Below, piece by piece: positions 1 through 64,000 of a stretch of 64,000 nt of DNA. The notes under the pieces were generated by a model. It was given only the letters and a program-made list of their open reading frames with translations, had not been told where the DNA came from and did no database searches. Location of the stretch: the IMG/VR virus record IMGVR_UViG_3300044568_004391, positions 32,001 through 96,000 of that record; one strand, given 5' to 3'. This DNA is from a virus. How positions within the stretch are numbered: position 1 is the first letter of the stretch; every line of letters begins with the position of its first letter. The translations under genes and the position numbers were made by a program.

Positions 1-2
1 CG

Positions 3-890
3 GTTTCTTCGGGTAACTTAATTGCTGGTGATTTAGCGATTGTAAAAATTTATGATCAAGCTCTTAGTGACTCAGATATATTAGACAGTTATAATAGCAC
101 ATACACAAGATTTGTAGATCTAACACCTACTCCTACTCCTACTGTAACACCTACTATAACACCGACCATAACTCCAACCCCAACACCTTCACCTTCACCT
201 GCTGGAGGTATTGTAACAAGTAACTTATTTATGAAGTTAGATGCTACTAACTATACAAGTGGAACGTGGAATGATGAGACAGCCAACGGAAATAACGCAA
301 CAATTAATGGTGCGACTTGGTTATCAGATGATGGTGGTATATTTGATTTGGATGGTCTAAATGATAACATAAGTATTCCACACAACTCATCCCTGTCACT
401 ATCCACAACACAACAGAGGACAATTCAGGTGTGGGTCAAATTTGATACATTACCTGCACTTAACACACAAGGACAACCTGTTTTTGGTAAATTATCAAGT
501 TCATTTGGTTTTGATGGGTATTGGGGTGGATTATTTTCTAACACAGGAACAATTAGAGTTGTGACTAATGGTACTGCGATTCAGAGAGTTACAACATCAA
601 CCCTTACAATTACAACAGGAACTTGGTATCTTTATACTTTTATATCTCAGATAACTTCAACTTCAAATACAACTAAAGTATATATCAATACTACAGAATA
701 TGGATCTACGGCACATGGATCAGATACATATACAGAAACAAACCCCTTATATCTTGGATATATAGGTGATGGTGTTTCATCACCATATTTAAATGGTAAA
801 ATCGGGGCTTGTTATTTTTATACTTCAGGATTATCTTTATCTGATATTACAACAAATTATAACGCAACTAAATCAAAGTATGGTTTATAA
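3..890 (+). CDS. LamG/concanavalin A-like domain virion protein with Pro/Thr linker (5'-partial)
   Basis: Frame is open from window start: end of one LamG module (IVKIYDQALSDSDI), a TPTPT linker, then a second LamG module (TIQVWVKF...YLNGKIGACYFY...ITTNYNA). The track start at 231 is internal. Confidence 0.75.
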   Translation, partial: VSSGNLIAGDLAIVKIYDQALSDSDILDSYNSTYTRFVDLTPTPTPTVTPTITPTITPTPTPSPSPAGGIVTSNLFMKLDATNYTSGTWNDETANGNNATINGATWLSDDGGIFDLDGLNDNISIPHNSSLSLSTTQQRTIQVWVKFDTLPALNTQGQPVFGKLSSSFGFDGYWGGLFSNTGTIRVVTNGTAIQRVTTSTLTITTGTWYLYTFISQITSTSNTTKVYINTTEYGSTAHGSDTYTETNPLYLGYIGDGVSSPYLNGKIGACYFYTSGLSLSDITTNYNATKSKYGL

Positions 891-933
891 TTGAATTAAC
901 CAACTTTGAATATATTTATTAATAAAAATCATA

Positions 934-2130
934 ATGAAAAATACAGAATTTGATAACCTCGTTGAAAGACTTCTCAATGAAGCTTTGGACGAAAAAATTG
1001 ATGAGATAAAGTCCAAATTGGAAGTTACGGAGAAAAAAGATGAAAAGTGGATTCAACGTATTGATATGAAGAGAGGATTCTTGAAGAAATACTGTGGTGG
1101 TGAAGTGACTTGTGACTGTGTTGAAAAGGCATTAAAAGAAGGTGGTAAACCAGCAAAACGAGCTAATCTTTACTTGAATATGAACTCTGATAAATGCAAG
1201 AGTTTGCAAAAAGAAAACGAAGCGGATAGATTGTTAACTAAATTGGTTGAAGTAATCAAAGAAGAATTAGGTGAGGAAGAGATGACTGAAGGAAATGCAT
1301 TTTCTGAAGCAAGATGTAAAGCAGGTTGTAAAGGAGGAAACGGAGCTAAGATAGAAGGATTTGATGGAAAAGTAGTTAAAGATTGGTCAGACGATGATAA
1401 AGAATCTTGTGGATGTAAAGATTTGAAGGAATCAAGAAAAAAGAAAATGAAGTTGACTGAAAATGAGTTGATTGATTTAATTGAAAGAATTGTTAAAGAA
1501 GAAAAGGCAAAAGGATTACAGGTTTACAACAAAGTTCACAATGAGGACGGAAAAGAAAATAAACAAGCACTTGATGCGGTTGCTAAAAAAATGAAGGACT
1601 ACACCAAAGATGGATCAAACGGTAAATTTGATATGGATCCCGTAATGTTCCCAAAAGGTAATTTGGAATTGAAAAAAGAGAAAGTTAAGAAGTATACACC
1701 ATCAGAGGCAGTTGAAGAGTATATTGAAGCGTTTGCGTATCCAGGACAAACAAACTTGAGATTTGATGAGATCAAACCTGATGATGAGTTAATTAAAAAA
1801 TATTTGGAGGGTGACTCAACAACAGGAAACGCACAGGTTGACAAAGATGGAAAACCACTTGGTAATGTTACACCTGATGAGGTAGGAAAGAGATTTAAGA
1901 AGAACTATGATGAAAATCTTTATGGTATTGAGCAAGCTGAAGGATCATACAAGAGAGTAACACAACCAGTGGATCTTGCAGGTGATAACACAAAAGATGG
2001 TAAATTACAAAAGAAATCAGACAAAGTTTTGACAAAATTAGAATCGGTTGAAGATAAGAAGGAGAAAAAATTGAACGAGGAACTTGAAAAGATTAAATCA
2101 ATCACAGGTTATAATCAGAAAACACAATAA
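934..2130 (+). CDS. Lys/Glu-rich modular protein, putative head-internal protein with several [ILV]xE sites
   Basis: 398 aa; leader LVERLLNEA, internal MKLTENELIDLIERIVKEE, C-terminal LNEELEKIK; TATTTAT at 913. Confidence 0.5.
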   Translation: MKNTEFDNLVERLLNEALDEKIDEIKSKLEVTEKKDEKWIQRIDMKRGFLKKYCGGEVTCDCVEKALKEGGKPAKRANLYLNMNSDKCKSLQKENEADRLLTKLVEVIKEELGEEEMTEGNAFSEARCKAGCKGGNGAKIEGFDGKVVKDWSDDDKESCGCKDLKESRKKKMKLTENELIDLIERIVKEEKAKGLQVYNKVHNEDGKENKQALDAVAKKMKDYTKDGSNGKFDMDPVMFPKGNLELKKEKVKKYTPSEAVEEYIEAFAYPGQTNLRFDEIKPDDELIKKYLEGDSTTGNAQVDKDGKPLGNVTPDEVGKRFKKNYDENLYGIEQAEGSYKRVTQPVDLAGDNTKDGKLQKKSDKVLTKLESVEDKKEKKLNEELEKIKSITGYNQKTQ

Positions 2131-2150
2131 GTTCAAATATAAATCTAAAT

Positions 2151-2182
2151 AAATATTCCCGACTTGATCGGGAATATTTTTT
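2151..2182 (+). terminator. Intrinsic terminator hairpin
   Basis: AAATATTCCCGA-CTTGA-TCGGGAATATTT followed by T run. Confidence 0.75.
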
Positions 2183-2217
2183 ATGTATAATTTTTAATTG
2201 TTTATTAAAATTATATT

Positions 2218-2703
2218 ATGAGAGAAAAAGCAAGCATCGTGAACACATACGACGAGAGGGAACTTGAAATTTGGTACAAGGCAAATAATATAATTGACGA
2301 GTATTGTGAATTATTTGAAGATTTTATTATTGGACTCTATTTTATAATTGATAAGACGTATTTGGGTCCTGACTCAGAGGGTGGTGTTGAAACAAATATA
2401 GTCTTGAATGATCAGGATATCCGTAATCACTTCGATTGGTGTTGGAGAAAAAACATAGATAATTTCAGAAAAGAAAATATTTTCTTTGAAGAAGAAGGTG
2501 ATCACAAAACATACTTTAATCAGTTTTTCAATGAGACATACTATTACCAAAGTATGGTGGAAATCAAAGAAAGTATCCCTGTTTTTTTCTCTGAACTCTT
2601 TGAATATAAAACAGTAGATACTCAAATTAATTTACAAATGATTGTTGAGATCTACAAAAATCTATATAAGTCTTTACAAAAAACAAATAAACCTAATTTT
2701 TAA
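2218..2703 (+). CDS. Hypothetical protein
   Basis: 161 aa ORF, phage-like codon use. Confidence 0.7.
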   Translation: MREKASIVNTYDERELEIWYKANNIIDEYCELFEDFIIGLYFIIDKTYLGPDSEGGVETNIVLNDQDIRNHFDWCWRKNIDNFRKENIFFEEEGDHKTYFNQFFNETYYYQSMVEIKESIPVFFSELFEYKTVDTQINLQMIVEIYKNLYKSLQKTNKPNF

Positions 2704-2731
2704 GTAAAATAAACCAAAACATTTTTAAAAA

Positions 2732-2914
2732 ATGGAAACATTAGAACAAATCAAGACCTTGGTTGAGAGCTTGAACAACGACGCAACAAAATTCTTTACC
2801 AGCGGAAACAAAAGTGCAGGTACAAGAGCTCGTAAAACTTCACAGGAGATCAAGGCTCTTCTTCAAACTTTGAGAGGTGAAATCTTGGAGGAAAGAAAAA
2901 AGGACAATGAGTAA
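2732..2914 (+). CDS. Histone H1-like (Hc1-type) small nucleoid protein
   Basis: KFFTSGNKSAGTRARK...LR motif typical of Bacteroidota Hc1-like proteins. Confidence 0.7.
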   Translation: METLEQIKTLVESLNNDATKFFTSGNKSAGTRARKTSQEIKALLQTLRGEILEERKKDNE

Positions 2915-3089
2915 TATTCAGTTTTTTTTTGATATGATTTTTTATTTTAGTTTGTTGTCAATCTTCAAACTTATATTTGAATTCGTATCGGCTTTGTTTG
3001 ATAGTCCACCCAAAAGGTTGAGACTATCAAACAATTCTCTTATATTTTATGGAGTAACCTTAAGTTACATTTTATCTTATTTAATATGA
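2907..3089 (+). CDS. Small membrane protein
   Basis: Two hydrophobic segments; ATG at 2907 overlaps the upstream stop. Confidence 0.55.
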   Translation: MSNIQFFFDMIFYFSLLSIFKLIFEFVSALFDSPPKRLRLSNNSLIFYGVTLSYILSYLI

Positions 3090-3472
3090 ACTACTTTTTT
3101 TTAGAAAACATTACATATTTTAATAAACTCACAAAGTTGGGAAATTATCTTTGTTTTGAATTTAATTTCCCAACTTCTTGGGAGGTAGACGGAGAACTTG
3201 TCTCTGCATTTAAACACGAATTGAAGAAGGGGGAGAAATTCTACTCACTTTCCCTTTGGACTGAGTTTTCTGATACGCAAGTTTTTTCTATGGAAGAAAC
3301 CGTATCAAAAATTATTAGATACAACAGAGAGTTAGAGGAGAAGGAAAGACTATTCAAGGAAAAGGTCAAAGAACTTCGTAGTATATTTTTGGAAGGAGAC
3401 TTGGATAGTTTGAAGAAGATCAAATTTGAAACAGAGGAATCCATAATAGAATCCGATGAGACGACAAAATGA
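3086..3472 (+). CDS. Hypothetical protein (C-terminal coiled coil)
   Basis: 128 aa ORF, operon-like packing. Confidence 0.65.
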   Translation: MNYFFLENITYFNKLTKLGNYLCFEFNFPTSWEVDGELVSAFKHELKKGEKFYSLSLWTEFSDTQVFSMEETVSKIIRYNRELEEKERLFKEKVKELRSIFLEGDLDSLKKIKFETEESIIESDETTK

Positions 3473-3599
3473 TCTTGAAAGAGAAAGGAAGGATTTTATT
3501 GATTACATAAAGAAGATTGATAAGTCCGAAATTAAAAATACCACTATTGAACAAAATTTCACGTTATGGCAGAGGATAAAGAAGGTTATGGGATTTTGA
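3456..3599 (+). CDS. Small hypothetical protein (47 aa, not in ORF track)
   Basis: MRRQNDLERERKDFIDYIKK...WQRIKKVMGF; fills the gap between neighbours. Confidence 0.5.
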   Translation: MRRQNDLERERKDFIDYIKKIDKSEIKNTTIEQNFTLWQRIKKVMGF

Positions 3600-3793
3600 T
3601 TCAGAATTTGGCTGAGGCTTCCGAAAAAATAGTGGAATCCTTTGATAGTGTCGGAAAGATTGAAATCATAGTAAAACTACCGGCAGAAGAGTTGGATAAA
3701 ATCAAAAAATACTTTGGTGAAATTTACCGGATCAATGATAAATATGAATTTGATTTCGGTGATACTAGTTATATTTTTGTCTTGGATAATTGA
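3566..3793 (+). CDS. Hypothetical protein
   Basis: 75 aa ORF. Confidence 0.55.
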   Translation: MAEDKEGYGILIQNLAEASEKIVESFDSVGKIEIIVKLPAEELDKIKKYFGEIYRINDKYEFDFGDTSYIFVLDN

Positions 3794-4397
3794 TTACTTG
3801 TCTATAAAGTAATCCTCTGTCATACCCTTTTTCTTCTAACATATCATAAAGTTCTTTTCTCTGAACTTTGGAGTAGTCAGGAACACATATTGAGTGTTTC
3901 TTTGAACTCATTAAATCATCTTGGAGAATGGAGATTAACCTGTCGGCGTCTTCCATAGTTTTAAGTAAAAACAACTCCATATGATCTTCTGCTTGAAACA
4001 ATACTTTGTTATTCAAGGCAACGAAGCTCAACACGCCGGGAAATCTCTTCACATACTTCAATAGAAGGTCATAGGTGAAGTTTACACCTCTGTCATAACT
4101 CCTGATCACTTCTTCTTCGAAGTACTCTCTTTTCTCACATATAGAGAATTCAGAGTTGTCAAGATCTACTTCAACATTCCTTCCGTACTCATCAACATCA
4201 AATAATTTCTTTTGATTTTTTGGACACAACAAAACCAGTTCGTATTTATATTTTTTTCCGTTCTCAAATTGTTTTGGAAATTTAATGTTGTTATTGTCAA
4301 TTAATTTTTTAAATTTAGTTGACGCACCTTGATAACTCTTGTAGGTACGGATTACTTTTTTTAATTTTTTATTTCTAAATAAGACTATCTTATACAT
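3765..4397 (-). CDS. Hypothetical protein
   Basis: Long ORF; likely start MYKIVLF at 4397, head-to-head with dnaJ. Confidence 0.65.
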   Translation of the reverse strand: MYKIVLFRNKKLKKVIRTYKSYQGASTKFKKLIDNNNIKFPKQFENGKKYKYELVLLCPKNQKKLFDVDEYGRNVEVDLDNSEFSICEKREYFEEEVIRSYDRGVNFTYDLLLKYVKRFPGVLSFVALNNKVLFQAEDHMELFLLKTMEDADRLISILQDDLMSSKKHSICVPDYSKVQRKELYDMLEEKGYDRGLLYRQVINYPRQKYN

Positions 4398-4400
4398 CCT

Positions 4401-5339
4401 ATGGAAGATTTTTATCAAATACTCGGTGTTGAAGAAAACGCGGATAGTACAACCATCAAACGTAAATACCGAGAGTTATCTAAAATATACCATCCCGACA
4501 AAAATCCTCAAGGGGAAGATATGTTTAAAAAAATATCAAACGCTTATGAGGTATTGTCTGACGAAAATAAAAGAAGAGATTATGACTTTAAAAGAAAGAA
4601 TCCATTTGCTGGACAAGGGGGGCCGGGTGGATTTGATCCGTTCATGGAATTCTTCCGAAATCAATCAAGACCTCAAGCACCACCTCGTCCACAACAGCAG
4701 ATGAATATAAGTGTTGGGGTTATTGATGCTTATCTCGGAAATGAAATTGATATGAATTATGCAAGGAATGTGATGTGTGGGTCTTGTAATGGAAGTGGGG
4801 GTGAGAAAAGACCTTGTCAAAACTGCGGATCTTCAGGTTTTATTGTAAGGGAAATTGGAAGTTCTTTCTTCAGACAACGAGTTCAACAACCTTGTCCTGT
4901 ATGTCAAGGGATGGGAAGTCAACTGGTGAATGCATGTTTCGATTGTGGAGGATCGGCAGTTAAGAGAGATATGACAAACTTCAGGATCAAATTACCAAAT
5001 CAAGTTAGTGAAGGACAAAAGATTCGGATGGCAGATGCTGGTGATTATAATCCACAATTCAATATGTATAATGAATTGATAGGTACTATTTCACTTGTTC
5101 CTCAGAATAATTTCAAATTAGAAGGAAAAAACTTTGTCTTTACAAAAGAAATTAACATTAACGATGTCAAAAACGATCCCCACATTATCATCCCACATCC
5201 CGATGGTGAGATGAAGATCAGAATACCAAACAATGGGTCAACAAAAACCCCCTTACGAATAAGGGGGAAGGGGTATGATCCGAACTCAAGTGATTTATTT
5301 GTAAAGTTAGAATTTTTTCTAAATGAATTAATCACTTAA
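4401..5339 (+). CDS. dnaJ: DnaJ chaperone (class A)
   Basis: J-domain with HPD, G/F region, four CxxCxGxG-like zinc-finger repeats, C-terminal LRIRGKG. Confidence 0.93.
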   Translation: MEDFYQILGVEENADSTTIKRKYRELSKIYHPDKNPQGEDMFKKISNAYEVLSDENKRRDYDFKRKNPFAGQGGPGGFDPFMEFFRNQSRPQAPPRPQQQMNISVGVIDAYLGNEIDMNYARNVMCGSCNGSGGEKRPCQNCGSSGFIVREIGSSFFRQRVQQPCPVCQGMGSQLVNACFDCGGSAVKRDMTNFRIKLPNQVSEGQKIRMADAGDYNPQFNMYNELIGTISLVPQNNFKLEGKNFVFTKEININDVKNDPHIIIPHPDGEMKIRIPNNGSTKTPLRIRGKGYDPNSSDLFVKLEFFLNELIT

Positions 5340-5361
5340 CATCGTATTTATAAATAAAACT

Positions 5362-5811
5362 TTGCCAGGATTTATAGGTCAAATCAACATTGAGGGAGGA
5401 ACCATTACAGGTTCGAGTTACACATACGACGTAATTGTAAAATCCTGCTCTGAAACTGTATGGGTTCAAATTGGTAATTCTGTTCCCTATTCTTCTTTTC
5501 CCGTTTTTTTTGATGTATTTCAAACGTTGGGTGAGACTTATTGTTATGACTATAATGTAATTGAAGAGAATTTTTTAGCTCAATGTGAGGGAACGGTGAA
5601 TTTCCCAACGCCAACACCAACAATAACCCCAACTATTACCCCTACGGTTTCAGTAACTCCGACAATAACACCTACACATACTAAAACTCCAACAAAAACA
5701 CCCACAGTTACACCAACGAGAACTCAAAATTACGATTGTAATGTTCTTGGAACTGAAAACATGGACAACTTATCGGCGGAAAATGGAGATGAATTATGTA
5801 CGCTTCCATGA
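5362..5811 (+). CDS. Pro/Thr-repeat putative structural protein
   Basis: TPT repeats; C-terminal LGTEN..LSAENGDEL motif; TTG start after TATTTATA at 5345. Confidence 0.55.
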   Translation: MPGFIGQINIEGGTITGSSYTYDVIVKSCSETVWVQIGNSVPYSSFPVFFDVFQTLGETYCYDYNVIEENFLAQCEGTVNFPTPTPTITPTITPTVSVTPTITPTHTKTPTKTPTVTPTRTQNYDCNVLGTENMDNLSAENGDELCTLP

Positions 5812-5835
5812 TAAACGAAAAAAATATAAATAAAA

Positions 5836-8415
5836 ATGCCCACAATCCCAATTTCCTCACTACCCAACTTTGATGAAAACAAGATAGGTACTTGGTTAGT
5901 TATTAATAACTCAGGTGAAACTGAAACCTTTAAAATTCGTAGAGAAGAATTTTTTACATTAAAATCCTATCTCAACGTTCAGGAAATGATTTCTGATCAG
6001 AATATAAATCTGAACGATTACACCGAAACTTATGGTTATTATTTACCCAATGATGGTGGTCAATTGGTTTATCTTATTAAAAATACTGGTACACCCGACG
6101 GTGGATCTGTAATTGAATTGGATAACGGACTATTCGCACATGCTCAATTACCATCTATCCTATCACCAATAATGTGGGGTGGGAAAGTCTTGGATAGTTC
6201 TACTTCTGCAGCAACAACTAACGTTTCTGCTGCTACTAATATGTTTGAATTCATTGCAACAGAAAATACAGCCACTCAAAGTAATGGTAAAAATAGTAGA
6301 AAAGTTAGATTCCCTCAAGGTAATTACTACGTCAACGGAACGATGGTGTTGCCTTCAAAGTTGGGTTCTGGGATCTATGATATTGATTTGAATGGTTGTA
6401 AAATTGTTGGTCTTTCAGCGGCTACGGATTACGCAATATTTCAAAGATTGAAAACCAATATGGATATTGAAACTTACGGATCTATACAAAATTCTTCAGG
6501 GGTTGAATATTTGAATGATAGGGTATTGATTTACAACGGAAATATATATGGACCAAATAGAAATTCAGGAACAATAGGGATTCAGATTCAATGTACCTAT
6601 ACTTCTTCGATTTCAAACATTAACTTTAGTAATTTAGGAACCGGATTGAGTCTTCAGTTTTGTTTGAATACTCAAATATATTCGAATATGTATACATCCT
6701 GTAATTATGGATCATATCTTAGTACTGGAGTTGGTTTTTGGAGTGGTGCAACATCTTCTAATAGTCAATGTAATGTTTCAACAATTAAACAAGATAGACA
6801 TTACTGTACTTATCCTTCACAGGCACCAATATTTATTGGAGGTTCGAGTGGAGTTTCTGTGATTGATTCAATAATAGAGGGTGGGGAAAGCGTCTATGGT
6901 ATTCATTTTAGTGGTATGAACTCAACTGTTGTTAAAGATTTCACAGTTGAAAGATTGCACTTAGAAGTTTCTGACTCAGGATCGAACCAAGGAATTACAG
7001 GTGCTGGAATATTCATTGATTCTCAAGCGGGCGGGGAGGTCAATATACATGGATTGTTTAGTCAATACTCTTACAGTACATTCAACAACGAAAAAAATGA
7101 TTATACAGGTACAACCAACGCAACACCTGGTACTTATATTTTGAGTCAAAGTGATGGTGATTTTACAACCAATGGATCTGGAACGAATTTAACATTTAAA
7201 GTTGTTGTTGGAGGAGGTGGAACAATAACCTCTTGGTCTTTGAGTGGTGATCCATTATCAAGCTCGGGATATAGTGCGGGTGATATTATAACAGTTCCAG
7301 CGGGTACATTCGGAGTGACATCAACTCAAGCTATATTCAAGGTAGATAGGAAAGATATTGATGAAAATGGTAGTATAAAGGCGGGTAATCCTGTTGTTGA
7401 TGCCTCAACATCGAACAGTTCTATGAGACTGAAGTTTCATAGTCTATATTGGCCAACCGGTACAAAAATAAAAGGACCCGTTAGTGATGGTATAGTTTTT
7501 TGGAATTTTGCAGGTTATATACCTGAACAAGTCGCCCAACAGGGTACAGGTTTGAGTAATACGGATTTGCAAGTGACTGATGAATATTGGGTTGCTTGGA
7601 AAAATGACAGTGGTGAGTATGCAGAAGAACAGTATTATAGAATATATTCTGACTCGGTAAATCAGGGTAAACTTGGATTGTCGACTGTTTCTTCATTATC
7701 AAGTTTCAATAGTGTAAATATCTTTCCTGATTTTAATAATCAAAATAAAAAAGCACTTTTTGGACCTAATTTCTTTGATTTCGGAGGAGTTGAATTTCGG
7801 TTTACAAACTCTAATTTGTTTACTGCATTTACAAATTCAGTGTCATTCAGGACAAATGGAGGTAATTTTGATATAACACCCACAGGTGGAGGAGATGTCA
7901 GACTTTTTGACAACGCATATAGATTACCAAAATTATCAGGTAAAACAAATACCACAATCATCAATGATGGATTAGGAACCACCTCATTCGGTTATTTAAG
8001 TGGTCAAATAATCAAAGAAACAATTCTCACGGCAACTACATCTCAATTACAAGAATTGACTGGATCTTTTGCCTTAGTGTCTAACGCTTCAATTACATTT
8101 ACCGCGACTAATACAACACATAAACTTTCGGTTCAAGCTCAAACCCTTAGTACTTCATCTAACAATGTATTTTTTGGTTTGAGTAATAATACGTCAAGTT
8201 ACACTACCTTAGGGGTAAAATATGAAAAATTGGTAAACGTTGCAACAGGACTTCAAAATAATAATGTTAAATGGGTGATTACTGATCTCGTAGTTGGGCA
8301 AAGTTATACGATTAACTTAGCTGGTAAGTTCACAGGTGGTGGTCAATCATATATTGTTTGGGGTGGTAATTCTTCGGGTGGTTATACTGATATAATTATA
8401 ACAATTGAACATTAA
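5836..8415 (+). CDS. Putative tail fibre/spike with pectate-lyase-like beta-helix
   Basis: 859 aa, Ser/Thr/Gly/Asn-rich; VRFPQGNYYV motif typical of beta-helix depolymerase N-termini; N-terminal PISSLP. Confidence 0.6.
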   Translation: MPTIPISSLPNFDENKIGTWLVINNSGETETFKIRREEFFTLKSYLNVQEMISDQNINLNDYTETYGYYLPNDGGQLVYLIKNTGTPDGGSVIELDNGLFAHAQLPSILSPIMWGGKVLDSSTSAATTNVSAATNMFEFIATENTATQSNGKNSRKVRFPQGNYYVNGTMVLPSKLGSGIYDIDLNGCKIVGLSAATDYAIFQRLKTNMDIETYGSIQNSSGVEYLNDRVLIYNGNIYGPNRNSGTIGIQIQCTYTSSISNINFSNLGTGLSLQFCLNTQIYSNMYTSCNYGSYLSTGVGFWSGATSSNSQCNVSTIKQDRHYCTYPSQAPIFIGGSSGVSVIDSIIEGGESVYGIHFSGMNSTVVKDFTVERLHLEVSDSGSNQGITGAGIFIDSQAGGEVNIHGLFSQYSYSTFNNEKNDYTGTTNATPGTYILSQSDGDFTTNGSGTNLTFKVVVGGGGTITSWSLSGDPLSSSGYSAGDIITVPAGTFGVTSTQAIFKVDRKDIDENGSIKAGNPVVDASTSNSSMRLKFHSLYWPTGTKIKGPVSDGIVFWNFAGYIPEQVAQQGTGLSNTDLQVTDEYWVAWKNDSGEYAEEQYYRIYSDSVNQGKLGLSTVSSLSSFNSVNIFPDFNNQNKKALFGPNFFDFGGVEFRFTNSNLFTAFTNSVSFRTNGGNFDITPTGGGDVRLFDNAYRLPKLSGKTNTTIINDGLGTTSFGYLSGQIIKETILTATTSQLQELTGSFALVSNASITFTATNTTHKLSVQAQTLSTSSNNVFFGLSNNTSSYTTLGVKYEKLVNVATGLQNNNVKWVITDLVVGQSYTINLAGKFTGGGQSYIVWGGNSSGGYTDIIITIEH

Positions 8416-8585
8416 TTAACCAACCATTGAATCATATCAACAGTTTCTTTTACACCGCAATAAAAGAGATAAAATGTAAAAGCGAATAAAAAGATTTGTT
8501 GAGGTTTTGAAAAAAATTCAGTAAGTGTCTGTTTTTGTTTATTCTTACACTTTTCACAAGGTTTTTTTTGATTTGAATTTGTCAT
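8412..8585 (-). CDS. Small CxxC membrane protein
   Basis: KPCEKCK followed by a hydrophobic helix. Confidence 0.5.
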   Translation of the reverse strand: MTNSNQKKPCEKCKNKQKQTLTEFFSKPQQIFLFAFTFYLFYCGVKETVDMIQWLVN

Positions 8586-8598
8586 AGTATTTATCATT

Positions 8599-8769
8599 AT
8601 GAAAGATATTATTAAAAGGGTTCTTCATACTTGGAAAGAAGAAACCACCGAAGAGAAATATAAAAAACCAAGGAAGTATAGTAAATCCTATTGTAAATCT
8701 ACACCTTGTTCGGAGATGGGGTTTTCACAAAAGGCATCTTGTAGACCATACAAAAATTGTTATAATTAA
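8599..8769 (+). CDS. Small Cys-rich protein with leader (56 aa, not in ORF track)
   Basis: MKDIIKRVLHTWKEE...YCKSTPCSEMGFSQKASCRPYKNCYN; TATTTAT 4 nt upstream. Confidence 0.6.
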   Translation: MKDIIKRVLHTWKEETTEEKYKKPRKYSKSYCKSTPCSEMGFSQKASCRPYKNCYN

Positions 8770-8819
8770 TTTGCCTTTTTGGATTTTATTTCTTATACTT
8801 AAATCAAAATATTATCATC

Positions 8820-9662
8820 GTGTTATCCTATATTGGCGGTAAGAGCAAAATCGCACCCAAACTTATTATACCCAACATCCCAACGGATATTGAAACTTTT
8901 ATTGAGATCTTTGGTGGAATGTTTTGGACATTCTTCAATATGGATCTCAAAAAATATCCAAACCTTAATAGGGTTGTATATAACGACTTCAATCCTTTGA
9001 ATTATAACTTATTCAAGTGTGTTCAAAATCCATCTGAATTACTCAAAGCTATTAATTCGATTGATTGTCAAAAGGTTGGAGTTGAAGATACTCCCGAAAT
9101 CTTTAAAGAACAATTTGTTCAATTTCAATCTGAACTATTTAATAAGGAGTTGGTTATTTCGGATTGTGATTATGAACTTGCCGCGAAATATGTTTATATC
9201 TTAACACAAGTTTTCAGTGGATCAAAGCCTGAAACATCGAACTTTATTGACCTCAAAGGAAAATACAAATCCAAGTATTTGACCTTCCGTGATAAGTTGT
9301 CCAAACCTGATTGGATTGATCATTTCTTGAAGATCACAGATGTGGAGAACTTAGATTTTGAGTTGGCGGTAAAGAAATATGATTCGAAGTCAACCTACCT
9401 TTACTTGGACCCCCCCTATTGGAAAACAGAGAACTATTATTCCAATCACGATTTTGATAGGAATGACCATGAGAGACTAGCAAATATTTTGAAGGGTGTT
9501 GAAGGTAAGTTCTCTCTGTCTTATTATGACTTCCCACTTTTGTCGGAATGGTTTCCGAAGGATGAATACCGTTGGGAGTCACAGGAATTTGCGAAAGCTG
9601 CGGCAGCTAAGAAGGGTAAAAAGCAAAATAACGCTGTTGAGTTATTGATTATGAATTATTGA
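8820..9662 (+). CDS. DNA adenine methyltransferase (Dam/D12-class)
   Basis: YIGGKS, E-x-FGG, YNDF and DPPY motifs. Confidence 0.88.
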   Translation: MLSYIGGKSKIAPKLIIPNIPTDIETFIEIFGGMFWTFFNMDLKKYPNLNRVVYNDFNPLNYNLFKCVQNPSELLKAINSIDCQKVGVEDTPEIFKEQFVQFQSELFNKELVISDCDYELAAKYVYILTQVFSGSKPETSNFIDLKGKYKSKYLTFRDKLSKPDWIDHFLKITDVENLDFELAVKKYDSKSTYLYLDPPYWKTENYYSNHDFDRNDHERLANILKGVEGKFSLSYYDFPLLSEWFPKDEYRWESQEFAKAAAAKKGKKQNNAVELLIMNY

Positions 9663-9687
9663 TATATTTATAATAAAAAATATCGAT

Positions 9688-11133
9688 ATGAAATTTGTTA
9701 AAATTTTAAAGCAACTCATTCTTGAGGCAAAAAACACAGAAGAACTATTAAACACTTATGCTTATGGTGAAAAAAAATCAGACAAAGGTAAGGTTAAAAG
9801 ATCTTTGATGACACCTGAGGAGTTGATGGTGATCATAGCTAATGACCCCACATCAAGGATTAAAGGTCTTCGACCAGAAAATGTTGTCAACCAATTATAT
9901 AACCCAACGATAAAAGATTCTCAAGATTATATTGATCTTGGTCTCGAAGCGGTTGAAAAACCTGGTGATTATACTGAATGGATCATCACACAGTTAAGGA
10001 AATTGGCGATCAAGGTGGACCAAGAGGTTCCATTCAAAGAAAACAGAGAAGCATTTGAAAGAGCCTATCAAAGGGCTAGACGTCTATTTTTTGAAGACCT
10101 ATTTAAAGTGAAACAGGATTTAATTAGATTTCATGCTAATAAAAAGACCGATAGGATTGAGAAAAAAGATATTAATCAATATGCTAACTTTGATGAATTG
10201 GAATCTGTTGTTGCATCACTACCACTAGAGACTGCAACAACAACAAGATCTGAAAGAAGAGAATCCAAAGTTCACCCTGGAGCTGAGATGGTTTTTGAAA
10301 GTCCAAATTGGGATATTATTAAAATTGAAAGACAAGACGAACTTGGAAGAGAGGCGGCTTGTTTCTATGGTGGAAATCAATTGAGAAAAGAAAGAGGAGA
10401 GACCAATTGGTGTACATCAGCACCAAATGCATCTGGACCTTTCAAAAATTACATCAGTAAAGGACCATTATTTGTTTTAATTCCAAAAGGTGGAAACACA
10501 ACGTTTGGCCCTAAAGATGTAGGAGATATTTCAGGTCTTCCTTCAAGAAGATATCAATTCCACTTTGAAGACAAACAATTTATGGATCCAGATGACAGTC
10601 AGATAGATTTGCTTGAATTTTTCGGACCGGGAGGAGAAATGGAAGAACTCAAAGAATTCTTCAGACCCTATTTTGGTAAAATATTCTTGAAGGGTGAAAA
10701 TACCAATAACAAAACTTTTAAATTGGAATATCCTTCAGGTGGAGCATCGAAGTATGCTGCAATTTATGGATTGGATACAATCATCGATTCTATTCCTGAT
10801 TCCATCACCACATTCGAAGTCATCAATAAAAGTAATACACCACTCGATCTAAAAATAGATGAAGATTTTGTGAAAAAATTCAGTAACTTAAAAGCACTTC
10901 ATTTACATAATGCGGTCTCATCACTCCCAAGTAATTTGGGTGATTTGAATCTTAAGTTCTTGGCAGTCACAAACTCAAAAAATATCGATGAAATCCCTCA
11001 ATCAGTTGACAGATTGGTTGAAGATGGAACTCTTACCTTAGCAAGTTTTGCCGGAAGCAATCCAAACTTGAAATTACCAGAAAAACTCCAAAAAGCTCTT
11101 GAAGATGGAGATATTATTGGTTATTTTGGATAA
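9688..11133 (+). CDS. Leader-bearing protein with KKDINQY/WCTS domain and C-terminal LRRs
   Basis: MKFVKILKQLILEA leader; KKDINQY; YGG...TNWCTSA; LKALHLHN...LPSNLGDL LRR-like region. Confidence 0.6.
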   Translation: MKFVKILKQLILEAKNTEELLNTYAYGEKKSDKGKVKRSLMTPEELMVIIANDPTSRIKGLRPENVVNQLYNPTIKDSQDYIDLGLEAVEKPGDYTEWIITQLRKLAIKVDQEVPFKENREAFERAYQRARRLFFEDLFKVKQDLIRFHANKKTDRIEKKDINQYANFDELESVVASLPLETATTTRSERRESKVHPGAEMVFESPNWDIIKIERQDELGREAACFYGGNQLRKERGETNWCTSAPNASGPFKNYISKGPLFVLIPKGGNTTFGPKDVGDISGLPSRRYQFHFEDKQFMDPDDSQIDLLEFFGPGGEMEELKEFFRPYFGKIFLKGENTNNKTFKLEYPSGGASKYAAIYGLDTIIDSIPDSITTFEVINKSNTPLDLKIDEDFVKKFSNLKALHLHNAVSSLPSNLGDLNLKFLAVTNSKNIDEIPQSVDRLVEDGTLTLASFAGSNPNLKLPEKLQKALEDGDIIGYFG

Positions 11134-11144
11134 AAAAGGAACCT

Positions 11145-11423
11145 ATGAACATCGATTGCGAAATTTATATCAAAAATTTTGTAACATTTTTTAACAACAA
11201 CCCAAACGATCTTCGGAATCTGATTGGTGATGTCCAAAAGGACATTTTTTATGGTAAGGTAAGGGATATGGTTCACAAGAAATGTGATGAAGGTGAAGAG
11301 TATATCCTTACGCAACAAGAACTTTTGAAGATATTGGTTGATATTCACAATCAATATTCCAAACCCAAAGACCCCGAACCTTATGTTCAGATGACAAATT
11401 TCGGTCCGTTATTTTTGAATTAA
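11145..11423 (+). CDS. Hypothetical protein
   Basis: 92 aa ORF. Confidence 0.65.
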   Translation: MNIDCEIYIKNFVTFFNNNPNDLRNLIGDVQKDIFYGKVRDMVHKKCDEGEEYILTQQELLKILVDIHNQYSKPKDPEPYVQMTNFGPLFLN

Positions 11424-11427
11424 ACCC

Positions 11428-12996
11428 ATGAAAAACTACGAGTCATTCTATTTCAAGAGTCTTGGGAACACATGTGCTTTGGAAAAAATTGAAAAGGACG
11501 AATTCTATACTCTATTCAAAGAACCTCTCCTTTTGACTAAGGTTTCTTTAAGTTGGGAGATCATTGATAATGATGATATGGTCAAACTGAAGATGTCCAT
11601 CTTCAACGAAAACAAAAGAATTGAGAGTGTATATTTTAGGAAAGAGATAAAAACTTTGGTTTTTATTTTTAAGAAAAAGACAGGTCTTTTCTATTTTGGT
11701 GAATATACAAAACCATTTAGAAAAAAGAAGATGGTCGGAACTATCAAAACTTTTCCTCAGGTATGTATGACTGACAAATTTATTGGTCAACTGAGGGTTC
11801 TTTTCAAGATGTTACAATCTTCCGATTGGAAGAAGTCTCAATTTGTGAAAGATTATGTTGTAGAATACAGAGGTATTTTGGAAGAATACCAAAACAAAGT
11901 ATTAGACTTCATTGGATACCCAAGAGAAAAGATGAGATTAACGGATTTCGTATTTCTTCTAAAACTTAGAAAGTATGATGTTAAGATTCCAAATAATTGG
12001 ACAACATTTGTTTATATGTACTTACATAAAAAAAATGTAAAATTGAACAATTATAATTTGGTTGATTGTTTCCTGATGAGAAACGATAAAATAGGAAATA
12101 TATATACCAAAAAATATAAAAAGTTTTTCAATACTGCTGACATTACTCCTTTAGATGCGATAAATATAGTCGGCAACCTTAGAATTCTGAAAAGTTTGGT
12201 CGGTCCGGATTATTTTAAAGAATATGATTTGAATGATTTAAAAGAAAATTTGCATGGTTTTTCGTTTTTTAGTAGTCAGTTCATTCAACACATAACAAAT
12301 CAGGATAGATTGAATATACATAGATATATCTTGAAGTCTTTAGAGGTTGGAAATCGTAATTTACTCTCTTTACATGATCACTTGGGTTATATTCATGAAT
12401 TACACGAAAGAATAGGCACAAGTCCAAGATTTGTATTTAAATCATTGGAGGAATTTGAGAATGAACACTATGAATTATCCAATATGGTTCATAAAATGAG
12501 AAATGGGTATATGGTTAGAAATTATGACCCTAAATTTGAAAAACTGTTTTATGATAGTTTTGATGGGTTTGAAGTTAAGTTATTGAAAAATTCAGATGAA
12601 TACGTTGAAGAATCAAACCATCAAAGAAACTGTGTAAAAACATACACAAAAGACAAAGATTGTTTCATTCTTTCCCTCAGAGATAGTGATAATAAAAGGA
12701 TTACTATTGAATATGAAAAAAGTTATAATGGGGTTATACGTAAACAAACTTACGGATTCGCAAATTCACAGGTGGATTTGAATATCTACGGAAAGGCATT
12801 ATCTACGTTGGATACAACAATAGAAAAGTATTTCAAAAAAACAGATGACTTCCAATATGAAATGATCACCAAAACAATAATAAACGAATTTTACCAATAT
12901 ACACATCCCCAAAAAATATCTTGGAAAAATTTGGAAAGGAAGGATTCTTATAGTATCTTTGAAGAAGAAAATTTCAACTTTACAACTAATTTTTAA
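11428..12996 (+). CDS. PcfJ-like domain protein
   Basis: C-terminal EESNHQRNCVKTY...ILSLR...ITIE...Q.YG..N pattern. Confidence 0.7.
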   Translation: MKNYESFYFKSLGNTCALEKIEKDEFYTLFKEPLLLTKVSLSWEIIDNDDMVKLKMSIFNENKRIESVYFRKEIKTLVFIFKKKTGLFYFGEYTKPFRKKKMVGTIKTFPQVCMTDKFIGQLRVLFKMLQSSDWKKSQFVKDYVVEYRGILEEYQNKVLDFIGYPREKMRLTDFVFLLKLRKYDVKIPNNWTTFVYMYLHKKNVKLNNYNLVDCFLMRNDKIGNIYTKKYKKFFNTADITPLDAINIVGNLRILKSLVGPDYFKEYDLNDLKENLHGFSFFSSQFIQHITNQDRLNIHRYILKSLEVGNRNLLSLHDHLGYIHELHERIGTSPRFVFKSLEEFENEHYELSNMVHKMRNGYMVRNYDPKFEKLFYDSFDGFEVKLLKNSDEYVEESNHQRNCVKTYTKDKDCFILSLRDSDNKRITIEYEKSYNGVIRKQTYGFANSQVDLNIYGKALSTLDTTIEKYFKKTDDFQYEMITKTIINEFYQYTHPQKISWKNLERKDSYSIFEEENFNFTTNF

Positions 12997-12999
12997 ACC

Positions 13000-13143
13000 A
13001 TGAAAAAAGCAGGTTCAGCTCAAGCAGGTCAGTATGTCAGTCGTGGAAAAACTGACCGTCCGGGTATTCATTCGAAATGCCGCACATCAAATCATAAACG
13101 ATCCAAGAACTATAAAAAGACATATCGAGGTCAGGGTCGATAA
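13000..13143 (+). CDS. Small basic protein ending YRGQGR (47 aa, not in ORF track)
   Basis: MKKAGS...RPGIHSK...SKNYKKTYRGQGR; stop overlaps the next start. Confidence 0.65.
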   Translation: MKKAGSAQAGQYVSRGKTDRPGIHSKCRTSNHKRSKNYKKTYRGQGR

Positions 13144-13460
13144 TGATTGAGTTTTCCGAAGTATTTCAAAGACTTTCAACAGAGTGGAACGAGGTTCCCT
13201 CTGTTTTTTATTTTCAAAACGTTGACAACGACTTTATTGGTGAATACTTAGAAAAGTCGGAAAAGGTTTTTGAGATCTCTGAATTTATAGGTTTAGAAAA
13301 ACAGATAAATGAAGTTTTACTTTCCATAAAGTCAACTTATAATATCTTTATAAAAAGAAATAAAGAACGTAATAATTTTGATATTTATTACATAACACAA
13401 AGATCAAAAGTAGATGAAGTTCTATTTCATATAAATTATAAACTAAGAAAAAAGAAATGA
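13143..13460 (+). CDS. Hypothetical protein
   Basis: 105 aa ORF, translationally coupled. Confidence 0.6.
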   Translation: MIEFSEVFQRLSTEWNEVPSVFYFQNVDNDFIGEYLEKSEKVFEISEFIGLEKQINEVLLSIKSTYNIFIKRNKERNNFDIYYITQRSKVDEVLFHINYKLRKKK

Positions 13461-13771
13461 TACAAGTTTTAACAAGAGAAGAAGTCCAACAAAAGTTGAG
13501 TAACAAGGAGACATTTATCCTCGATTTTTATGCTGACTGGTGTGGTCCATGCCGTATGTTGGGTCAAAATTTAACAGCTCTTTTGAGTGAGGAAAAAGAT
13601 TTTCCTATCTATAAATTCGATATTGAAGCGGACAGAGAATTTGCTGTCCAACACGGAGTTAGAAGTATTCCGTACATCAAATTCTTCAAAGAAGGTGAAG
13701 AGTTTAAACAAAGGGTGGGTATGGTTTCTAATCAGATCATAAAAGAAGAATATCAAAGTATGTTAAACTGA
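13457..13771 (+). CDS. trxA: Thioredoxin
   Basis: DFYADWCGPC and VRSIP motifs. Confidence 0.93.
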   Translation: MIQVLTREEVQQKLSNKETFILDFYADWCGPCRMLGQNLTALLSEEKDFPIYKFDIEADREFAVQHGVRSIPYIKFFKEGEEFKQRVGMVSNQIIKEEYQSMLN

Positions 13772-14130
13772 TGAATGGTAATTTAATTTTTGTTTACTCT
13801 ATGGAAGGTTGTCCTTGGTGTAAACTCCTTAAAGAAAAGTTGACAGAATCCAATATTGATTTTATTGATCGACCCATTGAAAAATACGATTATGAGTACG
13901 CTAAATTCAAAACCGTCACTAAGAACGATCTTGTTCCTGCGATGGTGATGATGAGGCTTCCACAAGTCCTCAAAGAAGATAGTAAGGCTGAAAAGTTAGT
14001 TTATCTCTGTCCTGACACGGACTTTAAAGACTTGGATGAAGCATTAACTAAAGTAATTGAATTTGTAAACTACCACGAACACGATCTTATTATCGACAAC
14101 GGGTCAAATAATGATCAAGTCGTTGATTAA
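13771..14130 (+). CDS. Glutaredoxin-like protein
   Basis: VYSMEGCPWC and LVP motifs. Confidence 0.8.
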   Translation: MNGNLIFVYSMEGCPWCKLLKEKLTESNIDFIDRPIEKYDYEYAKFKTVTKNDLVPAMVMMRLPQVLKEDSKAEKLVYLCPDTDFKDLDEALTKVIEFVNYHEHDLIIDNGSNNDQVVD

Positions 14131-14919
14131 TCTATCTTCAGTAATACTGTGAGTCATTTTGAAAGTCATTTCAGAGTGACTCATTTCTTTTTTATACTTT
14201 ATTCTGAAGGACTCAAAGTCGAAATCAAAGTAATCCTCAATTATATTTCTAACATACGATTCTGAATACATTAAATTATCGTAATTGACTATATCGAAAA
14301 GATCTGTTGATGTATTATATCTAAGTTGAATTATGTCATTGATATTATATCGAATTAATTCTTCTGCGATTTTATTAAGATAGTAAACAACTATCCTACC
14401 TGCTTTTGATGACAAACCGTGGTAACCATTTGAATTTTTAAATTTGGGGTTAGTCTTTACAACATATTCAGAGGTTAAAAGATGATTAGAACAATCATAT
14501 AGAGTAATACTACCATCTGTTTCAAAACTATATTTATCAAATCCATTACTCAGGAATTCAGATTCTAATATGGTTTCTTTTTTTGTTTTTGTAGTGTAAC
14601 CTCTATCACTAATATTCACGTAGAAATTAAATCTCTCGACTACTGAACCTACACCGTATTCGATATGATCTACAACACTCAAAGGGTGTTCTAATTCAAA
14701 GTCTTTACCATATTTCTCAAAAAACTTTTGAGATACTTCTCCCATATTTAATATTTCTTTACTGTCACAATTCCCTAAAACAAGGATCATTTTCGAAAAA
14801 GATAAACATTGGAGATCACATAACACTTTGTCATCCAAGAGTTCGAATTCGTCGACAACAAAGTCTACGAAGGTGTTGAGGAGGTGTATGTCTGAATATT
14901 TTGAATATACTAAATTCAT
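14104..14919 (-). CDS. Degenerate S-adenosylmethionine synthetase (MetK)-fold protein
   Basis: N- and C-terminal segments align by eye with MetK N- and C-domains, but the catalytic GHPDK and GGG motifs are missing. Confidence 0.5.
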   Translation of the reverse strand: MNLVYSKYSDIHLLNTFVDFVVDEFELLDDKVLCDLQCLSFSKMILVLGNCDSKEILNMGEVSQKFFEKYGKDFELEHPLSVVDHIEYGVGSVVERFNFYVNISDRGYTTKTKKETILESEFLSNGFDKYSFETDGSITLYDCSNHLLTSEYVVKTNPKFKNSNGYHGLSSKAGRIVVYYLNKIAEELIRYNINDIIQLRYNTSTDLFDIVNYDNLMYSESYVRNIIEDYFDFDFESFRIKYKKEMSHSEMTFKMTHSITEDRLINDLIII

Positions 14920-14967
14920 GATTAATTTTTTATAAATTTATTTAATTTAAAATAAACTATAAATAGA

Positions 14968-14992
14968 AAATGGAGGACAATGTCCTCCATTT
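14968..14992. terminator. Hairpin terminator downstream of 15014-15151
   Basis: AAATGGAGGACA-A-TGTCCTCCATTT. Confidence 0.65.
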
Positions 14993-15013
14993 CATAAATT
15001 AACCCAAGATCAA

Positions 15014-15151
15014 TTATTGAGCGTCGTTGGATTTATTGTAGTATTTCTCGACAGTCTTTTTGATAACGTCTTGGTTAGTTGACTCAGTTGTTACATTTTG
15101 TGTTTGAACATTCTGAGTTTGGTTTTGTTTATTTTTGCATCCGCAACCCAT
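15014..15151 (-). CDS. Small MGCGCK protein (45 aa, not in ORF track)
   Basis: MGCGCKNKQNQTQ...VEKYYNKSNDAQ; minus-strand TATTTAT at 15183-15189 and its own terminator. Confidence 0.65.
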   Translation of the reverse strand: MGCGCKNKQNQTQNVQTQNVTTESTNQDVIKKTVEKYYNKSNDAQ

Positions 15152-15243
15152 TTTACAATTTTTTTTTGAGGTTTATATACCTATAAATATTAAGATCTTT
15201 CTTTTAAAGTGTAAATCCTTCATATTTATAAATAAAATTTAAT

Positions 15244-16770
15244 ATGAAATTTTATGATTTTTTGATACTAGAGAATGAGAAATTTAAACAAAAGTTTGAT
15301 TCGGGAAGGTATCGTAAAATAGAGAGTATTGCTCAAAGATCTTTAGATCAAAATGATATAATTGAATTTTTGGGTGAAAATTTAGATTCACTATACGGTG
15401 ATGAACAGTTATTTGAATTGAAGGATTTGATTGTCAATTTCAAACAAGTAAAAGAATTTTTGGATAAGAAGTCTTTGAAGGAGTATAGTTCTTCAGAAGA
15501 ATTGAAACAAGCATTGAATAATTTAAAGAAAGATATGTTAAATTTGAATACATCTGCTGATGTAATTAAAGTTTACGAAGATGAAAATTATGTTTTGGTT
15601 TATCCTGAAAACTTTACCTCCGCTAAATTATATGGGGGTCTGATCAATAATCCATATTCTGTTTCCAAAGATGAAATTAAGTATTTGAAAGAAAAATTAT
15701 ATGGTGTCACTTTCTATTTAATACCCAAAAATGGTAGTGAATTTACTTACAAAATAACATATAAATTTGGAGATGAGTTTATGATATTCGACAAGGGGGG
15801 TACAAGAATCGGAATAAATCGAATTGATAGATCTATTTTACAAAAATGTAGAGACTTTGTTTACGAAAAATTCAAAAAAATAGTTAATATCTTTGAAGAT
15901 GATTATTTGAAAGAAAAATATATTGCTCTTAATTTGGAAGGTATTGAACAAAAAGCTAAACAAAATCAAGACAAACTTAGACAAGAGGACGCCTGGTTTG
16001 GAACCGATATTGGAAACAGAGCAAAGGCGGCTTTCGAATATTCTAAGGATTATCGTAATGCTGGTTTTGAAGAATTACGTGATATTTACGACTTATATTG
16101 GGACGGTTATGCTGAGTTCAGTACAGAACCTGAAGGGGAGGGTGTGGTCTTCAGAGTTTTAAACCAAGAAGAAGCGGACAACGAATCACAACAATATTGG
16201 GAAAGTTATGTTGATGATGTTGATCCGACAGAGGCATTTAGTCGAAGTTATTTAAATCATTTTCTCGATGAAGAAAAAATCAAAGAATATTTTTGGTCAC
16301 TTATGGAGGACCAAATCAAAGATGATCTCGAATCGTATTTCGAAGTTGAAGAATTACCCATCAATTCATACGACCAAAGAAAAATTGATAGGTTAAAAAG
16401 TGAAAAAGATTCCCTTCAACAGGAAATAGATAATGAAGAGATGAGTGATGAGGACATTAAAAGTCATCAAGAAAGAATAGATGAAATTGATTTGGAAATT
16501 GAAGAGATAGAAGAAAATGCTGAAAGGGAACCAACCAGTAATCAGATCGAAGAAAAAATCGATGAAGAATGGTATGATGTATCAAGGGGAAGTTTGATCG
16601 ATTGGATTGAGGATATAGGGTTGGATTTAGGGGATTTTCTAGATACTGAAGCGTTAATCAAAAATTTAATAAGTGACGGTGAATATGGTTCATCATTATC
16701 TACATATGATGGTGATTACAACTATTATAATATGGACGGAAAGGATTATTATGCTTTTAGAATTTCATGA
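15244..16770 (+). CDS. Acidic leader-bearing protein with coiled coil
   Basis: MKFYDFLILE leader; N-half resembles 9688 and 16767; TATTTATA at 15223. Confidence 0.6.
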   Translation: MKFYDFLILENEKFKQKFDSGRYRKIESIAQRSLDQNDIIEFLGENLDSLYGDEQLFELKDLIVNFKQVKEFLDKKSLKEYSSSEELKQALNNLKKDMLNLNTSADVIKVYEDENYVLVYPENFTSAKLYGGLINNPYSVSKDEIKYLKEKLYGVTFYLIPKNGSEFTYKITYKFGDEFMIFDKGGTRIGINRIDRSILQKCRDFVYEKFKKIVNIFEDDYLKEKYIALNLEGIEQKAKQNQDKLRQEDAWFGTDIGNRAKAAFEYSKDYRNAGFEELRDIYDLYWDGYAEFSTEPEGEGVVFRVLNQEEADNESQQYWESYVDDVDPTEAFSRSYLNHFLDEEKIKEYFWSLMEDQIKDDLESYFEVEELPINSYDQRKIDRLKSEKDSLQQEIDNEEMSDEDIKSHQERIDEIDLEIEEIEENAEREPTSNQIEEKIDEEWYDVSRGSLIDWIEDIGLDLGDFLDTEALIKNLISDGEYGSSLSTYDGDYNYYNMDGKDYYAFRIS

Positions 16771-17756
16771 CAAAAAATACACTCATTAAAGAAGGAAGGA
16801 GAGAAGATATACTCACCAAAGACCCTGAACAATTCAGAGTACCTTCTGAACAAGAAGTAGATACTCCTTTTCATAAAAAAACAAATTATAAATACTTAAA
16901 TTGGGTCTTCGACCAGTATAACAAAAACGAAGATTATTCATTCGAAGAATTATCCAATATAGTGGAGAGGTTCGATAAGATAAGTAAAAACCTGACCAAA
17001 AAAGACATCAACCAATACAAGGATCTTGATGAACTTTTGAATATCTTCAAATTCTACGGATCGACCAAAGAAGAAAAAAAGTCGGGAAAAAAAGTATTAC
17101 TTGACACGGATGATTTTTTGGTTATTCGACCACTCACCCGTGAAGCATCATGTTATTATGGAGCCAACACCAAATGGTGTACCTCTGCAACTGCGGAGGG
17201 TAAGAACAAATTCGAACAGTATGCTTCCACTGGAAAGTTATATTATATCATATCAAGAAAACCTTTGGATATGAAAAATTGGAATAAGGTGGCGATATAT
17301 GTAGATGATTATTATGGTGGTGAAGTCTTCTATGATAATTTGGATGTCACCATGAACAAACAACAATCAGAAGACTATCTGTCAATTTTATCTTCAGATG
17401 TAATTGAATCCATAAGAAATGATTATTCAAGCGATGAAAATCAGGATAAATGGAGAAACCTAAAAAATGTTTTATACAATTATCCATATGTAAAATTTAA
17501 ATCCAACGGTCATGTAATTGGAATGTGGGGTGAAAATGATAAGTTGAATTTTATAATTGATGATGATGAGTTTTTTGGGATTGTGGATGGAAATAAAGTT
17601 GTTTTTTATTCACAGGACAAACCTATTGTTGAAGAAATAAAAATTGATAATTTTTTGAGATCGGCCGTTTACCGAAATGTAGGAATTCCATTTAAGAATT
17701 TGGTTTATTTATCTTTTGTAAATTTTCTTGTATCTTTTATAAAGAAAATCTATTAG
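16767..17756 (+). CDS. KKDINQY/WCTS-domain protein
   Basis: KKDINQY; ASCYYGANTKWCTSA shared with 9688; leader TLIKE. Confidence 0.6.
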   Translation: MTKNTLIKEGRREDILTKDPEQFRVPSEQEVDTPFHKKTNYKYLNWVFDQYNKNEDYSFEELSNIVERFDKISKNLTKKDINQYKDLDELLNIFKFYGSTKEEKKSGKKVLLDTDDFLVIRPLTREASCYYGANTKWCTSATAEGKNKFEQYASTGKLYYIISRKPLDMKNWNKVAIYVDDYYGGEVFYDNLDVTMNKQQSEDYLSILSSDVIESIRNDYSSDENQDKWRNLKNVLYNYPYVKFKSNGHVIGMWGENDKLNFIIDDDEFFGIVDGNKVVFYSQDKPIVEEIKIDNFLRSAVYRNVGIPFKNLVYLSFVNFLVSFIKKIY

Positions 17757-17758
17757 TC

Positions 17759-18451
17759 TTGAGAAAAGAAATGTATTTACCATACAACTGGATGTTCAAA
17801 TTACCAGTTGATCTCGAACATAAAAAATATGTTCTACTAGCCACATTTCAGAAATATGATAATGATTTTGATGAACTCAAAATTTATCCTACCTTCACTG
17901 AAATTAGTTTTCATTTTGCCGATGCGATGACCATATTGAATGATGGGAAATTCTTGGCATTCAAAAACGCATTTGAATATACCACTCATAACCTTCAGAT
18001 TGACGAACTACAAGCAGGAGAAGTTCCGAGAGAATTTTATAAGATGGATGACTTCAAAGAATACGTTGAATATTCTAAGTCAACACATATGAAATACTTT
18101 GGATTGTTTGAATCATTATGGAAAAAAGTAAATTGGAGCACCCAAGTCCTGACAAAAGAAAACTTCGACATGTTGTCGTTGGGGAAAGGTTATGTTGATT
18201 TGGTTTACAGAGGTGAAAATCTTTATTTTGTGTATGAAAGAAAGATGAAGTCCCCCAAATCGAATCAATACTATGTTGAAATAAAGGCAATTAAAGACCT
18301 CAACGAAAGGAATGAAATATTACCAGTTTTGGAAGTCAGGACTGATGATTTCTTTCCACTTAATGAGTCTGTATTACCCTGTCTTCAATCAAGGATTAAC
18401 CATATAATTGAAGAGACGTTGAGAATTGATATATTCAAAAAGGTAATATGA
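17759..18451 (+). CDS. Hypothetical protein
   Basis: 230 aa ORF (PVDLEHKKYVLL). Confidence 0.65.
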   Translation: MRKEMYLPYNWMFKLPVDLEHKKYVLLATFQKYDNDFDELKIYPTFTEISFHFADAMTILNDGKFLAFKNAFEYTTHNLQIDELQAGEVPREFYKMDDFKEYVEYSKSTHMKYFGLFESLWKKVNWSTQVLTKENFDMLSLGKGYVDLVYRGENLYFVYERKMKSPKSNQYYVEIKAIKDLNERNEILPVLEVRTDDFFPLNESVLPCLQSRINHIIEETLRIDIFKKVI

Positions 18452-18849
18452 GAGAGTTAGATAAGGTTCCTTACGATGAGGAAACCGGCAAATTTTATAA
18501 ACATTTACTTACCTACGCATCAGAGGTTGGATCCATCAAGTTCGAGGTTCAAGATGTTTCGTTATGGAAAAGGAATGAATTGGAAAAGGTTAAGAACGTA
18601 TTCCAACAAGATCTCGTCGAGATAAATGAAAAAATTCAAAGATTAATGGATGATATTGTGTTGAATGATATGATCTATTCGAGCAATATGAACTTCGAGC
18701 CCATAGTCGGTCACACTTATCACCTTTATGAGAATAAAAAAGGTGAAAAATTTCTATCACTTATTGAACCGGAATTGTGGAATATGCCGTATCTTGGCAC
18801 CTACAAACTAAATTCAGACAGGAAATGGGTTTCAATAAAAAATTCTTGA
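18448..18849 (+). CDS. DUF2452-like protein
   Basis: YASEVG...FEPIVGHTYHLY...FLSLIEPELW pattern. Confidence 0.6.
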   Translation: MRELDKVPYDEETGKFYKHLLTYASEVGSIKFEVQDVSLWKRNELEKVKNVFQQDLVEINEKIQRLMDDIVLNDMIYSSNMNFEPIVGHTYHLYENKKGEKFLSLIEPELWNMPYLGTYKLNSDRKWVSIKNS

Positions 18850-18983
18850 GTGAAGCGTCAATCAAGTCGAGGTTAGAGATGGGTATGAAATTAGAAAAAA
18901 TATTCCATGCCGACTGCTTGATTTTCACAGATGAATATTCCTATAATTTGTATGAGAACTACATTAATAACAAATGGGTATGA
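18825..18983 (+). CDS. Small hypothetical protein
   Basis: MGFNKKFL... overlaps neighbours in operon fashion. Confidence 0.5.
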   Translation: MGFNKKFLSEASIKSRLEMGMKLEKIFHADCLIFTDEYSYNLYENYINNKWV

Positions 18984-19171
18984 ACTACGATAAAAAGTTG
19001 ATCAAAAAGTTGACAAGACCAATTCATATCACTTATATTAGTGACGTATATTTCAAAAACAATATGGATTTAGCTAGAAAAGAGATTCAATCAATGATCG
19101 ATGACGGACTTGTGGTTGAATCCAAATATGGAAAAGACTACTATGTATTAACGGCGAAGACAGATGGATAA
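18974..19171 (+). CDS. Small winged-helix-like hypothetical protein
   Basis: 65 aa; PIHITYIS...LVVES pattern. Confidence 0.5.
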   Translation: MGMNYDKKLIKKLTRPIHITYISDVYFKNNMDLARKEIQSMIDDGLVVESKYGKDYYVLTAKTDG

Positions 19172-19400
19172 TAAAGAAATGGTGAATCACCCGAATCATT
19201 ATGGGGGTGAAAATAACATATACGAAGCGATTAAGGTCATAGACGCTTGGGAGTTGGGGTTCTCTTTGGGTAATACAGTAAAGTACATCTCAAGAGCGGG
19301 GAAGAAGAATTCTGACAAAGAATTAGAAGACCTTAAAAAAGCAAAATGGTATTTGGATCACCATATAAAAAACTTAGAAACCAAATTAAACAATCAATAA
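19164..19400 (+). CDS. DUF3310 (SaV-like) protein
   Basis: VNHPNHY, GNTVKYISRAGKK, EDLKKAKWYL. Confidence 0.85.
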   Translation: MDNKEMVNHPNHYGGENNIYEAIKVIDAWELGFSLGNTVKYISRAGKKNSDKELEDLKKAKWYLDHHIKNLETKLNNQ

Positions 19401-19451
19401 AACCTATATAATTATTAGTTGTAATAAACCAAAAAAAAACAAGTAAAAAAA

Positions 19452-19658
19452 ATGAAAAACCTTCTTTTGATGGCTGCGATTCTTGGACTTGTATCATGTG
19501 GAACCGAAACAACTTGCGATTGTTCACCCGAATGCGCGGCGAAATGCCACGGGGATTCAGTCGTCGTTGACTCTGTCTCTTTGGACACCACAGGTATTGA
19601 GAACGTTGAAGAGCTCTTGGACACGTTGGAGACACTTCCAGCAGCGACACCCGAATAA
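19452..19658 (+). CDS. Small lipoprotein
   Basis: Lipobox LVSC after a hydrophobic signal; Cys cluster. Confidence 0.65.
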   Translation: MKNLLLMAAILGLVSCGTETTCDCSPECAAKCHGDSVVVDSVSLDTTGIENVEELLDTLETLPAATPE

Positions 19659-19694
19659 TTTTTAACCATTCGGAAAAATTAATTGAGGAGACCT

Positions 19695-19725
19695 TTTGGT
19701 TTCCTCATTTTTTTGCTTATCTTTG
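19695..19725 (+). promoter_or_regulatory. Bacteroidota-type sigma-A promoter
   Basis: TTTG(19695)-N19-TATCTTTG(19718). Confidence 0.7.
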
Positions 19726-19745
19726 TGGTATCAAAAAACACACCC

Positions 19746-19982
19746 ATGATGACAATCGCTGAGATGCTTGCAGTTCAAAACCCGATGAAGTGGTCTGCAT
19801 TGGAAAACCCGATTGAACTCAGTCAGGTTTATATCAAATACGCTAGTCGGTGGGTAAATATGTCCGAGATCGAACGACTCATCGATCAGGAAACACCTGA
19901 AGAGTTCGAGTTCATTTTCACACGATCCGAAGACAAAGCAATCGTTGAGACCGTGATTGATATTTGGTCAACACTCAACTGA
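19746..19982 (+). CDS. Hypothetical protein
   Basis: Likely start MMTIAEML downstream of the promoter. Confidence 0.6.
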   Translation: MMTIAEMLAVQNPMKWSALENPIELSQVYIKYASRWVNMSEIERLIDQETPEEFEFIFTRSEDKAIVETVIDIWSTLN

Positions 19983-19993
19983 GTATAGATCGA

Positions 19994-20305
19994 TCACATG
20001 AAGTGTCTTTTAATCTTCTCGTGACTATATTCCATAATGACCTTCCTTACTTTGGGGAGGTCATTTTCATTTAGTTTCATTTTCTTGTTCAGATAATCAA
20101 TCATGTGAACTGTATCTGAATCCACGATTGTGTATTCGGATAAACCGATAGGTTTACTGGTGAAAGACTTCTTAGCTCTATCAAACCAAACCATAGAAAG
20201 GTTGGGAGATTCCAACTCTTCAAAAAACACACAATATCGTTGATCCTGTCTTTCAACGAAAACATTAAACTTTTCATCCAAGATTTTTATAATAGACTTC
20301 TTCAT
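19994..20305 (-). CDS. Hypothetical protein
   Basis: 103 aa; MKKSIIKILDE leader-like start. Confidence 0.6.
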   Translation of the reverse strand: MKKSIIKILDEKFNVFVERQDQRYCVFFEELESPNLSMVWFDRAKKSFTSKPIGLSEYTIVDSDTVHMIDYLNKKMKLNENDLPKVRKVIMEYSHEKIKRHFM

Positions 20306-20340
20306 ATTTATAAAATATAGTTTATTTAATATTTATCAAC

Positions 20341-20790
20341 ATGAAAATTTTAGATATCTTAAAAAGATTGATCAAGGAATATATTCATCCTGATGCTTCA
20401 GTTATATATGAAACAAAACTTAAAGGTAAGGATTTTATATTTTACGATAGTCCACACTTATATGAGATCAGAAAAGATTTTGGAACGGTTAGATTAAAAG
20501 ATATGTCATTGTTAATAGATATATGTAAGAGTACCGTGTTCAAGCTTTATACTCAGTACTATAGGATGAACAAACACTATAGAGAGATTGACGAGTACGA
20601 CCCCAAAAAAATCAGATTTGGAGTTGTAAAGAAGTTTGAAAATAAGGACGTGATGGTGATCATGCAGATTGAGAAGTTTGATAGAAAGGAGGGATTTATC
20701 ATCGTGGTGATAACAATCTTTGATGAGGAGGGTATAACACCAAGATCTTTGGAAAGAAATTATAATACAAGATTTTTCTTGGAAGTTTAA
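20341..20790 (+). CDS. Leader-bearing hypothetical protein (possible BECR/RelE-like fold)
   Basis: MKILDILKRLIKE leader; SPHLYEIR...IIVVITIF; TATTTAT 4 nt upstream. Confidence 0.55.
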   Translation: MKILDILKRLIKEYIHPDASVIYETKLKGKDFIFYDSPHLYEIRKDFGTVRLKDMSLLIDICKSTVFKLYTQYYRMNKHYREIDEYDPKKIRFGVVKKFENKDVMVIMQIEKFDRKEGFIIVVITIFDEEGITPRSLERNYNTRFFLEV

Positions 20791-20809
20791 GAAAAACGCC
20801 TTATATTTG
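20779..20809 (+). promoter_or_regulatory. Sigma-A promoter of small RNA copy 1
   Basis: TTG-N20-TATATTTG; duplicated exactly at 20959-20989. Confidence 0.75.
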
Positions 20810-20813
20810 TACT

Positions 20814-20949
20814 GTTAACGATGGTTAACTGGTCGTCGGGAGTTTAAATCATTCGTACCGAGACGAGATTATAAAGGATGATTAAAGGTTGATGTACCTC
20901 GATCGGGATGATCAAAAACATTAAAGGACCTTCGGGTCCTTTTTTTTTT
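20814..20949 (+). ncRNA. Unidentified structured small RNA, copy 1
   Basis: No meaningful ORF between promoter and GGACC-TTCG-GGTCC-T9 terminator; hairpins GTTAAC/GTTAAC, TCGTC-GG/CCG-A-GACGA, AGGT/ACCT. Confidence 0.7.
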
Positions 20950-20993
20950 ATGTGTTTTTTGGAAGTTTAAGAAAAACGCCTTATATTTGTACT

Positions 20994-21181
20994 GTTAACG
21001 ATGGTTGACTGGTCGCCAGGAGTCTGATTGTCTGTACTGGGACGAGATTATAAAAGATGATCATCGGATATTGAGTTAATCCGTACAATCTCAACGTCAA
21101 GAACCTGGCGATTAGGTTCAGGGGTGATGTACCTCAATCCGATCGGATGGAACACATCGAAGGACCTTCGGGTCCTTTTTT
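20994..21181 (+). ncRNA. Unidentified structured small RNA, copy 2 (with inserted hairpins)
   Basis: Same promoter, scaffold and terminator as copy 1; compensatory CCAG/CTGG stem; extra TTGAG/CTCAA and GAACCT/AGGTTC hairpins inside an ATCGGAT/ATCCGAT stem. Confidence 0.7.
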
Positions 21182-21238
21182 CGTTTTTGGAAATTTAAAA
21201 ACTTCGCTTTATATTTGTCCTATAAATCCTTTTCACTC

Positions 21239-21358
21239 ATGACAAAAGCACAAGTTAAAATGATGATCGAAATGTCGGATCCTGATTTCGTTTACACGAT
21301 GTTGTTGGATCAGGAATTGGATGATCTTGCGGATTGGGTTGCGGACGAATATTTTTAA
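21239..21358 (+). CDS. Small acidic protein (39 aa, not in ORF track)
   Basis: MTKAQVKMMIEMSDPDFVYTMLLDQELDDLADWVADEYF, behind a third diverged promoter copy (TATATTTG 21210). Confidence 0.55.
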   Translation: MTKAQVKMMIEMSDPDFVYTMLLDQELDDLADWVADEYF

Positions 21359-21359
21359 A

Positions 21360-21803
21360 ATGGAATGGACACACTATTTTCTCCAAATTGCGGAGACAGT
21401 TAAACTAAAATCAAAAGACCAACGCACACAGATAGGTGCGGTCATAGTTGGCGAGGATAATGAGATTGTATCCACGGGGTACAACTCATTTCCTCGTGGT
21501 ATTAATGATGATATTCAAGAACGACAAGAAAGACCCGAAAAATATTATTGGGTGGTTCATGCGGAAATGAATGCAATATTGAATGCTGCTCGTATTGGTA
21601 TGTCCACAAAAGATTGTACGATGTATCTTACTTGTGGTGTGCCGTGTTCAGATTGTTGCAGGGGAATAATTAACTCAGGAATCAAAAGAATATTTGTGAA
21701 GAGGGAAGACACCACCCGTAACCGTGAACATTGGGATGCTCACGCTGCTCGATCACGTGTGATGTTTGAAGAGAGTGGTGTCCAAGTTTGTTTTTACGAG
21801 TGA
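21360..21803 (+). CDS. dCMP deaminase
   Basis: STGYN, HAEMNA and PCSDC zinc motifs; start MEWTHYF. Confidence 0.9.
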   Translation: MEWTHYFLQIAETVKLKSKDQRTQIGAVIVGEDNEIVSTGYNSFPRGINDDIQERQERPEKYYWVVHAEMNAILNAARIGMSTKDCTMYLTCGVPCSDCCRGIINSGIKRIFVKREDTTRNREHWDAHAARSRVMFEESGVQVCFYE

Positions 21804-21822
21804 AATTTACTATTTTCTCAGC

Positions 21823-22413
21823 ATGAAAAATTACACAGATAAGGATGTCATCAGCATTCTTGAAAACAACTTTATATCACAACTGTCGAATACAGAATAT
21901 GGTAAAATGATTCAATGTGCTGCGGAAGAATACATCGAACATAGAGTCAATCAAATTGCGGGGGAACCTATTTTGGTAAATGTAACTGACTCCAAAGAGT
22001 TGATGGAAGAATTTCACTATCAAAACAACGGACCAGGTTTCGACAGACTAACCAAGAACGGTAAAAAAATCCAAATCAAATTCAGACAAGTCGATGGTAA
22101 TACACCATACACCAGACAAACTCACTTCTCAAATACAAGGAGACATAGCAAGAAAAACAAAGGGAATGGTGATCAAACCGGTATGATTGCTTATCGTAAT
22201 GATGAGTTTGATTTTGTTTTGGTCATTCTGTGTCATATCAAAGATGGGGTTAGAAAAAACTACAAAGAATGGTCATTTTCTCTAATACCTGTTGATGAAT
22301 TGGTAGATGTTAACAATAGTCCATTTTTACTTGCGAGTATACCTTCAGATAGACTTTACAAATACAAATGTGATGATATTTATATGTTAACAACAAAACT
22401 CAAGGAACTATGA
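21823..22413 (+). CDS. Putative Type II restriction endonuclease (PD-(D/E)xK)
   Basis: GFD...IQIK motif; translationally coupled to the MTase. Confidence 0.5.
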   Translation: MKNYTDKDVISILENNFISQLSNTEYGKMIQCAAEEYIEHRVNQIAGEPILVNVTDSKELMEEFHYQNNGPGFDRLTKNGKKIQIKFRQVDGNTPYTRQTHFSNTRRHSKKNKGNGDQTGMIAYRNDEFDFVLVILCHIKDGVRKNYKEWSFSLIPVDELVDVNNSPFLLASIPSDRLYKYKCDDIYMLTTKLKEL

Positions 22414-23336
22414 ACCAATATATCGTAGGTGATAATATAAACGAATTAATTCGATTAAGGGAGAATAGTTCTATTGTGGATTTGATCTACTTCGATCCAC
22501 CATATAACACAGGAAGAGATTTCGACGATTTCAATGATAAGTACGAAACATATCAATCCTATCGAGAAGATTTTATCAAACCGAGGTTGGAGATTATGAT
22601 TGATTTACTTTCAGATAATGGTGTTATAGTTGTACATGTCGAACCATCGGTTTCTCACCATATCAGAATAGCATTGGATGACGTTTTCGGTGAGAAAAAC
22701 TTTGTCAACGAAATTGTATGGAAAAGCGGTGGGAACAAGAAGTCCACAAAGAAGTTGATGAGATTTCATGACACCATCATCGTTTATTCCAAGAAATCCA
22801 AATACACCTATAATCCTCAATACCTTCCTTATGACGAGGATTACAGAAAAACTAATACCATCAAAAAGGATGATAAAGGTGAATACACGACATCGGCCGC
22901 TCACAACTCACAACCTAATGTAGTCAAAAGACCAAATTTAAGGTATGAGTGGAACGGACACCACAAACAATGGTGGTGGTCTGAAGAAAGAATGAGAGAA
23001 TTACACTCACAGGATAGATTGGAATACAATGAAAACGGAGTGCCAAGGGTAAAAAAATACTTGAAAGAAATGGACGGTATTCCCGTAAGAGATTTGTGGC
23101 TGGATATAAATCAAATACAGGGTAATGAAAAGCTTGATTATGCAACTCAGAAACCAGTCAAGTTACTCGAAAGGATTGTAAAGATGTTTTCAAACGAAGG
23201 TGATTTGGTCTTGGATCCATTTGCAGGTTCAGGAACCACAGGAAGAGCTTGTATTAATACCAAAAGGAATTACATCATGTTGGACATAAATCCGAAGGGT
23301 AGGGAGATATTCGAAGAATCTATAAAATCAAATTAG
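22410..23336 (+). CDS. Beta-class N6-adenine/N4-cytosine DNA methyltransferase
   Basis: DPPY, TQKP and LDPFAGSGTT. Confidence 0.92.
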   Translation: MNQYIVGDNINELIRLRENSSIVDLIYFDPPYNTGRDFDDFNDKYETYQSYREDFIKPRLEIMIDLLSDNGVIVVHVEPSVSHHIRIALDDVFGEKNFVNEIVWKSGGNKKSTKKLMRFHDTIIVYSKKSKYTYNPQYLPYDEDYRKTNTIKKDDKGEYTTSAAHNSQPNVVKRPNLRYEWNGHHKQWWWSEERMRELHSQDRLEYNENGVPRVKKYLKEMDGIPVRDLWLDINQIQGNEKLDYATQKPVKLLERIVKMFSNEGDLVLDPFAGSGTTGRACINTKRNYIMLDINPKGREIFEESIKSN

Positions 23337-23384
23337 CTGAATTTATTTTAGAAATCATCAAACACGGAAGTATATGAACTTAAC

Positions 23385-23428
23385 AAAGTTTTGTTTTAGG
23401 ACAAAACTTAATTATCTTTGTAATCATG
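23385..23428 (+). repeat. Palindromic promoter/operator repeat, copy A
   Basis: 39/44 identical to 25861-25904; contains AAGTTTTGT...ACAAAACTT inverted repeat and TATCTTTG. Confidence 0.8.
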
Positions 23429-24904
23429 GGAACTCAAGAACTCTATAAGTCAGTCAACGAGAAAGACGTTGAAAATCTCTATCGTCACACCTTGATGAAG
23501 AAATTCAAGGATATGGAGATCACATCACCTTTTGGGTGTGACGGATTTGCAGTATCCAAACAACATAAGATCCGTACTCTTCTTGAGTTCAAAGATGACT
23601 TGAACTTGAATTCGAAATTGGAACAGTCCAAAGTTTTGGCTCAGGCAATCTACTACGTCAAAAAGTTTTACGATAAGGGTCAAATTCCTCCTTCCACAAT
23701 CTTTGTTGGTGATCGTAATGAATGTTTGGCTCTTCACGTCAACAGTCTTTTGAAATACCTTGAGATGGATTTGGATTGGTCGATTGCACCATCTTCCGCT
23801 CACAAAAATGTGGAACTGATTTCCATGTTGATGGATGACCAAGAAGTTTGTCCATTTGTATTCAACTCAGATCACTTCGAACAGTGTATCGACAAGATCA
23901 AAGACCTTACGGATAACATTCAACGTAAAGTAATTGTAACCGATAAAAATATCACTGAGGTCTTTCGTTATTTTGAGGAAAAGATCCTGACCAAAACTTG
24001 TAAACTCTCAACCAACGAGAAGGCAAACCTCTTTGTTCAGCTCTTAGTGAACAACGTAGACAACTATCTCCATCCGTTCGATAAAAGGAAGATGGTTGTA
24101 ACCAAGAGTTTCGGTGAGATTCCTATCGTGTCTCGTGAATCCTTTGTTTCTTTCTTTTCTCACTTTGCGTCTTCGTACTCTCCATCTCAAAAACATAAAT
24201 TGACCGCTGTGGTTGACCGAATTGTTGAGGATGTAACTCGTCGTAAACAAGGTGAGTTCTTCACACCGGCAATTTGGGTTGACAAAGCTCACGAGTACAT
24301 CGCTTCTGTATATGGTGACGATTGGAAAGAAAAGTATGTCGTTTGGGATCCTGCATGGGGAACAGGTAATCTGACCCGTGACTATAAGTTTAAGGAACTG
24401 TACGCTTCAACCTTGAATCAATCTGACATCGATACTGCTAATCAGATGGGGTACAATCCTGAAGCGATGAAGTTTCAGTACGATTTCTTGAATGATGACT
24501 ACGAAAAACTTCCTAAAGGACTTAGGGTTGCTATTGAGGAAGGTCGTCAAATCATTGTGTTGATGAATCCGCCTTATGGTCGAGCATCGAATGGTCGTAT
24601 TGCCGATGGTTCATCGAGAACGGGTATTGCTATGACGAGTTTGCGTGATGAAATGTTGAACGAAGATTATGGTAAATCTGTTCAACAACTTTACACACAA
24701 TTCATGTATAAGTGTAAAAAATATGGTATGAATATTTGTATGTTCTCAAAACCTAATTTCGCAACTGCACCATCATTTGATAAATTTAGAAAAAACTTTA
24801 TGTTAGAGTATGACTTTAGTGGTGGTTTTGTAATGGACGCTTCTGAATTCGCTGACGTAAAATCTTGGCCTTTAACCTTTACTATTTTATCGTTTAAGAA
24901 ATAA
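23426..24904 (+). CDS. Type IIG/I-like nuclease-methyltransferase, N-terminal part
   Basis: N-terminal D...LEFK nuclease-like motif; GEFFTP, DPAWGTG and NPPY gamma-class N6A MTase motifs. Confidence 0.8.
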   Translation: MGTQELYKSVNEKDVENLYRHTLMKKFKDMEITSPFGCDGFAVSKQHKIRTLLEFKDDLNLNSKLEQSKVLAQAIYYVKKFYDKGQIPPSTIFVGDRNECLALHVNSLLKYLEMDLDWSIAPSSAHKNVELISMLMDDQEVCPFVFNSDHFEQCIDKIKDLTDNIQRKVIVTDKNITEVFRYFEEKILTKTCKLSTNEKANLFVQLLVNNVDNYLHPFDKRKMVVTKSFGEIPIVSRESFVSFFSHFASSYSPSQKHKLTAVVDRIVEDVTRRKQGEFFTPAIWVDKAHEYIASVYGDDWKEKYVVWDPAWGTGNLTRDYKFKELYASTLNQSDIDTANQMGYNPEAMKFQYDFLNDDYEKLPKGLRVAIEEGRQIIVLMNPPYGRASNGRIADGSSRTGIAMTSLRDEMLNEDYGKSVQQLYTQFMYKCKKYGMNICMFSKPNFATAPSFDKFRKNFMLEYDFSGGFVMDASEFADVKSWPLTFTILSFKK

Positions 24905-24937
24905 ATTGTATATTTGTATTAACAAAAAGAATAAATT

Positions 24938-25846
24938 ATGTTTGATTACGACATCTTAAAGGTTAATGACTTTAACATTCAAAAAGAAGGGGTTAAGAAA
25001 TATTACAGTACTGATGGTTTACGAACTATTAAAGAATGGTATAAAGATGAGGATAGTCCTTCAATAGATTTCCCTGGTTGTTCTAGTGTGTTTAATTTGA
25101 CCAAATCAAATAAATCAACAATTAGAGAGAATAGTGTTGGGTATTTTTATTCTGATAGTAATTCAGTTGAAAAAAACTCACTGAATGTCGGGTTATTTAC
25201 TATGGGGTTTTCTCATGGTCAGGGTAATTCGGTAACTAAGAATAACTTTGTTAAAGTTACCGCATCATTTTCTGCTCGTAGACTCATAGTTCCAAATTGG
25301 ATTAATGAAAAAGACGAATATCTTTGGCCAAATGAAGTTCATGAACAATTTGAACAATTTAATTACGATTCATTGGTTTATTCACTATTTAACAATGCGT
25401 CATATCAATCATCTCTTCGTCAAGTAACCTACAAAGGTAAATTGTGGGATATCAAGAACGAGTTCTTTTGGATGTCCGCAGAACGGATGAAGGAGTTGGC
25501 TGACAACAACGGGTATGATAATCTTTACAACGACGCAAGGACTTCACCCAACCGTCACGTTTACAACCTGTTGTTTGGTGAGGAAAGGATCTACGATAAA
25601 CTCTCTCCTGATGCCAAAGCTGTCTTGGACAAAGCAACAGAACTCGTGGAGAAGTCTATCAAGATGAGGATGATCATGTCCAACGATGAGAACCACCTTG
25701 ACTCATGGGATGCAGGATATGCTCAACTAAAACTTGTTTGGAAGGAGTACTTCTCTGATGACTTCAAGGAGTTCCGTCAACTTTACAAGAATATGGAAGA
25801 CCGCATGAGACCTTTGGTTTACGAACTAGGTTTCCTTATGAAGTGA
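24938..25846 (+). CDS. Probable specificity/C-terminal subunit of the preceding RM enzyme
   Basis: Directly follows the MTase; both lie within flanking 44-bp repeats. Confidence 0.55.
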   Translation: MFDYDILKVNDFNIQKEGVKKYYSTDGLRTIKEWYKDEDSPSIDFPGCSSVFNLTKSNKSTIRENSVGYFYSDSNSVEKNSLNVGLFTMGFSHGQGNSVTKNNFVKVTASFSARRLIVPNWINEKDEYLWPNEVHEQFEQFNYDSLVYSLFNNASYQSSLRQVTYKGKLWDIKNEFFWMSAERMKELADNNGYDNLYNDARTSPNRHVYNLLFGEERIYDKLSPDAKAVLDKATELVEKSIKMRMIMSNDENHLDSWDAGYAQLKLVWKEYFSDDFKEFRQLYKNMEDRMRPLVYELGFLMK

Positions 25847-25860
25847 TATAAAAACCAAAG

Positions 25861-25904
25861 AAAGTTTTGTTTTACGACAAAACTTTTTTATCTTTGTAGT
25901 TATG
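25861..25904 (+). repeat. Palindromic promoter/operator repeat, copy B
   Basis: See copy A; TTTG-N19-TATCTTTG. Confidence 0.8.
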
Positions 25905-26162
25905 AAAACTATCACAGAAAAAACGCTGAAGAAATTTGGATTTCAGAAGGAGGAAAGTTATGACACTAACGACGGGGTTCCTGACTTTTACTATTACACC
26001 TTGGATATTGGAAGTCTTTCTTTGATTACCAATACGGATGATATGGCAAAAACTGATGGTTGGATTGTTGAAATCTTTGATCACGGTGACTTTACCGTTT
26101 GTCACAAGAAAGAACTGAAGAAACTTATCAACTCACTTTATTGTATTTTGGACGTAGAATGA
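25902..26162 (+). CDS. Hypothetical protein
   Basis: 86 aa; first gene of a small-ORF operon. Confidence 0.65.
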   Translation: MKTITEKTLKKFGFQKEESYDTNDGVPDFYYYTLDIGSLSLITNTDDMAKTDGWIVEIFDHGDFTVCHKKELKKLINSLYCILDVE

Positions 26163-26626
26163 ATCACTTCAGATTTTTATCGGTATACAATTCACCGTTT
26201 GTTCGCCCGAAGATCAAATGGTATTTTGGTAAGGTCGCCGTCGGTGTGCCGTATTCTCTTCCGAGAAAACGGTTCGGATTTGACTTTGTTGATCTCGGAT
26301 GGAAAACCAAATGGGATAAGGACGATTTCAGGTTTGAATGGAATCCGATGATCTCGTTTGTATTTTGGAAATGGCAGGTTGCATTGTCCTTTGTTCCTGA
26401 CAATATGGATACATATTGGGAAGCTTGGCTTTATTATGAACTCAGGACCGACAAGACCAAATCCAAGATGGAAAGACTAGCTCAATGCCGAGTTAAATTT
26501 CCGATTACCAACACGACATACAATGGAAATAAAAAATATATCATTGATTGGTATGATTTTATCTTGAAGGAAAAATATCTCGTCGATCATGAGTATAGTC
26601 GCATTTTCAAAAACTCGAAAAAATAA
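26159..26626 (+). CDS. Hypothetical protein
   Basis: Start MNHFRF overlaps the upstream stop (ATGA). Confidence 0.65.
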   Translation: MNHFRFLSVYNSPFVRPKIKWYFGKVAVGVPYSLPRKRFGFDFVDLGWKTKWDKDDFRFEWNPMISFVFWKWQVALSFVPDNMDTYWEAWLYYELRTDKTKSKMERLAQCRVKFPITNTTYNGNKKYIIDWYDFILKEKYLVDHEYSRIFKNSKK

Positions 26627-26637
26627 AACTTATAAAT

Positions 26638-26880
26638 ATGAGCACTTGGAATCATAGGGTATTGGCCCAAAAAGAAGGAGATGGAATTTACTTTCAGATC
26701 CACGAAGTATATTATGACAAAGAAGGAAAACCTGATGGGTTTACCAAAGAGGGAATTAGTGTTGGTGGAGATAGTTTGGAAAGTCTGAGTTGGGTTTTGG
26801 AACGAATGAAAGAATGTCTTGACAAACCTGTATTATCCTATAGTGATTTTCCGAATGAATTTAATAGTGAAAAAAAATGA
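26638..26880 (+). CDS. Hypothetical phage protein
   Basis: MSTWNHRV...IHEVYY...KPVL pattern. Confidence 0.7.
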   Translation: MSTWNHRVLAQKEGDGIYFQIHEVYYDKEGKPDGFTKEGISVGGDSLESLSWVLERMKECLDKPVLSYSDFPNEFNSEKK

Positions 26881-27095
26881 AACAAAGAACCGCAATGCAA
26901 ACCTTGATTCATGAGATAAGCAAATCTCCAATCTCAAATCTGTCTATTTTAAATCTGATTGAAGATTTGCAACTGCTTGAGATGGAAAAGGAACAGATTA
27001 TGGGTGCTTACGATGCCTATGCCGGATTTGCGGTCTGGGGACTTCCTACAGCAGAGGACTACTACAACGAAACCTTTACTACCGACGAGAAATGA
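26877..27095 (+). CDS. Hypothetical phage protein
   Basis: TAMQ...MEKEQIM.AY...AEDYYNETF pattern. Confidence 0.7.
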   Translation: MKQRTAMQTLIHEISKSPISNLSILNLIEDLQLLEMEKEQIMGAYDAYAGFAVWGLPTAEDYYNETFTTDEK

Positions 27096-27286
27096 AAGTT
27101 CATGTTGTAACTGCTCAGAACGTATATCAGGGAAACCAACACTCTTATGTGGTCGGGGTATATGATAATTTTGAGGATGCTAAAAAATCAATTGATATTG
27201 AAGAAATGAATAGAGGTGGGAAGTATGAATGTAGGATCGATGATTTTACACTCAATACTATACCTGAAGAACTAACTAGTGATTAA
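27092..27286 (+). CDS. Hypothetical protein
   Basis: 64 aa, coupled. Confidence 0.6.
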   Translation: MKVHVVTAQNVYQGNQHSYVVGVYDNFEDAKKSIDIEEMNRGGKYECRIDDFTLNTIPEELTSD

Positions 27287-27287
27287 G

Positions 27288-27578
27288 ATGAATAAGAACT
27301 CAGAAAGATACAGGCTTATACTCCACGAGAATTTCAACGATAAAGGTGTGATTGACAGTAAGTATTACACAATCCAAAAGAGAAAAAATATTTTGGGGTT
27401 TTCTTATTGGAAAGACATCAAATCTCAAAAAATAATCAGAGGTAAATTTTTTGAATTTAAAACAACGTTTATGTCGTTGAAAGATGCTCAAAAATTTATT
27501 GATGATGTTTTGTCTCGTGATGTTCCAAGAGATAAAACATTGAAAACGATTATCTATAATAAAACTAAAAAAAATTAA
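27288..27578 (+). CDS. Hypothetical protein
   Basis: Basic 96 aa ORF. Confidence 0.55.
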   Translation: MNKNSERYRLILHENFNDKGVIDSKYYTIQKRKNILGFSYWKDIKSQKIIRGKFFEFKTTFMSLKDAQKFIDDVLSRDVPRDKTLKTIIYNKTKKN

Positions 27579-27580
27579 AT

Positions 27581-27748
27581 ATGTCTGAAGTTAATCATAG
27601 TTTATATGAAATATTGCATGATTTATTTCTCGATGCTTATGAGTTGGGTGTAGTTGCAAAGGATATGAATGAAATAGATTATATAAATTTTCGTAAAGAA
27701 TCTATCAACAAATCAATTCAAGAAATAAATAATACTTTAAATAAATAA
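27581..27748 (+). CDS. Small hypothetical protein (55 aa, not in ORF track)
   Basis: MSEVNHSLYEILHDLF...; fills the gap in the operon. Confidence 0.5.
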   Translation: MSEVNHSLYEILHDLFLDAYELGVVAKDMNEIDYINFRKESINKSIQEINNTLNK

Positions 27749-27758
27749 AAAACAAAAT

Positions 27759-27983
27759 ATGAAAGCAACTCTGAAGTTTGATTTACCAGAAGATGATCGT
27801 GATTTCCGAATGGCAACCACAGGTAATTCGATGCATACTGTTTTACGGGAAATGGATGTATGGTTGAGGTGTAAAACAAAATATGCACCCGATTCCACGA
27901 GTCAGGATACAATTGATGCGTATGAACGTAGTAGAGAAAGACTTTACCAACTATTGGATCAGTATAATATAGATTTAGAATGA
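27759..27983 (+). CDS. Hypothetical phage protein
   Basis: MKATLKFDLPED...LR...KY pattern. Confidence 0.7.
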   Translation: MKATLKFDLPEDDRDFRMATTGNSMHTVLREMDVWLRCKTKYAPDSTSQDTIDAYERSRERLYQLLDQYNIDLE

Positions 27984-28405
27984 AAAGAATCTACTTAGAC
28001 GACATCAGAACACCGAAACCTGAAACGGGTGATTGGGTCGTTGTTAGAAACTATGATGAGTTTGTAAAGGCTGTAACTTTGATTGGTTTACGGAACATCA
28101 GTTTGATATCTTTAGATCATGATTTGGATGAATCGGCTATGAAAGAATGGTATAATAGTGTTTATCACAACTACACTTTAGATTATAATAACATTACCGA
28201 TAAAACAGGAATGGATTGTGCCAAATGGTTGGTTGAACAATGGTTGAATGGAGAACCTGTAGTACAGGTAATGATCCATTCAGCCAATGCTGTTGGTGGT
28301 GATAACATGATGGGATTTATTAACAACTACAAACATATTCATCGTTTACCTCAGGACTGTAATAGGTGGGTAGTACCTCATGATATGGAAACAATAATTG
28401 AATAA
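27980..28405 (+). CDS. Cyclic-phosphate processing receiver-domain protein
   Basis: IYLDDIRTP, SLDHDL, TGMDCAKWL and HSAN motifs. Confidence 0.75.
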   Translation: MKRIYLDDIRTPKPETGDWVVVRNYDEFVKAVTLIGLRNISLISLDHDLDESAMKEWYNSVYHNYTLDYNNITDKTGMDCAKWLVEQWLNGEPVVQVMIHSANAVGGDNMMGFINNYKHIHRLPQDCNRWVVPHDMETIIE

Positions 28406-28406
28406 T

Positions 28407-29504
28407 ATGAATAATTTAGATAAACAATATCAAGTGCTCCTTCAAGACATTCTTGATAATGGAGTAGAGAAAAAAGATCGTACAGGAACAGGAACCATCT
28501 CAGTTTTTGGTAGACAGATCCGTCATAAGATGAGTGATGGATTTCCACTTCTCACAACCAAGAAGATGGCATTCAAAACTATGGTAACTGAGTTGTTATG
28601 GTTTTTGAGAGGTGATACTAATATCAAATATCTTGTTGACAATAATTGTCATATTTGGGATGGTGATGCTTACAAAAACTATACAAAGTCATTTCTTGGT
28701 TATGAAGATATACCATCTCAAGAATGGTTTATAAATGAAATCAAAAGCAACACAGAATTTGCTAAACGATTTGGTGAACTCGGGCCCGTGTATGGTAAGC
28801 AATGGAGAAGGTGGGAAATAAACGAACCTAAAAATATAGTAAAAACAGAAAATGTTACTTGGCCATATGAACCAAACCCACATACATATCAACAAAGAGT
28901 TGGTTCATTTAAGATAACACAGATAGACCAAATCGCAAACCTAATCAACGGTCTGAAAACAAATCCAGACTCAAGACGATTGATGGTTAATGCTTGGAAT
29001 GTAGGTGAGATTGACCAAATGGTTCTTCCACCTTGTCATTATGGATTTCAAGTTTATACAAGAGAGTTGAGTTTGAATGAGAAATGGGAACAATATACTA
29101 AATCAGGACTAAATATAGAAATAAATGGAACACCATTAGAATTAAAACATATGGGAACTCCATTCTATCCTAAATTATTACCACAACGAGCAATCTCTTT
29201 AATGTGGAATCAACGTAGCTGTGATATTTTTCTCGGAATTCCATTTAATATTGCTTCTTACGGATTATTACTTGAAATAATCGCTAAAGAAGTTAATATG
29301 ATACCTGATGAGTTGATTGGTAATTTAGGCGATGTTCACTTGTATTCTAACCACATTGAGCAAGCTAAAGAACAGATTGGTAGAGAACCATTTCAACTAC
29401 CTAAATTAACTTTAGAACACAGTAGTTTAGATCCTGTTGAGTTAGTTTACAAGTTGGAAGATTATCAATCACACCCAACCATCAAAGCACCTTTATCCAA
29501 TTAA
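28407..29504 (+). CDS. thyA: Thymidylate synthase
   Basis: DRTGTGT, FPLLTTKK, ELLWF, LPPCH, QRSCD.FLG.PFN, HLY.NH. Confidence 0.96.
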   Translation: MNNLDKQYQVLLQDILDNGVEKKDRTGTGTISVFGRQIRHKMSDGFPLLTTKKMAFKTMVTELLWFLRGDTNIKYLVDNNCHIWDGDAYKNYTKSFLGYEDIPSQEWFINEIKSNTEFAKRFGELGPVYGKQWRRWEINEPKNIVKTENVTWPYEPNPHTYQQRVGSFKITQIDQIANLINGLKTNPDSRRLMVNAWNVGEIDQMVLPPCHYGFQVYTRELSLNEKWEQYTKSGLNIEINGTPLELKHMGTPFYPKLLPQRAISLMWNQRSCDIFLGIPFNIASYGLLLEIIAKEVNMIPDELIGNLGDVHLYSNHIEQAKEQIGREPFQLPKLTLEHSSLDPVELVYKLEDYQSHPTIKAPLSN

Positions 29505-29506
29505 TT

Positions 29507-29947
29507 ATGATCTTAGTTTGGTTTTTTATTATCCTTTATGGGTTTGTTCTCTTGTTCAGGTTCATGGACTTTATTACCTCACCCATCTATATAATTCATG
29601 GGATGTTCAATAAGAGTAGGTTGGTCAGACAAGATGCATTTAAAGGTTCATTTAGACTGATGAAAGGTATTTTATGGATTTCAATTCCGATTCTTATCTT
29701 TTACTACGACTTCAACAGTAGTAACAAAGAAATGAACTGGTTTGAGTTTTTGTTGTTTATTATTGCTCTTGTGATTTTTTTATACCCCTCCCGTTTGGAG
29801 CCAATGATTTTTAGGTTCTTGAGTATGTTTTATAGTTATGAGGAGATGTTGAATGGGGTTAATAGTATGAAAATAGGAAGCGGTAGTGAGGACAAAAGTA
29901 TCATCAGAAAATATGAGATATTGGAAAAACTCAAACCAAAAGTTTGA
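29507..29947 (+). CDS. Membrane protein
   Basis: Three hydrophobic segments. Confidence 0.6.
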   Translation: MILVWFFIILYGFVLLFRFMDFITSPIYIIHGMFNKSRLVRQDAFKGSFRLMKGILWISIPILIFYYDFNSSNKEMNWFEFLLFIIALVIFLYPSRLEPMIFRFLSMFYSYEEMLNGVNSMKIGSGSEDKSIIRKYEILEKLKPKV

Positions 29948-29980
29948 GTTTTCATTTTTTTTACTTTATTATTAAGAACA

Positions 29981-30877
29981 ATGAATGAATATATTAATCA
30001 AATAGTTTGTGACAACAGCGTTCATTTTATGAGAAATATAATGAATGAGAATTCGATTGATCTTATTATTACCAGTCCACCATACGGCGTTGGTATTGAT
30101 TATGACAGTTGGGATGATGATGAGGAGTTTGAGGATTACAAAAACTTTTCAAGGGAATGGTTGACCGAGGCTTACAGGGTTTTAAAATCTGATGGTAGAA
30201 TTTGTTTGAATATCCCATATGAAATCAATAGACAGAAGAAGGGTGGAAGGATCTTTTTCGCCTCTGAGATTTGGCAGATTATGAAGGAGATCGGATTTGG
30301 TTTCTTTGGTATTGTGGATTTGGAGGAGAGTTCACCACATAGAAGTAAAACTACTGCGTGGGGATCTTGGATGAGTCCTTCAGCTCCTTATATCTATAAC
30401 CCAAAAGAGTGTGTCATCTTGGCATATAAGAACTTATCCAAGAAACAGGTTAAGGGTACACCTGAGTGGCAGGGTGAATATCAGAGGGTTCCAAGTGAAA
30501 AGATTGAGGGTGAGTTCAGAAATAAGTTGGTTTATGATGAGAAGGACAAGAAGGATTTTATGGAACTTGTATTTGGTCAATGGAATTATTTTGCCGATAC
30601 AAGATCTTTGACCAAGGCGACCTTCAGTTTGGATATTCCTTGGAAAGCAATTAAGATCTTGTCATATAAAGAAGATATTATCTTTGATCCATTTAATGGT
30701 AGTGGAACCACGTGTTTGGCGGCGGAGAAACTCGGAAGAAAATGGATTGGATGTGAAATCAGTGAAAACTATTGTGAGGTGGCAAGAAAAAGAATTAAAG
30801 AATATCAGGCAGAAAGAAGCGCTGCCAAAACCTTATTTTGTGATGAAATTAAAACTGGAAGATTTTTGGACATATGA
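29981..30877 (+). CDS. Beta-class DNA methyltransferase (probably N4-cytosine)
   Basis: TSPPY and DPFNGSGTT. Confidence 0.9.
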   Translation: MNEYINQIVCDNSVHFMRNIMNENSIDLIITSPPYGVGIDYDSWDDDEEFEDYKNFSREWLTEAYRVLKSDGRICLNIPYEINRQKKGGRIFFASEIWQIMKEIGFGFFGIVDLEESSPHRSKTTAWGSWMSPSAPYIYNPKECVILAYKNLSKKQVKGTPEWQGEYQRVPSEKIEGEFRNKLVYDEKDKKDFMELVFGQWNYFADTRSLTKATFSLDIPWKAIKILSYKEDIIFDPFNGSGTTCLAAEKLGRKWIGCEISENYCEVARKRIKEYQAERSAAKTLFCDEIKTGRFLDI

Positions 30878-32355
30878 TAAAGAGATATAATTATTACAAC
30901 GAAGATCTGTATCGGATCGCAATTGACGAAGGGGTAAAGACCACTTCACAAGGGATTCTTTATTTCCCCACCGGCAAGTTCACGGGACGATCTCCCAAAG
31001 ACAGATATTTCTGTGATGGAGAATATGTTGATAAGGTGATAGACAAATCAAGGGAAATCAACCAAATCATATCAAGGGAAACTTATTCTAAACTCAAGAA
31101 TTCTTTGGAAGAACATATCAAGAATTCACCTGTGGAATATAAAACTTCAAGGGTAGTTTGTTATCATAAGAAGTTTCATACTTTGGTTGACCTTCATACC
31201 ACCCATGCATGGGCGAACATATTCTTCAATAATATGACCATCAATGCGACGGGGATACAAGCGGAAGGTGGAGGATTTTTTACCAAGTGGAAGGTTCTTC
31301 ACGGACCGGAGTTTGTTCCCCAAGAAACATACGAAGATCTTAAAAACCCAAACTTTGTCATCATAGATTTTGAGGATAAAACCATCATTATCGGTGGAAC
31401 CAGTTATACCGGTGAGATAAAGAAAAGCATCTTTACCGTTTTAAATACTATCTTTATTGATCACGGAGTTCTTCCGATGCATTGTTCGGCAAATGCAAAC
31501 TCCAAAAATGGAAAAGGGGTTAATCTATTTTTTGGTTTATCGGGAACAGGGAAGACAACTTTATCTTCGGATCCAAATAAGTTTTTTATCGGAGACGATG
31601 AACACGGATGGTTTGAAGATCATATCTTCAACTTCGAGGGAGGATGTTACGCAAAACTTATTAACCTCAAGAAAGAAAACGAACCAATCATTTGGGACTC
31701 CATTCATTCTCCTGATAGATTCAATCATACCAACTGTTCTTTGATGGAGAATATCGTCGTGGACGATGAGAATAACCCCGACTTTTCGGATTCATCAATT
31801 ACGGAGAATATCAGAGCATCATATTCATTGGGACAACTTCCTGAAGAGTTTATGGTAGATGATTTAGGGCTTGGAAAGAATGTCAAAAATATCTTCTTCT
31901 TATCTTTTGATGCTTTTGGTGTCTTACCTCCGATTTCAAAACTTGATTTGGATGACGCAGCAAGATTCTTCAAGATGGGATATACTTCCAAAGTGGCGGG
32001 AACGGAGGTGGGTGTGACCGAACCAACGGTGGTCTTTTCTACTTGTTTCGGTTCACCTTTCTTACCAAGAAAAGTGGAAGATTATGTGGATTTATTCAAG
32101 GAGAAAGTCCGAAAGTCGGGGTGTAATGTATGGTTGGTGAATACAGGGTTTGATGAAAATCTCAAAAGATATCCGATTGATATAACACGAAAAGTTATTA
32201 ATGGTGTGATCGACGGGAAGTATTCAGAGAAAACATTTGATTATCACGGACTCAAAATTCCCAACAGGATATTGGATCTTGATTTGATCACTCTCAAACC
32301 TGATATTGAAGAAGAAAGGATTGAGAAATTATTTGAACTTTTGGATCAACATTGA
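30874..32355 (+). CDS. pckA: Phosphoenolpyruvate carboxykinase (ATP)
   Basis: TGRSPKD, YTGEIKK, MHCSAN, GLSGTGKTTLS, IGDDEHGW, NFEGGCYAK. Confidence 0.95.
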   Translation: MIKRYNYYNEDLYRIAIDEGVKTTSQGILYFPTGKFTGRSPKDRYFCDGEYVDKVIDKSREINQIISRETYSKLKNSLEEHIKNSPVEYKTSRVVCYHKKFHTLVDLHTTHAWANIFFNNMTINATGIQAEGGGFFTKWKVLHGPEFVPQETYEDLKNPNFVIIDFEDKTIIIGGTSYTGEIKKSIFTVLNTIFIDHGVLPMHCSANANSKNGKGVNLFFGLSGTGKTTLSSDPNKFFIGDDEHGWFEDHIFNFEGGCYAKLINLKKENEPIIWDSIHSPDRFNHTNCSLMENIVVDDENNPDFSDSSITENIRASYSLGQLPEEFMVDDLGLGKNVKNIFFLSFDAFGVLPPISKLDLDDAARFFKMGYTSKVAGTEVGVTEPTVVFSTCFGSPFLPRKVEDYVDLFKEKVRKSGCNVWLVNTGFDENLKRYPIDITRKVINGVIDGKYSEKTFDYHGLKIPNRILDLDLITLKPDIEEERIEKLFELLDQH

Positions 32356-32379
32356 CCCCTCTTTATGAGGGGTTTTTTT
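32355..32379 (+). terminator. CCCCTC/GAGGGG-family terminator
   Basis: ACCCCTC-TTTAT-GAGGGGT then T run. Confidence 0.75.
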
Positions 32380-32414
32380 ATGTTTTGATGTATTTATATT
32401 AAAACTATTTTATT

Positions 32415-32777
32415 ATGGGAAGAATTACAACAGACGAAAATGAAAAACAAAGGATTTTGAATCTTCATTTGGAAGCAACCAAAAGACATTATTTGAAAGA
32501 AGATGATGGAAAATTACCACAATCAACGTTGTCAAATGCAACTATAGAAGAAGGTGATGAGGTTTATATTATTGATGGTAAATACACAATCGATGCTGCG
32601 GATGATGGAGTGAGTGTTGCTGGTACATCTGATTTGAGAGGTAAACAATTTACCAAAAATGACATCATTAAAATACCGGTGGGTAAAAGATTGTATTTTG
32701 GAAATCCAAAAAGAGTAGGTCTCGTTGCCTTGGGAGAAAAAGATGGTTCAATATATGTTCACAAACCAAAAGATTGA
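32415..32777 (+). CDS. Leader-bearing hypothetical protein
   Basis: ITTDENEKQRILNLH...YLKE leader; TATTTAT at 32391. Confidence 0.65.
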   Translation: MGRITTDENEKQRILNLHLEATKRHYLKEDDGKLPQSTLSNATIEEGDEVYIIDGKYTIDAADDGVSVAGTSDLRGKQFTKNDIIKIPVGKRLYFGNPKRVGLVALGEKDGSIYVHKPKD

Positions 32778-32779
32778 AC

Positions 32780-33460
32780 ATGAAATTTCAAATTACGGAG
32801 TCCGAGAAAAAGAGGATCAAAGATCTTTATCAAATCAATGAACAAGGTTGGATGACTCATTTTTTTGATTTACTCGACGATGGGTCAACTTCATTAGATT
32901 CTGATGGGAAAGGATCATCATCCGATTCTGATGACAAAGGATCGTCATCCGATTCTGATGGGAAGAAATATTCTTCCACAAACTATGATTCCGGGAATAT
33001 AATTGAACATATAAAAAAATGGGAGGGTTTTGTTGGATTTACTTATGACGACGCCGTATATCCATCAAAACCTGTTAAAGTAGGTGAGCGTTGTAAAGGT
33101 AGGTGTACTATAGGTTATGGTATTACGGATAAAAAAAAGGCAAAACCAGGTGCGACAGTCACTAAAGAACAAGCGGAACAATGGTTGAAAGATGTTGTCA
33201 ATCAAACATGCATACCTTGTATAGAAAGATGGCAGAAAAGAAATAAAATTGAAATATCAAAACCAATATTTGACGCTTTGATCGATGTTGTTTATAACAA
33301 AGGGTGTGATGGATTTACAACTTCACGAATTGCTAAAAAACTTAAAAATAAGGATATTGAAGGAGCGGGTGAGGAACTAAAAAATTGGCAAGGTTGGGGT
33401 GGAAATCAAAAAAGAAGAGACGCGGTATATAAAAACTTCTACACAAAAGGAATTAAATGA
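32780..33460 (+). CDS. Lysozyme (GH24-like) with N-terminal leader
   Basis: IKKWEG...YDD...TIGYG, FDALID..YN.G, RR; leader ITESEKKRIKDLYQINE. Confidence 0.8.
   Translation: MKFQITESEKKRIKDLYQINEQGWMTHFFDLLDDGSTSLDSDGKGSSSDSDDKGSSSDSDGKKYSSTNYDSGNIIEHIKKWEGFVGFTYDDAVYPSKPVKVGERCKGRCTIGYGITDKKKAKPGATVTKEQAEQWLKDVVNQTCIPCIERWQKRNKIEISKPIFDALIDVVYNKGCDGFTTSRIAKKLKNKDIEGAGEELKNWQGWGGNQKRRDAVYKNFYTKGIK
32897..32964 (+). repeat. 27-bp tandem repeat (DSDGKGSSS linker, about 2.5 copies)
   Basis: GATTCTGATG at 32897, 32924 and 32951. Confidence 0.8.
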
Positions 33461-34863
33461 AAAAAGTAATTAACGAAGGTGGGATTAGAGACATAAACGC
33501 ATTATCCAAAAGATATCCGAAAGCAAAGATATATTTTCACCAAGATTTGGATGGTGTAACTTCTGCGTTGGGTATGAAGGAATATTTGGAATCAAATGGT
33601 ATAAAGGTCGTTGATGCTGAAATCATTCAATATGGTGATAAAGAGTTCTCGATCAAGAAGTTGGAAGCTGAAGGTGATATTATGCCAGTTTTAGTTGATT
33701 TTGCTCACGGAAAACCGATGTTCAAAATTCATACAGACCACCACGACAGACAAGCCGGAGCAGAGGACACCAAATCCAAATCATTCAGATCTGCAAGATC
33801 AAATATTGAAACAATATCACAAGTTCTGTCACCGAAAGATATATTTCCATCTGACGACATAAAGTTAATCTCCACCGTTGATTCTGCCAACTTCAAACCC
33901 TACGGAATTAAACCCCGTGACGTTATGAATTATATCCTTAAATTAGATAAGGAGGGAACTTTGGAGAAGAACAAGATGGCTCTTGGGTTGTTAACCAACA
34001 AACTTCTTTTGGCATATAAAAACAAACCAAACTTTATGGAGGAATTGGTTATGACTTCTTCACCTTCTTTGATGAATATCTATCAGAACATCAAAAAAAT
34101 TGCAAAGGAAAGAAGGTTTGCTTCACCCGAAGAAATGGCTCAAAACCAAGAAACATATATCAAATCTCAAAAAGAATCACCCAATGTCGTTTTTGAAGAT
34201 GGAATCATAAAACAATATGGTGGTGGTTCATTATTCAAACCAGGTTCTTATGACAGATATACACCATTCGAAAACTATCCCGACGCAAATTTCTTAATTA
34301 TTGCTTGGCCTTTGGGATTGGTTCAGGCAAGTTGTAATCCATTTAAAGAAGACAGAGCTCTCAAAGGTATTGACTTGGGTGAAATTAAAGATGAGATCCT
34401 CGAAGAAAACAAGGGTTGGATGAAAAAGGAAATGGTTCCTCTCTCAACTCTAAAATGGATCTCTGAAACATCTGTTGGTCCTGAAAGTGTTGGTTTTACA
34501 TCTTCCGACTTGAAAGCGTTTTATATGGACAAAGTTCAAGCGGGGAACGAAGAATATCTTTCAAGATTGGATCAAATTATGGATAAAAAGTTCTCTGAAC
34601 TAAATGAAGATGAACTTACAATATTAGATAGTTTTGCAATTCCATTTTATGACTTGGTGGTGGAAAACTCTGGAGGTCACAAATGTATAACTAATCTCTC
34701 AGGTCTTAATTATTTGAGAAGATCCAAGAGACCACCACAAGGTGATTATAAAAGAGAACCAGGAACGGAAGCCAAGTTCGTTCAAGGGGTGAAATTCTTC
34801 CAAGATCAGTTCTTTGAAAAACTGAAGGGTAGAATTCAAGGGGTTGAGACGGAATCGGAATAA
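33457..34863 (+). CDS. DHH-family phosphoesterase-like protein
   Basis: HQDLDG, VDF, TDHH and SGGH motifs. Confidence 0.65.
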   Translation: MKKVINEGGIRDINALSKRYPKAKIYFHQDLDGVTSALGMKEYLESNGIKVVDAEIIQYGDKEFSIKKLEAEGDIMPVLVDFAHGKPMFKIHTDHHDRQAGAEDTKSKSFRSARSNIETISQVLSPKDIFPSDDIKLISTVDSANFKPYGIKPRDVMNYILKLDKEGTLEKNKMALGLLTNKLLLAYKNKPNFMEELVMTSSPSLMNIYQNIKKIAKERRFASPEEMAQNQETYIKSQKESPNVVFEDGIIKQYGGGSLFKPGSYDRYTPFENYPDANFLIIAWPLGLVQASCNPFKEDRALKGIDLGEIKDEILEENKGWMKKEMVPLSTLKWISETSVGPESVGFTSSDLKAFYMDKVQAGNEEYLSRLDQIMDKKFSELNEDELTILDSFAIPFYDLVVENSGGHKCITNLSGLNYLRRSKRPPQGDYKREPGTEAKFVQGVKFFQDQFFEKLKGRIQGVETESE

Positions 34864-35204
34864 ATGACAAAGGGATCGCCTTCTTTGATATTGTGATCCT
34901 GACAATAACCACCGGGTAATTCCAAGACGATATTTCCAACTCCTGTGTATGACTCACATTGATCAGAATTACAGGGGGGACAATCGTGATGTATTTTATT
35001 TACAACATTATTTTTGATGAAAATTATATCCAATGGAATGATACAATTTTTCATCCAAAAACTATGAGATTTTCCATTCATCAAGAACACCATTGAATCA
35101 AAACCTTCAAATGTTTTATCCATCATGCCGTTCTCAATTTGATATGGTGTTGCACAAATCTTTGACTTTAGTATATTATTTTTTATTTTGGTTTTTACAA
35201 TCAT
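34836..35204 (-). CDS. DUF192 family protein
   Basis: FWMKN..IPLDIIF...VLELPGG. Confidence 0.85.
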   Translation of the reverse strand: MIVKTKIKNNILKSKICATPYQIENGMMDKTFEGFDSMVFLMNGKSHSFWMKNCIIPLDIIFIKNNVVNKIHHDCPPCNSDQCESYTGVGNIVLELPGGYCQDHNIKEGDPFVIYSDSVSTP

Positions 35205-35210
35205 AACTTT

Positions 35211-35756
35211 TTAATTACGTCTAAAAATAAACCTACCAACATTTATCATACTTCTAATTTCTTCATTTGTATATTTTTCTGATAGGTATTTGTTCAAATG
35301 CAAACTACCATCAACAGATTTGAGATTTTCAAGGGTTTTAATTTTTGTTTCTCTCACATCCAAACTACTACCAACAGATTGAAGTTTTGGAAGGGATTTG
35401 ATTTGTGTTCCTCTCAAACTTAAATAACCAACAACCGATTGAAGATTATCAAGGGATTCGATTGGCGTTCCTTTCAATTCTAAATAACCACCAACCGATT
35501 GAAGATTTCCAAGAAATTTAATTTTTGTCCTTTCCAAATCTAAAAAACCCGTAATCGAAACAAGTCCTTCAAGCCAAGTTAAATCACCATCATAGCCACC
35601 CAAATTTAATTTATCATCCAACGACCATCTTTTGATGTTCTTTTTTTGGATGAAGTTTTTTAGACCTTCAATTCCATCAGGGAAAAAAGAAAGACTTGGT
35701 ATTGCCAATACCTCTTCGGTTTCCTCTTTTAATATTTGTTTAATAAGTGATCTCAT
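35211..35756 (-). CDS. Variable LRR protein (4 repeats)
   Basis: LIKQILKEETEE leader; 20-aa NLQSVGGYL.L.GT.I.SL repeats; paralog of 48287-50264. Confidence 0.8.
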   Translation of the reverse strand: MRSLIKQILKEETEEVLAIPSLSFFPDGIEGLKNFIQKKNIKRWSLDDKLNLGGYDGDLTWLEGLVSITGFLDLERTKIKFLGNLQSVGGYLELKGTPIESLDNLQSVVGYLSLRGTQIKSLPKLQSVGSSLDVRETKIKTLENLKSVDGSLHLNKYLSEKYTNEEIRSMINVGRFIFRRN

Positions 35757-35825
35757 TTCCAATAAATACCCAACTCTTGATTAATTGAATTTATATTGTT
35801 AGGTTTAAGGACAGAACTTTTAATT

Positions 35826-36227
35826 ATGAGAAGATCGTCAGGAATTTTACATAAATATAAGGATAAAGTTCTCCTTTGTAAAAGGAGTGAAGAATCAGAA
35901 ACACTTGGTAAGTTTTGGTCAATACCTGGTGGTGGTTGGAAGAAAAACGAATCTTCACAAGCTGCGGCTTTGAGAGAATTCTATGAAGAAACGAATATAA
36001 ATATATCGGACCCACTCATTTATGTTGGAACATCGGTTCACAAAAATGAGGATGGATCGGGAAGTAAGTTGGATGTTTTTATGGTTGAAGCCTCAGAAAT
36101 GATTTCACCTGAGTTAGAAAATGCAAAAGATGGATTTGAGCATTCTGAATGTGGTTATTTTGAAATTGATAAATTACCCTCTCCTATGCCAAGAGATCTT
36201 ATTAACATTATAAAAAAAATTAATTAA
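35826..36227 (+). CDS. Nudix hydrolase
   Basis: PGGGWKKNESSQAAALREFYEET Nudix box. Confidence 0.88.
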   Translation: MRRSSGILHKYKDKVLLCKRSEESETLGKFWSIPGGGWKKNESSQAAALREFYEETNINISDPLIYVGTSVHKNEDGSGSKLDVFMVEASEMISPELENAKDGFEHSECGYFEIDKLPSPMPRDLINIIKKIN

Positions 36228-36237
36228 TCTAAAAAAA

Positions 36238-36669
36238 ATGGCAGTTAAAAAAGGAGACAAAATCCAAGTTCATTATAAGGGAACTTTGGTTGAAACAGGA
36301 ATGGAGTTTGACAACTCATACGAAAGGGGTGAGACCTTGAATTTTGAGGTTGGTCTTGGACAGATGATCAAAGGTTTTGAAGATGCGGTTTATGATATGG
36401 AAATCGGACAAATCAAAGAGATTCAAATTCCAGCTTCAGAAGCATATGGTGATCATATGGAAGCGGCAATTCAAAATGTTCCACGATCCAACTTCCCACC
36501 CGACTTTGAGGTAAATATCGGATCTATGGTTCAGGGTCAGAATCAGATGGGTCATCCCATCCAAGCTCTTGTTGTTGAAGAAAACGAAGAAGGGATTGTG
36601 TTGGATTTCAATCATCCTTTGGCGGGAAAAGATTTGAATTTCTCTATTGAACTTGTTGGAATTGAATGA
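36238..36669 (+). CDS. FKBP-type peptidyl-prolyl isomerase (SlyD/FkpB-like)
   Basis: VHYKG, FDNS, IKGFE, AYG and DFNHPLAGK. Confidence 0.92.
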   Translation: MAVKKGDKIQVHYKGTLVETGMEFDNSYERGETLNFEVGLGQMIKGFEDAVYDMEIGQIKEIQIPASEAYGDHMEAAIQNVPRSNFPPDFEVNIGSMVQGQNQMGHPIQALVVEENEEGIVLDFNHPLAGKDLNFSIELVGIE

Positions 36670-36696
36670 AAATAATAAACTATTAAAATCAAAACT

Positions 36697-36900
36697 ATGG
36701 AAATTAAAAGAAGATTGGTTGAAGCCTTGAGAAGCAAATATCGGGCGGATATGGAACTCGCATCTGCCGCACTTCAGGTATATCTTGAACGACCGGCAGG
36801 AATTGGTGAGCACCCACAAATTTTGGATGAGATGGATAAACTTGTTGAATCTTATGCCAACGCAAAGGATAAACTCGATTCGTTGTTATTCATTAATTGA
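36697..36900 (+). CDS. Hypothetical phage protein
   Basis: GIGEHP motif. Confidence 0.7.
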   Translation: MEIKRRLVEALRSKYRADMELASAALQVYLERPAGIGEHPQILDEMDKLVESYANAKDKLDSLLFIN

Positions 36901-36906
36901 TTTCCC

Positions 36907-37215
36907 ATGAAGACGATAAGTAAAGAAACTCTCAATAAAGTATGGATCATCACCAAGAGAATCATCAACTATATCTTTCTTTTGATCGTTCTCGGAACAG
37001 GATTTTACATCGGAAAAACCTATGTGGAATATATCCCTGAAGAGAAAAACAACCAACCCGTCACTTTGGATAATGTATCCATCGCCGTTGACGAGAAGAA
37101 CCATATATTTATAATAGATAAACATACAGGAGAATACCAAGTATTTTCCGACTCCGTTGGTATCACAATCTTCAAGATGTATGCCGGTAAAATCTATAAC
37201 TCACAACCGAAGTAA
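36907..37215 (+). CDS. Single-pass membrane protein
   Basis: TM segment; coupled to the SLT gene. Confidence 0.65.
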   Translation: MKTISKETLNKVWIITKRIINYIFLLIVLGTGFYIGKTYVEYIPEEKNNQPVTLDNVSIAVDEKNHIFIIDKHTGEYQVFSDSVGITIFKMYAGKIYNSQPK

Positions 37216-37736
37216 TGTATAAAGTAAAATTCGTCACCGTCACCATCATATTTTTTATCGCTTATGTGATATACCAAAATCAATCACAACAAGAAGATAT
37301 AACCCCAACCTATGTGGAGACGGGAACGGTTTTACCTACCAATGAACCCCCCTGTATTCAGATGTATTATTATATAGAACAATATTCCAAACAATACAAT
37401 ATACCAAGAAAATATGCATATGGAATTGCTTACAAAGAAACTGGATACAGGGGACCCTTTCATTGGAAATACAATCACAAACAAGTGAGTTTCGCAGGTG
37501 CGATGGGTCCGATGCAGATCATGCCCTCCACTGCAAAAAGTGTAAACGGATATTATGTATCCAACGAAAAACTTACCTCCGATATTAAATTCAATGTCGA
37601 AACTTCGATGAAGTTGTTACAAAAGTTGAAAAACAAATATGGGAGTTGGGAAGTTGCATTTGGTGTTTATAACACCGGCCGTCCGATGGTAAATCAGTAT
37701 GCTATGGACGTTTATCGGTTTGAACCGAATTGGTAA
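37215..37736 (+). CDS. Lytic transglycosylase (SLT domain) with N-terminal TM/signal
   Basis: AYKET, AGAMGPMQIMPSTA, YNTG. Confidence 0.87.
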   Translation: MYKVKFVTVTIIFFIAYVIYQNQSQQEDITPTYVETGTVLPTNEPPCIQMYYYIEQYSKQYNIPRKYAYGIAYKETGYRGPFHWKYNHKQVSFAGAMGPMQIMPSTAKSVNGYYVSNEKLTSDIKFNVETSMKLLQKLKNKYGSWEVAFGVYNTGRPMVNQYAMDVYRFEPNW

Positions 37737-37769
37737 TTTAATCAGAAACAATAATTTTTTTAAAAACAT

Positions 37770-38813
37770 ATGAAAGTAAAATTGGAATACATTTGGTTGG
37801 ATGGTTATGAACCAGAACCAAACCTAAGAAGTAAAGTCAAAGTTGTTGATGCAAAGAGACAGCAAGGAGTTGATCGAGATGTTTTTGGTATTGAACTTAA
37901 AGATTGTCCTGAATGGTCTTTTGATGGATCTTCCACCAATCAAGCGGAAGGTCACTTCTCTGATTGTGTCCTTAAACCTGTTTCCCTTTATCCTAATCCA
38001 CTAAACAAAGGAGTTATACCATCCTACTTTGTGATGTGTGAAGTTTATCTTCCTGATGGAACCCCTCATCCTTCAAATACGAGATCATCTATTGAAACAG
38101 AGGATGAAGATCTTTGGTTCGGTTTTGAACAAGAATATACTCTTGTAAAGGACGGAAGACCTTTGGGTTTCCCAAACAATGGTTATCCCGCTCCACAAGG
38201 AAAATACTACTGTGGTGTAGGTAATGGACAGGTCAACGGAAGAACTTTTGTTGATGAGCATTTGGAGATGTGTGTATACGCAGGGATTGATATTACAGGA
38301 ACCAACGCTGAGGTGATGCTCGGACAATGGGAATATCAGGTCTTCAGTAAGGGGAAGAAAAAAGCAGGTGATGATCTTTGGATCACACGATATATTTTGG
38401 AACAGATGTCCGAGAACTACGGATTTAAAATTGAATTCCACCCCAAACCTGTTCAAGGTGATTGGAATGGATCGGGACTTCACTGTAACTTCTCAAACAA
38501 GAGGATGAGAGAAAATGGTAGTAAGGAATATTTTGAGGGAATCTTCAAACAATTTGAGGATAGACACTGGTTACATATTGAAAACTATGGATCAGACAAC
38601 AACCTTCGTTTGACAGGAAAACACGAAACACAACATATCTCCAAATTCAGTTGGGGTGTATCAAATCGTGGAGCGTCAATCAGAGTTCCATTGAATACTA
38701 CACATAATAATTGGGCGAGTGGGTATTTGGAAGATCGTAGACCTGCTTCTCACGCTGATCCATATAAGATTGTGAAAGTAATTTCAGATTCTTTGGATTT
38801 AGTTGAAGTTTGA
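37770..38813 (+). CDS. glnA: Glutamine synthetase, type II
   Basis: EYIWLDG, WSFDGSST, FGFEQEY, NAEVMLGQWEYQ, DWNGSGLH, RLTGKHET, NRGASIRVP, YLEDRRP. Confidence 0.94.
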   Translation: MKVKLEYIWLDGYEPEPNLRSKVKVVDAKRQQGVDRDVFGIELKDCPEWSFDGSSTNQAEGHFSDCVLKPVSLYPNPLNKGVIPSYFVMCEVYLPDGTPHPSNTRSSIETEDEDLWFGFEQEYTLVKDGRPLGFPNNGYPAPQGKYYCGVGNGQVNGRTFVDEHLEMCVYAGIDITGTNAEVMLGQWEYQVFSKGKKKAGDDLWITRYILEQMSENYGFKIEFHPKPVQGDWNGSGLHCNFSNKRMRENGSKEYFEGIFKQFEDRHWLHIENYGSDNNLRLTGKHETQHISKFSWGVSNRGASIRVPLNTTHNNWASGYLEDRRPASHADPYKIVKVISDSLDLVEV

Positions 38814-38815
38814 GC

Positions 38816-38957
38816 TTGACAAACCGAAAAAAAGTTCATACATTTGTAATCCAAACCGAACGAGGTTAGGGTTTTTTCACGAAAACGATATATTTATATA
38901 TCACAGAAAAAAATAGGGGATTTCACTTGACAAAACGAAAATTAAGTTGTAGTTTTG
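38816..38957 (+). promoter_or_regulatory. Three stacked promoters upstream of the large ncRNA
   Basis: TTG(38816)-N20-TACATTTG(38839); TATTTAT(38891); TTG(38927)-N20-TAGTTTTG(38950). Confidence 0.65.
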
Positions 38958-38962
38958 TCCTC

Positions 38963-39750
38963 TGAAATTAGAGTTCTTTGATTAAAACCTTTTATTGATG
39001 GTTTAAACGGTTGGCGGCTTAGCGTCGTTAGATAACCCCGGCGACGGGAATAAAGGGTCGGAATTCAGATCTAGCAATCTGATTATATGACCGCAGAACA
39101 TTAGGTGTTCTGACAACTAAGCAAATTACCTACGATAGAAACCCTAAGGGCAACTGCTAAGGGGGTTCTATTATCCTGAGTCCGTGGAATATCAGGGTTG
39201 AGGTGGTGACACCAATAGGAAAAGGTAAAGATGACGGTTCGAAACAACCTGCCAGTTGTTTGAGGGCTGAGCATCAGTCTGAGGGGCATCCGATGGAAAA
39301 TTAATCCGACGTTGTCCTGAAAGGCCGTGAGTGGGCAGACTCACAGAGAGTAGTGTGGTATTCCGTGTTCAAAAGATATGGAGTCACACCGACAGCGCTA
39401 CTTTCCATTTCCACATTTGCTAATTTAATACTTAAATTAAGCAAAAGTCTGTCGGCGTTGTAAACGAAAGGTGTCTAAAACTTCAGACCGTGAGGTCAAT
39501 GAAGTCTCAGATAAGACCGCAAGTCTTTCTGAGTTGATTGTGAAAGTTCTAGTAGGTCGGCCAACCTTTAGTGAGTGAAAACTCAATAGAAACGAGTATT
39601 AGTCGAGTGGTTTACAACGATACGAGTGGTTACCGATAGTAACCGACACTGATCTGATATCACGGGCAATCGTGATGGACAAGTTGGCAACCTGTCGTGG
39701 GGTACACCAACGAAAGACAGATCACTCAAGCGTGTAGTCTCAGCGCAAAC
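38963..39750 (+). ncRNA. Large (~790 nt) highly structured ncRNA, GOLLD-like candidate
   Basis: GC-richer, no credible ORF, many hairpins with GNRA-type loops, long-range pairs (39456-65/39610-19; 39346-55/39396-405), pseudoknot 39389-95/39449-55, own promoters and terminator. The GOLLD label rests on size and phage context only. Confidence 0.75.
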
Positions 39751-39765
39751 TTAAAGAATCCCCTT

Positions 39766-39796
39766 ACCTTAACCGTAGTTGGTTAAGGTTTTTTTT
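39766..39796 (+). terminator. Intrinsic terminator of the large ncRNA
   Basis: ACCTTAACC-GTAGTT-GGTTAAGGT-T7. Confidence 0.85.
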
Positions 39797-39857
39797 GCCC
39801 TATTGACTCAAAACAAAAAAAGTTGTATATTTATTTATAGTTAATACATTTTATGAA

Positions 39858-40019
39858 ATGAATAATTTAACTGACGAAGATGAAGACCTCTCCTACATTT
39901 GGGGTGGTGGTAAGAAAATTAAAAAACCCAAGAAAAATCAAAAACCGACTGATGGATTTTGGGAAGATGAGTATTACGAATCGGATCAGAAGAAAGGAAG
40001 AGGTAAAAAAAAGTTTTGA
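39858..40019 (+). CDS. Small charged protein (53 aa, not in ORF track)
   Basis: MNNLTDEDEDLSYIWGGGKK...; TATTTAT at 39828. Confidence 0.5.
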   Translation: MNNLTDEDEDLSYIWGGGKKIKKPKKNQKPTDGFWEDEYYESDQKKGRGKKKF

Positions 40020-40062
40020 AGTTTGAGTAAAATAGCTTATCTTTGTATCAAACGAAGATAAG

Positions 40063-40329
40063 ATGACTCAAAAACAAATCTCCATCCTCCATCCTAAACA
40101 CGGATCAATCTTGAGTGAGTCGTTTGTTGACGATGTTCAATTCAAACTTTTCCTCAAGTCCGTCAACGGATGTTTGTCCTTGAAACGAGATCTGACGTTC
40201 TACGATGGTAACCACTTCCTCATACACATCCCGTATGTTGTATTGAAGTCTTCAATCGTTACAACAAAAGTTGAGACAATCACACCTGGAAAGGTTTTGA
40301 TTGAATCGGCTTTGGAAAAGAGCCACTGA
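40063..40329 (+). CDS. Hypothetical protein
   Basis: 88 aa; TTTG-N19-TATCTTTG promoter at 40015-40045. Confidence 0.7.
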   Translation: MTQKQISILHPKHGSILSESFVDDVQFKLFLKSVNGCLSLKRDLTFYDGNHFLIHIPYVVLKSSIVTTKVETITPGKVLIESALEKSH

Positions 40330-40364
40330 GCGTAGGACCAAGGTGGAGTGCCTTAATCGGCCCT

Positions 40365-40390
40365 AAAGTCCAGAGAAATCTGGACTTTTT
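40365..40390 (+). terminator. Intrinsic terminator
   Basis: AAAGTCCAGA-GAAA-TCTGGACTTT-TT. Confidence 0.8.
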
Positions 40391-40426
40391 CTTTTTATGA
40401 TATATTTATAGTCAAATGATTTAAAA

Positions 40427-40738
40427 ATGGCAAAATTCGTTATTACCCAAAAACAACTTGACTATATAGTTGAAAATGTTAAAAAAGATAAGTTGAATGA
40501 AGATTCAGATGGTAGTTATATGGCGAAACAACAATTGTTTGTAATTGCTACTATGGCTTATAAGATGTGGGAGATGTTGGACGACAACGCACAACTTGAG
40601 GATTGGATGGAAAGTAAAATCGCTCAGTGTGAACAAAGTGTAAGTTCTGTAGTTAAGGCTTATTTGTATGACGAATTTGATGCCGAATTAAAGGGAATGG
40701 ACACCTTGAGTTATGATGATTTGGTGATAGGACAATAA
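40427..40738 (+). CDS. Leader-bearing hypothetical protein
   Basis: FVITQKQLDYIVE...LNED leader; YMAKQQL...LEDWMESKI. Confidence 0.65.
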   Translation: MAKFVITQKQLDYIVENVKKDKLNEDSDGSYMAKQQLFVIATMAYKMWEMLDDNAQLEDWMESKIAQCEQSVSSVVKAYLYDEFDAELKGMDTLSYDDLVIGQ

Positions 40739-40844
40739 TCAAAAGATTTAGAAAGAAATCGACCTCAAACGGTCGATTTTTTTTTGTTTAAACATTTGAT
40801 AAGATCCTAATATTTGAGTATAATTAGAAGTAATTTATAAATTA

Positions 40845-41861
40845 ATGATTAATTTCGCAGACATTATTGTTGATCTTCAGGCGGGTGACACAGGTAAAGG
40901 GAAAGTGGCTCATGCACTTGCAAAAACAAACGACTACACACATGTTATTAGGTATAACGGAGGTGGTAATGCGGGTCACACCGTTTACCATGACGGAGAA
41001 AAAGTAGTAACCCATTTCATACCAGTTGGGGTTCTTTATAACATCCCTTCCATTATTGGACCAGGATGTGTCGTTGATCCAATCAAATTGGAGATGGAAC
41101 TCGATGATTTAACAAAGGTAAATCCAAGAGTTAGAGAATTTCTTTTTATTGATCGTGGAGTCCATATTATAACAGAACAACACAAAGAAGAGGATGGTAA
41201 AGATTTCAAAATCGGAACAACTAAAACAGGAAATGGTCCGGCTTATGTGGATAAGTACAATAGAAGTGGAATCAGATATGAAAATTATGTGACAATCAAC
41301 AATCCTTCCAACAACTACCTTTGTGATATTTATGACATTTTATTTTCTCAAGAGGATGTTAAAATTCTTTTCGAAGGTGCTCAGGGTTTTGAGTTGGATA
41401 TTGATTGGGGTGATTATCCGTTTGTCACATCTTCTCATTGTACGGCGGGTAGTGCTTGTTTGAATGGTGTATCACCCAAATACATCAGAGACATTTATGG
41501 TATTTCAAAAGCATATGTTACTTATGTAGGTGCAAAAGAATTTGAGGGTGGTCTTGATATTTTTCAGAAAATCAGAGAAGTTGGAAATGAATATGGGGCA
41601 ACTACAGGAAGACCAAGACAAGTTAATTGGTTGAATTTAGATAATTTAATCAAAGGATCCAACATCAACGGTGTTACGAAATTAATTATTAATAAAATTG
41701 ATGTATTGGAAAAAATAAACTACTATTGTTTGATTTATTTAGGTGAGGAAATTATTTTTGACAAAAAATTAGAATTCAAAAATTTTATTCACCAAACACT
41801 TATTGAAAAGTGTCCTCTAATTCAAGAAGTAATTTTTAGCTATACACCTTACGAGATATGA
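40845..41861 (+). CDS. purA: Adenylosuccinate synthetase (compact form)
   Basis: QAGDTGKGK, GGGNAGHT, IGTTKTGNGPAY, FEGAQG, YPFVTSS, EYGATTGRPR. Confidence 0.93.
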   Translation: MINFADIIVDLQAGDTGKGKVAHALAKTNDYTHVIRYNGGGNAGHTVYHDGEKVVTHFIPVGVLYNIPSIIGPGCVVDPIKLEMELDDLTKVNPRVREFLFIDRGVHIITEQHKEEDGKDFKIGTTKTGNGPAYVDKYNRSGIRYENYVTINNPSNNYLCDIYDILFSQEDVKILFEGAQGFELDIDWGDYPFVTSSHCTAGSACLNGVSPKYIRDIYGISKAYVTYVGAKEFEGGLDIFQKIREVGNEYGATTGRPRQVNWLNLDNLIKGSNINGVTKLIINKIDVLEKINYYCLIYLGEEIIFDKKLEFKNFIHQTLIEKCPLIQEVIFSYTPYEI

Positions 41862-42043
41862 AATGGAATTTAGTGATCAACCAGTTTAACAGATCCGACG
41901 AGGAATTTTACCTACTTCCCTGGATCAAGTTTTTCAACATTATGAATTTTCAAACTGAGGAGGGATATGAATCTCCTTTGGTAGGATTTGAATTTGGTCT
42001 TTTCAAATTTTATTATACCTTTGCAATTCAGAAGACCTATTAG
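41858..42043 (+). CDS. Small hypothetical protein
   Basis: 61 aa, coupled to purA. Confidence 0.5.
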   Translation: MKWNLVINQFNRSDEEFYLLPWIKFFNIMNFQTEEGYESPLVGFEFGLFKFYYTFAIQKTY

Positions 42044-42097
42044 GACTTTTGATCTTGATTTATTAACTCTAAATTATACTATTAAAAATAAAAACAT

Positions 42098-43501
42098 ATG
42101 AATCGTTTCATCTCTTTTCTTGTTCTGATGTTTATGAGTACTTTTGTGTATTCACAAAAAAACACACCTTTTGGATGTATAACCTTTGGAGAAAATAAAA
42201 ACATTTTACCGATGGGTAGGTTGAAATCCAAATCAACCAATACACCCAAAGAAATCAGATTGGTATTTCACGTTTGTTATACTGACGCGATTCCATTGAG
42301 TGAAATTCCTGTTGAATCAATATATGGTGCGATTGATCAAGCCAATGTAGATTTCGAGGGAACTAACATCAGTTTTGTTTATGCAGGTCATGATTATATC
42401 AATATCCGAGAGTTCGCTTGGCACGACTCATTTGTCTCAGGTCAAGTTTGTTTCCCAACTTATAGAACTCAATCAACAATGATTTCTAACAAATACGCTT
42501 GGGATATTTCAGAGTATTGTAATGTTTATATTATCCCTAAAATGTGTTCCACTATCTTGGGATATGCCTTTATCACATATGGACCTGCAAATAAAGATGA
42601 CGGGGTTTGGGTTAAGACCGAGTCTTTTGGGTATGGACCTTGGCCACACGTAAACCCGAAGTATGTGGAAAACGAAACCTTTAGTCATGAGCTCGGTCAC
42701 TACTGTGGATTGTTTCACGTATTCAATAACACATCGTATTGTGGACAACAAGAGGCAAACATACCTTGTGAATATGAAGGTGATTTTGTATGTGATACTC
42801 CACCCACCAAACTCGCAAGAGGATGTCCTTCCTACCCTGTTGGATCATATTGTCCTGAAGTAAATTACGATGGTGGAGTTCCATATCGTGCGAACAACCA
42901 CATGGACTATTGTCCTGAACAATGTAGAGATGTATTTACTCCAGGTCAGATAGACCGAATGCATAGAATGTTGGACTTCCAAAGATATGAGTTATACACA
43001 GAAGAGCAAGTAACACCCTTCTGTTTGGGTGATTTCGATAAGAACGGAATGATTGGAACTGGTGATCTGTTGATTATATTGTCCCATTATGGTTGTGTGG
43101 AATGTGACTATGAGGAAGGAGATATGAATATGGATGCACTTGTTAATGTTTTGGACTTAAACTTCTTGTTGGCTTTTTGGGGTGATGTTTGTGGTGACGG
43201 GGTAGGACAGATCCAAGCCAAAAGATCAGGACCTCAACCCGAATTAGAAGATCCTTTCGAGATTATCAGTAACTATGATTTTCCTGAACGAGGAACTCCC
43301 ACGAAAGAAAAAGATCGTGAAGAAAAAAAGGAAGAACCTTCTTTTGGTCTTATGAATTTGGTAAAAGAAATTAAAAAAACGGCCCAATTTAAATTGGAAG
43401 AAATTGATGAACTTGATTTGAATACGTTATTTTCTGAATATGGTGTTGATAGTTTGATTGTGAATATCAACGAAGATGAGAAAATTGTGATTGAACGATA
43501 A
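42098..43501 (+). CDS. Secreted M43 (pappalysin/ulilysin-like) zinc metalloprotease with dockerin-like domain
   Basis: Signal peptide; HELGHYCGLFH, GDFVCDTPP, NHMDY; paired DFDKNG/DMNMDA Ca-binding repeats. Confidence 0.85.
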   Translation: MNRFISFLVLMFMSTFVYSQKNTPFGCITFGENKNILPMGRLKSKSTNTPKEIRLVFHVCYTDAIPLSEIPVESIYGAIDQANVDFEGTNISFVYAGHDYINIREFAWHDSFVSGQVCFPTYRTQSTMISNKYAWDISEYCNVYIIPKMCSTILGYAFITYGPANKDDGVWVKTESFGYGPWPHVNPKYVENETFSHELGHYCGLFHVFNNTSYCGQQEANIPCEYEGDFVCDTPPTKLARGCPSYPVGSYCPEVNYDGGVPYRANNHMDYCPEQCRDVFTPGQIDRMHRMLDFQRYELYTEEQVTPFCLGDFDKNGMIGTGDLLIILSHYGCVECDYEEGDMNMDALVNVLDLNFLLAFWGDVCGDGVGQIQAKRSGPQPELEDPFEIISNYDFPERGTPTKEKDREEKKEEPSFGLMNLVKEIKKTAQFKLEEIDELDLNTLFSEYGVDSLIVNINEDEKIVIER

Positions 43502-43516
43502 CAAATCATTTTACAT

Positions 43517-44449
43517 ATGAAATACATCATCACGGGTGCTTATGGATTTATCGGATCCGAGTTTTTGAAACGGGTTTATCGTGAAAACGAATTCTCCGAA
43601 ATTATTGTTGTTGATTCCGTCACCTATGCTGCGGACAAATCAAGGATTCCAATTCAGATTTTGAGAGATCAGAGGGTTACATTTCTTGAGATGGACATCT
43701 GTGACCTGACTTACGATATGATCGGCGATTTTGAATATCTTGTGAACTTTGCGGCTGAAACTCACGTGGACAACTCTATAGAAAATGGTTTTCCTTTTAT
43801 GAAAACAAATGTTCAAGGGGTTTATAACCTTTTGGAAGTTTCAAGGAAATCCAAAACCTTGAAGAAGTTTGTTCAAATATCTACGGATGAAGTCTACGGT
43901 GATGTGAAAGATAAGTTTTGTTCGAACGAAAAGGATATATTGAATCCAAGTTCATATTATTCGGCAACTAAAGCTAGTGCCGATCTTTTGGTTCAATCCG
44001 CTCACAGAACATATGGTGTTCCATATCTTATCACACGATCCTGTAATAATTTCGGTGGGCTTCAAAATGCGGAGAAGTTTATCCCGAAGGTGATCGATTG
44101 TATCAAATCCAACAAACCAATCCCTATTTATGGTGATGGAAACCAGCTTCGGGTTTGGATTTCTGTTGAGGAGAATGCTGACGTAATTTTCAAACTCACC
44201 ACCTATGATGATTGTGTAAATGAGATTATCAATGTCGGTTCCGAACATCAACGAACCAACAACGAGATTGTAAAGATGATTTCAACCAACTTATTCAGAG
44301 AACCAACCATCTATTATGTCCAAGATCGGTTGGGTCACGATGAGGAATATAATTTGGATTTGTGTAAACTAAAAAGTTTGGAATTTGAATTGGATATTTG
44401 TGTTGATGAATTCCAAACTCCCGAAGATTATTTCCAAGAAAATCTATAA
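43517..44449 (+). CDS. rfbB: dTDP-glucose 4,6-dehydratase
   Basis: TGAYGFIGS, FAAETHVD, STDEVYG, YSATKA, DRLGHD. Confidence 0.92.
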   Translation: MKYIITGAYGFIGSEFLKRVYRENEFSEIIVVDSVTYAADKSRIPIQILRDQRVTFLEMDICDLTYDMIGDFEYLVNFAAETHVDNSIENGFPFMKTNVQGVYNLLEVSRKSKTLKKFVQISTDEVYGDVKDKFCSNEKDILNPSSYYSATKASADLLVQSAHRTYGVPYLITRSCNNFGGLQNAEKFIPKVIDCIKSNKPIPIYGDGNQLRVWISVEENADVIFKLTTYDDCVNEIINVGSEHQRTNNEIVKMISTNLFREPTIYYVQDRLGHDEEYNLDLCKLKSLEFELDICVDEFQTPEDYFQENL

Positions 44450-44455
44450 AAAAAT

Positions 44456-44481
44456 AAAACCTCTCCTTTGAGAGGTTTTTT
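44456..44481 (+). terminator. Terminator hairpin
   Basis: AAAACCTCTC-CTTT-GAGAGGTTTT. Confidence 0.75.
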
Positions 44482-44656
44482 CTTATATTCAATTTCGGTA
44501 AAAAAAAGGGAATGAAACATTGAATATATTTCGAAAGTAGACAGATTATGTAAAATGTAAAGTAAATTTAATGATAAATATAATCTTATCTTTTGATTTA
44601 CAAGCAAGGACAACTCTTTTATCTTTATTCAAGAATAAAATGAAAGAATTGAAATA

Positions 44657-45289
44657 GTGATGACCACTTTAATTACATTTAATAGAGACGATTCTCCTGT
44701 TACGGAGAATTTTTTATCATATTACAATAGATTTGTAGATAGAATTGAGATATGGGATATATCCTCTGACAGTAACGCAGTGAAATTCGTGGGGACAGAC
44801 AAAGTCAAAGTTGTAGCTTTGGCGGAAGGGTATAGGAATGACAACGGATTGATCCAACTCATGTCAACAGAATGGAAAATAATCAGAAACGAAAACGACA
44901 TCATGATTGTTGTGGAACCCGATGAATATATCCATTCAAGAAACTACGATGCGATTATCAGATTGAATAAAGACAATCACAGTTTAATTGAACCAACAGG
45001 ATTTCAAGTTTATGTGGACAGAGATTTTGATTTCAATTTTGATAACAAAGAGATATACGGTAAAGTGGATGGAAATTATACCAAACCTGTAATCGTATTT
45101 GTTAAGAACTTGTTGAAACTAAAATTCACACCTCAATTTAAATTGATTGATTCAATCAAATCCCTCAATGGACAAAAAGCACTGAGGAATACTTCTTCAC
45201 CTTTAAGTTTTCCAGTAAAACTACTAAAAGTAAGATACAACGATGAACTTACAGAAGAAGAAAAGAACAAAAAAATTAGGATTATTTAA
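44657..45289 (+). CDS. Divergent glycosyltransferase family 2-like protein
   Basis: FLSYYNRFVDRIEIWDISSD and IVVEPDEYI resemble GT-A motifs; adjacent to rfbB. Confidence 0.5.
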   Translation: MMTTLITFNRDDSPVTENFLSYYNRFVDRIEIWDISSDSNAVKFVGTDKVKVVALAEGYRNDNGLIQLMSTEWKIIRNENDIMIVVEPDEYIHSRNYDAIIRLNKDNHSLIEPTGFQVYVDRDFDFNFDNKEIYGKVDGNYTKPVIVFVKNLLKLKFTPQFKLIDSIKSLNGQKALRNTSSPLSFPVKLLKVRYNDELTEEEKNKKIRII

Positions 45290-45311
45290 TTTAAACATCT
45301 AATTTTGTAAT

Positions 45312-45488
45312 ATGTCAAATAAAGAAACTTACCAAAAAATCCTCGAACAATTAGAGGATATGAGAAAGGAGGGTTATACGATTATGAACCACGATTTCAG
45401 AGCTCTTTGTGAGATGAGGAATGAACTCAAACGTAAAATTGACAACAGCGAACCGAGTAGGGACTACAAGAAATTTATGGAGGACTGA
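45312..45488 (+). CDS. Small hypothetical protein (58 aa, not in ORF track)
   Basis: MSNKETYQKILEQLEDMRK... Confidence 0.5.
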   Translation: MSNKETYQKILEQLEDMRKEGYTIMNHDFRALCEMRNELKRKIDNSEPSRDYKKFMED

Positions 45489-45501
45489 AGTATTTAATAG
45501 T

Positions 45502-45843
45502 ATGGAGGAAAAAATCAAAAAACTATTGGATTCTCATCTTGATGAGTATAATGTAACATATACAATAACAAATTATAACAATAATTATAGGATTTTGTTT
45601 GATATTGACGGAGAAATTATTGCGTTTTATTCTTTTTTCTCTTATAATGATAAGATTGAATCTTTTTTCGATCAGTCCTTTTTTTGGTTTTTAGGTTTAT
45701 TATCCGAAGAAGACCAACTATTTGCATCAAAATACTTTTTAACAAAATATGTACCACCATATTCACCAGACTTTCCAAAAGCTGTACATAAAAGGTGGAA
45801 TATTTCTGATGTTATTTTTGGTGGATTAACAGATTTGAGTTGA
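45502..45843 (+). CDS. Hypothetical protein
   Basis: Likely start MEEKIKKLLDSHLDE after TATTTAA. Confidence 0.55.
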   Translation: MEEKIKKLLDSHLDEYNVTYTITNYNNNYRILFDIDGEIIAFYSFFSYNDKIESFFDQSFFWFLGLLSEEDQLFASKYFLTKYVPPYSPDFPKAVHKRWNISDVIFGGLTDLS

Positions 45844-45886
45844 TTTAAAATTTGATTATGATAAAATTTTTAATTAAATTTTTATC

Positions 45887-46204
45887 ATGTCGATCACTCA
45901 AAAATACCTTACAATTAAAACAAGAACTTCTGGTTTCTCTTCACCGGCAGAATCCTATGTTGACAAAAGATTGGATCTAAATGAACTAATATGTCAAAAC
46001 TCATTTTCAACCTTTTATTTCAAATATGTCGGACCAAACACACTGGGTGTTAAGGATGGAGATATACTTGTTTTAGACAAGTCAGAAACACCAAAGGAAG
46101 GTGATTTGGTTGTCCTAACAGATAAGACATATTTTAAAATCCGTGAATACAAAGAACAGGATAATCTTTGGGGTAAAGTAACTTGGATCTTAACCAAAAA
46201 ATGA
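45887..46204 (+). CDS. umuD: UmuD-like Pol V accessory subunit (shortened, catalytic Ser apparently absent)
   Basis: [26 protein letters not shown]; directly upstream of umuC. Confidence 0.8.
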
Positions 46205-47406
46205 TGAAACGAAAGATCGGTATTATTGACTGCAACAATTTCTATGTTTCTTGTGAGAGGGTATTTAATCCAACTTCAATTGGAAAACCAACGGTAGTTC
46301 TATCCAATAATGATGGATGTGTAATTGCTAGATCACAAGAGGCTAAAGCGTTGGGTATAAAGATGGGTGAACCATTCTTTCAGAAAAGAGATTTTATGGA
46401 TCAACACAGGTTCTGTGTATATTCATCCAACTATAATCTATATGGTGATATGTCAGACAGGGTGATGAGTGTTATCAAAGAATATGCAAATGAAGTTGAG
46501 GTGTATTCTATTGATGAGGCATTCGTTGATTTTTCAAATATACCTGACGATGAACTTTTGGATCGTTTACATTTTATCAAAAACGAAGTGAAGAGAAAGG
46601 TGGGGATTCCAGTATCTATTGGTGTTGGACCGAATAAAACTTTGGCTAAGTTGACATCACATATTGCAAAACAAACACCCGGTTACGACGGGGTTTGTTC
46701 TTATTGGGGTTTGAAGAACTTCAGGAACATGATGTATAATGTTGAGGTTGATGAGGTGTGGGGAATTGGAAGAAAGTGGTCCAAGAAATTAAAGACAATC
46801 GGTGTGGAATCCATCGGTCAATTTATGAATATGTCGGATTATGTTGTTAGAAAGATGATGAACATAAATGGACTCAAAACCAAACACGAGTTGTTTGAGA
46901 TGTATTGTCATCCGATCCAGCTAAAGTCCAAGATGAAAAAGAATATTGCATCCACACGATCTTTTGGTGAGGATGTTGATCAGTTTGATCAGATTGCCGA
47001 AGCAATGTATTCCTACATAAAATCGGGAGTAAAGAAACTTCAAGACAACGAAATCATCGCATCACGGGCAACCATCTTTGTAAGTGGGAACAAACACAAA
47101 GATCAAGGACATTACAGATCCAAATTGGTTTTTTTCCAAGAACCAACACAAGATGTAGATATGATTTGGTCACAAGTATATCCTCTTCTCAAGAAGATAT
47201 ATTCAAATTCCAAAAAATATAAAAAGTGTGGAATCATCTTCAACGAATTAACTCCTGAAAATTCAAAACAGATTTCTTTGTTTACCGAACCCATCCAATT
47301 GGTGTCACCACCATCGAATAAGGAAAAGAGATGGGAGATGAAACAAGAATATGTATCACAAAAATATACGACATCTTGGAATGAACTACCTCTTGTCTAT
47401 GTTTAA
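46201..47406 (+). CDS. umuC: Y-family DNA polymerase V catalytic subunit
   Basis: [42 protein letters not shown]-terminal W.MK...S..YTT.W. Confidence 0.93.
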
Positions 47407-47596
47407 AAAAATAATTAGGAGTAAGTATGTCAAACTGATTATGTCGGTATTGGTGATCTCATCCACAATACCTACCGTAATTTCAGATTTCACAAATGAT
47501 GAAAATAACGGGTGGGAACACTATGGGTTGATGCTGATTGGTATTTTCTATATGATCCAAAGTTTGATAGATCTATTTGAAATTTGGTTTGATTAA
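47399..47596 (+). CDS. Small two-TM membrane protein
   Basis: Two hydrophobic helices. Confidence 0.5.
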
Positions 47597-47607
47597 TAAT
47601 TATAAAT

Positions 47608-48246
47608 ATGTCATATTTAATAGCTAATTTACCCCCGATTCAGTGTTACGTTCGTAAAGAATATCTATATGATTTCGAAAAAGGATTTGGAGAATATGAA
47701 CCTTGTTATTGGGTTTCAGTAAAATCAATAAAAGGTAAAGCTCTTTATTTCGAATCTTACTTGAATGAGTATGGTGCCTTGTACGATAAATTACCCTTAT
47801 CCGCATTTGTTTGGAGAACAGATGTGAGTCAAGATGAACTTTTACCTTTGGATTTTTTGGAAATATGGGATGCGTTTTCTTATAATATTTCTGTAATAAA
47901 AAAAGAATTGTTATTTGGTATGGATGTTAAAGTTTATATGAAGGACAAAAAATTTTATGACGGGTACTATCTTTTTACAATAGATTCTTGTCACTCTAAC
48001 CCTAATGAATTAGATACAACATTATCTGAAACACCCAACGAACACAAGTCATTTAATATTATCAAAATGGACAACGGTCAGTTTGCGGCCCAACCAAATA
48101 ATAGATTATTGTTTTATGATCAATCATTAACACCTAAAGGTTTAAGAATACCTGATTTTAAGGTCTCTACAAAAGAATTTTATTGTGAAGATTCAACAAA
48201 ATGGAGTTTTGGTGATAGTAATGATTTCTTTTATGATGAAAAATAA
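47608..48246 (+). CDS. Hypothetical phage protein
   Basis: YLIANLPP...GALYDKLP...EHKS...NGQFAAQPNNR. Confidence 0.75.
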   Translation: MSYLIANLPPIQCYVRKEYLYDFEKGFGEYEPCYWVSVKSIKGKALYFESYLNEYGALYDKLPLSAFVWRTDVSQDELLPLDFLEIWDAFSYNISVIKKELLFGMDVKVYMKDKKFYDGYYLFTIDSCHSNPNELDTTLSETPNEHKSFNIIKMDNGQFAAQPNNRLLFYDQSLTPKGLRIPDFKVSTKEFYCEDSTKWSFGDSNDFFYDEK

Positions 48247-48250
48247 ATAA

Positions 48251-48276
48251 AAAACCCTCCTCTGAGGGTTTTTTTT
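48251..48276. terminator. Bidirectional terminator between convergent genes
   Basis: AAAACCCTC-CTCT-GAGGGTTTT. Confidence 0.75.
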
Positions 48277-48286
48277 ATTAAGTCTT

Positions 48287-48886
48287 TCATAGTCTAACAA
48301 TTAAAGCACCAACATCCACCATACTTTTTATTTCTTCATTTGTTTTTGTTGATAAATAACTGTTCAAATAAAGTCTTGCACCAACAGATTTAAGATTTCC
48401 AAAGGATTCAATTTGTGTTCCTCTTATGTCCAAATAACCACCTACGGATTGAAGATTTCCAAGGGATTTAATTGGTGTTTTATTTAAATCCAAAGATGCT
48501 CCAACAGTCCTGAGATTTCCAAGGGATTCAATTGGAGTTTCTTCCAAATTCAAATCATCACCAACAGATTGAAGATTTCCAAGAGATTCAATTTGTGAGT
48601 TGTATAGGTTCAAATAACCATCAACCGATATAAGATTTTTGAAGGATTTGATTTCTGTTCCATATGCATTAAAATCACCACTAATAGAAACAAGACCTTC
48701 AAGCCAAGTTAAATCACCTTTATATCCACCCAAATCCAAATCATCATCCAACGACCATCTTGTGATGTTATTTTTTTTGATGAAGTTTTTTAGTCCTTCA
48801 ACTCCATCAGGGAAATAGTGAAGACCAGGTATTACAAATATCTCTTCGGTTTCCTCTTTTAATATTTTTTTGATTAGGTCTTTCAT
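48287..48886 (-). CDS. Variable LRR protein (5 repeats)
   Basis: MKDLIKKILKEETEE leader; 60-bp repeat units. Confidence 0.8.
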   Translation of the reverse strand: MKDLIKKILKEETEEIFVIPGLHYFPDGVEGLKNFIKKNNITRWSLDDDLDLGGYKGDLTWLEGLVSISGDFNAYGTEIKSFKNLISVDGYLNLYNSQIESLGNLQSVGDDLNLEETPIESLGNLRTVGASLDLNKTPIKSLGNLQSVGGYLDIRGTQIESFGNLKSVGARLYLNSYLSTKTNEEIKSMVDVGALIVRL

Positions 48887-49545
48887 TATCTAATAATTCT
48901 ACCACCAACATTTATCATACCTCTAATTTCTTCATCTGTATAATTCTTCAAAACGTATTTGTTTAACCACAAATTAGTACCAACATATTGAAGTTTTGGA
49001 AGGGATTCAATTTGTGTTCCTCTTATATCTAAATAATCACCAACCGACTGAAGATTTGGAAGGTCTTTAATTGGTGTTCCCTCCAAATCCAAACTACCAC
49101 CAACCGATTGAAGGTTTCCAAGGTCTTTAATTTGTGTTTTTCTTAAATCCAACCCACCACCAACCGATTGAAGATTTGGAAGGGATTCAATTTCTGTTCC
49201 TCTTAAATGTAAAAAACTACCAACCGATTGAAGATTTGGAAGGGATTTAATTTGTGTGCTTCTTATATCTAAATAACCACCAACAGATTGAAGATTTCCA
49301 AGAAATTTAATTTCTGTCCTTTCCAAATCCAAAAAACCCGTGATCGAAACAAGTCCTTCAATCCAAGTTAAATCATCTCCATATTCACGGAAATCCACAT
49401 CATCATCCAACGACCATCTTTTGATGTTCTTTTTTTGAATGAAGTTTTTTAATCCGTAAATTTCATCAGGAAAAAAACTAAGACTAGGTATTACAAATAC
49501 CTCTTCGGTTTCTTCTTTTAATATTTTTTTGATTAAGTCTTTCAT
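48886..49545 (-). CDS. Variable LRR protein (6 repeats)
   Basis: Same leader and caps; 60-bp repeat units. Confidence 0.8.
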   Translation of the reverse strand: MKDLIKKILKEETEEVFVIPSLSFFPDEIYGLKNFIQKKNIKRWSLDDDVDFREYGDDLTWIEGLVSITGFLDLERTEIKFLGNLQSVGGYLDIRSTQIKSLPNLQSVGSFLHLRGTEIESLPNLQSVGGGLDLRKTQIKDLGNLQSVGGSLDLEGTPIKDLPNLQSVGDYLDIRGTQIESLPKLQYVGTNLWLNKYVLKNYTDEEIRGMINVGGRIIR

Positions 49546-50264
49546 GGTCTTAAAATTCCACCACCAACATTTATTATATTTCTAATTTCTTCATTTGTAT
49601 ATTTTTCTGAAAGGAATTTGTTTAAAAATAAATCATATTTAACCGATTGAAGATTTTCAAAGGATTCAATTTGTGTTCTTCTTATATCTAAAGAACCACC
49701 AACAGATTGGAGTTTTGGAAGGGATTTAATTTTTGTTCCTCCTATAAACAAATTACCACCAACCGATTGAAGGTTTCCAAGGGATTTAACTTGTGTTCCA
49801 GTTAAATCCAAATGTTTACCAACATATTTAAGATTTGGAAGGGATTCTATTTGTGTTCCTCTTGTATCTAAAGACCTACCAACCGATTGAAGATTATCAA
49901 GGGATTTAATTTGTGTGCTTCTTATATCTAAATAACCACCAACCGATTGGAGATTTGGAAGGGATTTAATTTGTGTGCTTTTTATATCTAAATAACCACC
50001 AACCGATTGAAGATTATCAAGGGATTTAATTTTTTTTCCTTCCAAATCCAAATAACCACTAATGGAAACAAGACCTTCAAGCCAAGTTAAATCATCTCCA
50101 TATTCACGGAAATCCAAATCATCATCCAACGACCATCTTTTGATGTTCTTTTTTTGAATGAAGTTTTTTAATCCGTCAATTTCATCAGGAAAAAAACTAA
50201 GACCAGGTATTACAAATATCTCTTCGGTTTCTTCTTTTAATATTTTTTTGATTAAGTCTTTCAT
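49542..50264 (-). CDS. Variable LRR protein (7 repeats)
   Basis: Same leader and caps; minus-strand TATTTAT at 50273-50279. Confidence 0.8.
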   Translation of the reverse strand: MKDLIKKILKEETEEIFVIPGLSFFPDEIDGLKNFIQKKNIKRWSLDDDLDFREYGDDLTWLEGLVSISGYLDLEGKKIKSLDNLQSVGGYLDIKSTQIKSLPNLQSVGGYLDIRSTQIKSLDNLQSVGRSLDTRGTQIESLPNLKYVGKHLDLTGTQVKSLGNLQSVGGNLFIGGTKIKSLPKLQSVGGSLDIRRTQIESFENLQSVKYDLFLNKFLSEKYTNEEIRNIINVGGGILRP

Positions 50265-50321
50265 ATAATGTTATAAATACTTCAAAATTGTTTTGTATTT
50301 ATGTAATAAATTGAATTTATC

Positions 50322-50978
50322 ATGAAAACATTATTTATCTTGCCACTTTTATTAATTTTATCTTCTTGCCAAGAGAAGTCGGATATTGAAATTATAAAAG
50401 AAGTTGAACCAACATTAACGGAAGAAACAATAAAGAAAACAATTGGTTCTCAATCAGAGCAATATGGATCCGAAGATCTTTTGGATTTCCTTTCTGTTTA
50501 TGGAGAAAATGTAACGGACATCACACCAGCATTTATGAACTATTATCAAGATATTTCATCATCACAATCGAACTCTCTATATGACAACTTAACCGAACCC
50601 AACGGTAATTACAGTTACAGATGGTTCATCAACGAAAAACTTGTTTCAACAGATTATAATCTTGTATTAAATTCTTTGGTCAATGTCCTTCCTTGTGAAG
50701 GTGTTATGAGAGTTAAATTGGAAGTTACGGACAACAGGTTTAAAAGTGTATATGTAAGAGAAGAATATGGTTTTTTGGAATTTGTGGATAAAGATGATTT
50801 TACTGAATGGTGTGAATGTGGAGGTTGTCCTGACTATTGGGATGTCTTCTACGAATTTTACCCACCAAGAGATCCTTATTTTTATCAAACCAAACCTGCG
50901 AGATGGGATTTTGACAAAAACAACTTCATCAACTCCGAAGATTTGTTAATTTTCTTAAGTAAATACGGAGAACAATAA
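50322..50978 (+). CDS. Lipoprotein with dockerin-like Ca-binding motif
   Basis: Lipobox LSSC; EDLLDFLSVYGE and WDFDKNNFINSEDLLIFLSKYGE. Confidence 0.6.
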   Translation: MKTLFILPLLLILSSCQEKSDIEIIKEVEPTLTEETIKKTIGSQSEQYGSEDLLDFLSVYGENVTDITPAFMNYYQDISSSQSNSLYDNLTEPNGNYSYRWFINEKLVSTDYNLVLNSLVNVLPCEGVMRVKLEVTDNRFKSVYVREEYGFLEFVDKDDFTEWCECGGCPDYWDVFYEFYPPRDPYFYQTKPARWDFDKNNFINSEDLLIFLSKYGEQ

Positions 50979-51024
50979 ACAAGCGGCGGGCGGGGAAAAA
51001 CACCGAAAGGTCAGAAAAAAATTT

Positions 51025-51486
51025 CTAGATCATACCCAAAGAAGTTTCTTTGGACTTCTTTCTAAGTTTCTTCAAGGTAGAGTAAAAAGGGTGGGATCTA
51101 TTTCCTCTGATGTTCAAAGGTAAGTTAAGTTCTTTGATCAATTTAGACTCTCTGTCTTCATAATCTTCACAAACTTCATATCTGACCTTCATCTCTTTCC
51201 TTAAGAACTCATCTACGATCTCTTTGGAAGAAACCATATTTCCCACCAAAAGGGCAGAGAGAGTTTGACGTAACGTAGACACAAATCCTGATCTAATGGA
51301 TGAATGGGAATGAGAGTCATTCAGGTGCCAATTCAGTCGTTCATTTATATTTTTGGCAAGACCGATATATACCAAGAACATATCATCTTCTTTCAAACAC
51401 TCGGACACATCAATCCCCAACTTCTCGGCACCATTTTTACTTACATACCAATAATAAACGCCGCTCAAAGAGGGGAAGTTCTCCAT
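51025..51486 (-). CDS. GIY-YIG nuclease family protein
   Basis: GVY...VYIG.A.NINERL..H...STLR...E..LI...PLN. Confidence 0.8.
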   Translation of the reverse strand: MENFPSLSGVYYWYVSKNGAEKLGIDVSECLKEDDMFLVYIGLAKNINERLNWHLNDSHSHSSIRSGFVSTLRQTLSALLVGNMVSSKEIVDEFLRKEMKVRYEVCEDYEDRESKLIKELNLPLNIRGNRSHPFYSTLKKLRKKSKETSLGMI

Positions 51487-51508
51487 ATCACAATAATACG
51501 ACTTTTTT

Positions 51509-52630
51509 TTATTTTACACAAGTTTGTCCTATACCTGTTAAGAAAATTAAAAAGTCCTGTGAACTAACAAATCCATCGGCATCGAGATCACACTTATAAC
51601 ATTGACCACTTTCTGTGGTGGTTCCGTGACAACTCAAATAGATAAGAAAATCTTGTGAGGTGACTAAACCATCATTATCCAAATCCAATAAACAATTTAA
51701 AGAAAGAGTTTTGAATACATCTTTCCTGTTTTGGTTTACATAACTATGCATTCTGTTGATCTGACCATTGGTAAAACTGCGCCGACAATTATTGGCAAGG
51801 TAATCCATATGATTATCTTGGACATAACCAAACCAGGGATCAGATTCCAAAATGATCACATTACAACCTGGCGTGCAGTCGGGGACAAAGTTAGATCTTT
51901 GAAATGGTGGGGTGTCACAAACAAGATCTCCTGTCGTTCCGCAATCCAATCCATAATTTTCACAAGAGAACGCACCATTAAAGGTATGAAACAAACCAAG
52001 ATAATGACCGACCTCATGGACAAGAGTTGCGTTTCTGTGATATGAAGATGGGTTCAAAGAGAAGGTGGAAGTTCTAATCCAGATCCCGTCAGGTGGTTTG
52101 GGTGCGGGATTGATGATGGTTGCTCCGAAGGGTGGGATAAACGAAAAACCAAGAGAATTATATACTTTGGGTTGAATAAAGATATTGAGAGTTGTGTTGG
52201 GATTTACACTCATGGTATTACCAATTTCAAATAGTTTTGAAGAACCTGGCGGATACATAGCGGGAAGTTTGCTACTATTCATAGGTTCGGTCATATATTC
52301 TTGATACCAAGAGAAATCTTTCAGAGGTTTCCGATTGATTGAAACAAGAACAAATCTAAATTTTGCTTTATTGAATTTAATATTCAAATCATTTAGAGCA
52401 ACCAACAAGGTGGAGTCAGAAACATTCAACAACTGATCGTCATAGAGGACATGGAAGACGATGGGGATTTCTTTGTATGTAATCGGATCGGAGGATTTAT
52501 TGGATAGTCTAGCAGATTTACGAGACAAAGAAGAGAAATCTTTTTTGGAGGTTTGAGTTCCACATTCTTCTTGAGAGAAAGATCCAAATGATATAAAAGA
52601 CAAAAGTATTAATAAGATATAGTTTTTCAT
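51509..52630 (-). CDS. Secreted M43 zinc metalloprotease with dockerin-like domain
   Basis: Signal peptide, CGT cysteine switch, IPIVFHV, HEVGHYLGLFHTF, GDLVCDTPP, NHMDY; DLDNDG/DLDADG repeats. Confidence 0.87.
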   Translation of the reverse strand: MKNYILLILLSFISFGSFSQEECGTQTSKKDFSSLSRKSARLSNKSSDPITYKEIPIVFHVLYDDQLLNVSDSTLLVALNDLNIKFNKAKFRFVLVSINRKPLKDFSWYQEYMTEPMNSSKLPAMYPPGSSKLFEIGNTMSVNPNTTLNIFIQPKVYNSLGFSFIPPFGATIINPAPKPPDGIWIRTSTFSLNPSSYHRNATLVHEVGHYLGLFHTFNGAFSCENYGLDCGTTGDLVCDTPPFQRSNFVPDCTPGCNVIILESDPWFGYVQDNHMDYLANNCRRSFTNGQINRMHSYVNQNRKDVFKTLSLNCLLDLDNDGLVTSQDFLIYLSCHGTTTESGQCYKCDLDADGFVSSQDFLIFLTGIGQTCVK

Positions 52631-52699
52631 ATTTTCATTCTTTATTTTTCAAAAGATAATCTATGGAAGATATATGTAAATTTTATTATTTTTAAACTT

Positions 52700-53050
52700 A
52701 TGAAAGTAATAATTGCAGGAGGTAGAAACTTCCGTGACTATGACAAATTAAAAGAGTCGTGTGATAATATATTGGTTAATCAAAAAGAGGTGGAGATTGT
52801 TTCAGGAACGGCGGCGGGGGCGGACACTCTCGGAGAGAGATATGCACAAGAGAAGGGTTACGAAGTAAAAAAATTTCCAGCTCAATGGGATCTATATGGA
52901 AAGAGTGCAGGATATAAAAGAAATCAACAGATGGCAGAATATGCGGATGGATTAATTGCGTTTTGGGATGGTAAGAGTAGGGGGACAAAACATATGATAG
53001 ATATTGCAAATAAGATGGGATTAAAAGTTAGGGTCGTAAGATATTTATAA
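52700..53050 (+). CDS. SLOG-family protein (YspA/DUF2493-like)
   Basis: IIAGGRNF, IVSG.A.GAD, AGYKRN..M, AFWDG.S.GT..MI. Confidence 0.85.
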   Translation: MKVIIAGGRNFRDYDKLKESCDNILVNQKEVEIVSGTAAGADTLGERYAQEKGYEVKKFPAQWDLYGKSAGYKRNQQMAEYADGLIAFWDGKSRGTKHMIDIANKMGLKVRVVRYL

Positions 53051-53069
53051 ACATAAAATTTAAAAAAAA

Positions 53070-53711
53070 ATGAAAAATTTATTATTAACTATTTTGTCGG
53101 TATTTGTTTTGGTGGGATGTGGTCATAATTCTGAACCTGAAGATCAAGAAGTTTTGGTTCTTCACAAAGGTTTATATTCTTTTTGTGGTGCTTCGGGTGC
53201 TGAACCTACGGGTAAAAAAATAATTATTCAAGGTGTAGAGTTTGATGAAGGATGTGCAATTTGTCCTGTGATGGATGGATCATCAATTTCCAATTTAGCA
53301 ATGGAAGGTTCAGGTGGAACATGGGGAGATTTTAATGTGAGAGAAAATCAGCAAACTCCTGATGGTACAAATAAAACAACATGGTCATTCTTTTGGTTTT
53401 TCGGATCCAACGATACTGTTCCACAATTCAACCCCGAAACCAAAGAATGGGAATGGTTGGCACCTGTTAATCGTTCATTTGTCGTAAACACAGATGCGGA
53501 TAGTACGAGTATGAGTAATATGTTCGCAATGCCATGTGAGATTATCGATACTCTCGATAATGGAATTATTTTATCTAAGTGTTATGGTCCATTGAATGAA
53601 GCGGCAGTTCCATTACGTAAACCTATAAAAGTAAAAAGTGGTATGACATCTGTTACTGCAGCTAAGAAAGGTTTTCCTTATCCTGTAGGTACACCAATAC
53701 CTGTAAAATAA
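53070..53711 (+). CDS. Cys-containing lipoprotein
   Basis: Lipobox LVGC. Confidence 0.65.
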   Translation: MKNLLLTILSVFVLVGCGHNSEPEDQEVLVLHKGLYSFCGASGAEPTGKKIIIQGVEFDEGCAICPVMDGSSISNLAMEGSGGTWGDFNVRENQQTPDGTNKTTWSFFWFFGSNDTVPQFNPETKEWEWLAPVNRSFVVNTDADSTSMSNMFAMPCEIIDTLDNGIILSKCYGPLNEAAVPLRKPIKVKSGMTSVTAAKKGFPYPVGTPIPVK

Positions 53712-53808
53712 ATTAGGATAGATTTATTCAAAACCTCTCCATTACGGAGGGGTTTTTTTCTCACACGAATATTTATTAATATTGGATTACAAATACCAAA
53801 TTTATAAG

Positions 53809-54741
53809 ATGCCAACACAAGATCAAATTAACAAAGTAAAATCAAATTTAAGAAACCTTATGGACTTAAATTCTGACATTCTTGTGAATGGTAATCTCAA
53901 AATAGAAAACGCATTTGCTCTTTTATCCATCCAAGACAATAAAGATTTAGGAGTCCAAATCGGAATCAATATTTTAGATGGATCATTTTGGGCAGCATCC
54001 GACGGGGTTACTCAAATCGCCGCCAATTTTTGTTGTGGAGTTGTTTCAAGATATTCAACCAATACGCCACCGAGTCTTTTAAGTGCGACAAGCCGTCTTA
54101 TAGAAAGATTCCAAAATACCTCCAATCAATTTCAGTTAGATTTACAAACATTCTATGATGATCCAACCACATATTGGGACACAGTTTATGAAGGACAAGT
54201 CAACACCGCATTCGGAACTTACACAGTCTCGGGAAAACTATCTGATTTATCAACGGTAGATGTACCAGCCAAAACTGATACAGGTTATACTGACATTATG
54301 CTTCAAGCGGTTTTTGGTCTTGATCAACAAGTATGGAATACACTTTTACCTAATTTTGAAATTACAGCATGGTATCCAAGTAATCAATGTGATGATAGGA
54401 TTTCTGAGTGTAACGAAAATTCCTTTATTTCCAATGCAAGTGAATGGTATATTGAAAACCCGGCATATTGGCAATACTGGCAATGGTATCAGGATATTGG
54501 AATCTTCGGAGGAAAAAAAGATCACGGGGTATGGTACATTACAAACTATAGTATAGGAACAGGATGGTCGATTGGATCATACGGTAATTTAAGTGACGAC
54601 GCTTGTAACTATTTATTTAATGATCTATATAACGGAGTTCCCAATCCAAACGCACCATTCGGAGGAGGATTATTCCCAAGAGAGTTTGTATTTAATAATA
54701 TGCCGAACATTAAAAAAACTTCACATACATTTAGTCATTAA
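53809..54741 (+). CDS. Hypothetical protein
   Basis: Long ORF; likely start MPTQDQ; TATTTAT at 53770. Confidence 0.65.
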   Translation: MPTQDQINKVKSNLRNLMDLNSDILVNGNLKIENAFALLSIQDNKDLGVQIGINILDGSFWAASDGVTQIAANFCCGVVSRYSTNTPPSLLSATSRLIERFQNTSNQFQLDLQTFYDDPTTYWDTVYEGQVNTAFGTYTVSGKLSDLSTVDVPAKTDTGYTDIMLQAVFGLDQQVWNTLLPNFEITAWYPSNQCDDRISECNENSFISNASEWYIENPAYWQYWQWYQDIGIFGGKKDHGVWYITNYSIGTGWSIGSYGNLSDDACNYLFNDLYNGVPNPNAPFGGGLFPREFVFNNMPNIKKTSHTFSH

Positions 54742-54742
54742 A

Positions 54743-55243
54743 ATGAATCTACAAGAACAACTATCAAAAATGAAATCAATGATGGGGATCATTAAGGAAG
54801 ATGATAATCAAAGAGTTCATTTTGATATGCAAGATTTATTGGACAGAGGAATTATCTTTATAACACAAGCCCACGATTTATCTACAGGTGAAATGATTCC
54901 ACCACAAGAAGATCCTCAAACAGGTGAAATATACAACGATTCAACAAATTTAATTACCTTATGGAATGTAACTCATCCAGAAGAAGGTGAACAAGATTTT
55001 ATTTCAAAGGCATTAGAACATCCAAGACCTGACCAAATTTCATATTGGCAAAACGCGCAAAATCAATTAAGTCAGGAAAAATATGATCAGATATTAAGAA
55101 GTATTGAATTACAAAATAAAAACTCAGCCGAACTAACGGAGGGAGAATTAACTGAAAGATGTTGGAAAGGATATACCCAAAAGGGTATGAAAACTATGTT
55201 CGGAAAGAAATACCCTAACTGTGTAAAGAAAACAAAAAAATGA
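54743..55243 (+). CDS. Leader-bearing protein with C-terminal CWKGY...PNCV module
   Basis: MNLQEQLSKMKSMMGIIKE leader shared with 55240. Confidence 0.7.
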   Translation: MNLQEQLSKMKSMMGIIKEDDNQRVHFDMQDLLDRGIIFITQAHDLSTGEMIPPQEDPQTGEIYNDSTNLITLWNVTHPEEGEQDFISKALEHPRPDQISYWQNAQNQLSQEKYDQILRSIELQNKNSAELTEGELTERCWKGYTQKGMKTMFGKKYPNCVKKTKK

Positions 55244-55620
55244 AATTACAAGAACAATTATCAAGAATGAAATCAATGATGGGGATCATCAAAGAGAATG
55301 AGGCAACTGAACTCATACAAGATATGGTGGATGAGGTTTTGGAGTCATTAAGAAAGTATGCTAATGATGCGGATGACTTAGAAGACATAACAACCATAAG
55401 AATAATTAACTCCATAGATAAAATCCAAGTAACCGATTTCACAACAAATAGGTTTGAACCCAATATACATCTTGTAATTTATCAAAACAAAGACATCTCA
55501 AACTATGATTTAGTATTGGAACAAATGTATTCAAAGTTCAATACCCTCATCCCAAATCTATTAATACAGATAGATGATGTGATCAACAGCGAAACAGGAC
55601 AATCTGTATACGGATTTTAA
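55240..55620 (+). CDS. Leader-bearing hypothetical protein
   Basis: MKLQEQLSRMKSMMGIIKE leader. Confidence 0.7.
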   Translation: MKLQEQLSRMKSMMGIIKENEATELIQDMVDEVLESLRKYANDADDLEDITTIRIINSIDKIQVTDFTTNRFEPNIHLVIYQNKDISNYDLVLEQMYSKFNTLIPNLLIQIDDVINSETGQSVYGF

Positions 55621-55642
55621 AGTTTCGTAAGAAACGATTTTT

Positions 55643-55942
55643 TTAAGGTCTCCATCTTTTCTGTGATACATCCTTTCTAACCATCAAAAAGGCAATCAAA
55701 GGATATATAACACACCCGTATATTCCAAGAGTCATTGCGTAAGACCACAAGTCCACTTTATATGGTATTAACTTTACAATTATAAGAGTAAAGATACACC
55801 CAAGAACGAGTTTTAAAAACATTCCCGTCTGAATAAAATATATGGAAGATATTCCTTCTATATTTTTAGCATACCATATAAAACCTACACCAATAATGGT
55901 TAAGATTGTACATACAATCAAACCCGCAATTAATCCACTCAT
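55643..55942 (-). CDS. Three-TM membrane protein
   Basis: Three hydrophobic helices. Confidence 0.6.
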   Translation of the reverse strand: MSGLIAGLIVCTILTIIGVGFIWYAKNIEGISSIYFIQTGMFLKLVLGCIFTLIIVKLIPYKVDLWSYAMTLGIYGCVIYPLIAFLMVRKDVSQKRWRP

Positions 55943-56003
55943 AGTTTCATTCGTTTTAAAGTGATCCAATACTAACAGATAATATATAGATAATCAATAT
56001 GTC

Positions 56004-56096
56004 GGGTAATTAATAATACTATTCTCTCCACATTTCACTTCGTGAACCACTCCACTTCGTTCCGTTATGTTTCGTTCATACTATTATTAATTACCC
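56004..56096. repeat. Perfect 15-bp inverted repeat enclosing CACTTCGT motifs
   Basis: GGGTAATTAATAATA (56004-18) / TATTATTAATTACCC (56082-96). Confidence 0.85.
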
Positions 56097-56258
56097 ACCC
56101 CTTTATTTGTCCCACCTCCTGAAGTCCCACCCTGAAGAGACTGATAATGTAGGGAAACTTACAGATAAGGATGGTTCCCATCCTTTACTATGAAGAGTTT
56201 CCATATGTAGTGTTTCTCGAATTATAACATAGGGAAGGGACTCTTCGAGTCAAGGATA

Positions 56259-56274
56259 TGTTTCCCGTGAAACA
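56259..56274. promoter_or_regulatory. parS-like palindrome
   Basis: TGTTTCCCGTGAAACA, 15/16 match to the consensus TGTTTCACGTGAAACA. Confidence 0.5.
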
Positions 56275-56644
56275 TGTTAGTATGTCAGTCTGACACCCCC
56301 ACTTTTTTATTTGAGAACTACTGAAGAGGGATAAATTTGACCCTCTAAAGTTGGGGAATTTAAAGGAACTTCGTTCTCACGCCCCTTCAGGGGGGATATT
56401 CTTTTTTTTGCTGTAAATAATTACCATCTAATTTTTCCTTGCTGGCACTACTGCCAGAGGGGATTTTTTCCCCTTCTTACTATCAAGAACGACAATATGG
56501 TGGTATAAAGTGGGGGAAGGTGGGAACAAATGGGAGGACAAAATATGGGGGGTGGGATTATCCCATCCCGCAGTCGAGACTGACATTTTGTCATTTCCAA
56601 ATATTTCAGGTTATTTTTTTATTAAAAATTACCCCTCTTTATAC

Positions 56645-57007
56645 TCAGGGGACTAAGTATACTATTGTTTTAGAAGGTCTCCAATCTTGTATTTCAAAAT
56701 CTGTAACCTTATTGATATCCAAGTAATCGGATAAGATGGGTGATATTGATATTATGAATTTTTCAATAAAGGTAAAAAAATCCTCTTCGTTTAAAGTATT
56801 TTTGATAATTCCGTAGGCGGGTAGTGTGTCATATATATCAAATCTACCCAACACATCAATAGAATTATATTCTTCATATGTAAAGATATGAGTTTGATCC
56901 ACATAATAAAATACTGTTATATTACCTCTTGAATCTCTGTGGGGAACTAATCTCCCACCTTTAAGTTCAGATAGAACTAGGGATATGAGTTTATCAATTT
57001 TTTTCAT
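56645..57007 (-). CDS. Paralog family A member
   Basis: MKKIDKLISLVLSELKGG. Confidence 0.65.
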   Translation of the reverse strand: MKKIDKLISLVLSELKGGRLVPHRDSRGNITVFYYVDQTHIFTYEEYNSIDVLGRFDIYDTLPAYGIIKNTLNEEDFFTFIEKFIISISPILSDYLDINKVTDFEIQDWRPSKTIVYLVP

Positions 57008-57401
57008 GATCGAAATATACTCTTGAGTAACCCCATTGGTCATAGAGATCATTTACATGTATGATGTTCACTTTGTTTATATCCACAATTTCAGAAAATA
57101 TGGGAAGGATTGCCATGGTTAATTTCTCGATAAACTCTTTTAATTCTTCTTTTGAGACGGAAGACAAGATTATTTTAAAGTGGGGTATATTACCATAGAT
57201 GTTAAGAAAGTTTTCTCCGAGTCCTCTGGGAGCAAAACTTCGTTGTAAATATAATACCATTTCTTTATCGACATAATAATAACCCAACCTTTTTCCGTAT
57301 GGATTAAACTCTGATTCACCTGCGGGTCTAAGTTCTTTATATAATCTCCCACCTTCGAGTTCGGGAAGGACCAACTTAACGAGTTTATCTAATTTATTCA
57401 T
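56994..57401 (-). CDS. Paralog family A member
   Basis: MNKLDKLVKLVLPELEGG. Confidence 0.7.
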   Translation of the reverse strand: MNKLDKLVKLVLPELEGGRLYKELRPAGESEFNPYGKRLGYYYVDKEMVLYLQRSFAPRGLGENFLNIYGNIPHFKIILSSVSKEELKEFIEKLTMAILPIFSEIVDINKVNIIHVNDLYDQWGYSRVYFDHEKN

Positions 57402-57775
57402 TTTAAGTTATAGTATACAATTGTTTTTTCATGTCTTACCTCCGCCACCCTTATGGACGATATATCTTCGGGATCCAAGACTTCCGAGAAGTAGGGTAGA
57501 ATTAGTTTTGCAAATTCTTCCATCAGTTCATAGAATTCTTTTGGGGGTAATGATGACAATAACAAACTATAGGTGGGGAGATTATCGGTAATAAATAAAG
57601 CCCAATAATCAGAACGGTTAAGATAAAATTTGTCTAGCTGTAAGTGGCAAATAGTTTCATGTTCTTTATTATAAAGAATGGCTATTGTGTATTCTGTGTC
57701 TTCAACCACTTTTACATGCAAGTCATCTTGAATTTCAGATAGAATTACTTTTGCGAGTTTGTTGATCTTATTCAT
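57398..57775 (-). CDS. Paralog family A member
   Basis: MNKINKLAKVILSEI. Confidence 0.7.
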   Translation of the reverse strand: MNKINKLAKVILSEIQDDLHVKVVEDTEYTIAILYNKEHETICHLQLDKFYLNRSDYWALFITDNLPTYSLLLSSLPPKEFYELMEEFAKLILPYFSEVLDPEDISSIRVAEVRHEKTIVYYNLK

Positions 57776-58128
57776 CTGTATACAATATAAGATATAAAAT
57801 GGTTGGGATAGATGCTCGACACCACCACCTCACCGTAATAATCTATTAAGTCGGGAAGGATCACATATGCGATTTTCAATGCAAAGATTTCCTGATCGGT
57901 CCTATCAAGCAAACCCAGAATCATATTCATATTTTCAATCCGAGCGGAAACGATCCTGAGTTCATAATAACTGCTGTCCTGATCATCAAGCAGTGTGGCG
58001 ATTATCCTCCCCGAAGGGTCCCTCAAATCAGAAACAGTATTGTGATCATTGTAGTGCTTGCTTTTTACAAGATCCAAATTCTCTAACTCAGGTATCATGA
58101 GAGAAACGAGTTTGTCTATCTTCTTCAT
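57772..58128 (-). CDS. Paralog family A member
   Basis: MKKIDKLVSLMIPELE; minus-strand TATTTAT at 58134-58140. Confidence 0.7.
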   Translation of the reverse strand: MKKIDKLVSLMIPELENLDLVKSKHYNDHNTVSDLRDPSGRIIATLLDDQDSSYYELRIVSARIENMNMILGLLDRTDQEIFALKIAYVILPDLIDYYGEVVVSSIYPNHFISYIVYR

Positions 58129-58269
58129 AACAGATAAATATACAAAAAAAATAATTGATAAAAAAATTGGATCTTAATTTTTTTCGCCGTAACTTAGCAT
58201 CATCTGACTAACCGAGAGGGGAGCAAGTATACTCCAACCTGCTTTATATTTTTTATAAAGGGGTGGGGA

Positions 58270-58626
58270 TTAAGTAAACCAATATTCACCTCCACCCACC
58301 TTTCCCTGAAAAGTTAAATCCTGTGGGTAAACCTTCTTCGGGATCCTTGTTCCCAACATAGAAACCATTTTCTTGAATACTCCCTTGACAACCTTAAACA
58401 TATCAGTCCATTCCAACATATTGACAACACCATTGGATTCAATAAAGTCCTTCTCAAAATAAAACTCCGATCCTATCCTATATGTGAAAAAACCAACCAA
58501 CTGACCATCCTTCCTAACAAATAACTGATTGTATCCATGCAACATATTCGGTTCCCTGATCTCAACCTCCAACGGTCCATCATCCAAGATAGAGTCAACC
58601 AATGTATTTAATTGTCTCTCTGTCAT
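58270..58626 (-). CDS. Paralog family B member
   Basis: MTERQLNTLVDSI...SNGV..ML; TATTTAT at 58642-48 (minus). Confidence 0.7.
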   Translation of the reverse strand: MTERQLNTLVDSILDDGPLEVEIREPNMLHGYNQLFVRKDGQLVGFFTYRIGSEFYFEKDFIESNGVVNMLEWTDMFKVVKGVFKKMVSMLGTRIPKKVYPQDLTFQGKVGGGEYWFT

Positions 58627-58627
58627 T

Positions 58628-58966
58628 TCAATTCCTTGTAAATAAATACCCACCCGTAAGTTTACAACAATATTCTAAACTATCCAATATAGATGGGTTG
58701 GGTATATATTCTTTAACAATAGAAGCAACCCTTCCGTATAAACCATAAAGAAGTTCTATCTGATCCTCCTCCTTTAACATATCAAATACACCATTGGATT
58801 TAACAAACTCAGGCCATAAGAAAAAGTTAATGTCACCACCATACGCAGCAACCCAATCACCATCTTGAGTTTGAACATTACACCTCCCTTCTTCACCAAC
58901 ATTAACAACTAATTCATTGTCACCTATTATGCTTTCAACCAAAGTATTTAATTGTCTCTCTGTCAT
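58628..58966 (-). CDS. Paralog family B member
   Basis: MTERQLNTLVESI...SNGV..ML; TATTTAT at 58985-91 (minus). Confidence 0.7.
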   Translation of the reverse strand: MTERQLNTLVESIIGDNELVVNVGEEGRCNVQTQDGDWVAAYGGDINFFLWPEFVKSNGVFDMLKEEDQIELLYGLYGRVASIVKEYIPNPSILDSLEYCCKLTGGYLFTRN

Positions 58967-59033
58967 ATCATTACTATTGATAATATAAATACCAATACAT
59001 AATAAATTTGGAATTGTCAAATATTCTATTACA

Positions 59034-59172
59034 GGGGGGATCAGGTGTTAGGGGATGGGTAAACCCCCTCCATACCCTATTGACCCCCCCTCCCCCTCCG
59101 TATGCCCCCCATATACCCCCCTAAGATGGGTCAAAAAGGGGGTTTAATCCCCTCTATAAAGTTTTCCCCCCT
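59034..59172. other. Homopolymeric C/G-run region at a divergent strand switch
   Basis: Multiple C5-C7 runs on + (G-tracts on -) in an otherwise AT-rich genome. Confidence 0.7.
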
Positions 59173-59342
59173 GAAAGTGAAAAAAATGTTTATAAAATTT
59201 TTTGGAAAAATTTGGGATTTTTGTCTTATATGTTTTTGGAAACATTGACCCCCTCTTTAAGAATGATCTGTATATATGAAATAAAAATTTTTGGAAAAAT
59301 TTACAAAATCGGGTTTTATATATATGATTGAAAAAAAACAAT

Positions 59343-60011
59343 ATGTTAGAAAATTTCAAATGGGGGAGTCAAGATTCTGAGACACAAAATTACTGTATAA
59401 ATGAAATTTTGGAAAACAACACATATTCAAAAATCTTCAATGTTGATCAAGGGGATATTGTTGTTGATTTGGGAGGGTCTAATGGGATCTTTAGTTATTC
59501 CATTTTAAATCGTAAACCTATGTTTATCTATGTTCTTGAGGCTATATCCGATCAGGTTAAATTAATTGATGAGAATTTAGGAGAATATCCTCACTTATCT
59601 ATTCACGGGGCACTTTCTGAAAAGAAGACAATTAAGGAAATCAGGTGGGGGTCTTATGTTGATTATAATATCCCAACTTTTTCATTTGAAGAATTTATTC
59701 ACGGGTTTAATATCCCAAAGATTGATTTCTTCAAGGTGGATATAGAGGGTGGGGAGTATGATATATTTAAAAAAGAACATATTGATTATTTGTTATCCAT
59801 TCCAAAGATCGTTTGTGAGTTTCATCTTCATAGGGACGAGAGTTTGAATAACTGTAAATTCAGATATTTCAGGGACAATATCTTACCCAACTTTTCTAAC
59901 TTCCATGTTTTTTCCTTGGACGGTGCTGATATTAAGTGGGATCTATGGAACGAACATTTTTTGGAATATTATACCGAAGTAATTTTTCATTTTGATAATA
60001 GGACACATTGA
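59343..60011 (+). CDS. FkbM-family methyltransferase
   Basis: VVDLGGSNGIFS, IDFFKVDIEGGE, CEFH. Confidence 0.85.
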   Translation: MLENFKWGSQDSETQNYCINEILENNTYSKIFNVDQGDIVVDLGGSNGIFSYSILNRKPMFIYVLEAISDQVKLIDENLGEYPHLSIHGALSEKKTIKEIRWGSYVDYNIPTFSFEEFIHGFNIPKIDFFKVDIEGGEYDIFKKEHIDYLLSIPKIVCEFHLHRDESLNNCKFRYFRDNILPNFSNFHVFSLDGADIKWDLWNEHFLEYYTEVIFHFDNRTH

Positions 60012-60145
60012 TTTTTAACCCCTCTTAAGTGAGGGGTTTTTTATTTCTGAAATATTGACCCCTCCTTTATTATGGGGATGGGAAATCTGAAATAAAATTT
60101 CTGGAAAAATTTTTTAATTTTGTTGGGGTTCATTATCTTTGGGAT

Positions 60146-60490
60146 ATGGAAAGGAAATCTGATTTGATCTTGCTTCGTTTGTTTCAAGAATTTCGGTGGG
60201 TTTCATATGGGTCTATCAAAGATCATATTAACTATAGAATTCCTGATGGGGATATGGTTTTAATTCGCAATGGTGATCCTGACAAGGAGATCTATATCCA
60301 TATGACCGGTGGTGATGCCCGGTTTAACATTGCCTTATACGAAGACCATTTTTGTGATATGTCATTGGAATATTTCAAAAAGTTTCTTCGGGTCTTTCTT
60401 TTGGAACATGGATTGCATCGGTATTCAAGGGTGGTGAAATGGGACTTCCCTTTATTTCGAAGACCTCATGGTTTCATCTCCCCTCTTTGA
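60146..60490 (+). CDS. Hypothetical protein
   Basis: 114 aa; TATCTTTG at 60134. Confidence 0.6.
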   Translation: MERKSDLILLRLFQEFRWVSYGSIKDHINYRIPDGDMVLIRNGDPDKEIYIHMTGGDARFNIALYEDHFCDMSLEYFKKFLRVFLLEHGLHRYSRVVKWDFPLFRRPHGFISPL

Positions 60491-60566
60491 GGTTAATTTA
60501 TATCCCCTCCCTTATTGGTGAGGGGTTTTTTATTTTTTATTATATTTATTTGTAAATAATAATTCT

Positions 60567-60980
60567 ATGACACAACGACTAATATTAACAGAAGAAGAAA
60601 AAAGAAACATCCAAAAGATGTATGGTATGATTAATGAACAACCTGATGACCAATTAAAAATGCTTCAAAATGAAGGTTATATTGATGTAACAGATTCTGT
60701 TCATAAAGGCGAATATGTATTAGAAATTCCTGATGGTAAAAACTATAAAGTCAAAGGTGGTGGTTATCAATTTAAGCTTTTAACAGATGATAATAAAGAA
60801 ACAGGTTATCTTTTTTTATCTGAAAATGGAGTAAGAACACCTTCTATGGAGAAAGGTCCATTCTATGTTGAGGATAATGGAAAAATGATTCGTCTTAATC
60901 AAGAATTTATAGGGATTTTAGGTCAAAATGGAAGGATTTTGTATAACCAAAAATTAAATCAAGTTAAAATTGAAAGATAA
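60567..60980 (+). CDS. Leader-bearing cargo protein
   Basis: MTQRLILTEEEKRNIQKMYGMINEQ leader. Confidence 0.75.
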   Translation: MTQRLILTEEEKRNIQKMYGMINEQPDDQLKMLQNEGYIDVTDSVHKGEYVLEIPDGKNYKVKGGGYQFKLLTDDNKETGYLFLSENGVRTPSMEKGPFYVEDNGKMIRLNQEFIGILGQNGRILYNQKLNQVKIER

Positions 60981-61067
60981 ATTTTTATAAACTATATATT
61001 TAAGAACCTCTCCAATACGGGGAGGTTTTTTTGTTTTCAATTATATTTATTTGTAAACAATAATTCT

Positions 61068-61469
61068 ATGGCACAACGACTAATATTAACAGAAGAAGAA
61101 AAGAGAAACATCCAAAAGATGTATGGTATGATTAATGAACAAGAAGAGACCAATTTCGATAAAAATTACTTTATGTCTAAAAAGACGGGAACTGTAACCT
61201 TCGGTTCTCAAGCCATTCCATTAGAAGTTGACGGGATTAAGGTTTCTGACTACAAGACCCAATGGAAAAGAAATTTCAAAATAGAGAATATAGGGGGTAG
61301 AGGATTTCAACCTGGGGTTTTCACATGGACATACGGAGAGGAAGTTCCAACGGGAGTTATGGGTTATAGTACTGATTCTGATGTACGTACATCAGAACCA
61401 GGTATATCAATAAAAGATAGTGCAAATAAAGAAGTTGGCACACTTATTTTTGAGTTACCTTGGGATTAA
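61068..61469 (+). CDS. Leader-bearing cargo protein
   Basis: Same 25-aa leader as 60567, unrelated remainder. Confidence 0.75.
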   Translation: MAQRLILTEEEKRNIQKMYGMINEQEETNFDKNYFMSKKTGTVTFGSQAIPLEVDGIKVSDYKTQWKRNFKIENIGGRGFQPGVFTWTYGEEVPTGVMGYSTDSDVRTSEPGISIKDSANKEVGTLIFELPWD

Positions 61470-61559
61470 ACCCCCTCCCTTATTGGTGAGGGGTTTTTTG
61501 TTTTTTATTATATTTATATATAAAATAAAATAAAATAAAATAATTTTAAAATCAATAAA

Positions 61560-61970
61560 ATGAGAAAAGTTAGATTGACGGAATCAGAATTGGTCCGTAT
61601 CATAGAAAGAATTGTAAAAGAAGAATCCTTAACGGGAGGTAGATCAAAACCAGAATTCAAAGGTAGATTGGCTAAATCCAAAAAAGATTTTGGGATGGGA
61701 TGGAGAGATGAATATGACAGCCCATCTGAAGGACCAGGTGAGAGATCAGGTTCGATTGTGAGTTATGAAGATTTTATGCGTTTCGCAGAAGACCACCCCG
61801 ATTTGGCTGAGTTTTATTTTGGTTGGGCCGGTGATGAATCAGGTGAAGTTTTTGACAAATATGGTGGTGTAGATCTATTTAATCCTGAAGAAGATATGGC
61901 AAATCTTGAAGAGATGAAAAGAAAAGTCAGAGTTATGGAAAATAAACTCAAAAGGAAAATGGGAAGATAA
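61560..61970 (+). CDS. Leader-bearing cargo protein
   Basis: MRKVRLTESELVRIIERIVKEE. Confidence 0.75.
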   Translation: MRKVRLTESELVRIIERIVKEESLTGGRSKPEFKGRLAKSKKDFGMGWRDEYDSPSEGPGERSGSIVSYEDFMRFAEDHPDLAEFYFGWAGDESGEVFDKYGGVDLFNPEEDMANLEEMKRKVRVMENKLKRKMGR

Positions 61971-61974
61971 CAAA

Positions 61975-62382
61975 ATGAAAAAAGTTGTAAGATTAACGGA
62001 AAATGATTTGATTAGATTAACCAAGAGAGTTCTACTCGAATCGAAAGCTCAAGAGGCGGTAGACACCGCCTTTGAAAAATTTGAATCAGGTCAAAAACCT
62101 CCAGCAGGTATGGTTCAAAATGTAAAAAAATGTTTGGAGAATACACCTCTCAGAAATATTGTTTTGGCTGGGGGAGATGTTGCTCAGTTAATTTTGAGTG
62201 TATTAGCATTGACGTTACTTGTCATGGTTGGTTGGGAAGCAGCATTGGTTGTGGCGGGGATTCATGGGGCACTTAGTATTTTAGAACACACATATAAAAT
62301 AAAAGGTGTAAATGTTTTTGCAAAATCAGAAAAAGATATAAAATTTTTCGTTAATTGTTTACAATCAAAAGGGGTAATTTAA
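61975..62382 (+). CDS. Leader-bearing protein with hydrophobic hairpin
   Basis: MKKVVRLTENDLIRLTKRVLLES; long hydrophobic stretch. Confidence 0.7.
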   Translation: MKKVVRLTENDLIRLTKRVLLESKAQEAVDTAFEKFESGQKPPAGMVQNVKKCLENTPLRNIVLAGGDVAQLILSVLALTLLVMVGWEAALVVAGIHGALSILEHTYKIKGVNVFAKSEKDIKFFVNCLQSKGVI

Positions 62383-62428
62383 TAATCGATATTTCTTCTT
62401 TTATTGGAATAAAAAATAAAATTATTTC

Positions 62429-62455
62429 GGGGACCGAATTGGTCCCCTTTTTTTT
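62429..62455 (+). terminator. Intrinsic terminator
   Basis: GGGGACC-GAATT-GGTCCCC-T run. Confidence 0.8.
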
Positions 62456-62530
62456 GAAATCTAAAATTTCTGGAAAATTTTTTGATATTATGGGGGTTTA
62501 TTCTTATGTTTATAATATAGACCCAAAATT

Positions 62531-62959
62531 ATGAAACATATCATTTCCGTTATTTGTTTTATGATCTTCTCTCTTGTGGGAAGTTCACAAACCATCACAA
62601 AGGCTGCCATCTATAGATCCACCAATCAGAAGATTTCCATTTCAGAATTTGCTGGCGGTGCCATCATCTTCTATTATCAAAATCCTGACTATACTCACAT
62701 CGTTGACCTCCTTCATTTCGGGGTTCAAAACAAGACCGAAGCTCTTGCTCTTATGGATGAATGTCTTCATGTTTTGAGTATGGAAAAAACCGGACAAGAC
62801 CAACATATCTATCATAACTATAAATTCCATCAGATCATCCGGTATGGGTTCAATCAAAACTCCGTCATCATCGGCCGGTTATATCTGAATGCCAAAACCA
62901 TCGAGGAAATCAAACTTGCTCTTCTGAACTATTCTTATTCATCAATCAAAAATCAATAA
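62531..62959 (+). CDS. Secreted hypothetical protein
   Basis: Bacteroidota-type signal peptide ending SSQ. Confidence 0.65.
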   Translation: MKHIISVICFMIFSLVGSSQTITKAAIYRSTNQKISISEFAGGAIIFYYQNPDYTHIVDLLHFGVQNKTEALALMDECLHVLSMEKTGQDQHIYHNYKFHQIIRYGFNQNSVIIGRLYLNAKTIEEIKLALLNYSYSSIKNQ

Positions 62960-62960
62960 T

Positions 62961-63569
62961 ATGAAAAAAGTTATTATCTTAATTTGTTTGGGACTTATTT
63001 CCTTGACCTCTTCTTCCCAACAATATATCGATATATTTCATTCAAGTCGCGGACCACATGTGATTAGCGCTTGTGAAGATGGAAAAGGTGGTTATGTTCA
63101 TTTCTATCAAATGGAACCTATGGGGTTTTCAAGATCTACTCTTCTCTTTTTTGAAAATAAATCTGAAGACGATTCTCTGTCCGATGATTTTTATGAGGTG
63201 ATTGACTTAACAAAAAAAATGTTAAAAAGAAAATATGTTGAAAAAAGAAAGGAAACTCCCGACACAACTCTTGTCAATTTCACCACAAATATGAAATGTG
63301 CCTTTCTTCATAAGGATGTTTGGTATTTTGATCGTGATGTAAACCTTTCTTATGAACTCACCAGAGAACCTTGGGGTATGGAAATAAAGGTCGAAACTGA
63401 TCGTCTCTGCGATGATAAAAACCCAAATATCTGCGTCCAAGGTGGAAGGTTTGTATTTTTGGATTATGAAGATTTTTATCTCTTCCCACTTTATTATTTG
63501 GATTGGGATGATGTGAATAGAATTCTAAACGAAAAAAAATCTCTTGAGCAATATTTTATTGATCAATAA
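62961..63569 (+). CDS. Secreted hypothetical protein
   Basis: Signal peptide ending SSSQ. Confidence 0.65.
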   Translation: MKKVIILICLGLISLTSSSQQYIDIFHSSRGPHVISACEDGKGGYVHFYQMEPMGFSRSTLLFFENKSEDDSLSDDFYEVIDLTKKMLKRKYVEKRKETPDTTLVNFTTNMKCAFLHKDVWYFDRDVNLSYELTREPWGMEIKVETDRLCDDKNPNICVQGGRFVFLDYEDFYLFPLYYLDWDDVNRILNEKKSLEQYFIDQ

Positions 63570-63599
63570 TTTTTATTGTTTCCCTATGTATTTATTAAT

Positions 63600-64000
63600 A
63601 TGGGAAAAAGAATTGTAATTTCAGAAAATGAGAAAGTAAAAATTCGTAAGTTATATGGATTGTCTGAAGGACTTGATTTTGAGCAGATCATGCTTGGGAT
63701 CGGGTCCATCATTTTTTTAAGAAAGTTTTTTCAAGGACTTCGTTCTGATCCCAAATTCAAAGCATTATTTCTTCGTGATGAAGATGTGGAACAGAATATC
63801 AAACACTTGGATAAGGTGATGGAAAGATATTTGAATGGTCTCGATGAGTATTACAGTGATATTGAAGAATATGACCGGGTGGAAATTCGTGATATATATG
63901 AAAACGATATTAAACCTTTGCTCAGAGAAAAGAAACTTGTGGATATGGAAGATATTGTGAATTATTTGAGTTACAAACTAGATTATCTTAACAAACAAAA
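63600..64000 (+). CDS. Leader-bearing protein (3'-partial, not in ORF track)
   Basis: MGKRIVISENEKVKIRKLYGLSEG...; open to window end; TATTTAT at 63589. Confidence 0.7.
   Translation, partial: MGKRIVISENEKVKIRKLYGLSEGLDFEQIMLGIGSIIFLRKFFQGLRSDPKFKALFLRDEDVEQNIKHLDKVMERYLNGLDEYYSDIEEYDRVEIRDIYENDIKPLLREKKLVDMEDIVNYLSYKLDYLNKQ

What the first reader, a model, noticed from the sequence alone, without database searches (positions are those of the whole stretch)
934..64000. Genome-wide leader/cargo system: about 25 proteins with short N-terminal leaders ending in [ILV]-x-E
Seen: unrelated proteins start with amphipathic basic leaders ending in LNE/ILE/IKE/LKE/INE/VKE/LLE/LSE. Examples: 934, 9688, 15244, 16767, 20341, 32415, 32780 (lysozyme), 33457 (DHH), the four LRR genes, 40427, 54743, 55240, 60567, 61068, 61560, 61975 and 63600. 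Most of these genes or their operons are preceded by TATTTAT. Known: T4 internal proteins carry an N-terminal capsid-targeting sequence removed by prohead protease gp21 after (I/L)-x-E. Inference: a much expanded head-packaging address system that loads dozens of diverse effectors into the virion for injection, a delivery arsenal that could be reprogrammed.
Basis: partly seen in the sequence, partly recalled or inferred. Interest (0 to 1): 0.8.

Follow-up and report, generated by a model that had tools for sequence, protein, structure and literature searches.

The report
Capsid-cargo leader tags in lake phage
A large uncultured T4-type phage of Bacteroidota puts short, interchangeable N-terminal tags, each ending in the cutting motif of the T4-type head protease, on about 28 mostly unrelated late proteins in this window. 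This is most likely a greatly enlarged version of T4's system for loading proteins into the capsid, but neither cutting nor packaging has been measured.

Summary
In the window, 28 genes (about 20 unrelated cargo families) begin with recurring amphipathic leaders of at least five classes.

- **Chance:** the bare [ILV]-x-E motif is not above chance (43% against about 35%). The leader families are: N-terminal 28-mers of non-homologous proteins match far more often than internal or C-terminal ones.
- **Best-defined class:** MKK[IV][IV]RLTESDLxRIVKRVIxE is strictly N-terminal. It occurs on more than 90 different cargoes in IMG/VR. It is conserved at the peptide level, not the codon level, and conservation collapses right after the Glu.
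- **Expression:** 27 of 28 genes lie in units headed by TATTTAT. In a complete 294-kb relative, this motif precedes the portal, protease, scaffold, sheath and tube genes.
- **Protease:** the own record is a 52% fragment with no head genes. All 8 complete relatives that carry the tag encode a T4 gp21-type protease. Their capsid protein keeps [ILV]-x-E|A/S at T4's cleavage column.
- **Cargo:** includes a lysozyme, an M23 peptidase and LRR proteins.

I read these as capsid-targeting propeptides (confidence about 0.6). Cleavage and packaging are untested. Two listed examples (16767, 33457) are weak.

The scan has noted the same tag and similar systems in other phage genomes. This is a new variant of a known kind.

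The parts
934..2130 (+). Late gene; leader MKNTEFDNLVERLLNE| (nt 934-981), 398-aa cargo of unknown function
   Evidence: TATTTAT at -21. The G001 orthologue 195629 keeps a leader, MRKINNLVNKILSE|.
8599..8769 (+). Small gene (56 aa) with class C-like start MKDIIKRVLHTWKE|ETTEE; uncertain member
   Evidence: TATTTAT at -11.
9688..11133 (+). Leader MKFVKILKQLILE| plus 481-aa cargo with a weak LRR signal
   Evidence: TATTTAT at -23. G001 orthologue: MKFTTLLKSVILE|N.
15244..16770 (+). Leader MKFYDFLILE| plus 508-aa cargo. The next gene, 16767-17756 (MTKNTLIKE|), is a weak candidate in the same unit.
   Evidence: G001 orthologue: MNYHLKKILKSIISE|Q.
19994..20305 (-). Small gene starting MKKSIIKILDE|; weak candidate with no TATTTAT
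20341..20790 (+). Leader MKILDILKRLIKE| plus 149-aa cargo
   Evidence: TATTTAT at -36 and -11.
32415..32777 (+). Class B variant leader MGRITTDENEKQRILNLHLEATKRHYLKE|; first gene of a late unit
   Evidence: TATTTAT at -24.
32780..33460 (+). Class B leader MKFQITESEKKRIKDLYQINE|, then an acidic Ser/Asp linker, then a phage lysozyme domain (residues 80-209)
   Evidence: Pfam PF00959, 1.6e-20.. In the same unit as 32415.
33457..34863 (+). DHH-family protein; the 7-residue 'leader' MKKVINE is not convincing
   Evidence: The orthologue starts MRKIISE|SGIR, and residues 8-24 are conserved as part of the body.
35211..35756 (-). LRR protein with leader MRSLIKQILKE|ETEE
   Evidence: TATTTAT at -12.
40427..40738 (+). 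Leader MAKFVITQKQLDYIVENVKKDKLNE| plus 78-aa cargo
   Evidence: TATTTAT at -24. G001 orthologue: MTRYVFTEKQLEKIKEDLNRPEITE|G.
48287..50264 (-). Three tandem LRR genes (49542-50264, 48886-49545, 48287-48886), each starting MKDLIKKILKE|ETEE
   Evidence: Pfam Recep_L/LRR hits.. TATTTAT at -15 before the first gene.
54743..55620 (+). Two genes (54743-55243, 55240-55620) with near-identical leaders M(N/K)LQEQLS(K/R)MKSMMGIIKE| and unrelated cargo
   Evidence: DNA identity covers the leader codons and is lost just past the leader's final Glu codon.
56645..58128 (-). Four tandem small genes with class E leaders (MNKLDKLVKLVLPELE|, MNKINKLAKVILSE|, MKKIDKLVSLMIPELE|, MKKIDKLISLVLSE|)
   Evidence: TATTTAT at -12 before 57772-58128.
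58270..58966 (-). Two paralogues starting MTERQLNTLV(D/E)SI(L/I)(D/G)D. The leader-like helix ends in Asp, not Glu.
   Evidence: TATTTAT at -22 and -25. In T4, Asp at the cut position allows targeting but blocks processing (PMC9026906).
60567..60980 (+). Class B leader MTQRLILTEEEKRNIQKMYGMINE|Q plus 113-aa cargo
   Evidence: Promoter and leader DNA are nearly identical to 61068, and the identity ends after the INE-Q codons.
61068..61469 (+). Same class B leader (MAQRLILTEEEKRNIQKMYGMINE|Q) on an unrelated 109-aa cargo
61560..61970 (+). Class A leader MRKVRLTESELVRIIERIVKE|, variable middle, conserved basic C-terminal helix
   Evidence: In alignment A1 the leader is invariant up to E21 and the middle is variable. 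AF2 predicts helix 8-24, then low-confidence residues 25-65. HMM E=4e-6, at the first Met.
61975..62382 (+). Class A leader MKKVVRLTENDLIRLTKRVLLE| plus unrelated cargo
   Evidence: HMM E=2.6e-9, at the first Met..
63600..64000 (+). Class B leader MGKRIVISENEKVKIRKLYGLSE|G; the gene runs past the window end (to 64028)
   Evidence: TATTTAT at -11.
60537..60566 (+). Example of the late-promoter element (ATTATATTTATTTGTAAA) placed between a GC hairpin/T-run and the ATG; repeated before 61068
   Evidence: In G001 the same motif precedes the portal, protease, scaffold, sheath and tube genes.

Best explanation
The leaders are capsid-targeting propeptides of the T4 type.

Proposed mechanism:
1. Each tagged gene is transcribed late, from a TATTTAT promoter, together with the head genes.
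2. Its N-terminal amphipathic helix (10-29 residues) binds the scaffolding core of the assembling prohead, so the attached cargo is enclosed.
3. The gp21-family (Peptidase_S77) prohead protease cuts after the Glu of the terminal [ILV]-x-E and frees the mature cargo inside the head.
4. The cargo leaves with the DNA at infection.
5. New cargo is recruited by joining a coding body to a promoter-plus-leader cassette.

Shown by sequence:
- The leaders are strictly N-terminal.
- They are conserved at the peptide level, and conservation ends sharply at I-x-E.
- They share a promoter motif with the structural genes.
- The protease and the conserved capsid-protein cut site are present in relatives.
- Leader classes are interchangeable on homologous cargo.

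Inferred, not shown: binding to the scaffold, cleavage, encapsidation, ejection, and what any cargo does.
For: 1. T4-type head machinery in relatives.
- G001 is 294 kb, 100% complete and syntenic with the own record: 79 of 210 genes hit, median 42% identity.
- It has Portal_T4, Peptidase_S77 (88 bits) and Gp23.
- 15 of 17 further tag-bearing records have S77, including 7 of 7 that are at least 90% complete.

2. Protease rule conserved.
- At the column of T4 gp23's LTE|A cut, immuto has VSE|A, the G001 group INE|A/S, and G009/G010 IYE|A.
- The immuto scaffold starts MSNKDLLKQAIAE|A, like T4 gp22 MLKEQLIAE|A and the T4 CTS MKTYQEFIAE|A.
- gp21 cuts after L/I-X-E, and 10 residues of IPIII suffice for targeting (PMC9026906; PMC3012670).

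3. Shape of the class A tag in 77 distinct IMG/VR copies.
- Positions 14-20 and 22 are conserved: P3 is I65/V7/L3, P1 is E71.
- P2 is free.
- Information content falls from about 3.8 to under 1 bit right after the Glu.

4. Position. 83 of 93 pattern hits start at residue 6 of the ORF, and the cargoes are unrelated. All HMM hits sit at the first Met.

5. Selection acts on the peptide. Conserved residues use many synonymous codons; for example R18 is AGA 31, CGA 20, AGG 9, CGT 7.

6. All classes end in [ILV]xE[polar].

7. Late co-expression.

8. Homologous cargo carries different classes.
- Lysozyme: class B in the own record, class C in G001.
- M23 peptidase: class C against class F.
- This suggests one shared destination.

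9. Identical leader on unrelated cargo, with the DNA identity ending at the cut site.

10. AF2 places the leader as a helix followed by a low-confidence stretch.

11. Cell-wall hydrolases as cargo would fit proteins that leave the virion during infection (this last step is inference).
Against: - No experiment exists. No virion proteome, N-terminal mapping or fusion test is available for these phages.
- The own record has no protease, scaffold or capsid gene. The link rests on relatives with about 42% median identity.
- The co-occurrence of tag and S77 protease may reflect only shared ancestry within one phage clade.
- [ILV]-x-E alone is common, so its presence at any single site is weak evidence.
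- Thirty to sixty cargo species per genome is about ten times the T4 count.
- At least five different leader classes need explaining if all bind one scaffold.
- The long classes show no detectable homology to the T4 CTS.
- The AF2 model is of low confidence (mean pLDDT 55).
Confidence: 0.6

Rival explanations
1. The leaders are docking or oligomerisation helices that stay on the mature proteins. They would address the proteins to another common partner, such as the tail or baseplate, the membrane, DNA or a phage hub protein. The terminal Glu would then be part of the helix and not a cut site.
For: - The hydrophobic residues follow a heptad-like stripe.
- There are several classes.
- One class A cargo gives a weak HU-like hit that includes the leader region (E=0.0025, below cut-off).
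- Class F leaders sit on large proteins. One neighbour's G001 homologue lies in the tail module, next to the tube gene.
Against: - Conservation stops exactly at I-x-E, with a free P2.
- All classes share this ending.
- The same rule holds at the capsid-protein maturation site.
- A linker or low-confidence stretch follows the leader.
Confidence: 0.2
2. The leaders are regulatory or chaperone-recognition propeptides. They might hold lytic enzymes inactive, or be bound by the phage's own Hsp70/J-domain system. They would have nothing to do with packaging.
For: - The own record encodes a protein whose N-terminus reads like a J domain (window 4401-5339; read by eye, not confirmed by a family search).
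- G001 encodes a protein that starts like DnaK (228871; read by eye, not confirmed by a family search).
- RIVKRVI is a basic-flanked hydrophobic core of the kind Hsp70 binds (my own knowledge).
- Some cargoes are wall hydrolases.
Against: - Most cargo is not lytic.
- This idea does not explain the invariant terminal Glu, the match to the capsid-protein cut site, or the strict co-expression with structural genes.
Confidence: 0.08
3. The tag is the recognition sequence of a modifying enzyme, in the manner of RiPP leaders. An earlier follow-up in this scan proposed this for a shared tag in phage RB43.
For: An earlier scan note (e1-127136) shows that shared N-terminal tags in T4-like phages need not be packaging signals.
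Against: - No radical-SAM gene in the own record or in four complete relatives, while all 14 control genomes gave a match.
- The tagged genes are scattered over the genome, not clustered beside one enzyme.
Confidence: 0.03
4. Artefact: AT-rich composition (Lys/Ile/Asn/Glu-rich proteins), recent paralogy, or a conserved 5' RNA/DNA element whose translation is incidental.
For: - The genome is 33% G+C.
- Several members are tandem paralogues.
- Some promoter-leader cassettes are identical at the DNA level.
Against: - Internal and C-terminal controls, which share the composition, show no such similarity.
- About 20 unrelated cargo families carry leaders.
- Conserved residues show synonymous codon diversity.
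- More than 120 IMG/VR hits for the class A pattern, against 4 for another pattern with 17 fixed bases.
Confidence: 0.02

Closest known systems
Phage T4 internal proteins IPI, IPII, IPIII and Alt: capsid-targeting sequence (CTS) removed by prohead protease gp21 (Mullaney and Black; reviewed in PMC3012670 and PMC9026906)
   Same: - N-terminal tag on otherwise unrelated proteins.
- The tag ends in hydrophobic-x-Glu.
- Late expression.
- A T4-type portal, S77 protease and Gp23 capsid in relatives.
- The short class C tags (MKDLIKKILKE|, MKFVKILKQLILE|) have the length and pattern of MKTYQEFIAE|.
- Variable cargo behind a conserved tag, as at the T-even ip loci.
   Different: - Scale: 28 genes in 64 kb and an estimated 50 or so in a complete relative, against four or five in T4.
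- At least five classes, most of them 19-29 residues long and without detectable similarity to the T4 CTS.
- P3 is often Val.
- Each unit has its own terminator-promoter-leader cassette.
- The host is Bacteroidota.
- Nothing has been tested experimentally.
Head and inner-body (ejection) proteins of phiKZ, 201phi2-1 and SPN3US, processed by gp175/gp245 after S/A/G-x-E (PMC9026906, PMC7411985, PMC10052503)
   Same: - Jumbo phages that pack dozens of protein species (more than 40 MDa in SPN3US) into the head.
- They are trimmed after Glu by a distant gp21 relative.
- This shows that the cargo load proposed here is physically plausible.
   Different: - Different capsid lineage and cut rule: a small residue at P3.
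- Propeptides there are long and not a short shared portable tag.
- Here P3 is I/V/L and the capsid protein is a clear Gp23 family member.
Encapsulin cargo-loading peptides
   Same: A short peptide addresses varied cargo to the interior of an HK97-fold shell (my own knowledge).
   Different: - Mostly C-terminal.
- Not cleaved.
- No DNA or ejection.
- Not tested here; an analogy only.

Membership tests
T4-type CTS / gp21-processed head cargo | The phage encodes a gp21-family (Peptidase_S77) prohead protease | tested here: inconclusive
   Not found in the own record, which is a 52% fragment without head genes. Present in the syntenic complete relative G001. Present in 15 of 17 other tag-bearing records, including 7 of 7 that are at least 90% complete.
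T4-type CTS / gp21-processed head cargo | The tag lies at the extreme N-terminus of the precursor | tested here: met
   All class A HMM hits at E<0.02 start at the first Met in six-frame searches. 83 of 93 IMG/VR hits are at residue 6.
T4-type CTS / gp21-processed head cargo | The tag ends in (L/I)-x-E with a free middle residue | tested here: met
   Class A: P3 is I65/V7/L3, P2 is variable, P1 is E in 71 of 77, and conservation collapses after it. Classes B and F: 9/12 and 6/9 against 10% background.
T4-type CTS / gp21-processed head cargo | The same cut rule is used at the major capsid protein maturation site | tested here: met
   T4 LTE|A aligns with VSE|A (immuto), INE|A/S (G001 group) and IYE|A (G009, G010). 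Tested in relatives only.
T4-type CTS / gp21-processed head cargo | Late expression together with head genes | tested here: met
   Promoter-motif inference only. TATTTAT precedes 27 of 28 tag units. In G001 it precedes the portal, protease, scaffold, sheath and tube genes. Association p=1e-5 and 5e-7.
T4-type CTS / gp21-processed head cargo | Proteolytic removal of the tag during head maturation | not testable with these tools
   Needs N-terminal mapping or a protease assay.
T4-type CTS / gp21-processed head cargo | The tag is necessary and sufficient for encapsidation | not testable with these tools
   Needs fusion and deletion experiments in a cultured relative.
T4-type CTS / gp21-processed head cargo | Sequence homology of the tag to the T4 CTS MKTYQEFIAE | tested here: inconclusive
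   The short class C tags share length and pattern only. The long classes are not alignable. The peptides are too short for a homology test.
phiKZ-type processed head proteins | Cut after S/A/G-x-E; phiKZ-type capsid and gp175-type protease | tested here: not met
   P3 is I/V/L. The capsid is Gp23 and the protease scores over the S77 cut-off.
RiPP-like / radical-SAM recognised leader tags | A co-encoded radical-SAM (SPASM) maturase | tested here: not met
   No PF04055 match in the own record or in four complete relatives. All 14 control genomes gave a match.
Sec / lipoprotein signal peptides | A hydrophobic h-region after a basic n-region | tested here: not met
   The leaders are charged amphipathic helices. 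True signal peptides form a separate N-terminal cluster in the same genomes.

The most novel reading that the evidence does not exclude
The leader classes form an address code, not mere redundancy. Different classes would sort cargo to different places or copy numbers in the virion, or to different ejection times. The terminator-promoter-leader cassette, whose DNA identity stops at the cut-site codon, would act as a recombination landing pad. That would make the locus an integron-like cargo-capture system, without an integrase, spread across a large clade of Bacteroidota jumbo phages.
Probability: 0.15. Interest if true: 0.8.

Novelty: new variant of a known kind. Interest (0 to 1): 0.6.

Why it matters
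If the tags work as inferred, these lake phages deliver dozens of proteins into the host together with their DNA. That is far more than T4 delivers. It would turn a large block of unannotated small phage genes into a defined class: pre-made, injected proteins. That class is where anti-defence and takeover functions would be expected.

The 22-residue RLTESDL tag is a simple marker for finding such cargo in metagenomes. The idea can be tested directly, because the cultured Flavobacterium phage vB_FspM_immuto has related short tags, the same late-promoter motif and a T4-like scaffold N-terminus. It also shows how new cargo may be recruited, by fusion behind a promoter-leader cassette.

Tried and rejected
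- **Bare motif:** [ILVM]-x-E counting is not informative.
- **Family libraries:** Pfam and PHROGs scans of tag proteins found no family covering any leader and almost no cargo annotation.
- **Literature:** a string search for LTESDL/RLTESDL/LTESEL gave nothing relevant.
- **Protease in the own record:** PF03420 absent. I therefore used relatives as a proxy.
- **Nucleotide search of cultured phages:** only a thymidylate synthase stretch matched, in Flavobacterium phage immuto.
- **Class A pattern in immuto:** no match. Immuto has other, shorter classes.
- **Class B codon-restricted scan of IMG/VR:** only 4 hits, too restrictive. It served as a calibration for chance.
- **Radical-SAM tag alternative:** rejected.
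- **RNA/DNA-level conservation:** rejected as the general cause because of synonymous codon diversity. Two gene pairs do share recent DNA cassettes.
- **Portable C-terminal module:** the conserved C-terminal helix of the 61560 family occurs once in the own record and not in G001.
- **AF2 of the 61560 family:** low confidence, used only for the helix and low-confidence-stretch pattern.
- **Capsid alignment:** two loci (L173, L174) gave wrong ORFs in my script and were ignored.

Full report
**What the window is**

The window is bases 32001-96000 of a 151,984-bp IMG/VR virus record. The record is about 33% G+C, and CheckV rates it about 52% complete. The only nucleotide match among cultured phages is a thymidylate synthase stretch of Flavobacterium phage vB_FspM_immuto. 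A virion protein upstream of the window resembles structural proteins of T4-like cyanophages.

The record holds no head module, and PF03420 (T4 gp21 protease) is not found in it. I therefore looked for a complete relative.

IMGVR_UViG_3300027804_000038 (G001) is 293,850 bp and 100% complete. It is collinear with the own record over tens of kilobases. 79 of 210 genes have a hit, with median 42% identity. G001 carries Portal_T4, Peptidase_S77, an acidic scaffold-like protein and a Gp23 capsid protein in T4 order.

**The observation**

The bare motif does not carry the finding. [ILVM]-x-E ends at residue 8-30 in 43% of genes, against about 35% in internal windows of the same size.

What is real is a set of recurring N-terminal peptides:
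- Class A: xRLTESDLxRIIxRVIxE
- Class B: I[TS]ExEKxRIxxLYGxxxE
- Class C: MKDLIKKILKE or MKFVKILKQLILE
- Class D/F: LQEQLSRMKSMMGIIKE, LxEISRIKELM
- Class E: MNKLDKLVKLVLPELE

After excluding pairs whose bodies are homologous, N-terminal 28-mers reach an ungapped score of 40 or more in 26 pairs. Internal segments give 3 pairs and C-terminal segments give 6. In G001 the counts are 68, 6 and 4. True signal peptides form their own separate cluster.

In the window I count 28 tagged genes. They fall into about 20 cargo families with no BLASTP similarity to one another.

**The best-defined tag**

Another pattern with 17 fixed bases gave only 4.
- In 83 of 93 cases the motif starts at residue 6 of the ORF.
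- The consensus is MKK[IV][IV]RLTESDLxRIVKRVIxE, followed by unrelated sequence.
- Most copies have TATTTAT just upstream.

In 77 distinct copies, the positions not fixed by my pattern are highly conserved up to residue 22. P3 is I65/V7/L3, P2 is free, and P1 is Glu in 71. Information content then drops below 1 bit.

Conserved residues use many synonymous codons; for example, Arg18 is AGA 31, CGA 20, AGG 9 and CGT 7. Selection therefore acts on the peptide, not on an RNA or DNA element.

An HMM built from these copies finds 4 matches in the own record and 8 in G001 at E<0.02. Every one sits at the first Met of an ORF in six-frame translations.

Homologues of the 61560 protein keep the leader invariant up to Glu21 while the middle diverges. 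AF2 (mean pLDDT 55) draws the leader as a helix followed by a low-confidence stretch.

**A shared ending**

I then defined classes B and F by their core only. A terminal [ILV]-x-E-[polar] follows within 16 residues in 9 of 12 class B proteins and 6 of 9 class F proteins. The background rate is 10% (p=1.6e-7 and 6e-5). Most of those scored 'none' still have [ILV]-x-E, but with a non-polar next residue.

**Link to the head protease**

T4 gp21 cuts after L/I-X-E. The first 10 residues of IPIII (MKTYQEFIAE) suffice for encapsidation (PMC9026906; PMC3012670; sequences read).
- At the alignment column of T4 gp23's LTE|A cut, immuto has VSE|A, eight relatives of the G001 group have INE|A/S, and two 400-kb relatives have IYE|A.
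- The immuto scaffold begins MSNKDLLKQAIAE|A, close to T4 gp22 MLKEQLIAE|A.
- Of 17 further records that carry the RLTESDL tag, 15 encode an S77 protease, including all 7 that are at least 90% complete.

This co-occurrence may be phylogenetic, but it meets a necessary condition.

**Expression**

ATATTTAT is about three times over-represented in the window: 29 matches against 9.8+/-3.1 expected. TATTTAT lies 11-26 nt before start codons. It is associated with tagged genes: 13/21 against 30/189 (p=1e-5) in the own record, and 19/30 against 66/352 (p=5e-7) in G001.

In G001 it precedes the portal, protease, scaffold, sheath, tube and baseplate-size genes, so I read it as the late promoter. The same holds in immuto. 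In the window, 27 of 28 tagged genes lie in a unit headed by it.

**Modularity**

Genes 60567 and 61068 share about 105 nt of nearly identical DNA. The shared stretch runs from the promoter through the leader, and the identity ends right after the INE-Q codons. Their cargoes are unrelated. Genes 54743 and 55240 behave the same way.

Homologous cargo carries different classes in the two genomes. The lysozyme has class B here and class C in G001. The M23 peptidase has class C here and class F in G001. This suggests that the classes serve the same end.

Recognisable cargo is limited to the following; the rest is unannotated:
- a phage lysozyme behind a linker
- an M23 peptidase with a PG-binding domain
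- four LRR proteins
- a PG-binding protein
- PPK2, in G001

**Rivals**

- *Modifying-enzyme tag.* Suggested by an earlier scan note on RB43. It finds no support: no radical-SAM gene in five genomes, while all controls gave a match.
- *Composition or paralogy.* Excluded by the controls.
- *A retained docking helix, or a chaperone or regulatory propeptide.* These remain possible. They do not explain the sharp boundary at I-x-E or the match to the capsid-protein cut site.

**Verdict**

This is a much enlarged, multi-class variant of the T4 capsid-targeting system in jumbo phages of Bacteroidota. Earlier notes of this scan record words of the same RLTESDL tag in 13 windows of 11 genomes, and similar leader systems in other T4-like phages. 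I found no paper that describes this tag.

Noticed in passing
window 39346-39746 (+): A full-length GOLLD RNA (Rfam RF02032, 263.9 bits against a gathering score of 150) lies in the ORF-free block between 38813 and 40063.
   Followed up: partly
window 61900-61970 (+), C-terminus of the 61560 protein: All homologues keep a basic C-terminal helix, LEEMKRKVRVMENKLRRKKQMRRR, while the middle diverges. It begins with L-E-E|M, so it could be a second, C-terminal propeptide (as in T4 Alt) or a DNA-binding tail. It occurs once in the own record and not in G001.
   Followed up: partly
window 60500-60680 and 61001-61181; 54700-54850 and 55197-55347: These are terminator-promoter-leader cassettes with near-identical DNA. 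In the 60567/61068 pair the identity ends exactly after the cut-site codons. The layout would allow cargo exchange by recombination.
   Followed up: yes
window 58270-58966 (-): Two paralogues have a leader-like helix that ends in Asp (SILDD|G, SIIGD|N) instead of Glu. In T4, Asp at that position still targets the protein but is not processed (PMC9026906).
   Followed up: no
L019:5806-6906 (G001 25806-26906): A polyphosphate kinase 2 domain (PF03976, 1.8e-72) sits behind a class F leader and a spacer of about 100 residues. It is an unexpected enzyme for virion cargo.
   Followed up: no
MW353175 (L157-L164), e.g. 102294-103359, 111675-112139, 123355-123576: The cultured Flavobacterium phage vB_FspM_immuto has related short leaders (MKKSQLRQIIKE.., MKKQILSEQFKRMQFLAGIITE|S), several of them beside its head genes, and the same TATTTAT motif before structural genes. 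It could serve as an experimental model.
   Followed up: partly
window 4401-5339 (+); G001 228871-230733: The phage encodes a protein whose N-terminus reads like a J domain, and the relative encodes a protein that starts like DnaK. I read both by eye from the N-termini and ran no family search on either.
   Followed up: no
L003:75-422 (genome 96075-96422, just beyond the window end): A class A tagged 115-aa protein gives a weak, sub-threshold HU/Bac_DNA_binding hit (E=0.0025) over residues 8-83.
   Followed up: no
window 51509-52630 (-), 62531-62959, 62961-63569 (+): Several proteins have Bacteroidota-style signal peptides ending in ..FSQ/SSQ. They form an N-terminal similarity cluster distinct from the leaders.
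   Followed up: no

Follow-up and report, generated by a model that had tools for sequence, protein, structure and literature searches.

Two small RNA genes, lying side by side in the genome of a large freshwater phage, represent an RNA family not described before, the members of which are built around a hairpin and a pseudoknot. The window that we analysed (the whole stretch of 64,000 nucleotides) is part of a 151,984-base virus record from IMG/VR, rated as approximately half complete, and hence comes from a large phage; the record holds exactly two copies of the unit, the best explanation for which is a pair of paralogous genes from a new family of small structured phage RNAs, ~100–270 nt in length. 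A first-pass annotation of the same DNA had proposed a phage sRNA family under structural selection and this stands, with covariation seen in 18 distinct homologues, none of them in Rfam.

Along the plus strand, the locus is laid out as follows:

20341..20790 (+): gene for a 149-aa protein ('family A'), the candidate protein partner; an ORF without a family match, with the RNA downstream of it in relatives
20779..20809 (+): unit 1 promoter, TTG-N20-TATATTTG, of Bacteroidota type by its sequence pattern
20811..20950 (+): unit 1 RNA, ~139 nt with a predicted 5' end, from alignment and covariation
20923..20950 (+): unit 1 intrinsic terminator, AAAGGACC-TTCG-GGTCCTTT and then a T run, the hairpin at 20923-20942
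20959..20989 (+): unit 2 promoter, identical to that of unit 1 by alignment and pattern
20991..21184 (+): unit 2 RNA, ~191 nt, from alignment and covariation
21159..21184 (+): unit 2 intrinsic terminator, a terminator-like hairpin (21159-21178) with a T run
21187..21217 (+): third, diverged copy of the unit promoter, by pattern; predicted to drive the small ORF and the dCMP deaminase gene
21239..21358 (+): 39-aa acidic ORF, followed by the dCMP deaminase gene (21321-21803); the downstream neighbour in the window lineage only

Pairwise alignment confirms, as first annotated, that the two units open with the same 48 bases (20779-20826 = 20959-21006). Both also carry the blocks GACGAGATTATAAA.GATGAT and TGATGTACCTC and a GGACC-TTCG-GGTCC terminator, and the GGACCTTCGGGTCC hairpin is found at these two units only in the whole 152-kb record. 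The 31-nt promoter block occurs in the window at 20779 and 20959 only (0 expected, none in shuffles) and fits the Bacteroidota form TTG-N19-21-TAnnTTTG, which also precedes other genes of the window, the GOLLD RNA among them; its TAnnTTTG element stands 4 nt from the first helix of the RNA (P1, below), a spacing kept in diverged relatives. We infer from these patterns that the units are transcribed from their own promoters. The sole ORF inside them has 8 codons, with an ATG at 20821 and 21001, the two versions (MVNWSSGV, 20821-20847, +; MVDWSPGV, 21001-21027, +) spanning from the P1 loop to the loop of the second helix, P2; because the ATG is missing in related loci L192 and L194 these are probably not translated, in line with the earlier view that neither unit holds a credible ORF.

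Three copies of one promoter flank both units (20779-21217), such that the RNA units form cassettes between promoter copies, an arrangement of repeats that would allow a cassette to be gained or lost by recombination. Copy number at this one slot varies between close relatives: unit 1 stands alone in L125 and unit 2 alone in L030, L122, L159 and L198, and L199 and L200 share the window's arrangement of both. The more distant L194, L195, L196, L197 and L320 each carry two much-diverged units.

In agreement with the first-pass assessment, the units are neither tRNA nor tmRNA (ARAGORN reports 0 such genes in the window) and have no match to an Rfam family even at E<=10; the matches of positions 20000-22000 to Rfam 15 are terminator-like or chance only (E 0.55-9.6, far below threshold). 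Over the whole window GOLLD alone passes, and lies elsewhere than the units: this full-length RNA (RF02032) is located at 39346-39746 (+), scoring 263.9 bits (threshold 150; E 4.7e-74), with two Bacteroidota-type promoters upstream of it at 38816 and 38927.

Relatives were found by exact-pattern scans and by look-ups via flanking proteins, all scans of collections being of the exact-pattern kind. Together these gave ~20 related loci, all metagenomic, with 18 distinct module sequences and, where named, mostly from JGI, ENA and Logan assemblies; judged from these sequences, the family seems to be restricted to a single clade of large phages. Scanning metagenomes with a 21-nt core returned 66 matches, four of them true members and ~55 unrelated gut-bacterial coding sequence. 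The same core, GACGAGATTATAAA.GATGAT, is found within conserved coding sequence (L123-L188; several of the assemblies are labelled human gut metagenome), where its match is a chance identity, and the exact core pattern gave a single chance match, in GC-rich coding sequence, across 185,579 species genomes. An initial 14-mer scan of IMG/VR produced mostly chance matches, and BLASTN against GenBank phages terminator-like fragments only. The terminator hairpin is itself common: none of the 119 loci examined from a scan with this pattern had a module at E<=0.01, and relaxing the cutoff to E<=1 added L309 only (19.4 bits, E 0.056).

The conserved core of each unit is formed from the following helices:

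20814-20819/20824-20829 (+): P1, unit 1
20832-20834 and 20836-20839 with 20858-20864 (+): P2, unit 1
20847-20854 with 20876-20883 (+): pseudoknot, unit 1
20994-20999/21004-21009 (+): P1, unit 2
21012-21014 and 21016-21019 with 21037-21043 (+): P2, unit 2
21025-21033 with 21055-21063 (+): pseudoknot, unit 2

P1 is a 5' hairpin of 6 bp (GTTAAC-GATG-GTT(A/G)AC in the window units), whilst P2 is a 7-bp stem, its 3 + 4 bp interrupted on the 5' strand by a single bulged base that varies in identity (register GUC-N-YCRG / CYGR-GAC). The 5' hairpin, compensated stem, shared blocks and terminators described at first pass are all present in the sequence, including the two compensatory pairs in P2 between the window units; the GA bulge then placed on the 3' strand of this stem is not, being replaced by the one-base bulge on the opposite strand. 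An H-type pseudoknot is completed by 6-9 bases of the P2 loop, which pair with a block located 11-17 nt downstream of P2.

In a model-based structure alignment of 23 modules (18 distinct), the positions of P1 and P2 pair in 99.6% of cases across the distinct sequences, compared to 18-42% when partners are slid by 1-3 columns, with both sides changed in 6 of the 13 pairs. Adding six pseudoknot pairs gives an overall pairing of 96.6%, a value taken from the first model alignment, in which one lineage is misaligned by three columns. When the pseudoknot is read in register starting at the loop's 3' end, 6-9 contiguous pairs are seen in 17 of the 18 distinct modules; the sole module with a weak pseudoknot, of 5 pairs, is that of L329, the most diverged member. 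The two strands co-vary, with compensatory changes at several positions: AAUCAUUC:GGAUGAUU in unit 1 and UGAUUGUCU:AGAUGAUCA in unit 2 of the window; AACCAUUC:GGGUGGUU and AACCGUUC:GAACGGUU in L192; CAACCAUU:AAUGGUUG in L197; CCACCGU:AUGGUGG in L194 unit B; UCACCGU:AUGGUGA in L327; with GAUUGUCU:AGAUGAUC as a further compensated example. Shuffle tests of the pseudoknot helix in single sequences are weak when taken alone (p 0.007-0.13), so that the case for it is carried by compensatory changes and by the shared register; single-sequence folding z-scores are likewise modest (-1.3 and -2.5), the predicted folds being without the pseudoknot. A local hairpin proposed by RNAalifold from close copies (GAUUAU/AUGAUY), which would use the same 3' strand, is not kept in module B of L192, leaving the pseudoknot as the conserved fold.

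This pairing overturns the earlier description of the loop core as variable and single-stranded, and with it the suggestion of a scaffold for a guide or decoy. Loop sequences do differ between the units whilst their flanks are fixed, as might be expected of a guide or antisense RNA; the loop core, however, is the 5' strand of the pseudoknot, pairing with the GATGAT block and co-varying with this downstream partner in 17 of the 18 distinct modules, and the 152-kb record contains no convincing target for the loop, its best complement being a single AT-rich 12-mer. The guide-loop reading therefore fails, and we regard it as highly improbable. Still harder to credit is a functionless duplication of promoter and terminator: the identical promoter and terminator blocks would fit, as would a copy number that varies among close relatives, but the covariation contradicts it, with compensatory changes preserving three helices among lineages that share just 32-52% identity in their flanking proteins.

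Unpaired bases around these helices are near-invariant as well: CUGG precedes P2, (G)GAG follows its 5' strand, G-N-A leads into its 3' strand and GAG comes next to the end of the latter, with GGAG at the P2/loop junction in 16 of the 18 distinct modules. Beyond the core, the 3' domains and the terminator sequence are optional in the family, units range down to ~100 nt, and modules, each of 74-83 nt, vary in number between one and two. L330, L326 and L329 have the core plus unrelated terminators only (~100 nt in all), L327 has the core, a 3' domain like that of L194B and a terminator sequence of its own, and L192 has one promoter followed by two tandem modules within a single transcript—differing from each other at many paired positions—and then a long 3' domain and terminator. 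In the window, the 3' domains contain:

20884-20922 (+): short 3' domain, unit 1
21064-21158 (+): long 3' domain, unit 2
CGGAU 21065-21069 with AUCCG 21079-21083, across UUGAG 21071-21075 / CUCAA 21090-21094: candidate second pseudoknot, unit 2
21101-21106/21114-21119 (+): hairpin, unit 2
GAUGU 21126-21130 / ACAUC 21154-21158 (+): helix, unit 2

The two extra hairpins previously reported for the second copy (TTGAG/CTCAA and GAACCT/AGGTTC) are both found, in a 56-nt insert. The long domain of unit 2 probably holds further knotted helices with some covariation, the RAUGU/ACAUY helix showing G:C, G:U and A:U in different copies.

At its upstream side, the RNA overlaps the end of the family A gene, the stop codon of which falls inside the unit 1 promoter (20779-20809); our reading of the sequences of L330, L326, L327 and L329 places the promoter over the gene end in the same way. 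As there is no terminator between this gene and the RNA, the first on the plus strand being at 20923, its mRNA must run into the RNA. The gene is preceded by an AT-rich stretch (20306-20340; TATTTATAAAATATAG) that is without a TAnnTTTG element, and so may use a promoter class other than that of the RNA.

TBLASTN with the 149-aa protein against GenBank phages gave no match. A HMMER search reached four more lineages (32-46% identity), in each of which the module lies directly after the protein gene, at 84.7, 67.4, 56.2 and 42.7 bits; with L192 (52%) this makes five out of five lineages, reached via the protein alone, that carry the module directly downstream (diverged family A relatives P0002, P0009, P0010, P0011 and P0012, 32-52% identity). 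What follows the RNA in family A loci is a gene for dCMP deaminase, thymidylate synthase or a T5orf172 protein, or else an unknown gene; the downstream gene differs in L326, L329 and L330, and the contig of L327 ends at this point. The RNA thus follows the upstream gene and not the downstream dCMP deaminase. Further along the window (21766-23336 region, +), a 215-aa ORF faintly matched by a methyl-directed restriction enzyme in PADLOC (E 0.0087) directly precedes an N6/N4 DNA methyltransferase gene (PF01555, E 4e-47).

Two readings in which the RNA acts in cis can be set against this arrangement. A riboswitch-like ligand sensor, controlling read-through into downstream nucleotide-metabolism genes, would account for a compact pseudoknot with conserved loops ahead of a terminator, for the tandem modules of L192 and for the dCMP deaminase or thymidylate synthase gene found downstream in several loci. 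However, in all three of the dCMP-deaminase lineages read, the terminator is followed by a separate promoter before the downstream ORF is reached, other loci have a T5orf172 protein or unknown gene in this position, no Rfam riboswitch matches even at E<=10, and no antiterminator pairing is evident by inspection; the intervening promoter, the differing downstream genes and the Rfam result together make a riboswitch very unlikely. We see somewhat more in a 3'-UTR element—acting to stabilise the upstream mRNA against 3' exonucleases, as a terminator module or as a site of autoregulation—that has no role as a free RNA, given the linkage to the upstream gene and the lack of a terminator separating this from unit 1. 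Nonetheless this too is unlikely: each unit has its own promoter, kept at a fixed 4 nt from P1 in diverged relatives too; second units and second modules are remote from the coding sequence; and the conserved unpaired bases suggest specific recognition as opposed to mere stability.

The linkage to family A has its own exception. In L122, L159, L194, L195 and L320 the upstream slot is occupied by a 171-172-aa protein, family B, which has only a 14-residue N-terminal motif (MKLxxxLKxLVxEY) in common with family A; profile comparison of the two is not significant (hhalign probability 4.8%). The slot (20341-20790 in the window, family A, 149-153 aa; 6147-6662 in L122 and 2047-2565 in L194, family B) looks like a site of allelic replacement between conserved flanks, and in L198 holds a truncated family B copy of 132 aa. 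Since a near-identical unit-2 RNA is found behind either protein, the RNA is not specific to family A, unless families A and B are remote homologues; unit 2 of the window is, moreover, separated from the protein gene by unit 1. The linkage could simply reflect a shared transcription unit. The upstream gene, nominated as partner in the first-pass annotation, therefore keeps its support from the five diverged relatives with the RNA directly downstream and a differing next gene, and loses some to the unrelated-looking 171-aa gene present in its place in some phages.

It is here that a trans-acting decoy or sponge for a host factor (an RNA-binding protein, defence nuclease or small molecule) has to be weighed; such an RNA would act independently of the upstream protein, being linked to it only through sharing its gene's 3' end and terminator. 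The same RNA behind two different upstream proteins speaks for a decoy, as do host-type promoters set amid early-gene features (methyltransferases, nucleotide metabolism genes) and a module that is repeated and keeps its unpaired bases invariant, as titrating RNAs do. Against it, module and family A gene occur together in all five diverged lineages whilst the downstream genes differ, and a search of the 185,579 species genomes, by exact core pattern only, found no host RNA like the module. On balance we hold the decoy to be possible, if doubtful.

By sequence, family A has no match in Pfam, PHROG, PADLOC or NCBIfam, nor does it match any RNase family. An AlphaFold (AF2) model computed with six sequences is confident (pLDDT 82, pTM 0.78), and Foldseek with this model against the PDB gave nothing at E<=0.001. 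RelE, HigB, YoeB, YafQ, ParE, BrnT, CdiA-CT and T4 RegB account for some 20 of the top 50 structure rows, at Z 3.4-4.7, which is the noise range for the exhaustive structure aligner used; colicin-type RNases are also present in this range, and no ToxN, AbiQ, CptN or TenpN chain is among the top structure rows listed. T4 RegB (2hx6) aligns over 105 residues with an rmsd of 4.4 and a Z of 4.1, again within the noise range, and the leads from a protein atlas are similarly weak (PBECR2 at 0.86; ParE, TM 0.41/0.55). Through BFVD the fold is connected with uncharacterised phage proteins, among them a structural relative at Foldseek E 9e-5 and TM 0.52 in Tenacibaculum phage PTm1 (A0A5S9BZ39; AP019524.1, a 225-kb Bacteroidota phage). 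In the PTm1 genome neither the RNA model nor the family A profile had a match among the few candidates, if any, that passed a first-look filter, a negative of little weight. The residues invariant in the family alignment (E13, H39, R44, R51, Y73, K90 and R92) would suit an RNase. The RNase-like fold initially suspected for 20341-20790 is accordingly retained as a lead, at about even odds for an RNase of RelE/RegB type; the structural matches that point to it are weak (Z 3.4-4.7).

A number of known systems bear comparison. Type III antitoxins are pseudoknotted RNAs that inhibit an adjacent endoribonuclease, encoded in loci comprising a single promoter, the RNA as short near-identical tandem repeats, a terminator and the toxin gene (PMC5086642). 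Like ToxI, CptI, TenpI and antiQ, the phage RNA is a small, non-coding and reiterable pseudoknot with an intrinsic terminator, adjoining a small gene for an endoribonuclease (here a candidate one). In contrast to these systems, the protein gene comes first, the RNA has a promoter of its own in place of one operon promoter, the modules are of 74-83 nt and mutually diverged, with the window units being separate genes, and family A shows no ToxN, AbiQ, CptN or TenpN signature in Pfam, PADLOC or NCBIfam, its weak fold matches pointing to RelE/BECR and not to MazF/Kid. With gene order, promoter layout, repeat type and apparent toxin fold all differing, the phage RNA family is not a member of the type III families. 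Phage-borne mimics of ToxI are known.

T4 RegB shares with family A its size (149-153 aa) and its nature as a small early phage protein, and we know of no dedicated structured partner RNA described for it. It differs in having no sequence similarity to family A, and in its host, E. coli, as opposed to the Bacteroidota-type promoters found here. RegB cuts within GGAG (PMC1702504), a sequence that the phage RNA presents at a fixed structural position; its conservation is notable in this light, as a lead only.

DapZ and MicL of enterobacteria are type I 3'-UTR-derived sRNAs, with an internal promoter. As far as can be read from sequence, the phage units resemble such RNAs in that their promoter sits where the upstream coding sequence ends and the mRNA uses the same terminator; these sRNAs, however, pair through a seed with the help of the chaperone Hfq, whereas the phage RNA is without a free variable seed. 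To our knowledge, Bacteroidota are generally held to lack Hfq. Finally, the preQ1, SAM-II and guanidine-III aptamers are likewise compact H-type pseudoknots with conserved loop bases, occasionally in tandem, and possess an A/U-rich strand that might run alongside stem 1; the phage RNA departs from them in having no Rfam match, no consistent regulated gene and a promoter before the downstream ORF.

Taking these comparisons together with the gene linkage, the reading we prefer, at a probability of roughly 0.4, is that of a protein-binding pseudoknot RNA that acts as partner to the upstream gene's product, much as a type III antitoxin would. The RNA would be made early, from host-type promoters, and its pseudoknot would bind the upstream product—a candidate RelE/RegB-like endoribonuclease—and then restrain or direct it, following the logic of a type III antitoxin or of an RNase autoregulator. 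The more specific proposal, of a RelE/RegB-like endoribonuclease with the pseudoknot RNA as its dedicated inhibitor or specificity partner, is rather doubtful. If true, the phage RNase–RNA pair would be a new class, either a type III-like toxin–antitoxin or an RNA-controlled host-shutoff module, with a different toxin fold, reversed gene order and a larger, non-repetitive pseudoknot.

Few structured phage RNAs have a known role, and almost none have been described for the phages of Bacteroidota. The family offers a small, well-defined core backed by covariation and a natural series of architectures, differing in having one module or two and in the presence of 3' domains; just one candidate protein partner is encoded next to the RNA, making a clear experiment possible. 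Should there be no such pair, what we describe is still a compact new pseudoknot motif, suited to structural study. Should the protein prove to be an RNase regulated by the RNA, the control of nucleases by RNA would reach beyond the three known type III families, and into the genomes of phages.

Follow-up and report, generated by a model that had tools for sequence, protein, structure and literature searches.

A GOLLD RNA gene with its own transcription unit in a large lake phage, predicted by homology to form a cage

GOLLD RNAs are among the largest non-coding RNAs of bacteria or phages, and they form RNA-only cages that are bigger than the ribosome. A position beside tRNA genes is typical of these RNAs but not obligatory, and their 3' domain is split by a variable, single-stranded linker that sometimes contains a tRNA. 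In L. brevis, the GOLLD RNA rises during phage lysis. ROOL, likewise a large phage-associated RNA that is often found near tRNAs and builds RNA-only cages, forms an octamer. Among the GOLLDs with cryo-EM structures, the marine metagenomic env-38 (833 nt; PDB 9MEE) assembles without protein into a closed D7 14-mer cage, which is capped by the 5' domains, has the 3' domains arranged as rings, and encloses the linker (Kretsch et al., 2025, PMC12286853). The 700-nt GOLLD of Streptococcus agalactiae (PDB 9L0R) is a dodecamer and its 3' domain alone is mainly a decamer, the stoichiometry of GOLLDs being set by differences in their helices (reviewed in PMC12990946).

The window analyzed here is a stretch of 64,000 nucleotides, corresponding to bases 32001-96000 of an IMG/VR virus record (IMGVR_UViG_3300044568_004391). 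The original prediction, made from the sequence, had singled out an ORF-free and GC-richer block between glnA and a terminator, and had read it as either a GOLLD relative or a new class of RNA. These descriptions were confirmed: no + strand ORF of at least 40 amino acids was found in 38814-39857, the GC content of the block was 0.42-0.47 as compared to 0.31-0.39 in its flanks and 0.34 in the genome, and the block was bordered by a GlnA-like gene at 37770-38813 and by a terminator-like stem at 39766-39789 that is followed by a T run.

When the whole window was searched against Rfam 15, GOLLD (RF02032) was the sole hit, at 39346-39746 on the + strand, with 263.9 bits, where the gathering score is 150, and an E-value of 4.7e-74. 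The match covered model positions 1-416 of 416 and was hence full length. It is restricted to the second half of the predicted interval because the RF02032 model represents only the universally conserved 3' domain of GOLLD, with the 5' half outside the model. When 38700-39900 was searched permissively by cmscan (E<=1), GOLLD was again the only RNA family returned, which excludes ROOL, OLE, and the group I and II introns whose models had been suggested as a check. The genome contains a single GOLLD copy. The block is GOLLD proper, a genuine and typical "lake-derived" RNA gene that is added to a known family; the proposal of a GOLLD relative was thereby borne out, and the alternative of a new class was excluded by the full-length match far above threshold.

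All elements of the RNA and of its transcription unit described below lie on the + strand. The conserved RNA core spans 39013-39746 (734 nt) and is composed of a 333-nt 5' domain (39013-39345) and a 3' domain (39346-39746, the RF02032 match) that includes an A/U-rich linker. Its predicted fold has an energy of -240.5 kcal/mol, with a z-score of -5.0 against dinucleotide shuffles. Relatives were collected from IMG/VR, first with pattern scans and then with BLAST and nhmmer, and counted as full length when they covered window positions 39013-39746. The first pattern scan (AAGCAAAAGTCT-N14-16-GAAAG) returned 41 loci. Of the 26 that fell outside the clade, only L015 and L024 were GOLLD by Rfam, both of them more distant members, L013 was cut by the locus end, and the rest were dropped as chance matches. 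Besides the window RNA, 21 distinct full-length relatives were identified on phage contigs, with identities of 66-99.6%: two at 99.5%, two at 88-90%, and the remainder at 66-71%. After the removal of identical copies, the set included 22 distinct RNAs of 734-759 nt.

The RNAalifold consensus of their alignment (A1) contained 192 pairs, 86 of which showed compensatory changes. The structure used for counting consisted of this consensus plus two pseudoknots, minus five pairs: 1:487, 2:486, and 3:484 at the 5' end, none of which was compensatory and one of which clashed with the first pseudoknot, and 672:693 and 673:692, which were invariant and clashed with the second. Across the 22 RNAs, 99.0% of the cells were paired, as compared to 86.9% in shuffles and 36-44% when the partners were slid; 90 of 199 pairs had changed on both sides, against 14-18 after sliding. 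In the 5' domain, compensatory changes were observed in 16 of the 18 helices, so the upstream half is a conserved structured domain rather than a spacer, and it was kept in all 21 further distinct IMG/VR RNAs. Helices 19-35 of the 3' domain were 96-100% paired, with most of them changed on both sides.

The relationship of the 5' domain to that of env-38 was examined through a short motif of the env-38 5' domain (GTTGAG, 10 nt, CAATAAGAATAAC), which matched more than 120 viral contigs. Among the 80 loci fetched, 69 were matched by the 3'-domain profile of the clade. For the 59 loci used in building a profile, the motif and the 3'-domain match shared a strand, and the match started 207-230 nt further downstream. 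The profile, comprising 50 env-38-type 5' domains, was collinear with core nucleotides 1-209, starting at the first base, and the common blocks occurred in the order GGCNG..TA..GTCGTTA.ATAA, a GNRA hairpin, ATAAAG, GAGGGNAAC, and GTTGAG..ACCAATA.GAA, the last of which overlaps the motif that was used for fishing the profile members. The scores were low in this small target set (the window reached 9.3 bits at E 1.2e-3, and the clade E-values went down to 2.5e-6), and the distal 125 nt of the domain did not align with the profile. These similarities weakly suggest that the first 209 nt are homologous to the env-38-type 5' domain, and that the distal 125 nt are a clade-specific and shorter version.

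The 3' domain contained the same helices as env-38, and the majority of the predicted structural elements were recovered. The hairpins CAGAACA/TGTTCTG, GACC-GTGA-GGTC, GGTTAC/GTAACC, and ATCACG/CGTGAT, as well as AAGAC-CGCAA-GTCTT nested within CTCAGA/TCTGAG, could all be located in the Rfam alignment as well as in the consensus supported by covariation. The long-range helix P17 (helix 23), proposed between CGTTGTAAAC at 39456-39465 and GTTTACAACG at 39610-39619, was likewise present in the Rfam alignment and covaried, with compensatory changes in four of ten pairs. The pseudoknot that had been proposed between the bulge CCGACAG (39389-39395) and CTGTCGG (39449-39455), designated as helix 22, was 100% paired in the 22 RNAs with four of its seven pairs compensatory, and relatives showed combinations such as CCUGAAG/CUUCAGG, CUCGAAG/CUUCGAG, and CCCGAAG/CUUCGGG. 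It is the counterpart of the covarying env-38 pairs 467-471 with 555-559 that were listed by Kretsch et al. (2025, PMC12286853), and it is real but not new. The predicted helix between GAGTGGT (39624) and ATCACTC (39721) received no support: it showed no compensatory change, had its second pair broken in 18 of the 22 sequences, and overlapped helix 32, which covaries.

A candidate for the second long-range pairing, GUGUC/GACAC, was present at 39471-39475 with 39645-39649 (helix 24) in the window; in env-38 this pairing joins 576-580 with 743-747 (Kretsch et al., 2025, PMC12286853). It was 100% paired in the clade, where it varied on one side only (G-C to G-U in 2 of 22 RNAs) and showed no compensatory change. 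The linker (J13/15) occupied 39407-39438, a length of 32 nt, and was unaligned and variable in length in both the Rfam alignment and A1, being up to ~30 nt longer in relatives. No tRNA was identified in 39407-39438 by ARAGORN; the more distant GOLLD L015 carried a tRNA-Gln inside its linker.

The flanks of the core revealed an organization that was common to the clade. In all 22 RNAs, a promoter-like site was followed by a leader hairpin (which L044 and L057 lack), a GTTCTTT box, a spacer, and a core that starts with GGCGG, and ~20 nt after the core a hairpin with a T run was found. In the window, an upstream promoter-like site (P1, 38816-38846; TTGACA, 17 nt, TACATTTG) was conserved in the close relatives L040, L035, L049, and L031, and a proximal one (P2) was located at 38927-38957, with TTGACA at 38927-38932 and TAGTTTTG at 38950-38957. 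A TAnnTTTG box occurred upstream of the RNA in 16 of the 22 clade members. The leader hairpin CTCT-GAAATT-AGAG (38960-38973), read from the sequence, appeared in the same place but with a different sequence in most relatives. It was followed by the leader box GTTCTTTGA (38973-38981), whose GTTCTTT, continued by GA, AA, or TA, was found 20-104 nt before the core in 22 of 22 clade members; the scripted count of GTTCTTT was 19 of 21 relatives, with L045 and L047 having GTTCTTTAT instead. Downstream, the intrinsic-terminator-like hairpin and T run spanned 39766-39797, and in all 21 relatives this place was occupied by a hairpin and T run, the hairpin sequence being different. A closing helix between the 5' and 3' ends, pairing GUUCUUUGA in the leader box with the 3' tail UUAAAGAAU (39753-39761), was perfect in the window and absent in relatives, and it was rejected as a chance pairing.

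The stretch was found in many lake-water metagenomes, and six metatranscriptomic runs contained 64-77% of its sampled words. Contigs from four of these runs, belonging to four freshwater or river studies, were mapped on 37000-42000 and covered the GOLLD RNA: 38926-39761 in run X17, 38870-39224 and 39195-39742 in X18, 38972-39516 and 39518-39744 in X16, and 38972-40277 in X15, the last running through the terminator into the downstream genes. As Logan contigs, they cannot give strand, level, timing, or true ends. Since RNA-library contigs reach 38870, and starts at both 38870 and 38926 lie upstream of P2, transcription probably begins upstream of the predicted boundary of 38963 in some molecules. 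The starts at 38972 in X15 and X16 were rejected as a 5' end, as they fall one base after a polymorphic site (38971, G>A in X17 and X18) and most probably represent assembly breaks. Two riverine-library contigs ended at 39744 and 39742 and ran directly into Illumina adapter letters, a weak hint that the RNA naturally ends where the conserved core does, ~22 nt short of the terminator stem, from two studies that may belong to one campaign. The predicted stand-alone transcription unit agrees with the promoter-like sites, the conserved leader, the terminator in all relatives, and the covering contigs.

Termination is possibly leaky, as one RNA-library contig continued into the small downstream genes. 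Outside the locus, RNA-library contigs gave no cover at 37000-38836 and 40507-42000 except for one divergent low-depth piece, which is uninformative.

The sequence determinants of the env-38 bridges B1, B4, and B6-B10 were compared by position and motif, and the residue-level correspondences are unreliable because the printed env-38 sequence and its numbering are off by 1-3 nt. The GNRA loop near the 5' end that donates bridge B1 was kept at 39043-39046, as was the GCAA loop at 39668-39671 (P24 equivalent). The loops CUGCC (39249-39253) and GGCAG (39334-39338) are complementary and correspond in position to env-38 251-257 and 409-415, which form the intermolecular bridge B4; 94.5% of their cells were paired in the clade, with two of five pairs compensatory. 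The A-rich loop L14 (UUCAAAAG, 39368-39375) matched the Rfam consensus, and in env-38 the A-run of this loop donates the A-minor contact to bridge B6 (Kretsch et al., 2025, PMC12286853). In L20 (CGCAA, 39518-39522), a GC can pair with the GC at 39441-39442 beside the linker. The analogous bridge B7 of env-38 joins UC to GA instead (Kretsch et al., 2025, PMC12286853), and the difference between the two RNAs is compensatory. L21a (CGGCCA, 39558-39563) contained the palindrome GGCC, with GGCC, UGCA, or CG in relatives, and the env-38 loop at this place forms bridge B8 by self-kissing (Kretsch et al., 2025, PMC12286853).

In contrast, the P21b hairpin (39572-39585) carried a deviant L21b loop, GAAAA, which lacks the GC that env-38 uses for self-kissing. 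This loop belongs to a subclade without a CG or GC dinucleotide, whereas 17 of the 22 RNAs had loops of the UCGCAAG or CCCGAAG type. One cage contact may hence be missing here, L21b being without the CG or GC for bridge B9. The window RNA also differs from env-38 in size and habitat: its core is 734 nt as compared to 833 nt, its 5' domain is ~90 nt shorter, the distal stretch between the B4-like loops is ~70 nt shorter, and it is of freshwater rather than marine origin. The S. agalactiae GOLLD, compared by description, resembles it in its similar size and reduced 5' domain and demonstrates that shorter GOLLDs still form closed cages (PMC12990946), but it has no P21b, which is kept as a hairpin in the window RNA, and the two are far apart in host and sequence. 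ROOL is unrelated in both sequence and secondary structure, and it gave no match at E<=1.

Transcription of the RNA would be driven by one or more promoters of its own and would pass through the short conserved leader before reaching its own terminator, and the RNA would fold without protein. From 12-14 copies a closed dihedral cage would then be built, capped by the 5' domains, with rings made of the 3' domains and the linker pointing inward. Homology with the two GOLLDs of known cryo-EM structure makes such a cage most likely, because several contact motifs were kept, namely the GNRA loop, the L14 A-run, the GC pairing of L20 with the linker flank, the palindromic L21a, and the covarying B4-like pair.

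Other explanations of the locus differ in how much they dispute. The most serious accepts that the RNA is a GOLLD by sequence but has it working as a monomer or a small protein-bound oligomer, such as a decoy or scaffold for a nuclease or the ribosome, with cages formed only in some members of the family. The solved GOLLDs already differ, having 10, 12, or 14 subunits depending on the helices present (PMC12990946), ribosome pull-downs with GOLLD were cited by Kretsch et al. (2025, PMC12286853), and the window RNA combines a shortened distal 5' domain with the deviant L21b loop. Against this, most contact motifs were kept, and L21a and the loop-loop pair vary in a self-complementary and mutually complementary manner, respectively, as RNA-RNA bridges should, which leaves a working form of this kind unlikely.

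An independent RNA is disputed altogether if the block is a long structured 5' leader acting in cis on the small downstream genes (39858-40329), as might be proposed from the X15 contig that crosses the terminator. A contig across two genes is no proof of a single transcript, however, and the terminator followed the core in all 22 RNAs despite differing downstream sequences. With a separate promoter-like site at 39803-39831 and an Rfam match to a free-standing RNA family, this cis-regulatory explanation is highly improbable. Even less can be said for the view that the block only looks like GOLLD and is instead a large RNA of a new class or a self-splicing intron. It draws on the size and the ornate fold, and on a 5' half that is outside the Rfam model; yet that half shares ordered blocks with env-38-type GOLLD 5' domains, the Rfam scans gave no intron, ROOL, or OLE match at E<=1 in 38700-39900 beside the strong GOLLD hit, and these scans have already refuted it. 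It is very probable that a large lake phage encodes a GOLLD RNA at window positions ~38960-39797, cage-forming by homology and with its own transcription unit.

The record, a 152-kb fragment from a large phage of lake water, has 151,984 bp and was estimated by CheckV as ~52% complete, and the phage is therefore probably very large. Genes of phage type included an SLT lysozyme, a thymidylate synthase, and 13 tRNAs. The lysozyme lies upstream of the GOLLD RNA, as does the GlnA-like gene, which encodes 347 amino acids with the Pfam domains Gln-synt_N and Gln-synt_C and ends at 38813. Most large ORFs had no PHROG family match, whereas a Y-family polymerase and the thymidylate synthase did. All relatives were on viral contigs, and a blastn search of the region against 50,697 GenBank phage records gave no match. 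Similarly, none of 185,579 genomes of bacteria and archaea contained the 5' motif of the clade exactly, and therefore no prophage copy or host could be named in that way.

Individual genes also named no host: the PurA-like gene had its nearest cellular relatives in Patescibacteria MAGs and mixed others, and the Y-family polymerase had scattered phage relatives. A Bacteroidota host was hinted at by the TAnnTTTG boxes before GOLLD and some tRNA genes but received no backing from other evidence. Genome-wide, TAnnTTTG showed no orientation bias upstream of ORFs (22 vs 21 of 174), and the T9SS C-terminal domain was found only below threshold (17.4 bits against a cut-off of 23), with none by Pfam. 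Bacteroidota as the host is a guess.

Unlike many GOLLDs, the window RNA has no adjacent tRNA, as the original prediction had stated. No tRNA gene was identified in the 64-kb window by ARAGORN, and the 13 of the record were all located at 127-152 kb on the opposite strand, more than 55 kb from GOLLD. Within the clade, a tRNA-Met was found upstream of GOLLD for four of the 22 distinct RNAs, within ~100 nt in L003, L023, and L027 and ~730 nt away in L011, and env-38 is likewise located downstream of a tRNA-Met. The GTTCTTTGA box provided a further connection. In this genome it also occurred 3-4 nt after TAnnTTTG-like boxes before tRNA-Leu and tRNA-Met, at distances of 26 and 31 nt upstream, respectively, and two relatives, L003 and L027, had another copy of the box upstream of the tRNA-Met gene that precedes GOLLD. 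The sharing of this box suggests that stable RNAs have a promoter class or a processing signal in common.

Because the box is common to phage tRNA genes and some relatives lie directly behind tRNA-Met, a translation- or tRNA-linked role in infection would be the best guess, although a speculative one with the chances clearly against it. Slightly more doubtful still is the broader proposal that the freshwater subclade differs from the env-38 14-mer in the stoichiometry or closure of its cage and belongs to a tRNA regulon despite being physically unlinked from tRNA genes. Its first part is proposed because ~70 nt are missing between the B4-like loops and L21b has no self-complementary dinucleotide, and its second because GOLLD has the promoter-proximal GTTCTTTGA box in common with the tRNA-Leu and tRNA-Met genes of this genome and with the tRNA-Met genes located before GOLLD in L003 and L027.

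While this example brings no new principle to the family, it provides a clean and well-bounded GOLLD case. The gene stands alone, its promoter-like sites, leader, and terminator are conserved, and a tRNA is neither embedded nor adjacent; it is accompanied by 21 distinct relatives that show strong covariation across the 5' domain outside the Rfam model, and it was found in natural freshwater RNA libraries. Additionally, the box shared with tRNA genes and the natural variation of the contact loops offer testable handles on the regulation of GOLLD and on the stoichiometry of its cage.

The GOLLD RNA lies directly downstream of a phage-encoded glutamine-synthetase-like protein of 347 amino acids (window 37770-38813, plus strand), which carries the Pfam domains Gln-synt_N and Gln-synt_C. 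Past the RNA, on the same strand, two small ORFs of 53 and 88 amino acids (39858-40329) have their own promoter-like site at 39803. Both ORFs were covered by contigs assembled from the RNA libraries, one of which stops at 40361, where adapter letters follow. Further along (40845-41861, plus strand), there is a short adenylosuccinate-synthetase homologue of 338 amino acids. Its closest cellular relatives were in metagenome-assembled genomes of Patescibacteria, at 47-57% identity, and its phage matches included Arthrobacter and Vibrio phage groups, some members of which encode the PurA-like enzyme PurZ (2-aminoadenine DNA).

The phage is only distantly related to those described so far. Of ten large window ORFs tested, eight (934-2130, 5836-8415, 9688-11133, 11428-12996, 15244-16770, 23426-24904, 30874-32355, and 51509-52630) matched no PHROG family at E<=1e-5, and the full virus record, referred to as C1 (152 kb), was rated as only about 52% complete. 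Outside the window, a 706-aa frame ends in a stretch (C1:121557-121712, plus strand) that resembles the T9SS C-terminal sorting domain (TIGR04183), but its score of 17.4 bits is below the cut-off of 23; the Pfam model of this domain had no match.

The leader of the GOLLD RNA contains the 9-mer GTTCTTTGA at window 38973, and the same 9-mer recurs on the minus strand of C1 outside the window, at 150269, 148390, 140936, and 146607 (a C1 coordinate minus 32000 gives the window coordinate). In C1, it precedes tRNA-Leu by 26 nt and tRNA-Met by 31 nt, in both cases 3-4 nt past a TAnnTTTG-like box. Of the further sites, one lies ahead of a stretch without annotation, 168 nt upstream of tRNA-Thr, and one directly follows tRNA-Pro. 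The 9-mer may mark a promoter class or a processing signal for stable RNAs. The leaders also varied among the close relatives: three loci (L011, L032, and L046) have a long hairpin instead of the short one upstream of the GOLLD core, with a stem-loop insert of about 25-30 nt (e.g., ACGGA..TCCGT enclosing a TTCAAATC-like loop), in which ARAGORN called no tRNA.

The conserved 5'-domain segment at 39176-39237 was the sole matching part of several short contigs, which diverge beyond it, in all four RNA libraries; the same RNA samples evidently also contain other GOLLD variants that have this core in common. Among the viral loci, a more distant GOLLD (L015:6954-7394, minus strand; 226 bits) holds a tRNA-Gln within its linker, and in another, truncated where the locus ends (L013:11491-11596, plus strand), a tRNA-Pro is found directly ahead of the post-linker motif. 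The 5' motif of the type found in the marine-metagenome GOLLD env-38, GTTGAG-N10-CAATAAGAATAAC, was present on more than 120 IMG/VR viral contigs, several of them 150-480 kb in size, and the GOLLD 3'-domain profile of the clade of close relatives matched 69 of the 80 motif loci fetched (L140-L219), the match mostly lying some 210 nt downstream. Hence, GOLLD is common in large uncultured phages.

Follow-up and report, generated by a model that had tools for sequence, protein, structure and literature searches.

A recombining family of LRR genes with a variable face and a shared leader peptide in uncultured phages

The phage fragment analysed here carries four members of a large, virus-specific and uncharacterised family of LRR proteins, in which one face of the repeat domain appears to be under diversifying selection and the framework under purifying selection. 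Comparison of the coding sequences supports this conclusion well, and it supports equally well the view that unequal recombination between repeat units and between tandem paralogues can alter both repeat number and gene number. The proteins begin with a leader for which the evidence moderately supports a role as a portable functional peptide on late genes. We therefore put forward, tentatively and at somewhat less than an even chance, the reading that the family consists of late-expressed binders that would be loaded into the phage head through the leader, clipped, and injected to bind fast-evolving host proteins.

The four genes, their fold and their family

The window, a 64-kb stretch of DNA corresponding to positions 32,001-96,000 of the virus record IMGVR_UViG_3300044568_004391 (152 kb, ~52% complete), contains all four LRR genes, each on the minus strand. 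Three of them form a tandem array, which starts with a gene for a 240-aa protein (49542..50264) and continues with genes for proteins of 219 aa (48886..49545) and 199 aa (48287..48886), overlapping their respective upstream neighbours by 4 nt and 1 nt. The fourth, a dispersed mosaic gene for a protein of 181 aa, occupies 35211..35756, with the ATG at 35756 as its most likely start. A search of the whole 152-kb record for a fifth copy found none. All four genes share a 15-aa leader, an N-cap and a C-cap. When their products are cut in register into a 62-aa N-region, 20-aa units, a C-cap unit and a tail of 17-19 aa, the array members have 7, 6 and 5 units, respectively, and the dispersed gene has 4, in each case followed by the C-cap unit. 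A preliminary description, based on the letters of the sequence, had reported four ORFs at these positions with a common leader and caps and with lengths differing by whole units; the ORFs are there, the 20-aa register bears out the 4/5/6/7 series, and every peptide that it quoted is present in the genes. The family proteins are small (19-27 kDa) and stand-alone, with neither cysteine nor a signal peptide, and their pI ranges from 4.5 to 9.3, several members being acidic (pI 4.5-5).

The AlphaFold2 model of the 240-aa gene product, computed from a 48-sequence alignment, is an LRR beta-solenoid (mean pLDDT 93.9, pTM 0.85) with short strands at unit positions 5-6, 9-11 and 19 in every unit. The LRR core of the 20-aa unit comprises L10, L/I12, T15 (replacing Asn) and I17, plus L20, L3 and V6. 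In searches with Foldseek and VIA-align, the top matches were all LRR proteins, the general LRR background lying at Z ~12. The best structure was chain 0 of 8z5u, the Vibrio protein FlrP (Z 15.7, rmsd 3.2 A over 174 residues, 29% identity; E 2.8e-19 for the sequence match), a match that sets the structural class and carries no information on the function of the phage protein. The confident model together with the LRR-only structure matches substantiates the LRR fold proposed earlier for these genes. Among Pfam families, LRR_4 scored 23.6-24 bits against a cut-off of 27, and the related Recep_L_domain, with 23.7-39.6 bits against a cut-off of 21.8, was the sole match above its cut-off and a weak one; PHROGs provided nothing useful for the LRR genes.

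The protein database contains 303 homologues, with lengths from 140 to 240 in 20-residue steps, and 100 in-register family members have between 2 and 7 units. In the viral contigs scanned, 109 stretches matched; tandem arrays are common among them, with 4 genes in contig L013, 6 in L016, 10 in L068 and 20 in both L046 and L047. The array at 1391-16034 of L046, a viral contig of ~130 kb, is made up of 20 tandem LRR paralogues of 152-583 aa, and the same is found in L047; the 583-aa gene of L046 joins two complete copies in frame. Elsewhere, family LRR bodies are fused to larger unrelated N-terminal domains (401 aa at L060 3446-4651; 324 aa at L053 6897-7871), and thus the LRR module also serves as a domain. 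The 30 neighbouring clusters in the ESM Atlas are all viral, and none has a known function. Cellular genomes gave 14 matches, about half of which are on contigs, mostly short, in Bacteroidota MAGs and probably represent binned phage DNA. Full-text literature searches turned up no publication on families of LRR proteins in phages of this kind.

Among isolates, the relatives of this phage come nearest by capsid to a Flavobacterium phage; its capsid is just 40% identical, and the LRR family is absent from it. A ferredoxin-like neighbour had suggested a pelagiphage or a cyanophage-like T4 phage. This reading was dropped, as most large ORFs lack a PHROG, and it is also countered by the Flavobacterium-phage-nearest capsid of the relatives and by the matches in Bacteroidota MAGs. 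Edwardsiella phage Edno5, considered as an isolate for comparison, has a remote LRR gene in an early, lysogeny-side region; as this gene has no leader, it was uninformative.

The genes around the LRR copies are diverse. Just upstream of the array, on the same strand, lies a gene for a GIY-YIG endonuclease (51025-51486, minus strand; GIY_YIG_2, 94 bits), which could promote local recombination. Two genes encode M43 metallopeptidases (42098-43501, plus strand; 51509-52630, minus strand), the second of which also has a dockerin/EF-hand-like Ca-binding module. Six nucleotides downstream of the dispersed LRR copy and on the same strand is a DUF192 gene (34836-35204, minus strand), probably co-transcribed with it. 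The window further contains two auxiliary metabolic genes, for a full-length ATP-dependent PEP carboxykinase (30874-32355; 468 bits) and a glutamine-synthetase-like protein (37770-38813). A gene for a UmuC-like DNA polymerase of the Y family, along with the small ORF that precedes it (45845-47403), is missing from L013, a relative otherwise ~96% identical, so that the surroundings of the LRR array constitute an indel hotspot.

A variable face and recombination between units and genes

Variation between the repeat units is confined to a few positions. In a set of 178 distinct internal units, taken from 100 family members, almost invariant residues (0.05-0.95 bit) occupy positions 2-7, 10, 12, 15, 17, 19 and 20, and high entropy is found only at positions 8, 9, 11, 13, 14 and 16 (1.9-2.8 bits), which are the x positions of the LxxLxLxxNxL motif (L10, L12, T15, I17). 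When solvent exposure is deduced from the DSSP strands and the LRR motif, the variable positions are predicted to point outward from the strand x-L-x-L-x-x and from the following turn, on one face. The outward strand face and the turn are where LRR proteins bind ligands. By the same motif and strand pattern, unit positions 4, 5, 18 and 19 face outward on other sides and vary much less; exposure alone is therefore insufficient to explain the variability.

To compare synonymous and non-synonymous change, Nei-Gojobori counting was applied to 191 independent unit pairs with at least 85% nt identity. Omega was 1.51 at the variable positions (binomial p=0.002 versus neutrality) and 0.30 at the framework positions (Fisher 1e-37 between the site classes), and pN/pS reached 3.0, 3.9 and 2.3 at unit positions 9, 11 and 13, respectively; these values come from paralogous 60-nt units, that is, from short segments compared without a tree and with recombination ignored. 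The unit-level test replaced a dN/dS analysis of orthologues, for which only 8 independent pairs with too few substitutions were available. In the orthologues of the 181-aa gene, the framework has accumulated 0 non-synonymous and 6 synonymous changes, and the variable sites 6 non-synonymous and 1 synonymous. The contrast between a fixed framework and hypervariable positions, noticed at the outset from the sequence, thus holds in the entropy of the 178 units and in the two omega values.

The dispersed gene is a mosaic, as had been suspected from its peptides. Within its first 246 nt, informative sites are 48287-like at first and, from near nt 190-205, 48886-like (max-chi-square, 10,000 permutations, p=0.0008); its first unit has 95% nt identity to the first unit of the 48886 gene, and its C-cap is nearest to that of the 49542 gene. 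Within the array, the N-region of the 48886 gene has 97% nt identity to that of the 49542 gene. The cap units cluster by position, and the internal units of the 219-aa and 240-aa genes are alike whatever their position, as is expected of internal duplications.

A comparison with L013, a relative with flanks 93-96% identical to the window, extends this picture to the number of genes. Its array has four genes, of which those for the 219-aa and 199-aa proteins are 99.4% and 96.7% identical in nt sequence to their counterparts in the window, and in place of the 240-aa gene there are two genes, for proteins of 140 aa and 160 aa. The first 336 nt of the 240-aa gene are collinear with the 140-aa gene and its last 272 nt with the 160-aa gene. 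Gene and repeat number therefore differ between near-identical genomes. Orthologues of the 181-aa gene in five related contigs are all 181 aa long and 92-100% identical. The preliminary description had proposed a recombination-diversified repertoire of binders, an idea that would have been at odds with genes fixed across relatives; L013 differs in both gene and repeat number, and the LRR fold, the variability of the x positions with omega >1, and the mosaic breakpoint likewise speak for such a repertoire.

A portable leader and a late-type promoter element

The leader of the 240-aa gene (codons 1-15; 50220..50264, minus strand) consists of an amphipathic helix followed by I-L-K-E and an acidic stretch, and the equivalent leaders of the other three LRR genes lie at 49501-49545, 48842-48886 and 35712-35756, also on the minus strand. 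In the AlphaFold2 model, residues 2-12 form a detached helix of low confidence (pLDDT 58 for residues 1-10), which is followed by an acidic linker, the folded domain beginning near residue 17.

The leader is found well beyond the LRR genes. In related contigs, 178 ORFs start with this leader type, and 72 of them are non-LRR. Three contigs (L069, L074 and L078) have the first 13 residues identical to the leader of the window on an unrelated body of 132-157 aa, and in a more distant clade the leader variant MKIIITE heads more than 30 different bodies. Across 44 pairs of adjacent paralogues, leader codons 2-12 gave pS 0.45 and pN 0.06 (omega ~0.10), so that the constraint acts on the peptide rather than on the RNA or DNA. 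The motif [ILVM]-x-E occurs within the first 20 residues of 125 of the 141 family genes (89%), as against 39% of control ORFs, which makes this hydrophobic-x-Glu pattern a weakly specific sign of a protease motif. Its Glu is mostly at residue 7 or 11, and the I-L-K-E of the window leader has Glu 11. In this genome, the exact leader is confined to the four LRR genes, the non-LRR candidates being look-alikes, namely a 393-aa protein without a Pfam match and an M23 peptidase with a peptidoglycan-binding domain (L082:16163-16900, plus strand, equivalent to G000 132163-132900). The N-terminus of the M23 peptidase contains L-E-L-E, and the protein is a candidate virion-borne wall hydrolase.

Both LRR loci are preceded by the promoter-like element TATTTAT on the minus strand, at 50273..50279, 15 nt before the ATG of the first gene of the array, and at 35762..35768, 12 nt before the ATG of the dispersed copy. 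The element occurs within 30 nt upstream of the start in 38 of 201 genes, the highest count among the permutations of its composition; TATATTT reached 26, and the other top permutations mostly 7-12. It is absent before all four of the genes thyA, PEPCK, glnA and umuC of this genome. In two relatives, G001 and G002, both the gene for the prohead protease and the scaffold-capsid operon have the element upstream, as do half of the first or isolated LRR genes in other contigs. This distribution fits a late promoter, as far as position and sequence can tell, and the element may not be exclusive to late genes. A lipoprotein-like gene divergent from the LRR array (50322-50978) also has TATTTAT upstream.

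Neither a prohead protease nor a capsid gene was found in the 152-kb fragment, which represents about half of the genome. The LRR family occurs together with Peptidase_S77 and Gp23 in three near-complete relatives, G001 (295 kb), G002 (282 kb) and G003; the LRR proteins of these protease- and capsid-bearing relatives have only 35-45% identity to those of the present phage. The N-terminus is shared between the capsid proteins of two near-complete relatives (L101 9664-11508 and L102 8978-10834), and its residues 20-23, V-I-K-E, are similar to the I-L-K-E in the leader of the LRR proteins and may mark a propeptide cut site.

Candidate roles and known counterparts

The closest precedent for the leader is provided by the internal proteins of phage T4, which have nothing in common but a capsid-targeting sequence (PMC3012670, PMC5694885). 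The T4 protease cuts after Glu, in the case of Alt at ITE-6, and the internal protein IPI* is an injected inhibitor of the host restriction enzyme GmrSD (PMC3012670, PMC5694885). The likeness to IPI, IPII, IPIII and Alt lies in a set of diverse, fast-evolving small proteins with only a short N-terminal leader in common, and in a T4-type lineage with a gp21-type protease, known here from genes of the relatives; moreover, the ITE-6 site of Alt and the phage leader variants ending in I-L-K-E (Glu 11) or I-T-E (Glu 7) are alike. The differences are that neither the leader nor the LRR proteins show sequence homology to the T4 leader or internal proteins, and that the cargo here, for which packaging is argued by analogy, is a modular repeat binder belonging to a multigene family with several acidic members. 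On this precedent, the LRR genes would be expressed late, and the leader would act like the T4 capsid-targeting sequence by docking the protein on the scaffolding core. A T4-type prohead protease would clip the leader after Glu, and the mature LRR proteins would be injected together with the DNA and would then bind fast-evolving host proteins, most plausibly those of defence, as IPI* does GmrSD. Head loading, cleavage and injection are steps that we infer from the T4 analogy, and host defence proteins as the targets are speculative. The preliminary description had spoken of a packaging leader; the part of that phrase that stands is a portable, peptide-constrained leader with I-L-K-E, a late-type promoter and the T4-type protease of the lineage, and its packaging and cleavage are carried over from T4. 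Diverse intracellular targets would be in keeping with the breadth of pI values and the lack of cysteine. Against head loading, the T4 internal proteins are mostly basic, whereas the LRR proteins span pI 4.5-9.3.

The same observations could be read in other ways. The proteins might be late adhesins on the virion surface or associated with fibres, attached through the leader or N-cap, that recognise variable host surface molecules and so tune host range. The late-type promoter would suit such a role, diversifying selection on one face and copy-number variation are typical of receptor-binding proteins, and the array is adjoined by secreted proteases and lipoproteins; however, the LRR proteins have neither a signal peptide nor cysteine, no anchor or tail-fibre domain was recognisable in them with Pfam or PHROGs, and the occurrence of the same leader on dozens of unrelated small proteins and in 20-gene arrays is more in line with a cargo tag than with a stoichiometric structural site. 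We regard adhesins as unlikely. We likewise give a low probability to binders that are never packaged and act inside the cell on host or rival-phage proteins late in infection, with the leader as a helix for interaction or stability. A peptide-constrained leader modelled as a free helix would suit docking to any protein, for example a common phage partner, and the acidic members (pI 4.5-5) are unlike the classic basic internal proteins. Such binders would, however, leave unexplained the conserved hydrophobic-x-Glu after the helix and the T4-type protease of the lineage, and they have no known precedent, whereas the capsid-targeting sequence has one.

Quite improbable, in our judgement, are chaperones or assembly factors that co-evolve with variable structural proteins of the phage itself, such as fibres: the promoter is of late type, LRR domains are commonly scaffolds and FlrP is a structural spacer, but the arrays do not lie beside structural genes in the window, and a gene number varying from 1 to 20 between phages would be odd for such factors. 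Hypervariable positions within a fixed scaffold are also what targets of a diversity-generating retroelement would display, or selfish or decaying repeats without function. A search of the 152-kb record for a reverse transcriptase (RVT_1) found none, whereas control genomes were matched, and a diversity-generating retroelement is unlikely for this reason; all copies are intact ORFs, with a framework omega of 0.30 and a confident fold, which argues against junk. Taken together, these last two explanations are very improbable.

Three groups of cellular LRR proteins help to place the injected-binder reading. FlrP, part of the polar flagellar motor of Vibrio, is an LRR beta-solenoid of 21.5 kDa that attaches to the flagellar rod; like the phage proteins, it has 20-residue units and is a small single-domain protein binder. 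It differs in being a fixed structural spacer with a Sec signal peptide, located in the periplasm, and in lacking the leader, the multigene family, the hypervariable face and the phage-type N-cap and C-cap. The LRR domains of YopM, IpaH and SspH share short units of 20-22 residues (fold Z 11.5-12.3, sequence E 1e-3 to 4e-7); these type III effectors are delivered into a target cell to bind its proteins, and a comparable delivery is what we would expect of the phage proteins, which differ in their caps and phage origin and have no NEL ligase domain and no T3SS signal. With the VLRs of lamprey and hagfish, the phage family shares an LRR scaffold, a variable strand face, a variable number of modules and diversity through recombination of units. 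The VLRs, however, arise by somatic joining of incomplete cassettes and carry LRRNT and LRRCT caps rich in Cys, whereas each phage copy is a complete, cysteine-free germline gene that runs from a start codon through both caps to a stop. The earlier comparison with lamprey VLRs can therefore be retained as a functional analogy, and not as a shared mechanism, given the complete germline genes, the lack of cysteine caps and no sign of somatic assembly.

In its broadest form, the injected-binder reading would give T4-type jumbo phages of Bacteroidota a head-loaded, recombining germline repertoire of LRR proteins, addressed by the leader, trimmed by the protease and injected against variable host defences; as a whole, this is a rather unlikely proposition, if one worth stating. 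If the leader is indeed a head-loading tag, the three or four internal proteins of T4 would be generalised to whole arsenals, and the tag would be a natural way of addressing cargo into capsids. Known phage counter-defence proteins mostly have one-off folds, and a modular repeat scaffold would represent a different strategy. A selected binding face combined with length and copy number shuffled by recombination would parallel the LRRs of immune receptors and of injected bacterial effectors. Since the family is abundant in uncultured phages and uncharacterised, hundreds of genes would gain an annotation from just one virion proteome or pull-down.
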